A stretch of 57,633 bases of DNA, filler included, from Sphacelaria rigidula (GCA_964200075.2; 5 parts of 5 records of this genome joined end to end with filler, not necessarily neighbours in it); one strand, 5' to 3'; shown: positions 1 to 57,633, numbered from the whole stretch's first letter. Translations and numbers: made by a program. Notes: generated from the sequence alone by a model not told the origin.

Positions 1-248
1 TGCTCCCCAGCACAATTGCTTCTTTCTTCTATCACTAAGAACACACTGCTCAGGGCAGACATCCATCGCTGAAACACTCTCTTCGTAGCGTGCAGACAGT
101 GGTGAGAATGGATCACACACAAAAAAGGGAATGTTGGATGATGGTTGGGAAGGGAAGTAGCGGGAAGCTCGTCTCTTGACGGGGACGGTTGTGGCTTGTG
201 CCGATTCTGCTCGCAGCGTTTCACACCTTTTGATGTGTGTCTCTGTGT

Positions 249-557
249 GGGGGGGTGTACTCATGGTCATGCATGCCGTCGCCATAATATGACCATTGAC
301 CTCGCATCCTTACAAAGCCGGAACGGAGCACGCCGGTTTTTCGCTGGACCAGGGTCGTACTCAATCACCAAGTGCGAAGCGCTGTGGTGTGTTGGGCGAG
401 TCGCATGAGGGGTGAGCTCCATCCTGCTAAGAGTGTTCGGTCCTACTGGTTATCTTGCATTCCGATGACAGCCTCAGACGAGTTACCTTATTCTCTGGTA
501 TCGCCACTTCCAGAGACAGCCGCGGCTTATACACTGCTCCATGGGTGTCTCACCATT
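249..557 (+). repeat. Dispersed repeat 'A' (subterminal sequence of a GRG-TIR, Sola2-like element), bounded by G-runs
   Basis: G7-tgtactcatg...gaccattgacctcgcatcc...gtctcaccatt-G7. Same sequence at about 18660, 26135, 29020, 30360, 31373, 34490 and 57541, and inverted at 34642, 46011 and 54453. Confidence 0.9.
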
Positions 558-839
558 GGGGGGGAGCGAGTGCTTTTTAGGAGGTACCTACCCCCTTGGC
601 GCTTGTTTTCAAACCCTTGATTGAGAGAGGGGCAGGGAAAGGGGGGGAAGGGAGGAGGGGAGGGGAGAGGGAAAAGTATCTCACACTTTTGTCCGTGTAA
701 GAGCGGAGAGCAGTGTGATGGAAATGATTTGAAATTGTTGTCGTTTTGTCGGCGTGTTTCCATGCGAACACAAATAAAGCGAGAAGACTTGGTGGTGTCC
801 CAGAAGTAGGGAAGCCGCACGTTGAAAATTGAAAATCCC

Positions 840-1925
840 GAGAGTACAGGAGAGAGTGCAGAGTAGAAGCTTCGAAATTTCACAGTGGACGTTAAAACGT
901 TCATAGCGGAGGCTGATGTGACGTGGCTTGACATGATATTTTTTGTCGCAGTGATTGGCCGCAGGTTGCCCCGCCAAATGCACGATCGACCAGTGTTCAC
1001 TTCTGAAGTGAATAGGCCGGTACAATACTGACTATACCGTACACTGCATACGGCACCGTACGCACCATACACTACGCCTTTTCACTGCATCTGCAGTACT
1101 TCAATTCACCACGGTGCACTACAGTGGCCGTCCTGTAGTGCTTTAGTGCTATAGTGCTGTGCAGCGTGGAGTACAGCGCAGTACAGGGAGCGCAATGCAG
1201 AACTCTACAACAGTGCATCGCGATGCTGTCAAATATTGCACTGTACAGCAATACCGTACAGAGAGTCAGTTGTACAAACAGTAGTACAGGCAGTACGGTA
1301 CGCAGCACTTTCAAACAGCAGACCTAGGCCGCATCGTCGATGGTTTTCCACATGCCACCCATAACGGTGGTGCAAGACGTCATGATCTCTCACGGGATGG
1401 GAATACAGCCAGGTGTAGTTCTGCTTGTGCGCTGTAGACTACGAATCGTTCGCACCGTCTTCTTCCAGCTGAAGCTGGCAAGAATGAGGAACTGCACTCA
1501 ACGGAACCTGTGCCCGTCGAGCATTTGAATTTTCACGCAACACAACCGCACGCGAAGCTGATACCATGGCGGCGTCAGGGAGGCATTTTCATATCGATGC
1601 CAAGCTTTTCTACTTCGTGAATGATCCATTGTGATGAGCACGGCAGTTTTGGTGGATGATGAATGTTCCATTTTGCTTGTCAGGGTGTATTGGCTTTGGG
1701 CTGGACGTGACCATGACGGTGAAGGTGGGCGTGTCTTTTTCCATTCCGCTTTGAACTCTGAAGAGGAACAACGGTTTTCAGAGTAAAGTGGTGCAAACGG
1801 GACTCTCACTCGAAATAAATCGCTCTGAAACAAACTTAATAGCGGAAAGTGCACCGCTACCGGCTATTTTTCCTTCCACTTTGACTAAGATTTGAAAAGC
1901 CGTTTTCCGGAACTCTTTAATATAT
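840..1925. repeat. About 1.1-kb dispersed repeat block, probable interior of the element carrying repeat A
   Basis: Colinear diverged copy at about 18965-20035 on another contig. In both places it follows repeat A. Contains a CAGTA/TACTG-rich tract. Confidence 0.85.
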
Positions 1926-3189
1926 CTATATATGCACAAGAACCCCGGATTCTGACTGTCGAAACGTTGAATATAGCACAAAACTAAGTTTTTGCACACG
2001 AACGCGTTGTTGCATGTCATGCGGGCAGGTAGTGAAACATCTACGTATCTTCGGCTGCGATCTCACCCGGCACATGCCACAAATATGGTTGGAAAAAGTT
2101 CTCGGCCGACAGGCGTAGAACCTGCAGTGCCGATGTCAAATATGAGGGCAATTGCTGGCGGCCACGTCGGCGACGACGACGCAGCAGGAGGGGAGCCCAG
2201 TCCCCGGTCGTATGGAAAACACGGGGCGATTGCAGTGTTCTGTGACTCTGGGGCGCCAGGCACGGTCGTCGATGGTGCGCTCATACAAACCGAGGGGGCG
2301 GTGGGTGGCGGCGACGACCTACGAAGCTCGCAGAGTGAAATAGTAGAGAAGCGATCACCCAGGGAAGGCCCGACGTACACAGTCTCTAATACCCGCGCGT
2401 CGGAGGTGAACACACAGAAGCTATTGGCATCCACTGCGCCGACGATAATCCTCCACGAAGTGGGCACCACAACTTGCGAAGACCGAGAAACTACCGACTG
2501 GATACCCTGTGAGGTGGGGATTTCTACTCCATCTGCATGCGCAAGACGGGCGAGTGTTCAGTGGCTCGCAGGCAGCGGCCGTTCTGTCGTGCTCCGAAGT
2601 GTCTGAGAAGAAGCTCCAGGACAATATCGCCTGTTAAGTGTTGGGCGACAAGACTAAAAAGGGCGCAACGAAGCAAATATTGTAAACGATCCCGTCCGTG
2701 ATGCCGCGTTCAACCCACGAACACGCAGGGTAGAAGTTCGGCATTGAAGTCCAACACGAAGAACAATTTGATGTACACGCAGGAGCTGCTGACAGTATTG
2801 CAAGGGATCGTGGGGGCGCCCGATATTTCCCAGGAGGAGAAGGAGAGGGTGCTTTTCAAGCTAGGGGCGTCTGTCCCGTTCAGTTCATTGAATTCTAAAG
2901 GAAGTGAGAGCCATATTCAACATCCCTCTGTGGGGAGATGATGACGGGGGGGGGGGAGGAACACAGATGGCGCCGCCGCCTCAGCATCAGGCAGTTCACT
3001 TTCTGATCCTGACTATATAGGCAGGAAATCACAGCCGTGGTACGCCGGAGTTTCAAATTGTAGGTAATTTCCACAGCGAGTATTCGGAACATACATGAAC
3101 AAACGAAGCACACCCCCGTGACGCACGTTCACTTTCCGCTGATCCCACTCCGTTGCCCGCTTGATTCCTACCCGCCGTGTTGCCTACTC

Positions 3190-5700
3190 AGGTGTAGGTC
3201 GCTCGAAAAAAAGTCTTGCCGTGCAATGGATAAGATTCGCTTGCCCCGATGCAGAACAGCCGAATCCGTGCTACATGGCCCACAGGCATGCCATCGACCA
3301 TGCCGTGAAGGCGCACAGGGAACCTCCTCAGGCCGTCACAGAGGGTGACTACCCGGCAGTCGAAGCCTGCCACGCGGCGAAGGTGCGCACTGAGTGGACG
3401 AACGAGAAGACAGAGCTGACTGTGCTGGCATAGGACGACCCTGACACCGTGGGAATTATCAAGGCGCACGAGCAGCGAGGACGAACGGAGAAGATAGGAA
3501 AATGCGGCACAAAGTTCAATCCAAGATCCACGAAGCCTCTTCCACGCGCGTCATACTTTCAGAGTCTACTTCGCCAGAACAACGAACTTGTCCGGAATTA
3601 CCCGACCGCAGGTGCATTCAAGCGGATACTACTCGATAACAATGAAGGATCACTGATCGTCACTCACGGGGCCAGCATGCTGCATGTTCTCAGAGGCTTC
3701 ACGCATCGGCTGCGGCAGGAGTAGGAGGGCACGTTGGACGGGAGCGAGGAGGGGGAGTGGCGACGACGGCGGCCACCAGGTGCGAGTCTATGGTGGACAC
3801 GCAGCCCGGCGTGGGCGCGAACAGTGAGGGGAAAGAAGGGCCTGACAACAGACGCCAAGCCGCAGCGCTGAGAAGTGGGGGGGCGTTGGTAGGACATACT
3901 ACCAACGCGAGCGTGGTGGGTAATAGAGTGCGAAGACTCGCCCAGCAGTTTGCGGCGGCGGTATCAGTCGGGCAAAGGGGCGACAGAGCGGCGTCGGTGA
4001 TGGGAGACGCGACGGTAGACGCCGGTCTTGTTGCTTGCGGTCTGGGGGGTGCGACCCCGCAGTGGAACACGGCAGCGATGATGGACGAGCTACCGTGGGG
4101 GGGAGCGGGGGGGAGAAACCGCAGGCGCAACTTCGCGGGCAAGTCTTCTCGGCGGCCGGGTCGCGGTTGCGGCCAGCCAGTGGAATTCACCGGCTGTATC
4201 AAGCGGATGGAGAGGGGCCCGGCGATGCCGCCGGCGGCAGCAAGTGCGGCATACGGATGCTTCGACGACGGAGGCATGGTAGAGGTGGCCCCGCGGACAT
4301 ATCTTGCGGCGGTGACGAGCTAGCGATCAAGTGGGGCGGTGCCGGTGCCAACGACGGGGCCGAACACTAGTCTACACACCCGCGCAGGGGTTACGGAGAT
4401 TACGCGGTCGTATCTTGCCGCGTTGACAAGCTGCGAGAGGGGGGAGGAGGCGGAGGCAGGAGAATCACGCGCCCAAAGTGACGCGCTCCCCGACCCTTCT
4501 ACTCGTGCCTCGAAACGTCACCTGTTGTGGTGGCATGATGGCAGTGGGCCTGATAGGAGTATCCACAGCACACCTGGACCCGGCACAGGTGAGGGAGATA
4601 TGTCCACAGTCCACTTCATCATACACTCCGGAAGGCTGTTCGAGAAATCCCTGAAGAAGTGGCTCGTGACTTCCATCGACACTGATCAGTGGATGATTGC
4701 ACTTCTGGCGATGTCCTCCGGGTGTATCAAGTCGCATGGTTCAGGCGACGTGCTAGTCACTGTCAAACGCATCGTGAATGATGGCCCCCAGTATTTACTG
4801 GTGAACCGGGTGTACAGTGCGATCGAGAATCTGGGGGACGGGAGCGAGAGTGCTTGGCCCCCCGACGGCCAGTACGCTTGGCTGACACCATCAATGAAGG
4901 CGACACTGTTCGTTTCCACCTACCTACTGGCTGGGTGCGATTTTTCAACACATGTGTCCGAAATTCGTTTCCTGGAGATGTGGGATTTCGTTCTAAAGGC
5001 CATTCGCACGCCAAACCTGTTCACGAAAGCGATACTGGCGGACACAGATGGGAGGCTCAGGGTGAAGATGGGAAGCTGCTGGCCACCGTTTTTTTTTTCA
5101 GGTACGAGAACGTTTTCTCACAAGTTGCCACGAACCCGGAAATTCTGTTCACCACGTGCGGACAGGACTTGGCGTCGTACGTGAACAAGATCCGCTTGTG
5201 TATTACCACAGCGCATGTGCACCAACCTTCCCGCTGCTGCCTAGACTTGGGCGCCTGTAAGAAGCACGTCAGTAAGTCCGATGTAGTGTTGGAATACTGG
5301 GGGGGAAGCTCCCTACGCAGAATGTCCCCAGTGAACTTAAACGGACGCAGGGGGCGTACTCATTTGTTGCTTGCCTTGGTCGTTTGACCATTGACCACGC
5401 ATCCCTTTCGAGACGGAGCACGGACGCAGGGGAGGCATAGAACCTGAGAGGAGGACTTAGCACAAGGGTGGTGTAACAGCCTCGATACCAGCGGAGGGGG
5501 AACTGTCACGCGATAACATTGTGGTGTGCTTGTCGAGTCACACACACGTCGACAGACTTTCATGTGCATGCAACCCGGAAAGGGCGGTGACAAAACACAG
5601 ATGCCGGAGTTGCAGGTGTTTGGGCAACTGCACTCTGATCTGCGGTTGCCAGGGTCGCTGCTTCCTATCCCCGCCCCCTTCGCGAGCGGCCGCCGAGAAC
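3190..5700 (+). pseudogene. Decayed AcademX-like transposon ORF: XPG/PIN-like nuclease region plus C-terminal Cys-rich (Tesmin/CXC-like) finger
   Basis: Motifs in the expected order: GRSKKS, HAID, VLA*DDPD..IKAHEQRGR, GEGD (HEEAD-like), SIDTD, LAGCD, H..K.....YW, GW, CACNP..CRSCRC..CTLICGC..RC. Stops at 3431 and 3722, a frameshift near 5065, and an insertion at about 5354-5419. Confidence 0.7.
5350..5432 (+). repeat. Dispersed repeat 'B' inserted with a 13-bp direct repeat
   Basis: gcgtactcatttgttgcttgcc...gagacggagc, flanked by ACGGACGCAGGGG at 5341-5353 and 5420-5432. Confidence 0.9.
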
Positions 5701-5739
5701 CCCGCTGAAGAAACCGGCGCCGGACACAGCGGTGCATGC

Positions 5740-6110
5740 GGCCGATCGCGAAACGGGAGAAGCCGATCAATAGCGAAGCATGCAAGGCGCGGGTCGACTG
5801 CATCGCGTGGAATGGGGGCAGCATCTCGAGCAAGCACCGCACCAGGAATACCTGTTGATGCGACTGATGGTGAGGAGCCTCGCTATCGCGGCGGCGGGAG
5901 TGAGGTAAGGGGGGGAGCGCACTCTGGACTAGATCCGATCAGTGATACCGATGGCGAAGATGGCCGTGCACGCTTGCGATTTTGCAAGGGATAAGGCCGG
6001 TCAACAGCGAAGCATGCGAGGGGCGAGTCGGTTGCATCACGCGGAAGGGGCGCGGCAAGTCGAGCGAGCAACGCGCCAGGGGCACCTATTGATATGACCG
6101 ATGGTAAGGG
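5740..6110 (+). repeat. Diverged direct repeat (two copies about 235 bp apart) downstream of the CXC finger
   Basis: agcgaagcatgc...gatggtgagg (about 5770-5876) versus agcgaagcatgc...gatggtaagg (about 6005-6109). Confidence 0.75.
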
Positions 6111-7179
6111 GCGTTACTGGCACGGAGGCAGGAGGCAGGGGGTAGGGCGGGTGCATCCGGGACAAGAGCCAATCGATGGCTACTTTTGCGACGGCGGATC
6201 AGATAAACCCGTCGGACACAAGTCGAACTCTGCAGTCGGGATCTGGATCGGAGATTCGGATTAAGAATGCAGCGGGTCCGAGAGACAGGACTCGACAACG
6301 GAAGCGGGCGACGACAATGAGGAAGATTTCGCGTCCTGATTTCAGAGTGTGGATAACGTTGGGGTCGTTCCTGCTGTAGATAGATTACGCAAACGTTTCT
6401 GTACAATTCAAGTTTGTTTTTTTCTAGGCTGTAGTCGCGAGCCATGTCTCATGTACATGGCGATGATGGTTCGTGCAAGTGCGGTGCACCGTGGGGTGCA
6501 AACGTGTATGGGGAGTGATCTGGCTACGCCCGTCAGCGAATCGCCCGTGGTGCATGAGGCTACATGGTAATGTCAATCAAGTGAGTGTTTCAACGCAAGG
6601 CGACTAATCTGAACGACACTATGGTATGCCAGTCAACATTTCGACACACTCTGCAGCACTGGCAATGCTCGCACCTCAACGCTATGGCGTAGAAAAGTGC
6701 CGGAAATCATCCGTATCACTTTTGTGTTGGACAGTTGGACGAATAACATCGTGTGGTGTTCTTCGTTATACTCTCGCCGATATCCCTGATACTGCACCAT
6801 CTGCACCGACCCGGAGGGTCGTGTCACCGCTGGTCTGGCGCATCACACATCGGGTCGATTTTCGCAACGTTTCATTGACACCGCTTCCTATGGCGAACAT
6901 AACATGTTGAACGGCTGTTTTTTTCATGTCCTTCTTCCTCGTTTTGGGCGTAGATGATACCTGGGCGGATGTTGCCTCCTCGATATACCTTGCGTTCATC
7001 GTCGGAAAATCTGTCACATCGTATGAACGTGTTCAGGTGCTTGTGTTTTATTTGTTTTGCCGAAGTTGCATGTTCGTCCAAGAACTGTGAACATCCGTCG
7101 AGTTCAGAGTAAAGTGGTAGTCAGGTGTGGAAATCCATAACACTTATCACCTCGTGTCGACTGTTCTTAGACAAAAATG

Positions 7180-8200
7180 CTAGTCCAGGCAAAAAAACAA
7201 TTTGCGGCCACCGGAAAATGCGAACGTCACACGGGTTGTTCCCCCGTACTTGACCACTCTGGCAGAAGAGTGTATGTGTGAAAAAAATATTGCTGCCACT
7301 GCCAGAAAAAAGTAAGGCGCCCTCGAGTTTTTTTTCCTACGGGTATAATAGGAAGTCATTAGAAGCTGTAAATACCCCCTAGCTCTCTTTCGGACGCAAA
7401 ACAACACAGATGGACAAAAACTAGTGCTACGAGCTGGGCCAGCAGTAAATACCGCGTTTGCATGTCAAATCATATAAGACGGTTCTCCGATCTTTTCATC
7501 CGCCGGTTACCGGGGATCTGACAACGTCACGTGATTGCCCCACATCTCCCAGAACCCTAGGACCCCCGAAAACCGGCGAAATGGAGAAAAAACACAGAAA
7601 ACCTCATCCTCGAAAGTATTACAGTGACCTGAAGTACAGATATACACATTTTCAAAATCCAACTCTAAATCCTGCGGGAAGGTTTGCATTAGCCCGACTT
7701 GAGCATATTGGTGTGACCTGCAGACCAACGTGGTAACGCATGCGACCGCCGCTGAATGAAAAAAAAGCGAAACAAATGTACTGCATAATGTGTATCACCT
7801 ATCTGACGGAACAAAAAAAAGAGGAATCCGTCGGGATCGAACTCGTGACCTGCAAAAGTGGAGTCAACAGCATCACTTGGATTGAATGAGCGCAGCCGTG
7901 CCACACGAAAAGTTGGATGCTGTGCCAAATTTCTCGAAGTTTTGGCCGTAATTGCACCAGGGTCTCCTCCGCTGAAGGACGCAACAACTAAAGTAGGGAT
8001 GCCCACATATTTATTTATTTTCACGGAGTTATAGCATTTCTCTAGTTTATGCAGAAACTACAAATCGCTCTAACTGCATGTTCTTTTTCTTTCTTGGCAT
8101 CCCCGAGAAGGTTATGCGTGGTGATGATAAAAATGTTGGGTCACAATTTCAGCTCCCGACGCTTCGAATTACCCACCGCCTGGCTCGGATACATTCGCAA
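7180..8200. repeat. Dispersed repeat family 'C' (probable non-autonomous DNA element)
   Basis: Diverged colinear similarity to about 51060-51960 (gctacgagctg, gtcgggat(t)cgaactc.tgacctg, agttatagcattt, aaaaatgt..gtca.aatttcagc). Partial similarity to about 11640-11830 and 29740-29935. Confidence 0.7.
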
Positions 8201-9756
8201 ACCCCCGTCAGCTGGCCGAGCTCATACAGTAATTGTTTGCGTCGTTTGTTCGCCATGAAAACTGACCTCAGAGGCGGAGGGATCACGGCCTCGCTGATGA
8301 CAGTTTGCGGGTGTGTACGCTGTGTTTTGGGGAGCGACCTCGCGCGCCACCGCAGCTTGAACGCCGTGTACATGTTTAAACCATCTGCTCTGCTGACAGG
8401 CAACGCTGTTGTTTCCACGAAAGAGTGTAGGAGAATAAATCTAGGACTACAAATACACCTAAACGCGGCGCAATTACCGCCGGCTTATTTTGGATATCGG
8501 CTTCCTTCGTATCTGGTACGCTTTTCCACCGCATCTCATGTGTCTCAACACCCTGCACCGAGATGATAATATCTCGATACACACAGCAGCTGCAGCGATA
8601 AACCAAGTTGCTCTGTGTGCTAAGACGCATGTCTATCAGCTCTCGACGTCGCGGCTGCGCATACCCTTGCCTCACATGGAAATGTTGACGTAAGGTAAGG
8701 TTCATCTATTGCAATTTCCGCACGATTCCGGGAACTAATTGGTGCGATTTTGATGTTTAAAGATGGCTATTAGAAATTACTACCTGCCTCTCGAGTTTCA
8801 GCTGGCTGCCATTCGTGTAGAGCGAGATATCTGCGATCGCGTGAAGGGTCAGCCATATTGAAAAATGACGTTTGGGCTTGTACAGATTTCGTCGACTTTC
8901 CCCCCGGTCATCCGTCAATCGCTTGTGTGCTGTACTGGGTGGAATTGATGCGGACTTCGACACAGAGGTAGCTCAGGATAAGTACTACAGCTGTGCATCA
9001 CCATAGTTAGTTATCATTATTTTCTCCTCTCGACGTTTTTTACTTCACGAAGTCGCGTTTTGGGGGTGGTGGTAAAAAACGTGACACTGAACTGTGCGAA
9101 ACACTGCATCACTATGTGTGGCAAGGGCGCACAAAAAAAAATCCTGGACCCACACTACCATTTTTTCATTTTTGGCCCGCCGAGGGGGGGGGAGGTGGGT
9201 GGGGGGTGGCCCTACACTAATTTCAGTATATATCGAGTCAACCAACTTGAGTAAACACTAACTTCAAACACGATACCCTATCCTGATCAACACTGACCTT
9301 AAATTGGGCACTCTATAATCCTAGACCTAGGCGAGTAGTCGGGTATGATTGACCAGATATCAAAGAGACAACATGAAAGATATGGGGCTGCACGTCAGGC
9401 AGCCTCGGGAAAACTTATGTACTCGGAGTAGTAAACAGGCAGCAGGTGACGTGAGCTCAGCACACAACAAGGCTCTCCCTTGAAAGACAGAGGAAGGGGC
9501 TACAAGTTAGACATCACGATTACTACCCTGCGTGCCTGCGAGCAGCCGCGCGACGCGGCGCAACTTGGGCGGCGCAACATGCGCGGCCTAATTTTTTTTG
9601 TTGAAACCGTCGAAAATGCGGCGAGTTTCATGGGGCGAAAACGCGTCGAGTGGCCTCCGCTTACACGCGAACGTACACCCCCGTCACAATCTCGTCGGCC
9701 CACTAACCTAGGCGTATTGGGGCGGGAATGATCCAATTGCATTCTTCGTTGCGCCC

Positions 9757-10790
9757 ATGGTAAAGTGTGGTCTCTACACTGGGTGTAAGCACCCGACGGT
9801 TGGCAGAGGAAGCAGGAATTGCTCGGAATGCGTGGAATGTGAGGCTATATTGCACCATTTATGTGTCGAAGACGCTTTGGGCATCGTGGGTAAGCCGAAT
9901 GTTTGGCTTTGTGGCATAAAGTACTGCCACGCCAAACACCCGGACAGAGGTGCATCCGCTGCTGCTGCTGCTGGGGGCGGTGGGTCGGCCGGCCCAGCAA
10001 CAAATGCTCCATCTTCGGGCACTACGAGCGGGAGCGCGCGATCGCGTTCGAGGGACTCCACCAACTCAGATGCTGCTAGGGCTGCTACTAGCGCTGCCGT
10101 TGGGGGTGGTGGATCGGTCGGTCCAGCAACAAATGCTCCGTCTTCGGGCACAAGGGGCGGGAGCGCACGATCGCGCTCAAGGGACTCCACCATCTCAGCT
10201 GCTGCTAGGGCTGCTACTGGGGGCGGTGGGTCGGCCGGCCCAGCAACAAATGCCCGATCTTCGGGCACTACGGGCGGGAGCGCGCGATCACGCTCGAGGG
10301 ATTCCACCAACTCAGCTGCTGCTAGGGCTGCTACTGGGGGCGGTGGGTCGGCTGGCCCAGCAACAAATGCCCCATCTTCGGGCACTACGGGCGGGAGCGC
10401 GCAATCACGCTCGAGGGACTCCACCAACTCAGCTGCTGCTAGGGCTGCTACTAGCGCTGCCGCTGGGGGCGGTGGATCGGTCGGTCCAGCAACAAATGCT
10501 CCGTCTTCGGGCACTACGGGCGGGAGCGCACGATCCCGCTCAAGGAATTCCATCAACTCAGCTGCTGCTAGGGGTGCTGCTGGAGGCGGTGGGTCGGCCG
10601 GCCCAGCAACAAATGCCCGATCTTCGGGCACTACGGGCGGGAGCGCTCGAGAGGATCAGCATTGTATGCGAGATATAGCAACAAAAGACGACCGCGGCCA
10701 TTGGATCTGCTCATGTGGGCAGGACTTTGGCGATGCGAAACACTGGAGGCAGACCAACATTGATCAGCACAAGGATTCGGAGAGGCATAA
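9757..10790 (+). CDS. Exon 1: PHD-like Cys/His N-terminus, Gly/Ser/Ala tandem repeats, CxC-x15-H-x5-H zinc finger; host gene or transposase N-terminus
   Basis: cccATG start and 344 open codons. Donor AA|gtgagt (phase 2) joins in frame to 10966. Confidence 0.75.
9973..10647 (+). repeat. Coding minisatellite with 129/117-bp units (about 5.6 copies) and a 363-bp higher-order period
   Basis: GGGGS(A/V)GPATNA(P/R)SSGTTGGSARSRSRDSTNSAAARAAT units. Unit 4 begins at 10336 = 9973+363. Confidence 0.95.
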
Positions 10791-10965
10791 GTGAGTAACA
10801 CTCGTTAGGAATACGTGAGTTGGATTGGACGCCTTATATTTTGCTCGTTGTCGGTGTGCACAATTTTTTGGTGCACAAGGTGTACACATGGAAGAGTGCC
10901 TAGGTGTTTTTCGAGCTGGTTTATTTGTGCTCTAAACGTTCGCTCTCTGCCCAACTTCGTTCCAG

Positions 10966-11115
10966 GAGGGGGAATGTGAAGGACTCCGCCTTGCAAAAGA
11001 TTGCAACGAAAAACAACCGTGGCCACTGGATCTGCAAGTGCGGGCAGGACTTTGGCGATGCTAAACACTGGAACTCAGAGGCGGTAGAATCACACGCAAA
11101 ATCCGACAGGCACAG
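10966..11115 (+). CDS. Exon 2: second copy of the zinc finger (IATKNNRGHWICKCGQDFGDAKHW...H...H)
   Basis: ttccag| acceptor and AG|gtgag donor, 150 bp, phase 2-2. Paralogous to the end of exon 1. Confidence 0.8.
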
Positions 11116-11286
11116 GTGAGAACATCTTGGATCTACCAAACTACAACAGAGCCCGATCACTCTATATGTACGAGTCTGGCACAGTGTGAAAAACAGGTTG
11201 AAACGTTGCTGCTACTGCTGGTCGTTCCTGCTGGGCTGCTACATCACAATTCTTCCTTGCCCGACGCGAACTCTGACGCACGCTAG

Positions 11287-11397
11287 CAACTTCGACATGA
11301 AGGAACTAGGTGATGGTCTTGGTGCCGCGGTTTCCATCGAGGACATCTACAGCAGACGCCCAGAGTCAAAACGCACCTGTCGTGGTCTGATCACGAG
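11287..11397 (+). CDS. Probable exon 3 (SNFDMKELGDG...RTCRGLITR)
   Basis: ctgac..gctag| acceptor and AG|gtgat donor, 111 bp, phase 2-2, open frame. The gene is cut by the contig end. Confidence 0.55.
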
Positions 11398-11448
11398 GTG
11401 ATACTGGCTTCACTCTCGAAGGAAATGCTAGGCCAAGGGTGACACGAG

Positions 11449-11548
11449 NNNNNNNNNNNNNNNNNNNNNNNNNNNNNNNNNNNNNNNNNNNNTTAATTAA
11501 TTAANNNNNNNNNNNNNNNNNNNNNNNNNNNNNNNNNNNNNNNNNNNN
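11449..11548. other. Artificial contig spacer
   Basis: N44-TTAATTAATTAA-N44, which puts stops in all six frames. Confidence 0.98.
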
Positions 11549-12763
11549 TGTTTCTTGCGGCCAGTATGTCGATTTAAAAAAAATACCGCGGTATCACGGG
11601 AATATTCCCGAGAGGAGCCTTGGAAATTTTGAACACCTGACCGTTTTTTACTGAAAATTTGTGTTTGGCCTGATTTGGCCAAAAATAAAAGTGCGGCCAG
11701 CGGGAGATGCAAAGTTGCCCTGGAACGGTCTCAACCAATAGAGCAAGTCGTTCCAAGGCGTCAGCATCCACCTAGCTCTCTTTTTGGGGCGTAAATCGAC
11801 GGAGAAGGGCCCAAATGGCAGTTTTCGAGAGGAATTCTGAACGGCTCCAACTAGAGTTGGCCTGAGGAAGAATTGTACGGCCCTGACTTCAGGACGCCGA
11901 AATATTTGAATGTTGGATGTAACCCGTTGACAACTTTGACCGCACACAGTACAGTACAGTGAGTACCTGGAGATGTATGGCCGTTTACCCCGGGTTTGCT
12001 GGCCCAGGACAGCCATGGGCAATACATACGGTACAGAGCCGTGAAGCATAGTACGGCTGCATGTTTGTTTGCGTCATCATGCCAACTGACAAATCTGATC
12101 GGGCTGAGCACGCATCCACAATACAACTTTCATGCGGGTGTTCTCGAGCGTTCGACTCTACGATACTGTACTGTCATGACAGGTAGTTCCATGCAGTGTA
12201 TGTACTACAACAGCACTACACTGTTTTCACAGCAGGGTTCATACATGGGCCAAGCAGCTATACACTTGCTTGCGTGCAACAGTACATTACCACAGATCGA
12301 GATGTATGCATCATACATTCGCCACGTCCAGCAGCGACAGAAATAAACCGAGAATGCTGTAGTTGTGCTGTTCAATGCATCCGACTACAAGGATGTATAC
12401 CTCTTCATGCAACGTGACTATGTTTCATGTAATATCGTAGTGTGTTTGATGGACTGTACTACTATACTGTACAAACTGTATGACTTTCGACAGATAGTGC
12501 CGGTGTTGATCATGCCGCGGAGGACCCCCAGTGAGTAGAAAGACCTCTATATATAAAAGCGGAGTGAAAAAAAATAGATAAGTGCGCGAAATATCGAAAT
12601 ATCGAAACATCCAGAAATGGTTCGCGCAAAAAAACAGAACATGTTTTAAATGCAACACATACGAACAACTTCAGTCCCTCGGAACCCAACACCAACACCT
12701 CCACCGATGCTCCTTACATCGCCGACTGACCCTTCAACAGACTAAAACACCGCCTGAATTCCT

Positions 12764-13492
12764 TCACTTCACCTGGCTAATCCCCAGCATTGTTGACATG
12801 GTGTAGCCCTTGAGCCGTGTGTAGGGATCTACGGCTCCGCCTTTGGCCGTATGGTATATTTCTCTAGGCTCAGCGATTTGGCCCAGAGCGGGGGGGGCCG
12901 ACATCCGCCGGCGATTTCGCCCGACCGTACACATCACTGGTGCCACTGCGTGTACCTGCAAGAGGTCGATCAGATCTGGATCAATGTCGAATGGCCCAAA
13001 GTGTTGGTAATTGGGTACGAGAGCAGGGTGCTCTACTGTCGGGTCTCATTGCTACTTGGTTATCCTCACACACGGCAAATTTGAATTAGACATCGTGTTC
13101 ACTCAACTACATCACACATTGTTGTGCACTTGTATATACTGACAGGTGTACTGCTGTAGTGTCTGTATGCGCTGTACGTACTGTACAGTGAGGATGCCCT
13201 CCGGCCGAGAAAGAGTATATAGGTATCTAACGACCTGTGTGGTGCACTCGTTCAAGTTTGGCTGGATCCTTCAAGCCTCGAAAGCCAACTATATCGAGTG
13301 AATGCTCGTACTTCGCCACCAGATTGCACCACCCTTGCGATCTCTGTTTTCGGAGGCTCCGACCCTCGGCACCCTCTACATGCTTAGTAGATCAAATCCT
13401 CTTACCCCCAACACACGTCGATCAACCGGAAGAGATAAATCTCACCTGCCGTGTCTGACGGAACCTTTCAACCCGCGCGAGGGTGTCGCACG
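12764..13492 (-). CDS. Possible last two exons of an unknown gene (13492-13446, 12955-12764)
   Basis: CAG|gtgag donor at 13446 and ctgat..ttgcag| acceptor at 12955 join in phase 0 (CDTLARVERFRQTRQ|VHAVAP...ISQVK*). No recognisable homology. Confidence 0.3.
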
Positions 13493-13984
13493 CTTAGGAC
13501 GCGGCAAGTGGAACGCCGCGTGACAGAAATGGAAGGGACGCGACACACTTGATTTTGTTGAAGCTGACAACCCGAACTGTTTCGAGGTGCGTTGTACCGA
13601 GAGGCGTTAGCAGGTTAGTGTGGCGAAACATTTCAGACCCGCGATTATAAGCAGTTCTTTGAAGTTCTCTTCACGAGGCCACAGTGAATCAGGCCAGCGA
13701 AAGAGGAGTACATTTTATTTGCATACCATGAAAAACTAGCACAAGAATACACACAGCATGTACTTTCCCCTCCACTTTACATTGCTATTGTTGATGCGGA
13801 AAATATCTTTCCGCCTGTCTAGCTGTCAACACCCCATCATCGCAAGCTACTATATATATATAGTAGTCAGCATCAGAAGTTTTCAGAATTCGTCGTTGTT
13901 CTATTTTTTTGAGTTTTTCTGGAGTACTATTGTTCACTACTATTTGAAATTGCTAGCGCCGGTAAATTTAGGGAGAAAGCGTAG

Positions 13985-14400
13985 GCCGCGCTCAAACTGC
14001 AGTGCTCAAGTTGGTGTTTTTGAGGCGATACGGACTTCATACCCCATTTATCAGGAGGGTGTTGTTGACCGTTTTTGGTGCAATATAAGAAGTTTTTCCG
14101 CTCTTCAGCGACGAAACGGCAAATATTCAGATAGATGAATACGTATGGATTTCTTCAGAATAATGATCGAGATCGTGTTTCCCTCCTATACTGCACAGAC
14201 CCCAGTCTAGCGTTTTCTGCGGATGGCCTATTTTCGTTTTTCCCGCATAACATTTTTCATGAGCACTCGAAATTGCTTAATAGCGTCGATAGTTTTGGCG
14301 AAATAAGCAAACCGTGCTCAAATCACAATCGCCCAAGTTGGAGTCGTGAGAGCGATACGGGTTAAAGACCCCGTTTATCAGGAGGGTGTTATTGACCGAC
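13985..14400. repeat. Diverged direct repeat with about 327-bp spacing
   Basis: gctcaaa...caagttgg...gcgatacgg...tttatcaggagggtgtt.ttgaccg at about 13985-14070 and 14312-14398. Confidence 0.75.
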
Positions 14401-15223
14401 CGTAAATGATCTGAGAAACACAGTTCTCCTGCTTTAGCGCAATGACTAGGTGGAGTTAAAAAAAATACAATCCTTTTTGGGTCTTCATTCATATGATCCG
14501 GATCGAGTTAATCCACCCAAAATACCGAAGAGCTGGAGCCTGGGGTCGTATTTTCGCAGGACCCCCGAAGATCGGTCAAGGCCGTAAGTCACTCATTATT
14601 GATGGCAGATGATTTTTCTTTCAATATTTGTCAAGAGGTATAAAATATCTCCGGCATCCAACAGTCACTGTGATGAGTGATGGCAAGCAAAAAAAAATTG
14701 GACAATCTTTGAGAAACTATGAAAATACGGATTCTGCATACTTCTGACGCTGACTACTGTAATACGAATAAAAAAAACTCTACACGCTCTTCCTTTCGGC
14801 ACTACTCCTGCGATCATTATGGTCGGCTAGCATGCAAAAAGTCTTCGCTGAAGGTGTGTTTCCTGCGGAATTCCAAACAATCACTTGCGTGGGACATCAA
14901 ACATCGGTATTTCATGGTAGTTCGTCGACGTATATTATAATACATGATACAGAGAGTATATCACACTATTTCATGGTGGCCGCCGCGCTCCTGCAGTTTT
15001 ACCGCTTCGACTGAAACCTGTTCCGGCGGGGGATTGAGGGTTGGAAATCCGGCGAATGAGTGCATGTACGTCTATTTTCTGACGAGTTTTGGATTTCCGT
15101 CGTTGAATGTGAGCACATGAGTAGCAGCATAACATGGCATTTACTTGACGAGAGTAGACGCGGCGCTGAAGCGCAGATCCAACCTTGAATCCAAAATATT
15201 AGGTGTATGCACAAGGTATACAC

Positions 15224-15325
15224 GGGGTGGGCGGGGGGCAGGGAGGGGGGGGGTGCTCATTTGTTGCTTGCCTTATAATAATCGTTTGATCATTTTCCAC
15301 GAATCCCTTTTGAGACGGGGCACCG
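15224..15325 (+). repeat. G-rich tract followed by a diverged repeat B
   Basis: G-runs, then tgctcatttgttgcttgcctta...gagacggggcac. Confidence 0.8.
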
Positions 15326-15359
15326 TTCCTACTACCCCTAAGAAAAAAATATGTAACAT

Positions 15360-15655
15360 TACTTTGTGCGCTCAACACGCTTCTTCGAGATATGAATTAC
15401 ACAGAAACCTTTTACATGTATATCTTATCCCCGTCCTGTTTCACCGTCTGTGGCCACCGTCCATCTCTTAGTACAACCACCGTTTCCTCGCTATTGTCCA
15501 TTGCATCAAACGATTTCATGCCACCTTCGTTCACTCCCCGCGTTTCCCCCTCTAGCACTTCCGGTTCTTCGTTGTATAGTTCACATTCTGCCACTATCTG
15601 AATTACACTCTCTGTTGCTTCGATAAAGGGGCAATTCTGTGCATCGACTTCCTCC
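15360..15655 (-). mobile_element. Non-LTR retrotransposon (LINE) ORF2 C-terminal remnant
   Basis: DAQNCP...ES...IVAECELYNEE.EVLE...WPQT.KQDGDKI followed by a frameshifted RFLCN. Resembles, from memory, the degenerate CCHC C-terminus of brown-algal LINE ORF2. Confidence 0.7.
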
Positions 15656-16935
15656 AGGGGCGGGTGAGGGCGGGGGGGGGGGGGGGGTACAGGGGTGATT
15701 CCTTGAGATTACTGACTCGTCTTGAGTATGGGTACGGGTTAAAAGTACGGCAGAAAAAACGACCACGACATCCTCAATGATTGATGAATGCGTGAAACGG
15801 TATCCAGACTCACCACCATATGTATGAAAGTGAAGAGAGAACATACCGAAAAAAAGTCAACACCTGGCTCGTGAACCACATGCATCATTCCCCTTATACC
15901 GCCGGCGCCTCATCTTCACTCATGTGCGTTATCTCATTAATGCCGTTGGCCAGTGTCAGACACATTGCGACTGGGAAGTCAGTACCTCTGGTTATGTAAC
16001 TGCTCACGATTAATACATTTGTTTTGGGGACTACAGCATTACAACCGTCAACACCTTCATGTCCGCGTGCTAGTCCGTCCTACAACATAACTGCGCGAAT
16101 AAGTCCATATGACGTATCGCACGGCTTGTTTGTCCAGCAGTACGTGTGAATGTACGCATGTATGCCATTTACGCGGTGGGGAATGTCAGGAAGTATTGCT
16201 CAGACGTGCGTGAACGCCATCCCTTCCCAAAGTAATGTAACGGCATAGTTGAGGTACGTTGGAGAGTGCTTCGCACACACATGCAAAGTTCTTCATGCGT
16301 AGCAGGTATATGGTGAGCCGTTCGACCAAATAGAAACATAGCATAGCCCAAGTGTATTATGTGCAAAAACGGAGGTAGATGGGTTCTTATTATACCGGAA
16401 TCGGTCTTGCGTTGCGTGAACTATCAGCAATGTAGGTTGGTCGTACCCAACTGGTGCCACGTTCTTCAATACGGTGAAACCAGAGACGTCGAGCTCTATC
16501 GACGAAATACGCCGTAGCAATCGCCCAACACAAACATTCACCCAAGAGATGCTCTTCAAATGATAGACCCACTGACCCAATTTCCTCTATAGCAGAACTA
16601 AGGGGGGGGGGGGGGAAATGATCACTCACAAATGGTATATACCTTGAATAAAATAAGATTTATATCATGATAAAAGCTCCGAGTCGCCAGTAACTGTACA
16701 TATGCTTGGCACAGACGAAACGCGAGCAGATTCGCTTCATGTATCCGATCTTTCCCGCTTGCGGCCGTATCAACACCCTCGCCTCGCCTCAAAACCCCAC
16801 ACCCACTTCCGCCCCCCGCCCCTCCCCCTCCTTCAACTGGGTATCGTGGGTGGACAACACCCTGCAGAGGACAAAACAAGAACATTCTCATACAGTGAAA
16901 ACTTTCGAGGAAGCCCAGTCAACCCCATTCAAGTT

Positions 16936-17327
16936 TCAATGGTCTTCCAGAGACCTTCGAAGAATCTCCGCCAAAAGCTCATCCTCCGTCATCTCTCCTT
17001 CGTCCCCTCCACCCTCCCCGGCACCTGCCCCGTCGCTTGCGCTCGGCGCATGCGCAGCCGGGGCCGTTGGCGGCTGCGCCGCCGACGGGACAGGGACAGG
17101 CCAGGTCGATTCCCTCCCTGGTACCGTCGCGGGTGGTGCAAAACCCGGTCCTGGGTTGGGGTTCGTGCCTGTCGCCGGGGTTCCCAGAGTTGCCTGCATT
17201 TGCGCTCCTACTTGCAGTCCGGCCCTCTGGAGGGCTGGCGGATTGGGGTTTTGCGCCAGGCGTTGCGCGTACGAGTCAAGCATGGAAGGGTCTGCTCGCA
17301 TAGCATTCAGGGCTTGCGACATCAATC
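16936..17327 (-). CDS. Terminal exon of a ubiquitin-binding protein: STI1-like segment, Pro/Ala linker, C-terminal UIM
   Basis: aacccag|GA acceptor (phase 1), then GLMSQALNAMRADPSML...MTEDELLAEILRRSLEDH*. GC-rich coding composition. Confidence 0.75.
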
Positions 17328-18639
17328 CTGGGTTCGATACGAAGTCCGGGGTCGAGCGGAGACGCAGCGGAGAGGTTTGGGGGGGGGGGGGCAAGGGTTA
17401 CTGATATTGCGCGGACCCTGATTGTTTGGTTCACTGCCACCCATGCGGCATCGAGAGCAAGGAGCTCTCGTCTTTGCTGGGGGGGATGTCGTGGGGCGGA
17501 TGAGCACTGCTAATGAAGGAGCTTGGACTTCCGCTTGGGGTGACCAATCTCGTGCGAGCAGGTGTTCCTACCCTTTTCCGTTTGTGTCGGGGGCGTCATG
17601 ACCACTGCTGTCGTGCCGCTTCGGGTAAAAATATGACCTACGGAGAACGGTGAAGTGAACATGGGAATGCACCTGCGTTGGAATGGAGGCACGGAAGAGC
17701 TTTTATCGCTTCAGGACCCCCGTGCAAAAGTAGTCTATGAGGCACGTTTTTGGCCTGATCTTTGTTCGACTGTTGCTGATCACGGTCAGTCGCCGTTTTA
17801 TGCGCTTGCACCATTGGCACTAAAACGGACCGATGGCTTCGGGGAACTCACGTAGCCTTTCAAGTGTGGCTCGTTGCTATAATAGCAAATTTGCACTTGC
17901 TTTGGAGGGCTGTTTGTTTGCCTAGTCCAGGCGTGCGTATGCATGAAGGATGCTCGCTCGTCGATTCCTACACATCTCAGACTAGCACGTTTGGTACATA
18001 ACCTGGGACCTTGAGGTGGTTCAACGACTTACTGTAACATGCTGTACTGTGCATACCGTCTGTGGTAACGGTAGACTCTCTACATGCCTTCAGACCAGAC
18101 ATCCTGCTTCCGTACTACATAACAAACTTTACCCGCGTATCAGATGGCACTGCGGGCATGCTACCGATGCCATCTTTCGCCAGAGAGGATCATGAATTGT
18201 GTAAGACAAGCTTAGCCCCAGCGGGAGCTGCTGTCGTCACCACAGGCTACATGTAAACCGTACCAAAATGAGAATTTCAGATGGAAAAGGAGTGCAAGGC
18301 ATTTCTCCTATCGGCTGTACTTCTCTTTTTCACTGTGGAGTGCAACACAAATACACGAGTTATCAAGTATCTTCTACATCCTATCGAGCAAGACCCAAGA
18401 CAATCATCGATCGTCCTAACTTGAACATCACAAAACAAGAGTCACTCCCAAAGAACCAGACATCAGAACTGTTGAGATGCTTCGTAGAATACGCTTCACA
18501 GACGGGTACCCCAACCCTTGAATATACCTGTTGTAGGTACAAGTTATGGTGTGCACAGGAGTCGATATTTTCGATTTGCGAGCGACTTGACAACAAAAAG
18601 ATCCACGGAGAAAAAGAAGGCGAGCGGGCGCACGTGGCG

Positions 18640-20035
18640 GGGGGGGGGGGGGGGGGGGGAGTACTCAAAGCCGAGACGGGGTACGCCGGGCTTTCGCCGG
18701 ACCGGCCTCGCAATCCATCGCCAACCGCGAAGCGCCGTGATGTGTTCGGCGAGTCGCGTGAAGGGCGAGTTGCACCCTGCCAAGATTGTTCGGCCCGAAG
18801 CGTACTGATTATCTCGCATATGGAAGACATTTCCCAATGAGTTGCTTCATTTTCTTGTATCGCTACTTCCAGAGACAGCTACGGCTTACATACTGCCTCA
18901 CGGGTGTCTCGCCATTTAAACATTACGTAGTAGAGAGTTTCGGAAGATTTTGTTTCTGATCATAGAGTCAGAGTGCAGAGTGGAAGCGTTGAAACTTCAG
19001 AGTGGACGCTAAAACGTTCATAGCGGAAGCTGATGTGACGTGGCTTGATGTGGACTTTTCCCCCCGCAGTGATTGGCCACAGGTTGTGCCGCCAAATAAA
19101 TTTGCGATCGCCCAGCGTGCAGTCCGGTGCAGTCCGAAAATGCACCAGTCAAGACAGCACTCCCTGTACCATATCCTGCGGCACCGTACGTGCCGTTCTC
19201 CACGCTTCATTGCACCTGTAGTACTTTAATCCACCACCACGGTGCACCACAGGGTACTGTAGTGCTGAGGGCTGTGCAGTGTAGAGTACAGCCAGTGCAG
19301 TATAGCGAGTGCAATGCAGCACCCTACAACAGTACATCGCGGTACGGTGAACTACTGCGATGCCGTACAGTCAGTTGTACTGTAATACAGCAGCACAACA
19401 GTACAGAAGTAGGCAGCATTTTTCAACAACAGGCAAGGCTGCATCGTGATGATTTCCCAACATGCCACCCGTAAGTGTGGTGCAAGAAGTCATGACCTCT
19501 GACGAAATGACAATGTAGCCAGGTGTAGTGTTGCCTGTGCGTTAAAGACTATGAATCGTTCACACCGTCTTCTTACAGCTGAGGCTGGCAAGAGTGGGGA
19601 ACTGCACCCAAGGGCAATGTGTACCCGTCGAGCATTTGAATGTTCACGCAACACAACCAAGCGAATGCTGATACCATGGCGGCGTCAGGCAGGTCTTCTG
19701 ATTGCCATGTCAAGGCTTTCTACTTCGTGAACGGCCCATTGTGATGCGTATGGCAGTTTTGATGACTGACGAAAGTCCCACTTTGCTTGTTAGGGTGTGT
19801 TGACATTGAACCGGACGTGACCATGGCGGTGAAGGTGGGCGTCGTCCTTCTTCATTCCGCTATGAGCTCTGGAGAGGAACAACGGTTTTCAGAGTCAAGT
19901 GGGGCAAACGGCGATCTGACTCTGAAAAATCGCTCTGAAACAAACTTCATAGCAGAAAGTGCACCGTCACCGGCTATGTTTCCTTCCACTCTAACTCCAA
20001 GATTTGAAGAAACCTTTTCCGAAACTGTCTGATAT
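18640..20035 (+). mobile_element. Poly-G, internally deleted repeat A and the 1.1-kb block (truncated element copy)
   Basis: Same order as 249-1925. Abuts the copia gag at about 20035. Confidence 0.8.
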
Positions 20036-22995
20036 ATACTTTTTTTAACTACGACCGGACCTGCAAACAGTTTTACGCTACGGTTCGAACCACAGGGCTC
20101 AGCCATTGCGGACGGTAAGAAAGCTTGGGGCGGCTCGACTGCCAAATCTCAGAACCCATCAAAACAAAGACGTCGAATTCTGATGAGACAGTTAGACAAT
20201 TTTACTATGTCGCAGGGTGAGGACCCGGATGTATTCCTCTCAAATTTATATCAAATCAAAGACGAAATAACGAATACGGGTGAAAGCGTCAATGATAAAG
20301 GTTGACAGATATAGCAATAGAAGGGCTGACTGATGACTACAGTCAAATTCAATACGACACTGAGCGAGATTCTGATTTTAGCCTGTCTCAGATAGAATCA
20401 ACCATGAGGAATCTATACGTCAACTGTTTAGCTCGTGATCAATCTGTGCGAAAATATGTAAGTCGAGAGAGTGCTACGCATGCATCATCATCACCCCTAG
20501 ATTCGTCTTCGAGGGCCACCAAATCTCAGAATAAATTGTATAATTGCGGGAAACCTGGTCACCTCATGCGTGACTGCAGCTCTAGGAAGCAGCGTAACGG
20601 CAGATAGGTTAAGTGTTGTGGCCTACACAAAACAAATTAACATGATAACTCAGAGTGAAAAAATCAAATGAACAATGGGAACGCAAGTGGTACCTCTGGA
20701 TACAATAGTAATAATCGCTACGGTAATAACCGAAACAACAATCATAACCGTAATCGTAGTAACAATAATAACCATCGAAACATTCAGAATTATGGACCTG
20801 TCAATCCGGCGAACATAGCTACTACAACTCCCACTTCAACTACGGTACCTATGTACACCAATGTCCAGCAATCAAGTGCGCCTACAGCAGCGACTGTCAT
20901 GGAATCTTCTCCACCAAGTGAAGTTGAGTATACCTTGCTTGCTGGGGATCTAGCAGATTCTCCTGATACGCATGTGGCGACCCCATTTACGATGGTAGTG
21001 GACAGCGGGGCCAGCAACCACTTTCTGGATTCCCACCTACTTTTTAACATTGAAGGGGAGATACTTGGCCTCGTTAAGCATGATTCACCCATGTGCATAT
21101 TAGCAGCAGGAATACACATGTTACAAGGCACAGGGAAAGGCATTATTCAATCGTTGGTTACTGACGTCAATGATATTGAACGCTCTCTTTGTTAGCCCGT
21201 CGCAATAGTTCTAGGTCTAGGAAAACACACATCTCCTCCTTGCGAGGCCCTGAGCAAGGTTGTTTCAACCGTGTTCTCTACGAAGTCACACACTGATGTA
21301 GGTGGTTTTCAAATTCCAACCACAATTAAAAATACTGGGGCATTGCATAATATCAGCTTGAGAACTGTTCAAGCACATAATAACTTTCATAGAATAGCAC
21401 TGGTATCCACCACCATTTCTGGGATAGTAATGGGGTTAGGTCCTGCGTATGCACCTGAAGTTATTGATCTAGAACAGCCCGAAGGCCCTGCAATTAACTC
21501 AACTGTGATAAGAGCAGAAGTCTGGCACACAAGACTAGGTCACCCCTCTGAGCAAGTTATGCTTAGTACAACTGATATTACAGAAGAGTCATCCTACGAT
21601 AGGGGGGGGGGTATCTGGTTGCACGTAAAACCAGTCTCATAAGTGTGTCAGACATCCTTCCACACTTACGTTGCGCTTGTATTTGGTTCCAAACGGTGTC
21701 AGGCAGTATGGATGAGCGTAATTGATCCACAACAAGCTTGTTCGAACAACCGTTGCTGCTTTTAACGACGATCTGACTCGAAATTTCGGGCAAAAAATGG
21801 CCCAAAATACCCCCTCCCCCCTATCGTAGGATCACTCAGAATCAGTCGTAAATTTCGAAGGCACACTTACTTCATGTGACACTTGTATGATCAGTGAATG
21901 TACACATCGAAATCACCCAAAGACAATCAACTCGGACAATATAATCGATCGTCTTCAACCTGTCAGCACTGATATTTTAGGTCCAGTGACACCTATAGCA
22001 ATTGGAGGTTTTCAAGTGAACAGCTAAATTTACTGATTATTTCAGTAGATTGAAGATTTTATATTTCATTCAAAGTAAAGATGAAGCTTTAACCACACTT
22101 CACAAATTCATCCAAGATCTAGCAATTTCCCTAGGACTTCGAGTCCAACGTATACGGATTGATCGTGGGGGAGAGTACATAGCAGTTTTTTTCGACAATA
22201 TTGTAAAATGACGGGGACTTTACAAGAATAAACAGCATCGTACACGCCGCAACAGAATGGGATGTCGGAACGTGGCGGGAAAACTATCATGAAAGTTACC
22301 CGATGCCTATTACATGAAGAAATTTACTCGAGAATTTATGGGAAGAGATGGCTGCTACTGCTGTACTTTTATTAATCTCCTACCGCACAGTAGCATTAAT
22401 GGTGAAATTCCCGATAATCGAATGTTCGTAAAAGATGCCAAACTATCATTTTTGCGCATAATCGGCTCGCGTGCTTTTGTACACGTAGAAGGTCATATTA
22501 ATAAGTTAGAGCAAAAGACATGGAAAGGTGTCCTAGTAGGTTATGACTCTAATAGTCCGTGTTATCGGATATATAATCGACAAACTGGTCGCATTGTAAG
22601 TTCGAGAAATGTTGCCTCCATAGAGTAATCAGCCAGAATTATCTCCATTGATACACATGCTACTTGGGGAACAGAAAACGGGGATGGAAATGAAGACGAT
22701 ATCTTCGAACTTCCAAATGATGAACAGCAAGAAATTTTCAACTTGAACGACGATTCATTCGATGGTATCACTCAATTGGAGCATTCACCCACTGAGCGAA
22801 CAACACCGATGCGACTTCGTTCTGCAGGTGTCCCAGATCATGATATATCTCAACGGACAAATATGCGCCAAGCCAGAGAATTGCGCAAACTCGCCATCGA
22901 CTCTGTTGAATACTATCAACACTCGAGTAGAATTCTCGATAGTGTTACCCAATATATAGGAGTAGTCGGTATCGAAGATATAGTAGACTAATGCC
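20035..22995 (+). mobile_element. Decayed Ty1/copia LTR retrotransposon (gag, zinc knuckle, protease, GAG-pre-integrase, integrase); 5' end missing, 3' end cut by contig end
   Basis: DGKKAW, GEDPDVFL, YNCGKPGHLMRDC, VDSGASNH, WHTRLGH..CDTC, TDILGP, DRGGEY, TPQQNGMSER, GSRAFVH..GVLVGY. Many stops and frameshifts. Confidence 0.95.
21586..21837. mobile_element. 252-bp MITE with GAG...CTC TIRs and 4-bp TSD AGAA (Sola2-like), nested in the copia
   Basis: agaa|GAGTCATCCTACGATAGGGGG...CCCCCTATCGTAGGATCACTC|agaa. Removing it restores the copia frame DITESVVNFEGTLTSCDTC. Confidence 0.92.
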
Positions 22996-23095
22996 NNNNN
23001 NNNNNNNNNNNNNNNNNNNNNNNNNNNNNNNNNNNNNNNTTAATTAATTAANNNNNNNNNNNNNNNNNNNNNNNNNNNNNNNNNNNNNNNNNNNN
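22996..23095. other. Artificial contig spacer
   Basis: N44-TTAATTAATTAA-N44. Confidence 0.98.
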
Positions 23096-23178
23096 TCATT
23101 TGTTGCTTGCCTTAGTCGTTTGACCATTGACCACGCATCCCTTTCGAGACGGAGCACCGCTATGGGGGGGGGGGGGGG
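23096..23178 (+). repeat. Repeat B followed by a G-run at the contig start
   Basis: tcatttgttgcttgccttagtcgtttgaccattgaccacgcatccc...G-run. Confidence 0.9.
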
Positions 23179-23305
23179 TATTTAGTCCTCTTTCCAATTC
23201 GTGTGGGAACTACGCCCGTTTTCTGCGTAGCTATTCTCTACACTTGATCTCTAACGCGCATCTTTCGGTCATGATGTTTGTTGTACCTTTTCCCTCAAAA
23301 TTGCC

Positions 23306-23487
23306 ATGTTCTTCATGACCCCGCTCGCCCGCCTTGCACAGTCAGGCAAGCTCCTCGCCGCCGCCGCTGTTGCCGCCCTTTGCTTGCGCCCCGACGCCCC
23401 ACCTTTTACGTCTGGAGCTAACGTCGTCGCTGCAGGTCCTCGCTGCAGCTCTGGCGGCTGGAAGGGTGTTAGCTCGTGCCCCCTACG
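23306..23487 (+). CDS. Probable first exon with a signal/targeting peptide
   Basis: gccATG, then MFFMTPLARLAQSGKLLAAAAVAALCLRP. Donor CG|gtgtgt (phase 2) is compatible with the exon at 25747. Confidence 0.5.
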
Positions 23488-24679
23488 GTGTGTCTGGCCG
23501 TGCGCGAATTCCGAGCATCTACGTGTATTATTTTGTTCAGGTTGAAAACGGCAAGCAACAGCAACAAATACAAACATGATTTTATCAAATGGTGAAAAAA
23601 GGGAAAAAAAACACGCGGCGGGGAAACGAAGGCCTGAAACGCGTAGAACAGTAGATTAATATCACACCCGAGTATACATACGACCACCTTATTCGGCCCT
23701 TTCGATTTACCTTTGTAGCGTTCACGTATGTAGTCCTTTCTGCCAACGGATTGTAGTGGAAGGGTATTTTTGCAATAGGCTTCATGTGAAAGCAGATATT
23801 TTGTATTGGTAAATATGTGTACAGGAGGAGCACCGGAAAAGGTATACCTTGTCGCTTATGCCCATTTTGTGGTGCAGTAGCCATCGAGGTTCTACGTACG
23901 CTAAAAAATGTTAAAAAAAAAAACACTTTTTGGGTGCGCAGGGTACACAAGTTGCCAGAAAATGGTATGGCAGGGGCTCCACTCGGCAAATTGTGACAAA
24001 AAAAGGTGACACCCGAGAGCAGTACATGATTGATCTATTCATGGTAGCGCACCAAGTCATCCCCTACGACGAGAACGAACGTGTGTCTCTTTCCATTCTG
24101 GAGTAGTTTTGGGTACACAACAGTTTGGTGAACCAACTCATAACCTTGCAGCTGTGCTAAATACCACCCCGTCTATTTTCTGCCAATTTTCGGGCAATAA
24201 ATGAGTAAAAAGGAAGCACTAGTGCGTGTTCTCGGCAAAGCAAACCGAGTCGACCCCGCGCACGTCTCTTCTGCGTTGCGAAAACAAGTCGGTGAAGGGT
24301 CAAACACAACGAGGAACAACCCAAGATGAACACTAAGCCTCCGCTTTGCAAGTATGAATCTCAAGCACTCTCCCAATCGATTCCTCCCAACTGGTGGCAG
24401 CGAAAGCGCTTTCGATCAACCATCCGGACTTACTTCCGAAGTCTATTTCCCCAAATGTTTGGGGCTTGTCTCGACAAGACAAGCACTTAATTTTTTTTCA
24501 ATAAACTCAACTTTTCGAAAAATTATGTTCACATTTTTCGAAATTCGCAATGTTTTGGGGCGCGAGCATTTTCGAAGGCGAGTTTTTATGGCCCAAAAGG
24601 TCCATGAGAGTCATTTTGAAACTTTTACCCGTCCTCCCCTGTAACGCTGTCACAGTATACATTTGCTTAAACATTGCCT

Positions 24680-24740
24680 GAGAGGAGAAGCACTTGAGGC
24701 ATGTGTGCGAGAGGGGAAGCACTTGAGGCATGTGTGCGAG
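24680..24740. repeat. 29-bp tandem duplication
   Basis: gagagg(a/g)gaagcacttgaggcatgtgtgc x2. Confidence 0.85.
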
Positions 24741-25269
24741 TAGCAGAGGCTGAAGTATAACCTTTCAAGCGCTTTACACCAAACGCGACAAGAAGAGTGA
24801 TAACAACACTGCAGTTTAGCCTCCGGTGCATCCGATGTGGTGATATAATCGATTGGTTGGTGCAAACTCCAAATGCTTCGCCATGAGTCCTGCCGCGATA
24901 ACAAGATAATCGTCCCGACCGGAAAGAAACGGGGAAAAAGACTTCATGATCTTACGACCGTAATCATCACGATTAGGGTGCCACCCCTAAGGCTCATGTC
25001 CGAAGTTCTTGTCCTTGTGCCATACACCTTGCCGAGCATAGTTTGCGAAATTCCGACAAGAAAATGATGAAAACTTCCGCCAATTCAGACATCACAGTCT
25101 CTAAGCGATAATAACCACGGTCGTCCATTAAGCGTCTCACGGTACTTGTTCAGAGTCTGTTGGGGGACGACCGTCCCACGAATGGGGAGAGCGGAGGAGC
25201 AAGGGGAGAGATCAAATCGTCGATACTGGAAAATGAACTATATCATGCTTCTGACAGATCTGGCGTTTG

Positions 25270-25357
25270 TTGTTTGTTTGTTTTTTCTTCCTTTATTTTC
25301 TCTCCCCGTTGAACTCGGGGGAGCTACGTCTCACCGGTTTTCGTGGCGTCGCTCTTC

Positions 25358-25412
<55 letters not shown>

Positions 25413-38035: not shown

Positions 38036-38906
38036 GTGAGGGATGTTTGCCCGCCATGCACTTCCTACTGCTGTATAGCGACTGCATGAAACGGGGCAAC
38101 GTGAGACAGGGCACGAATCGCTTGTTCGGGATAAGGCGTGAGAAGTACACAGTTCAAGCTTTCCTCGGCCGATCCAACGGCTCAATGGCCCGCAAACGAA
38201 TGAATCCGACGGTGAAAGCACGTATTTACTCGTTTCGATAATGTCCGATGCGTCCGTTTTCCGTCATCACGACATTTGTGTTGAGGGACTCAGGAGAGCG
38301 TGCTGCTACAATTACTTCACCTCCTGGTGAACAGATCCAACACAAAAATCAAACGGTCTCTCGATTGTTGGATTGATGAACAGCTGGTATCGTCTGAGAG
38401 TCGTGAGCAAGAGTTTCAACTCGAGTCACAACACAAGGTCCGCTTCATTAGACTTGCTCTGCTACCTGCGTCAACGGGGACCGAGGGCTCCTCGCTCCTA
38501 ACGGACAAGTTGATTACTTGTTTTACGTAACATCGTGTTGGTGGTGAGTACCATGGTTGTCCAAGGTTTCCGTCTATGTCGCTCTACACAACGTGGTGGT
38601 TTGACGAGCGAGGTAGTGTGTTGGTAAAGGAGCTTAGAGGGGTAGACCAATCGTTCCTCAGGAACACCTTTTCCTTTATGCAGCATAGTGCACCGCATCC
38701 AGTTCTCCGACTCGTCCAGTATAAGCAAACATCTAACCCACTTATATCCACAGAAAACGGGATCGACCTGTCGAAGCGCGACATACCGGCGCACTATTAT
38801 CCTAACCCAAACAAATCAGCTTTTTTGTGATGCATGCAGTATGCAACGTCCCAAAGCCCGTCCCATGTGCAACCCATCCGTGCTAACGTGTTGGTCACCA
38901 CCCCAG

Positions 38907-39010
38907 GTTCATCGCCGGCGTGCTTTCGGGGCAGTCGGTGGCTGGAAAGTCATTGATTTCTGACGTGTGCGGGGAAGAGCACGAGATCGTGGGCATGGGT
39001 ATCTTGGCCA
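38907..39010 (+). CDS. MFS (ZIFL-like) exon: RFIAGVLSG..KSLISDVCGEEH
   Basis: ctaac..cccag| and |gtgagt, phase 2-1. Confidence 0.92.
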
Positions 39011-40117
39011 GTGAGTCGAGGAAAAGGACGCATCATTCCGCCAATTGTGTGTGCATATTGCTGCATGTAATATAAATATCAAGTACGCAGGTAGACATTT
39101 TTCTCCCACCGCAGGATATACGAAGGCAGCACATTGCAAAGGGTGTGTAGCAAGGTCGCAACAGCGTGTTTTGGGCCTTCACAGAGTCGCGAGAGGGTCC
39201 GGCCCTCGGAAGGTGTTCCAAGGATGTAGCCAACTGTCCACCTCTGTTGAATCGGCATCAATTTCAGTCGACAAAGTATCCGTGATCGAGATGGACTATC
39301 CTTGCGGTCCATGCGTTGACCGTCTCTGGACAAAATTAAGGCGGTACCTTGTAAAGGGTGTGTACGGGGGGGAGGATTGAACCCTTGAAGGGTCGCCAGA
39401 GGGTCTCGCCCTCGGAAGGGGTTCCGAGGGTGTACCAACAAAGTGCCCACCTGTCTCAGTGCACGAAACTGTACAACGTCGCCACGCCCCATGGGAGAAA
39501 CTTGCACTTCAAGTCATGAGGTGTCGGTTAGTCTGAATCCTGACATGAGAGTCTTTCAGGTAATATTTGTGACTTCGTCGTCCGAAAGTGTGACGAAAAC
39601 GAACAGCAATACCCACACGACAAACGTTGACCCGTCTGGGTAGTGCCGGTTCGAGGCCCGATAGTCATGTACTTATGCGCGAAGCAGTTACCGAGGAAGA
39701 GGTGAGGGGAAATTTAAACTATGGAAAGTAAACGAGAGGTATATCGGTATATAATTGCCGCCGCGGTGCCCGGGCAATGATTGCGGGGTCAGAGAACAGT
39801 GCCATCGAAGCACCACCCTCACGCGTGCAGAACAGTGAAGGTGTACACCTGGCCAGAGAATAAACCACATGTGTGGAAATCGATAACCCGTCTCCCTAAC
39901 ATATCGAACTTGGGCCACTGTGCACTGGAGTATTGCAGCAGACCAAGCGGGGTTGCTGTGCGACAGTGAGTTATGAATCTGCACAGTCATATCATCAACC
40001 CTTCGAGTGGCTGAACAACACGTCCACAACGTCATAGCGTCATTGAACAGCAAACCGAGGCGGGCTCACCTTGCTCATTTCCCCGGCGGGCTGTACGTTC
40101 GTGCTTTTCACCATCAG

Positions 40118-40223
40118 CATCTTGGTCACTCGGGCTGAGCATTGGTCCTGGTCTGGGAGGCCTCCTCGCGGAGCCGGCGACGTTCTTCCCTGAGACGTTC
40201 TCCCAAACTGGGCTTTTCGGAAG
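40118..40223 (+). CDS. MFS (ZIFL-like) exon: SWSLGLSIGPGLGGLLAEP
   Basis: atcag| and |gtgac, phase 1-2. Antiporter motif C. Confidence 0.92.
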
Positions 40224-40422
40224 GTGACGTCAAGCAAGTCACGTTAGCCTGCCGGGACTGACACCCTTTTGTCCAGTTCGCGCTGGAGCTCCGACCTCCT
40301 CTGTCAAGACGCTTTGTGCGCCATGTTGAACAACGACAAATTGCACCTTTTCGCGCTGCTTCGTTAGAGTTGCGTCTAGTCGACACCCCCCTACTTCGTC
40401 CGATTACTGACCCGCTCCTCAG

Positions 40423-40533
40423 GTTTCCGTACTTGCTTCCCAACTTGGTCGGATCGGGGTTGGCGGTCATCACTTTGCCGATGGCGTATTTCTTCCTTGC
40501 GCGGCAGAAAACCGTAGAACAGCGCAGCCACAG
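40423..40533 (+). CDS. MFS (ZIFL-like) exon: RFPYLLPNL
   Basis: ctgac..ctcag| and |gtaca, phase 2-2. Confidence 0.92.
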
Positions 40534-41139
40534 GTACATGTGAGCCGGTTTTTCCTGAGTGTTGTCTGTATTTGTGCCTTGTTCCGCAAGCGATTGAACT
40601 GTAAAGCATCCGCGTTGGTGTTGGTGTCTGAAGAATACATTGTCACTTGCAACGATGTTATGTGCACCCTTCGCATGGGCGACTCGAACGCTACATCATG
40701 TCCCACCGTGTTACCCGCGGTTACGTGCAACCAAACGGATTCCCTTATTGGGCCGCACGATCGCAGTGTGGAATCATCTTCAAATGCATTTTGAATCAGT
40801 CTGCTACACAGCGCGGGTTCTGCTATCAGCGTATCTTACGCTCTGCATCTAAGGTTGACGTCACCCGTTCCTCGGCCCTGGAACCGTTCGATGTGGGCTT
40901 AAAACCGTTCAGCGTTTCGTGGGAGATCTCGCTCGAGGTGATGACTAGTAACTGAGCGCGTATGTTGACGCTACAGATCAGGAAGCCAAGGCAAGCATTT
41001 CGAGAGGTATATGGTTGGACGACATCGGGTGCACCATTTATCAGTGATAGCTTGAAGTGATTTTCTATGTTTGTTTTCCCTTTGGATCAACTGCATACTC
41101 CATCGCGGTCAGTGTAATACCAATATTCACCCCGCGAGA

Positions 41140-41365
41140 ACAGGAAGGGGAGGGGTATTCCGCCCTCATTTATCCCACGAAATTCCACGTCAAATCGTCG
41201 TTGAAAGCAGCAAACGTTTGTTCGAACGCGCTTGTTACCAGTAAGGGACGCTCTTTCATACTGCTTGACACCCTTTTCCACCCAAATGAAAGCACAACGT
41301 GATCGTGGTGGATCCTCTGACGCAATTCTCAGCCGCTGTTTTTGTAGATTCCCCTCTCCCTGTCA
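41140..41365. mobile_element. Degenerate copy of the 252-bp MITE (TIRs eroded)
   Basis: cgaaatt...atcgtcgttgaaagcagc...catactgc is shared with 21586-21837 (inverted) and 54250-54410. Confidence 0.75.
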
Positions 41366-41600
41366 CAAGACCTCACCCGATATTTTCAAAATCTACGCAT
41401 TCGTTGGCAGGGCACGCGCTACTGCTGTTCGGCGAAATACGAACAACATGGCTGTTCCCTTCATGCTTCATTAATTTTGCAGAGATTTGTCATGCTGTTC
41501 TTTCGTCCACTTCTGTTGTGCATATGTTCACCATGAGTCATTGCTTAGTGCGTGAAACTCGGCGTTGTTGGGTTTGAAACGATGAGATATTTACTTACTC

Positions 41601-41932
41601 CACACGCGGCCATCTGGCTACCTCCGAGATTCCTCCAGATGGGTAAACGTTTCGAGCCTCGAGAGGAATTGAACGCCTCCGGAGGAATGCACGGCCCTCC
41701 AGAGGACATTTTTTGGTGTCCTCCAGAGGAATTAGACGCCTCCGGAGGCTTAGTTTAGCTTCTGGTGGGCCGCGCATACCCCCACATTCCTCCGGAGAGG
41801 TGCGCGGCTCTCCGGGTCCGTAGTGTTTGGTTTATTCCACAGAGACTGAAGGCCTACGGAGGCTTGTTCTCCTCTGGAGGGCCGGGCATCCCTCCGGAGG
41901 CATTTTGGGGATTAGCCAAATGGCCGCGTGTG
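41601..41932. mobile_element. MITE with CAC...GTG TIRs and 2-bp TSD TC (CMC/EnSpm-like)
   Basis: tc|CACACGCGGCCATCTGGCTA...TAGCCAAATGGCCGCGTGTG|tc. Multiple internal CCTCCGGAGG-type palindromes. Confidence 0.88.
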
Positions 41933-42437
41933 TCGGGAGAAAATTCAACCACGAAAAATCTCGAACAAGCTCTTCCTCTGTTCTTACTGTTCTATTTGGG
42001 GCACCTATACGTAGAGTCTATGCTCAGTATATGTTGGGACATAGATGTCGATATGTGGGCAACTGTTAACTGCAAAAGGCATTTACTTTCGTGGGGGGTT
42101 ACTGTGAACACCACCGTGGATCAATATGCACGCAAGAGAGGCACATCAAACCCAAGCTTCCCGGTATTTTCAACAGCAACTTACGGTCACACCTAATGGG
42201 AACCTCGAGTTCGAGACACCTCTAAGTTTGTGGAATAGCGCCCAATTTTGAGAGTGATAGAGGGAGAGATATGCCCTATCTCAACCTACGTGTCACGGCC
42301 ATCGTATACTGTGTTGTCGTCCCATTTATATCGACACTGTGATAGTATTACTGACGATATCACTGCGACTGGTTACGTACACCTGTCACAGCAAATATCT
42401 ACCCCGCACGTTTCGTGCGGTCCCGTCTTTTCGTCAG

Positions 42438-42936
42438 GCACCAACTTCTCAAAATCGACACGGACATCGAAATCCTACCACGTGATACGTCTGACCCGAG
42501 TGCTAAGACACCGTGCCATTCCAAGGAAAGAGCACGTGGATGTGCTCACAGCACTTCAGACACGGGTTTCGAAACACCTCATTGCCCTTCTAGGAGGTCA
42601 AGCCACCACTTCGTATCGCCTGGTCGAATATTCTACCCATCCCCAAGGCATGTCCGGAATATTCCCGACGCCTCCGCTGCAACACCCCGCGGGCCGGTAG
42701 GATCCATCGACTATGCTGCTGCCGTAACTGTCCTCCCGCCATCGGTATCTCCATCACCGAGAGAGGATACGACCGAGCCACCGCGTCAACGCGTGTCATT
42801 TACGGAGGATGAAGACAACATATCCGTCGACGGCAGCTCCGGTGCTACGCATAATGTGACGAAACTATTGAGGAGCGAAAGGTTGCTGGAAACCGCCAAC
42901 GTCCGGGGCGTCATCGCCACGTACGCTCTATACTTG
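42438..42936 (+). CDS. MFS (ZIFL-like) exon: long central loop and start of TM7
   Basis: gtcag| and |gtgag, 499 bp, open, phase 2-0, ends NVRGVIATYALYL. Confidence 0.8.
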
Positions 42937-44536
42937 GTGAGATGGAACGATCACTTCTGAGTTCGGATGGAAGGTTTTCGAACGCAGGCAACGAACAGTG
43001 GGGTTGGTTCACTTCTTGAGGGCACACGTCGAACTCATCACCACCCGCCCAAGGCAATGTGCTCTGTTTACAACGGCACATTTCCCCATGTGCCCCAAAT
43101 GCCAAGCTGGCGAGGGAGAGATACCTTTGATTCTGCATAAAATACCTTGAGACGGCAGCGTGTGCGCGGAATGTTTAATGCCGATAACACTCTGCGAGCC
43201 ATGCACATGATTCCCCGCGTAAGCTCGGGGTATCACCCATGTATCATGTTCGTACCTCGATGTATCAATGAGGTGAGGGCGACTGAGATGACTGAGATGG
43301 CCATCGGCGGTAAATGGACACGATCGATGGCCGATCAGAGTCAGATGAAAGATACTATTCGTTCATCGAGTGTCCAGGGGAGAGTCACAACAGGGGATTG
43401 CAGCACCTTTCTAGCTTGCATGCCGTGATGATCCATAGAAGCTCCCAGAAAATAGTCAGCCAACGACGTACGGAAGATGGAGGCGCCAAGCCGACGTTCC
43501 GCCACTTGCGGACCCGTAGTCACGACTCATGTTTTGCTGCTATCATTTGTACCTAGATCATATTTCTATGTATGGTATGATGGCACTGTGTTCAACTCAA
43601 CAAAGACTCTCGCACGGAGGAATAGACTATGTTGGGCACGCCCGGTTGAAGTATTCAATGTAATGAAGGAAATTGAACAACTGCATGGGCTGGAATTTCG
43701 ACGATACTACGCACTCCAGTAAAAATGGAGAAGAGAGCGTATTTAAGTAGGCGGAGACGGCGATTGCGGTTATTTTAGTGGGTGGCGGAAGGACGGGGAG
43801 TTTGGGAGACGAAAACGCCGCGCTTTTTATATCGCACTACCCTGCGGGATCCACGGTCGTCGGATCAGCGCCCGGAGGATAACCACATGGCTCCCCAGGG
43901 CTGTCGCACCAGCGGGCATAGTATGCTGAATACGCGTACTCAATGATTTCACCAAATGCTGAAGAATGGCAGCGTCAGCGGATATGGCATCGTTATACTC
44001 CATGGCGTAAGAATTAAAATTGTCGTAGTTTGGCCGTGCCATAAGTGACCCTGGAGCCGACAACGACCTGCGAATCTCCCACGAAACGTTTTGGGATCTG
44101 TCTTCTTGTGTGCAGCGTTCGTAGGATATCCACCGGGCACCTCAAGGCTTCAGTATAAATGGGCAAGGTGTGCTAGGTACGTATGCTTTGCACTTTTGCA
44201 GAACGCGACAAAACGGATATCTGATTGAATATGCAAGAGGCTATACTTGAGTCGACGTTTTGATGAGAATTTTCGGTTTTTACACTGTCGTCACGAAGTG
44301 CCATCAGAACTCGCTGCTGATGAGAGATTAACTAACTGCATGCTGCGAACCATATCCACGTACAACCAATACCGCACAACGTACCCTTCGCAGCTTGAAA
44401 ATCGATCAAGAGAGTGTATTTTTTAGGACGTGATGTATCCCGGTGCATTCTGGGGCCAGCAGCGTGTGTCGCTTCCTCTGTGCGGGCCAGCCCTCATTCC
44501 TCCCATATGACATCGTCCCAGACACATCCTCATGTA

Positions 44537-44537
44537 G

Positions 44538-44593
<56 letters not shown>

Positions 44594-44687
44594 GCTGATG
44601 TTGTCTTCACATTACCAGCCGTTCCGATATCTGTGCAGTACTCTGTACTGGGCATCTGATAAGGACGCCCTTCGTGGTCACAGGCTA
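44537..44687 (-). repeat. Retroposon 3' end with a (CAA)n tail
   Basis: (GTT)n at 44537-44594. Homologous to 47257-47362 in the opposite orientation. Confidence 0.8.
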
Positions 44688-44732
44688 ACTATCCATCGTC
44701 TCTGGATTTCCTCTGTGCAATTCGTGGTGTAG

Positions 44733-44828
44733 TTCGTATATTCTGGATTCACTGAGGTGTTTCCGCTTTGGGCTCTGAGCAGCGCGGCGAGGGGTGGCTT
44801 GGATTGGTCGACCAAGGATCTGGGAGAG
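44733..44828 (+). CDS. MFS (ZIFL-like) exon: FTEVFPLWALS..GGLDW
   Basis: tgtag| and |gtatg, phase 0-0. Confidence 0.92.
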
Positions 44829-45730
44829 GTATGACGTTTCGACAAACTGTGCATGTTATGCGCCCATACCACTTCCTTTGCGCTCCACCCTACTTTCTGA
44901 GTTGTAGCGAGTCAAGTCTCGGAATGGCAGCGAGGACGCTCAGTGCGTGTCAAATGGAGGGAGGCATCACGGATTGTGTGCTGGATATGGGTGATATGAC
45001 GGGATTTGAATTAATTCCGCAATGGAGATGGACTACTGCGGTAGGTTTTCGCGCGGTCGTTCGCTTGTGGATCGGAGTGCTGTCATATTGTAGTCGCCTA
45101 TTTTGGAAGCGGTCCCCCAAATGTTAGCTTGTGTCGTGATAACGCGCGGCTGCCGTCAACTGCGACTGAGAGGTAGTTATTGTTATTCAACCAAGGCGGA
45201 GATGTCACGTCTGGGTTCTTATGCCGTGACATCTACTTTCACAAACGCACGCTATCGACAATACTCTGCACAGCATACCGGCGGATACCGCCTTCTAGAA
45301 GTATTTGAGAGTAGCCTTGAGAATTTACCCTGGATGATGAGTACGTCGACCATCGCATATTATCCAACAAACCCGCGTCTCTTGAACTTCCCCAGTGCAC
45401 AACGGTAGTTGGGGATCAGGCAAGGACGCACTGAGTATCAGATGATCCGTGTCCGTCTCCTTGCCATACGTTCGAAGTTGTTCTGGAGAAAGACACGGGT
45501 CCTAAGGGCGATCTGTCGTTCGTTTTTCCTGCTTCATTACCGCTTCCTGAAGTCGCGAACGCCGCACGTTGTGTCATGCTGTAGACTGTCCTCGGGATAA
45601 AATGATCATCTGTAGTCCCGCCCTGGCGGCTTGTTCGGTTTCTCAACTCCCGCGAAACAATACCCTCAGCTGCAGTTATTTCCGACCAACCTCCCATCGC
45701 GTCCTCGACGCCCCTACCCCGTTGTGACAG

Positions 45731-45952
45731 ATCTACTTCCCTTGTGGAGTGAGCATCCTCATCTTCGAGATGTTCGTCATTCCTTGCGTCACTCAGCGCA
45801 TAGGAGTCAAGACGTCGCAGCGCTTGGCGGTAATCGGCTCAGGACTGAGCTGTCTTACCGTCCCCTTACTCTCGTGTCTCTCTGGCGCCGGAGCTCCCTT
45901 GTACTGGGCCAGTCTTTTGGTTTTGTTCTCGAACAACGCGTGTTTCAATGCG
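45731..45952 (+). CDS. MFS (ZIFL-like) exon, TM8-10; remaining exons lie beyond the contig end
   Basis: gacag| and |gtgagt, phase 0-0, hydrophobic. Confidence 0.9.
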
Positions 45953-46010
45953 GTGAGTGCTTTGTAGGCGATTTGGTCACGAGCAGAGCCATGTCTATCA
46001 TCGGCTCTCC

Positions 46011-46087
46011 CACTGGTGACGCACCCATGAGGCTGATATAAGCCGTGGCTGTCTCTGGAAGTAGCGATACCAGAAAGTAAAGCAACT
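46011..46087 (-). repeat. Distal part of repeat A at the contig end
   Basis: Reverse complement of ctggtatcgctacttccagagacagccacggcttata. Confidence 0.88.
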
Positions 46088-46187
46088 NNNNNNNNNNNNN
46101 NNNNNNNNNNNNNNNNNNNNNNNNNNNNNNNTTAATTAATTAANNNNNNNNNNNNNNNNNNNNNNNNNNNNNNNNNNNNNNNNNNNN
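46088..46187. other. Artificial contig spacer
   Basis: N44-TTAATTAATTAA-N44. Confidence 0.98.
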
Positions 46188-46955
46188 CGGCTAATGACGA
46201 ACGTAATACCCATCTAATATGCACAAATGTGGCATCATACTGACCGCAATGAACAGACGAAAAGGGTGACATAGCCGGATTTTTCTTCAAGGCTATAGCG
46301 GTTGCGGTTTGGACAAAAATACGTCTAGACCAATCAGCGCCTTTCATATTGTTTCGAAATTGAAAACACGAATTCCAAGCCCAATTTCCACCGAATCTCC
46401 ACATGGTTCAAATCGTAGTAACCGTCATCAGCTTGGGAATCTAACGGGAGAAACAGATTTCGAAAACGGTTCCAACGGGGTCGAATTTTGCTCAAAACCC
46501 TAATTTCTCGGTGATGTGGAGCTTTGGCGTCGTCTAATTTCCACTAATGATAGGTACGAAAGACCCACGGAGCCTCGAGACGATTTATCTTTTATCTGTT
46601 GGAGAAAAGCTCAGATCATCCGCAAACTTGGCAGTTCCATAGGCATTGATGCTCCAAATCGAAAAATTATATTTGTGGCAAGATTTCAAAGGTTTCTCCG
46701 TTCTCTATCGGCTTCCGGGGGTCCCAGCATAAAGACCCCCAGAAAACCGGTACAGAATGCCCCAACACCAAAATTTTGACATCTTAGGGTTAGGTGGTAT
46801 CCCATGGAACATGTGTACCAGTTTTCGTTGCTTTGCTCGAAAAACTGAATCGGCTGGGTCTTTTACCGTGAAAACAACCCCCCAAAAGGGCGATTCTTTA
46901 CTTTCATCAAGTAATTATAGACTTTTTAATACTTCAGCGCACGTTTTGGCATTTC

Positions 46956-47210
46956 CTCACGCCGTTTTTCCGAGTTAGACCACGAAACTTTGCACACATG
47001 TTCTGGAGGGCACTATCTGAAAATCGAAGACCGTTTTTTTTTGGTTAATGGCTTTTTTTCCAAGGTCGCGGTTGACCTACTTCACCGGGGGAGGGGTCAG
47101 ATTCCGACTATCTCGACGCCAAAAATAAAAAAACGTTCTTCGAGTTTTAGATAGTACCCTCAAGAACATGTGGGCAAATTTTCGTGGTCTAACTCGAAAA
47201 AACGGCGCGA
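46956..47210. mobile_element. Inverted-repeat (foldback/MITE-like) element with about 90-bp arms
   Basis: cgagttagaccacgaaa...cacatgttct pairs with agaacatgtg...tttcgtggtctaactcg. Confidence 0.85.
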
Positions 47211-47256
47211 GTAAATCCCGGGGAATGAATTTTGGGCGTTCAATCTGAACCATCTC

Positions 47257-47362
47257 GTAGCCTGTGACCACGGAAGGCTTCCGCAACAGATGCTCAGTGC
47301 AGAGTCTGCACATATGTCGGCACGGTTTGTAATGTAAAGACGATGGCAACAACAATAACAAC
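47257..47362 (+). repeat. Retroposon 3' end with a short CAA tail
   Basis: tagcctgtgaccacgg...gtaatgtaaagacgatggcaacaac. Confidence 0.8.
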
Positions 47363-47991
47363 ACTTCGTTTCCTTATTGTTTTTGCCCTCACACTGTGGG
47401 TACTTGAACCTATAACTGCGAACCTCGCCGCGGAGCAGTTTGGCCGGTTGACGATCCAGGGACACGCATGAGATTCCACGGGGTGGGGGGATGGGTTTAG
47501 CAGGGGAAGGGGGTGGGGGGGTGGGGCTCGCAGAACAGCCGGAATGCTCACTATGTCATCCGTCAGCCATGTCTGTTGGGCAATCCTAAGCCATGTGACC
47601 ATTTCGAAAGTTGTGATTGATCAGAATGGTCACCTTCCCCCACAGACCGACTTCAGATGGACTACGTAGCTGCGAAGCCGTATTTGACCATTCGGGTAAT
47701 GACCACTCAACCATAGGAAACATTCGCAAAGGGCGTGATTTTCACTCCGCTCGTACTCTTCGCCGCCTGCACCTTGTTGTGTTGCCAGCTTAGCTTCACA
47801 TCGTCCTGCAGTGTTGTGGAGCACTAAGCAGAGACATGAGCAGCGTGGGGTAGACTGTCAGTGGAGAGCGATGCCATGCTGACTGTTTCTTACCGTTGTA
47901 TTCAGCCACTGACGATAAAAACAAATCGCATGTACGGTAGAGTACCAGCATCAGCTGTGGCAACAGTACAGAGGCAGTAACAAAAGAGGTC

Positions 47992-48316
47992 AGTTTACCA
48001 CTTGGGATGGTGAGAAATTTCTCAAAAGCTTATAACTTCGAACAAAACATAACACCAACACTAACCCTAACCCTAACCCCAACGAAGGCACACCGAGAAC
48101 CCTCGGGCGAGGGGGGGGAGAGTGTTGACATATGCAAAGGGTGTGTTGCCAGACCTCAAATCGGCGCCCCAGGCGCCGATTTTGACCGAAATGCGTTCTG
48201 CGCAAGCTAGGAGCACGCTTGGAGCATAGCCCCATTAAAGATCCGTATTTTCTCTGTTCACACTAAAATCAAGTCGAACTATCTGAAAAATTTCTCACCA
48301 TCCCAAGTGGTGAACT
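47992..48316. mobile_element. MITE with 33-bp TIRs and internal telomere-like (TAACCC) repeats
   Basis: agtttaccacttgggatggtgagaaatttctca pairs with tgaaaaatttctcaccatcccaagtggtgaact. Interior resembles about 36060-36175. Confidence 0.85.
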
Positions 48317-51059
48317 CTACTGTAAAAAAACAAAGTACGGTTGATACCACATGCGTGCAAGATCGAAACACGGTAAAATTGCGTCAGCCCTGCCCCGAAA
48401 AGTAGAGTGTGTTCGGTGGAGAGCGACGGTACGCTGTCTTCCATACCGTTGTATATCGTCGCTGATGAAAATAGTTCACATGTACGCAGAGTAGCAGCAG
48501 TGCAGACTTGGTGGGGATTGTCGATTAAGGGGTAAAGTTGGGACGATGTGACATGTGTGGAGAATCGAAACACGCTCAAGGTGTGCCAGCCCTGCCCCGA
48601 AAGTACCAGGATTGCCGGGAGAGCATATACGAGCTGGGCCGGCCTAGACGTGGATTGAAGCTCTCAAAGCAGTATCTCATCGACACGGACGAGTTGGGCC
48701 GTGATCCGCATAAACATATCCTATTCATCTTCTGATCATGGGGAAGGTGCCCATCCGCGCAAAAGTCTGGGCCATATTTTTCGTTGATTGAACCCCACGT
48801 CTTGTTATTCCGATACCATACAGATATATTTTCCATACTGAAGTCTTTAAGAAACTCCGAACGATAGATACAGCGGATGATGACAATTTTTGGGGGTGAG
48901 CGTTCCCTGGAGCACGGGAAAACGATAGATACCCTCACCTCCGCCTAATTCGTTATCTATCTCGAGATATGGCGCACATAAGATTATATACTAAAATCAA
49001 TATCATTACGAGCGAAGGGACTATTTGCACTAAATCTGGATATCGCGTCTCAGTTTTTGAGAGGGGTGCTTTGAAATTTCGTGTGGAGAATCGTAAGTGC
49101 GTGATGAAAATATTTTTCTTTTAAGCTTTTTTTTACTTTTTTGTTTTGGGGGAAATTTAAGAGAGAATGTACTCGGACCTCATCTCCATTTTTCAGCTCA
49201 CCTAGAATTGTGATTTGAAACTCATCATGGAGAATCGCAACGGCACGCCGAAGAAACAAAATGAACCTTCAACTTTTATTTTTTTGAAGTGGTATGGGTG
49301 TTCTCGTGAAAACATGGTCTCTACCATTCTAAAACGTCCAATTTACAACGAAAATCAAAATCAAAATCAAAATCAACCTTCTCCACTTTTTTGGTTCATT
49401 ATGGCCTAGCGAGTTTCCACACAAATTTCAATACGCGAGTTCCAAACCTGGGCCAGTAAGTTGCCTGGCGAATAGTGTTCAGAATGTCGCCCGGCCCGGT
49501 TTCTAAAACGCGTCGTCAAGGCTCAACGTCGAGAGTTGGACTTTCAAATTTGATTCGGAGAATCAGTAGGGCATTATTATTATTATTACTATATCCATCA
49601 CATTAGCTCGATCTCTCGAACCCGTGGTCATACTTGAAAAAATTAAGCTGGAACGGATTTTTTTTTCCCGTGCCGTTTTCCTAAAAGCTGGTCCTTGATT
49701 ATTGCCATCAACTCATGAAGAACTATGTAACAAATATTTCCGTAACGGTGCATATGGGCAAAACGTTTTCCGAAAGTCTCTAGTGTCCAATTTTCTTGGG
49801 TTGTGCCGAGTGCCAACGTCTGTGTGATTTTTCGAGTTTGCGCTTTTCCTGCCCGTGCGAACACTTGTCGGACAGTCCCGCAAAAATTGAAAAATGATCC
49901 GTTTGTTGACGTAGATGAAGGCCTCTCGGACATGGATACCGCGCAGAAGTTTTCACAGAGAGTCGTTTTTGATCAACAAGATAGAGTCCGGAGCTTGAGA
50001 GTGGCAGGGATCTAGCCGAATGCCACACCATCAAGAACGCTTTAGTTGGTACCGATCCAAGACCTCACACGATGCCTGTGACAGCAAGTGCTGCTGGTGT
50101 TATCACCGCTCGTGGTGATCTCCGTGCGCCGTGGTAAAATACGTCCAACACTTTGCTGTCGTTCCTGATGGCTTCTCCTCTAGCGGAGTCGCATTTTCGC
50201 TTGTTTTTTCTTGTCAAATTCCAGACACCTCCCCGTCCTCGGAATGCGCCCATATTCTCGAGGCGTTAGCCAGCCTATTTCTTCCGCGATCCCTGACTGG
50301 TAATTTATTGTTGAGCAGTGGGTCCGCACTCCCATAGCCGGTTGGTCGACTTCATGCCAAATTCGAGTCAGTCGGATGTACTCCCTGATGTAATGCAGGT
50401 GATGCGAAATTGTATGTTCCAGCTTTGTTGCTGCTGAAACCGTTGAATATTCGTGCGCACGAGTGCAGTGGGATCCCACCACAGTGCCGTTAAAATTGCA
50501 CTGTCATGATCCAGAGCCGCTATACTGCTATCGAGTAGTTGCACTATATCGGCAGTGCGCGGCGCCCCATAATGTTGCCGTCATGAGATTTTTGGTAACC
50601 CACCGCACTGTAATGGGACCGTCACTATACTGCATGAATAATAGTAGGCACGCCGTGTTAAGATGGCATATGGCGAGTGAGTGAACGGCTGCTCGTAGAG
50701 GGCAAGAGCCAATTGAGGCCAAGGAAGCACGTAGGAGCTGCACGTCGATGAATCCGTACGAAAGCGCCTTTGTCATCCCCCGTGTAGTACTTTTCGGCGC
50801 GGGCGGTACGGTACGGTTCTTGAGTACTCTTGCGCGCGTTTTTGGCTACAATCGATCCCTCGTGGGCAACACCTTTGCTGCAACCCCCGGAGGATGTCGA
50901 CGTGACAAAAAAATATGCCTTGCAAAAATGCGATTCAGTAGAGGCGTTTTTCCTCGCGGGGAATCTCCGAAATGCCACATTTTGGGACGGTTTCGCAGGC
51001 AGACACGCGAAACACCTTTGACAATAACTACTGCTGTAGATATCATTTCAAAGGTATAG

Positions 51060-51960
51060 ACATGTAGATGGATAGCTACGAGCTGAGCCGGTAGTAAATC
51101 CCACATTCTCTCTCTGCACTACAACTTCTCAAGTTTCCCAAATCAGCGCGACTTGAGGATATCGCTGTGAACTGCAGGCTAACCTGGTAACACACGGCAC
51201 CGCCGCTGCTTGATTGGCGCAGTTGTGGCGATGATGTTACTGTACTGCATTGAATACTGGGTGCTTATCTTGCCATTGCGTGACAACTTGTCTGGAGACG
51301 TTTCGTTTCAGAAAATGCGGTGGAGTTACGATAGGCCGTTGCGCCGCACAGGCACACGCACACCCGACATGCCCAGGTAAGAGCACACTGGTCGTGCTGC
51401 AAGATGGCATCAAGCTCGTCACAAGCTCCATAATGGAAGAGAACCTCCGAGGCAATTGTCGTATATCACCGCACAACGGAGACGTACTACTAGAAACTGC
51501 GCTATACCCCCCCCAAAAGCTAGACCGTCACCAAAATATCAAGACCCTGAGCAACCCAGAGGTACGAGAGATAATGCACGACTAGTGTGCACAAAAGAAG
51601 TTTTTGTCGTGTCGGGATTCGAACTCATGACCTGTGTGATTTGAGGCTGTTGTATCAGTTTGACCACCGGGGTCACACAAGAAGTGCGATGCTAAGCCCA
51701 ATTTCACGTGTTTTTAGCTGAAATTTCACAAGGATGTGGTTGACGCGAGTGCCCGTATGTGCCGGCGCGTTGTCACCGTTTTTATCATTTATTGAGGAAG
51801 TTATAGCATTTTCCCTTTTTTTGCTGAAACTTCAACCCGCTTTAACTTCCTGTTTTTGATTTTTCCCGTGACACCCCTCACAGGGTTGCGCGGATTGATG
51901 ACAAAAATGTCGTGTCAAAATTTCAGCGCCCAACTCTTCGAAATGCCAATAGCATCTCCA
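51060..51960. repeat. Second copy of repeat family C
   Basis: Colinear similarity to 7420-8200. Confidence 0.7.
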
Positions 51961-52761
51961 CTCTCAGTTTAAAAATCACTAGTTGCCGGCCCAGCTCGTA
52001 ATATATTCGCAAAGACGGTGGAATTGCGGGTGCGCTTGTAGCTGTCGACTGGACGCAGAATTGTGGGGAACGTCCGACAGACAGAGTATTTGGGGGCCTG
52101 AAAAAAAGACCCTTATACAAGTATAGCAATTGATGCCCGACCTCGATGGCTGTGTCAAATGAACCAAAGGTTTACTGCCCCGACTCCTCAAGTAGTTTCG
52201 TACTCATCAAAAACTCTCAGAGAATTCAAGTGGCGCGGTGGATCGTACAATCGGGTCTACTTGCATTTCAGGCGTGTGATCGAAGAAGATACCCCACGAG
52301 TGTGATTCCCCGTATATACGCTCACGTTTTGGCCATTGTATCAGACGGAGTCTGGAGTCGATCCAGCAACAGCTCCACAGCAGCACTCAAGCACCAAAAA
52401 CGATATATGCGCGATGATGTGACACTTTTGGTCCCAAAGCAATCTTGCCCTTCAGTGTGGTCAACGTGCGACGGCGGTGTACCTGCGGCTGAGATCGCGG
52501 AGCTGTGATCGCCATCACCGGCGACGTACAGTAGAAAAGTACAAGGTTTCTGTGGGAAGAACGCCTGCAGCGTTGTTCCATCGGCTGGATTTTTCGCATT
52601 TAATTGTAGCTCTTTTTTTCTGTTTTTCAGAGCGAGTTACAACAAACGTGGCAATCAGTCGGAATCTGACCATCTTACCAAGAATGGCGCCCAGGAACAC
52701 GTCACAAGGAGAAGTATCCGGTCCCTCCGTTCACCGCCCTGCCCCCCTCGCCCGTCTACAG

Positions 52762-52881
52762 GAGGAGCAGAAATGCTCGTTGTGAATGCGGCAGTAGCCG
52801 CCAAGCAAGCCGGTCACGACGTCGTCATCTACACCTCACACCATGACCCCGACCGCTGTTTCCAAGATACCAAGGAAGACG
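52762..52881 (+). CDS. ALG2: Exon of alpha-1,3/1,6-mannosyltransferase ALG2-like (GT4)
   Basis: ctacag| and |gtgag, phase 1-1. GGAEMLVVNAAVAAKQAGHDVVIYTSHHDPDRCFQDTKEDG matches the ALG2 N-terminal signature. Neighbouring exons not found. Confidence 0.88.
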
Positions 52882-54057
52882 GTGAGACTCGCTTCGAGTA
52901 GAAACATGCCGCACCCCCATGGTCTATCCGGTACGTCAATCGCGAGTTCGGGCAGTTCGGGCGGAAGGTTGATGGTTGAAATCGCGAACTGTACGTTTCG
53001 TTTTAGCAGAATCTAGTTTCCATCATTGGGAGGGTGACGATGGCGGTAGCAAAGGAAAGTCGAGGGGAGTTGATGGATTACGGGGACCCTGATCCGATCC
53101 ACGATGCCAGAGTGTCAGGTACGTACCGAGGGGGATATAGGTGGATCCCTGGAGACTACGACTTCGTCCCGAGAAAGGAGAGAGGTTGGACGTACGACAA
53201 GAACAAGATGGAAAAAATCCTGTACTGTCGTACAAAGCAGAGTGTATCATCGGTACCGTGTACATCACTTTCCCCGGAAAATTCCGCAGGGCTTCATCTT
53301 TTGGTTGTTTGTAGCGTCATACCGAGACATACGGTGCTATGCTGGGGTACGTTGTATATCACCCCCTAAAAATCACCCTTCTTCGATCATTTTTTGGGCC
53401 CGAAGCGATCGTCACCCAGGGGTTGTATACATACCTGTTATACGGTACGCAGAGTACGTATGCAGGAAACGTATTTTAATACGTTTTGTACACGACGGCA
53501 CGTAACCAACCAAGCATAAGTGCGCGTGTGCATAATACACGTCCTGGAAACATGTGTGATGCCGATTCGCACGGTTTAAGTAGCACATTGAAACGCGAGC
53601 GATTCCTCCACTGAGCACCGACGACCAGCATATTGAAGTACTTGTAACCGCACCTGTGCACAAGGTATAAAGTAAGTACCTGTCCAGATTCGAGTGGTCG
53701 TAGTCCACTTCAGCGTCATGTATTTTGTCAAATATACATAATTTTGCGCACGTTTCATCGTATCGACCGCTACACACCAACAGCCAACTTTTGCACAGGC
53801 TAGACATTCGTGCTGAAGCTCCCGCGACTCGAATAGCTGATCGTTCGACCGCCAGGGTTTGTCCATCTGTTGTTGTACCGGCATCATGTCCACTCGGAAG
53901 ATGGCTGATGAGAATTGGACGTCCATCTATGGATGCGCAAAGGATCAAGTCTGTTGGTTCCTAACCTTGAGTGACACGGCAACAAACAGTCAGTGAAAGG
54001 TTCACGGGCTTCGGGGTTACTGTCCAACGTTTGGTGGTAACTTCCAAGGAAAATGCC

Positions 54058-54504
54058 GAGTCATGCTACGATAGGGGGGGGGGGGGGGGGGGACATTATT
54101 TGTTTTTTTTTTTGTGTGGTTGTGGATTAGGCCCCCCCCCCTTTGGGGGGGGGGGGNNNNNNNNNNGGGGGGCGTACTCATTTGTTGCTTGTCTTAGTCG
54201 TTTGACCATTGACCACGCATCCCTTTCGAGACGGAGCATGGGGGGAAGTTTGGGCCGTTTTCTTCCACGAAATTCCACCTCAATCGCCGTTGAAAGCAGC
54301 CAACAGTTGTTCGGACGCGCTTGCTCGCGATAAATAACGCTCATTCATACTGCTTTACCTCGCTTTTACTCGAATACAAGCGCACCTCGAGTGTTTCAGG
54401 TCGTTTGATCCATCTTTGAGCACATTTTTTGGTGAACTCGAACACCCCCCCTTATGACATGCATGATCATGAGTACACCCACCTCCCCTATCGTAGCATG
54501 GCTC
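54058..54504. mobile_element. Composite Sola2-like MITE: TIR, G-run, B, MITE core, inverted A, C-run, TIR
   Basis: tgcc|GAGTCATGCTACGATAGG...CCTATCGTAGCATGGCTC|tacc (4-bp TSD, one mismatch). Small N gap inside. Confidence 0.85.
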
Positions 54505-54544
54505 TACCGGTGGAGAGATGGGTGGCCAGATGGTTGGCCCCTCC

Positions 54545-54758
54545 GTAATACGTGAGAGGACCGTGTACTTGGGGGACCGCATCGTAGTTCGAAACACCTC
54601 AGGATCGACGTTTTTCGAAACCATCGGGCCAGTCCCTGCCGGGACCACGCCCCTGACCCTTACCCCAACACTAACCCTAAACCTAACCATAGGGGTATCC
54701 ATAGGGGTATTTTAACTCCGATGCGGTCCTCTAAGCACGCGGTCCTCTCACGCATTAC
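54545..54758. mobile_element. MITE with about 50-bp TIRs and internal telomere-like repeats
   Basis: gtaatacgtgagaggaccg...gaccgcatcg pairs with cgatgcggtcc...cggtcctctcacgcattac. Core contains ctaaccctaaacctaacc. Confidence 0.85.
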
Positions 54759-57523
54759 ATCCTCGATGGGTCTTCGGATTCCTCCCGAGATGGGAGGAGA
54801 GGGGGGTGATAAAAGCACGACAAATTCGAAGGGAAACCGTACGTAACGTGGATGAATACATCACATCCCGGGTGACCGTGTCTCACATGTTTAACCTCAA
54901 CTTTTGTCGAGAGCAACAAAAGTCCCTGCAGCAAAGCCGTATGTACTCGCAGCGAGGTATCTTGCCAAAGATACGACTTCTTTCACCCTTTCCAGGAAGA
55001 TGGAACCTACCTTTTGTATGCCTCAGTCATTTTCCAGGGAGCGATCGCCTCAACAAAAATGCCCAGCCATTGCTTGCCCCTTTAAACGGTGAGTAAATCG
55101 AAACGATATCGGGTTGGTATTCACTGATGCATCGGTATTTCTCGGGCGAGTCTCTCTCTCTATATGTACAAGACGCAAGGGACGGGGCTGCGCCCCGGTC
55201 CCGTCCGTCTTTTTCGAGGGTCTCGGCATTCTGGTCTTGCCAAGCCCTCGCGAGAACAGATCCTCTCTCGAGATGTTCATGCCCGCCGGAAACATTGCAG
55301 GGCCACCGCGGTCGCGCGTCCGTTCGAACGGTCACGAACTCATGTGTACCCCCGCACAAAGTGAATCCGCGTACCGGGCCCCTAGCAGTTGCATTGGCCC
55401 GAACAGCCATCTCCCGGGGCGGGTGCGGAGGAACATGTACACTAAAGTCAGCAATAAATCTCGTGGGCGCCTCGTTACAAAATACGCTTCACGCTCGTGA
55501 GTTCGAAATATTCCCTATATATATACTATTGCTCCCGCCCCTCCTACACTCCGGAATCTCTCTCGCCGTGTCGCTCTCCCCATCTCCGTCCGAACCGACA
55601 CAGGTGTCTTGTCGGGATTGATTCGAGTCCGGGGGGACTGGTTGCCTCGGCACCTCTTCTTTGGACGATTTACCGCTCTGTGCGCCGTGTGGAGGTGGGA
55701 TACACGCCATTTTTGCTCAGCACCTCGGCTTTTTTTACTGATTGCCTCGCCCGGGTAGATTCGCGACGAATTTTCTCGTCGTCGGAAGATAGACGTGGCA
55801 AGTGTACTTGACCCTCCTCAATAGCTCCAGTTGATTGTATGGTTGGTTGATCAGAGGGTTTTGGGAACTTGTAGTTCGTTCTCGGCGTGGCTTTTCTTCA
55901 CGGAGTGTAATTGTCTCGTGCATTGGACAGTCTCGGAAAACCTGCTACTTTGACTTTTTCAGCGTTATGAGCTTCCCGGTAGGGTTATGCGGAAAACGCC
56001 TGCGTTTTCCCACAACTTTCCAACTTGCGTGAGAAGGAAGGACACTGGGGAATCTCCGCCATGAAAATATTATAACTTTCTTGGAGTGTCTGGTACTCGA
56101 TGACATCACGTGAACTCTTACAACAAAAAGGATCTTGAATCCCTGTGGTCGCAGAGTGGGTTTGGATCTCTCTTGCAGAGAGTGGCAAGGCCACATTGAG
56201 AGATCGAACCACAAGTTGTTCGCTTTTCAAGCCATTTTACAGTGGGGGCGCGCGGGGGGGGGGGCAATTCTAGTAATGTCTAGTCCGAGAACTCCTTTTT
56301 CAGGCCTTGCTTCTTTAGGCTAGCAAAGTGTCGCATAGAGATGAACAACCCGCTCATGCCTATATTTCCTGACGGAGATACACGTCGACAACTAGGTCAT
56401 CGTTTTATCAGTCATAATTGTAAAAACCAATATCTGTAAACAGCTCTTCCCTTTCATGCATTAACCAGAGCTCACTCTTCCAAACTTCGTCGTGTTAGAA
56501 TTAGTACATGACGAACACCTTCTTCTGCGATCTTGAGAGACGGAAGGCAACTCCTCCGGGGACCAACACTTGTACCTCAATCCACCCCCACTTACGGGGG
56601 CGCTGGGCTGGTTCGTTCTTCGTGCGGCAGCGCTGCGGTTGTCGAGGTGATCCAAGCAGTGCGTGAGACAATGAGGCCCACGCGCGGCTGCGCGTCCACC
56701 ACGGTGCCGCAGTTCAGCTTGAAGCGTTTTTTCGTCATGGGTATTTTTTTCCTTCAGGCACTACCACAATTGGCGGTGGACAGAGTGACACGTTTTAGAC
56801 ACCCAGTGCAGTGCTTAATTATCAGTATATATTATAACTCGGAAACGGTACCAGTTGTAATTGGCCATTATCATTATAATGGTAATAATGGTAATGGTTA
56901 TATGAAATACTTGGATAATGATTTCAGACCATTATTTACCGTTACCGGCTTTCAAAGCCATTACCGGTTACGTATGCTACAAGAGCCCTTTCAAATTGGC
57001 CCAAATCTAACGTATTTTTTAGCTGTAGTGAAGCCAAATCGTGTAAAAACGTGGCCTCAGCACGGCGCCTCCAGCGGGACCCTACAGGAGCGCCTCCGGC
57101 GCCCCCCCCCCTGCCGGTGGGGGGCTTTTTGGCTGGCGGCTGCGCCGCTCGATGACCAAACTATTATGTACCATTTAACTGGGTCATGGTTGCGCTACGC
57201 GTGACCATTCAACTGGTTAATGGTTAGAAAAACTATTTCCAAGTTGTAGCATATATACTGTCCGTCCATTTTGTAACAGGATCCCACCGACCGCGGAAGA
57301 CGCTGGATTTTTGACGAGGTGGTTCGTGTGTTGTTTCGTAACTTGAATGATTTTGATCTTGTATTACCGAGAACCCTGATGTACCTGAAGTGTCAATCAG
57401 GGTTAATTTGGATATCGACTACCGAACGTACCTGGTATTTCGGCATACCTGAAACATGAAGTTAACAACATGTACTTGGTAGTTGGAGATACTTGACTTG
57501 TTGACTTTGCCGAAACTACGTGG

Positions 57524-57633
57524 GGGTCATGCTACGATAGGGGGGGTGTAGCCATCATCATGCATGCCAGAGTCATCAGACCATTGACCTCACATCCATA
57601 CAAAGCCGGGACGGAGCACGCCGGATTTCTCGC
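57524..57633 (+). mobile_element. Intact element end: GGGTCATGCTACGATAG TIR, G-run, repeat A
   Basis: The TIR is directly contiguous with A, which links A to the MITE TIR family. Confidence 0.85.

Follow-up and report, generated by a model that had tools for sequence, protein, structure and literature searches.

Two related repeats of Sphacelaria rigidula are very probably 3'-terminal LINE-type copies inserted at G-runs

Two related repeat sequences, here called A and B, recur across the DNA of Sphacelaria rigidula (GCA_964200075.2) that we analysed, and in our assessment they are very probably 3' ends of non-LTR retroelements, in most cases truncated at the 5' side, inserted at G-runs by target-primed reverse transcription and with the C strand as their sense strand. 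Their fixed 3' end, their 5' truncation and the variable length of the accompanying duplications together point to target-primed reverse transcription. The window, meaning the whole stretch of 57,633 nt, consists of five whole contigs of 11,446-11,448 bp each with N spacers between them.

Combining BLAST and nhmmer searches with one 26-nt piece recognised by eye, we count 17 pieces of A or B, present on all five contigs. Eleven are A-type (at 256, 18660, 26139, 29027, 30360, 31373, 34492, 34688(-), 46088(-), 54485(-) and 57547, the sign marking the reverse of the prevailing orientation) and six are B-type (at 5355, 15254, 23096, 29110, 30280 and 54173). Among those with minus-strand sense are an A copy of 302 nt (249..564, element 256-557) that has G7 on each side and the C strand as sense strand; an A copy that follows G21 and has lost an internal segment close to its 3' end (18639..18940); the longest A copy, of 327 nt, preceded by GGGGG (26134..26465); a B copy of 65 nt, which amounts to the last codons of a LINE ORF plus its stop (5341..5432); and an older B-type LINE 3' fragment of 412 nt, with G9 on one side and GGGC followed by G16 on the other (15245..15687). 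Two minus-strand loci are composites: 29008..29162 reads G-rich block, 65 nt of A, AAAAA and G13, 39 nt of B, G-rich block, and 30269..30409 reads G11, 66 nt of B, G9, 40 nt of A and GGGGGAGGGGG, with an identical G-rich word on each side. A further minus-strand insertion of 255 nt (31358..31642) contains A positions 1-174 together with a rearranged A-family piece. Further pieces meet contig ends. One contig opens with a B copy (23096..23178, minus strand) that breaks off about 66 nt from its 3' end and gives way to CGCTAT and G15; another opens with an A copy in the opposite orientation, followed by C9 (34642..34697, plus strand). An A copy preceded by GGGGGGGAGGGAGGGG runs off its contig (34476..34541, minus strand), and a stretch from the interior of A, model positions 228-307, closes a contig (46010..46087, plus strand).

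Fixed-end statistics were compiled for 15 of the 17 pieces, leaving out the two in which no fixed end is visible: 23096, cut by a contig edge at its start, and 46088, an internal part. The fixed end abuts a G-run in all 15, and the base that touches the run is identical in every piece. At least 4 G stand directly before 14 of these ends and GGG inside GGGGAGGTGGG before the fifteenth, against a background of 0.36% of oriented window positions with at least 4 G directly before them; the runs at the fixed end are up to 13-21 nt long. Polarity relative to the G strand is identical in 15 of 15 pieces. When the 16 nt that precede the G block are compared with the TIR, two pieces (54485 and 57547) agree at 15/16 positions each; the remaining 13 reach 0-9/16, as random windows do. 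Where the far end is visible, in 12 pieces, four or more consecutive G follow within 9 nt beyond it in 10, the exceptions being 18660 and 26139. Much of a preliminary description of this DNA, made from its sequence, is thereby borne out: more than 15 pieces on all five contigs, motifs common to A and B (seen in their alignment), copies that begin at a G-run with unrelated sequence replacing the TIR, constant polarity relative to the G strand, variable end points (28-412 nt retained) and a frequent finish in another G-run. The tally of copies with and without TIR that it proposed comes, within the window, to 2 and 13 of 15. As a separate observation, B copies often end at one point, about 66-70 nt, for which simple random truncation is no explanation.

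The same description had taken A and B for subterminal parts of a TIR transposon, a reading we reject, since intact copies of the TIR element lack them. An uninterrupted, MITE-like TIR element of 252 bp (21586..21837; this and the following two copies are given without strand) reads TIR, G10, core, C-run, TIR and is flanked by a 4-bp duplication, AGAA (21582-21585 and 21838-21841); it sits within a copia-like element. Like a degenerate third core copy with G-rich and C-rich ends (41147..41371), it passes from TIR and G-run directly to a core of about 200 bp, without A or B. In the last of the three copies (54058..54504), both terminal G-runs are interrupted by additional blocks, the left one by B (54173-54240) and the right one by the 26-nt A piece (54458-54485, on the other strand), each block following the polarity of the local G strand; an N gap (54157-54166) lies within the left run. 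The supposed 'intact end' at 57524 (57524..57633, minus strand), in which the TIR (57524-57539) and G7 are followed by an A-type piece that runs off the contig end, is accordingly re-read as an insertion of A into a TIR-element G-run. AGAA is the single instance of the 4-bp target-site duplication ascribed to the TIR element, a second copy reading TGCC/TACC.

Read as its reverse complement, B corresponds to the final ~70 nt of a LINE. We recovered four outside contigs, three from marine metagenomes through the B motif and one more through the LINE protein, and all four show a non-TIR flank with a G-run, then B, then the LINE; in one of them (L004, whose 'MAG' consists of that one LINE contig only) C13 follows the element end in sense orientation. 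An open frame was read in L001 alone, where a protein of 1253 aa (P0001) ends in B. It carries a LINE-type reverse transcriptase (RVT_1, E 7.7e-33), an AP-type endonuclease N-terminal to it at residues 64-308 (Exo_endo_phos, E 3.1e-11; Exo_endo_phos_2, E 9e-7) and a C-terminal Cys/His motif. Its PDB matches include the L1 ORF2p and R2 reverse transcriptases about equally, and an ESM Atlas search returned reverse transcriptase and endonuclease families. Only 5 nt separate the stop codon from the element end, after which comes the C-run; judging by the length of P0002, there is apparently a single ORF of about 1360 aa. From these similarities B is predicted to terminate an autonomous LINE whose one long ORF encodes an AP endonuclease, a reverse transcriptase and a Cys/His motif.

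Searching the window by tblastn with P0001 yielded five places at E<=0.01, all of them B copies and on the minus strand only, and all 121 proteins together yielded four of those five at E<=1e-3. The fragment at 15245..15687 encodes a degenerate C-terminal 127 aa, 47% identical to P0001 and interrupted by stops, in which the Cys/His motif is included. No full-length LINE is found in the window, which carries the last 22-127 codons of the LINE ORF only; in run X1 of the Logan k-mer contigs, 562 contigs continue past the usual B end with 30 nt identical to the LINE body of L001. The outside LINE contigs may come from a close relative and not from the same organism. Neither the B motif nor the LINE protein had a match in viral contigs (0 each), Rfam and tRNA scans of B returned nothing, and Pfam found no domain in 10 long ORFs of the window.

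A is about 330 nt long and non-coding. It aligns with B over the last ~75 nt and differs from it upstream, and the LINE protein has no match to it at E<=1e-3. We found no tRNA-, 5S- or 7SL-like head with a pol III promoter in A: its tRNA scan was empty, no Rfam family reached gathering score, and two A copies scanned against Rfam at E up to 5 gave matches at chance level only. A 21-mer of A had 0 matches in each of the public metagenome, viral and genome contig sets. Because the last ~75 nt are common to A and B, which is the sole basis for this reading, A is probably moved in trans, SINE-like, by the same or a related enzyme; it may instead be a LINE-derived non-autonomous element.

Two insertions have clean target-site duplications, of 13 bp (5341-5353 and 5420-5432) and 15 bp (31358-31372 and 31628-31642), each made up of unique sequence and a G-run. 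The run within the duplication is of 4 G in one and 7-8 G in the other, and since it is part of the duplicated target, a G-run was there before insertion in both cases. Eight further insertions have G-rich sequence alone on both sides, and two are without visible duplication; the long A copies at 18660 and 26139 lack both a duplication and a far-end G-run. As these other duplications consist of G-runs only, they are not separable from tails or from chance G-rich flanks. Among the matches listed for the contig-3 insertions in a strain with its own SNPs, there was no empty site.

On target-primed reverse transcription, the preferred reading, the endonuclease would nick the G strand at the 3' edge of a G-run, and the freed oligo-G 3' end would pair with a short oligo-C at the 3' end of the element RNA. 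That pairing would prime reverse transcription, synthesis of the cDNA would halt at variable points, and a staggered second nick would give duplications that contain the G-run and are often the G-run alone. A would be mobilised in trans by the LINE enzyme, and the terminal G-runs of the TIR element would be merely further targets. As each insertion leaves G-runs on both sides, later copies would stack beside earlier ones in the same orientation. The spread envisaged in the preliminary description is retained in part: it would be transposase-independent, and the 3' end of a G-run very likely primes templated synthesis, with RNA and not DNA as the template. Its own alternative, an RNA-templated (retro) route, comes close to the explanation we favour.

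Junctions of this kind could in principle be artefacts, either of short-read misassembly through poly-G or of poly-G reads from two-colour chemistry. Half of the contig ends (5 of 10) fall within A or B copies, an N gap lies inside a C10-TTT-G12 stretch (54132-54166), and G-run lengths are unreliable in short reads, as at 29092, where one run differs by 1 nt. We therefore carried out the test that had been proposed, comparing one 11.4-kb contig with Logan k-mer contigs from four runs, representing four samples and two studies, and its outcome speaks against an artefact. Contigs from all four runs, including the one from the strain with its own SNPs, span the identical junctions or extend into them at unique-sequence depth (about 65x, 14x, 25-35x and 3x), and the recurrence of the same junctions in independent contigs of four runs and two studies makes misassembly unlikely. 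The insertion at 31358..31642 is present in four Logan contigs and the copy at 34476..34541 in three; one bridges the composite at 29008..29162, one supports the composite at 30269..30409, and the junction of the longest A copy is found in two. Many of the G-runs are, moreover, just 5-9 nt long, well below the usual assembly k-mers, and the junction of LINE end and G-run recurs in the four unrelated outside contigs. We consider an artefactual origin extremely improbable. Within one run, 157,184 Logan contigs map to the 11.4-kb stretch, nearly all of them on repeats: the A/B family is of very high copy number.

Three biological readings compete with target-primed insertion into G-runs. The repair mechanism originally proposed holds that G-tracts, once broken, pair with the poly-C strand of the abundant TIR transposon, copy its DNA inward and rejoin, a form of patching that needs no reverse transcriptase. 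G-runs are plausible break sites, and short pieces (28-66 nt) with G-runs on both sides would fit such a process; however, A and B lie outside the TIR-element consensus, B coincides exactly with the 3' end of a LINE ORF, pieces hold up to 412 nt of LINE coding sequence, and duplications that take in unique flanking sequence, 13 and 15 bp long, call for staggered nicks and are not predicted by patching. Patch repair with the TIR element as DNA donor is disfavoured and highly improbable. Templated insertion through polymerase-theta end joining, which copies short inserts from nearby DNA with junctional microhomology and leaves no target duplication, was also rejected, the donor being a dispersed LINE, with pieces of up to 412 nt and duplications of 13-15 bp. 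An endonuclease-independent LINE would prime its cDNA where fragile G-tracts able to form G4 break spontaneously; breakage, and not enzyme specificity, would then account for the link to G-runs. This is compatible with the association itself and with the many very short insertions whose duplication is no longer than the run, but the Exo_endo_phos domain has been kept in the open LINE frame and the two duplications of 13-15 bp are typical of staggered enzymatic nicks, which makes this origin very unlikely. The alternative with the most in its favour is a LINE that brings its own C homopolymer tail and has no preference for G-run targets, the far-side G-runs being neighbouring or tail-only insertions. 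Runs at the fixed end reach 13-21 nt (13 nt in L004); beyond the B cut point, G-runs of at least 25 nt come next in the consensus of 268 Logan contigs genome-wide; and tens of Logan contigs join the cut point to a G-run and the start of A. Set against this are the G-run of 4 or 7-8 G inside the duplicated target in both clean cases and the insertions, with local G-strand polarity, into pre-existing G-runs at both ends of the TIR element; we regard a tail without target preference as unlikely. In a separate search, the fixed end was not a relict dinoflagellate spliced leader, with 0 matches at up to 3 mismatches.

More broadly, and tentatively, since we give it somewhat less than an even chance, we suggest that a LINE lineage and its non-coding partner operate as L1 does but with C:G replacing A:T. 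Its oligo-C tail would pair with the nicked G-run, and the element would home to G-homopolymers genome-wide, seed and lengthen poly-G, stack one-way and colonise the G-run termini of an unrelated TIR element, and the ~70-nt cuts joined through G-runs would reflect end-to-end template jumping. What falls away is the proposed repair-type mechanism of spreading, in favour of ordinary LINE biology with a G/C flavour. Pairing between a G/C target and tail would offer a test of tail-primer complementarity versus endonuclease specificity in LINE landing. Being very abundant in a large algal genome, the family would be a main source of poly-G tracts and of assembly breaks, and it is possibly a source of G4-forming sequence with strand bias.

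In LINE-1 target-primed reverse transcription, the poly(A) tail pairs with the T-run of a TTTT/AA nick. The elements described here resemble LINE-1 in the ORF that combines AP endonuclease and reverse transcriptase, the fixed 3' end, the frequent 5' truncation, the variable duplications that start with a homopolymer, the homopolymer at the 3' junction and the non-coding partner that shares the tail. They differ from it in their homopolymer, with C in the element strand and G in the primer strand where LINE-1 has A/T, in a 3' UTR of just 5 nt with the stop codon within the terminal motif, and in the apparently single ORF of about 1360 aa suggested by P0002. Some LINEs are specific for simple repeats: Waldo, Mino and Dong of the R1 clade and Kibi and Koshi of the Tx1 group target (ACAY)n, (AC)n, (TAA)n, (TC)n or (TTC)n. 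As with these, the simple target sequence is also found at the 3' junction, the duplications consist of target repeat and targets are recreated; here, by contrast, the target is a mononucleotide G-run. By the standard of repeat-specific LINEs, we find 15 of 15 fixed ends at G-runs and a G-run in both clean duplications, small numbers that a tail-only reading may also account for. Our searches of the open-access literature gave no description of a (G)n-specific or oligo-C-tailed LINE and no paper on brown-algal LINE ends.

The A/B pair itself recalls a LINE/SINE partnership. The eel elements UnaL2 and UnaSINE1 are a LINE/SINE pair with a common 3' tail and recognition of the stringent type. A and B similarly share their last ~75 nt and differ upstream, with A non-coding and about 330 nt long. 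Unlike such pairs, A has no tRNA-, 5S- or 7SL-like head, and the hairpin predicted for the shared tail has a weak consensus fold (-7.6 kcal/mol) and little covariation, with compensatory changes in 2 of 14 pairs. LINEs of the RTE clade have a single ORF, a very short 3' UTR and no poly(A), and the single long ORF, 5-nt 3' UTR and missing poly(A) of the present LINE agree with this, whereas its C-terminal Cys/His motif does not. One distant match of the LINE protein is labelled 'Craniofacial development protein 2', a name often put on RTE-type sequences. Its best named relatives are reverse transcriptase proteins of the brown alga Ectocarpus sp. CCAP 1310/34, 58-71% identical over the reverse transcriptase and the C-terminal part; they share the terminal peptide '..RVVNG..', a likeness known from the proteins alone.

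Self-BLAST, directed BLAST and nhmmer profiles, with one 26-nt piece added by eye, located 11 pieces of A and 6 of B, two related repeated sequences, and every one of the five contigs carries some. The fixed end is visible in 15 pieces and adjoins a G-run with identical polarity in all 15; at 14 of these ends at least 4 G are immediately adjacent, as at 0.36% of oriented window positions. Only two of the 15 pieces have the terminal inverted repeat (TIR) of a MITE-like transposon in the 16 nt ahead of the G block (15/16 each); the remaining 13 match at 0-9 of 16 positions, like random windows. Kept lengths range from 28 to 412 nt, and a further G-run lies within 9 nt of 10 of the 12 visible far ends. 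The preliminary description had reported more than 15 pieces on all five contigs, beginning at a G-run in constant polarity, nearly all without a TIR and ending at variable points, often in another G-run, and these counts bear it out. G-runs of at least 7 (G on plus to C on plus) number 10:0, 8:0 and 13:0 in contigs 1-3 (1-34541), and 1:1 and 6:4 in contigs 4 and 5; A/B pieces are oriented with the local G strand (14 versus 3). One-sided polarity across 11 kb goes beyond what nesting alone explains, and an antisense bias of LINEs inside genes is one idea for its uniformity.

Three copies of the MITE-like TIR element were aligned. The copy at 21586-21837 consists of TIR, G10, a ~200-bp core, C-run and TIR between AGAA duplications, and a degenerate copy (~41147-41371) has the same core flanked by G-rich and C-rich sequence; A and B are absent from both. 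In the third (54058-54504), which has the same core, additional blocks lie within both terminal G-runs: the left one contains B (54173-54240), preceded by a problematic stretch that includes an N gap, and the right one contains, on the opposite strand, 26 nt of A, again in the local G-strand polarity. A and B are thus not part of the TIR element, contrary to the earlier proposal that they were subterminal parts of a TIR transposon. The end at 57524, previously considered intact (TIR, G7, then A-type sequence), is best read as A inserted in a TIR-element G-run, as at 54058-54504. This MITE-like family (21586-21837, 54058-54504, ~41147-41371, 57524-57539) is characterised by a 16-nt TIR with an adjoining G-run at either end and by a 4-bp duplication (AGAA at one copy); one copy lies inside a copia-like element, in its integrase region, and no transposase was seen in the window.

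B is instead the 3' end of a LINE. A 21-nt B motif matched three marine-metagenome contigs, each showing an unrelated flank, a G-run, B, and then hundreds of bases onward. On the opposite strand of L001, a public contig carrying B and the LINE body, a 1253-aa open frame continuing beyond the contig edge contains Exo_endo_phos and RVT_1 domains and a C-terminal Cys/His motif, and matches L1 ORF2p and R2 in the PDB; its stop codon falls within B, 5 nt ahead of the element end. The best named relatives of the protein are unnamed Ectocarpus proteins (58-71% identity), which, with the run label 'algae metagenome', point to a brown-alga-like host. Another public contig, L004, has a 95%-identical copy with the identical ending, followed by C13. 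In the window, tblastn placed the last 18-22 residues of the frame on four B copies and the last ~127 residues on the copy at 15254-15665 (47% identity, with stops), exclusively on the minus strand. Four of the six window B copies are cut at the same point, ~66-70 nt from the 3' end (e.g. 23156). From this common cut, contigs of sequencing run X1 lead to poly-G (268), to the LINE body (562, with 30 nt identical to L001) or to a G-run and the start of A (tens); the 562 indicate that the LINE body is present in the Sphacelaria rigidula genome also. A hot spot for truncation, a short RNA that exists as a discrete unit, or a template-jump unit might account for the cut.

L004, from a public 'uncultured bacterium' MAG, is a eukaryotic LINE and the sole such match in that 4.6-Mb bin, most likely an algal contig binned in error. 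In its upstream part, at ~420-520, an inverted piece resembles a LINE 3' end. Many related LINE ORFs (P0001-P0048, ~40-90% identical) have a similar end peptide (..GCVVNG..A.A..) preceded by variable, low-complexity residues, and the peptide may in fact reflect conservation of a 3' RNA element that extends across the stop codon.

Target-primed reverse transcription leaves a fixed 3' end, 5' truncation and variable duplications, and comes with an endonuclease/RT ORF, the combination seen in this family. Two insertions into unique sequence have clean target-site duplications: 13 bp (5341-5353, 5420-5432) around a 65-nt B piece, and 15 bp (31358-31372, 31628-31642) flanking 255 nt of inserted A sequence. 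The duplicated target terminates in a G-run in each case (4 and 7-8 G), and that run is therefore older than the insertion. Of the other insertions, eight have G-rich repeat alone on both sides and two have nothing. The preliminary description had favoured patching of broken G-tracts by DNA copying, a mechanism at odds with the position of A and B outside the TIR element, the identity of B as a LINE end and the 13- and 15-bp duplications; the RNA-templated route that it gave as an alternative is essentially right, as LINE retrotransposition primed from G-runs. The G-run adjoining the 3' end of the element would be the primer strand, and an RNA with an oligo-C tail would pair with the nicked G-run, by analogy with the L1 A-tail and a T-rich nick. 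We propose such a tail because of the length of some junction G-runs, which reach 13-21 G in the window and C13 in L004; past the common B end, the consensus of the 268 X1 contigs shows at least 25 G. Stacks occur at 30269-30409 (G-run, B, G-run, A, G-run) and at 29008-29162, where the order is opposite. In each run, tens of contigs connect the B end to a G-run and the A start; repeat insertion into G-runs left by earlier copies and template jumping both fit.

The mechanism is thus ordinary LINE biology. What is unusual in this LINE is the G/C homopolymer, where L1 has A/T, together with the 5-nt 3' UTR, the position of the stop codon within the terminal motif, and the ..GCVVNG.. terminal peptide retained in many relatives. 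Searches of the open-access literature returned no account of a LINE that is (G)n-specific or oligo-C-tailed.

A and B are alike over their last ~75 nt and differ upstream. Two copies of A extend to ~330 nt and another to ~300 nt; A has no long ORF, is not matched by the LINE protein at E<=1e-3 and gave no match in a small-RNA family search. By its sequence, we read A as a non-autonomous partner using the terminal motif of the LINE. No pol III head of the kind that marks a classical SINE was recognised in A. The insertion with the 15-bp duplication comprises A positions 1-174 and another repeated piece (31544-31627, and joints from 31581 to 29044), which joins A at position ~50 in other genomic copies; a template switch may lie behind it, or an A subfamily whose terminal part differs.

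We compared contig 3 with Logan k-mer contigs of four runs (four samples, two studies; unique-part depths ~65, 14, 25-35 and 3). Unique-depth contigs pass through the G-runs and reach 12-30 nt into the repeats at 26134, 29008, 30400, 31366 and 34476; others span an A piece, G13, a B piece and unique sequence throughout (29054-30286), or insert, duplication and unique sequence throughout (31555-32826). As the same junctions recur across runs, the short-read misassembly raised earlier as a possible refutation is unlikely. Run X4, from the other study, has SNPs relative to the window (e.g. 9 in 2 kb) and identical insertions, which therefore arose before those strains diverged; among the joints listed, none showed an empty allele of the contig 3 insertions. 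The A/B family is clearly very abundant: 157,184 X1 contigs match the contig 3 stretch, and A/B bins reach 10^4-10^5 times the unique bins in summed depth, which is not copy number.

The window comprises five stretches of 11,446-11,448 bp with N/TTAATTAATTAA spacers between them and an extra 10-N gap at 54157-54166; the near-equal sizes suggest whole contigs of a size-sorted assembly. Five of the ten contig ends (23096, 34541, 34642, 46087, 57633) lie within A/B repeats, as expected of short-read contigs, which break at high-copy repeats. The interval 54074-54172 (TIR and G19, a T-rich stretch, C10-TTT-G12, the 10-N gap, then G6) probably reflects assembly trouble at long homopolymers, and its content is untrustworthy. 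The window has the look of eukaryotic DNA: long ORFs are scarce, a copia-like gag/integrase stretch occupies ~20100-22990, and tRNA and Rfam scans of the window gave no match. The stretches 9958-10650 and 36881-37250 hold a tandem array of ~120-bp units (82-93% identity), within long low-complexity A/G/S/P-rich ORFs, and, separately, a 185-bp tandem duplication (98.9% identity). At each of its two loci (853-1925 and 18970-20037, 77% identity), a 1.07-kb non-coding repeat lies immediately past an A copy's far end; segmental duplication or a larger composite element could account for it.
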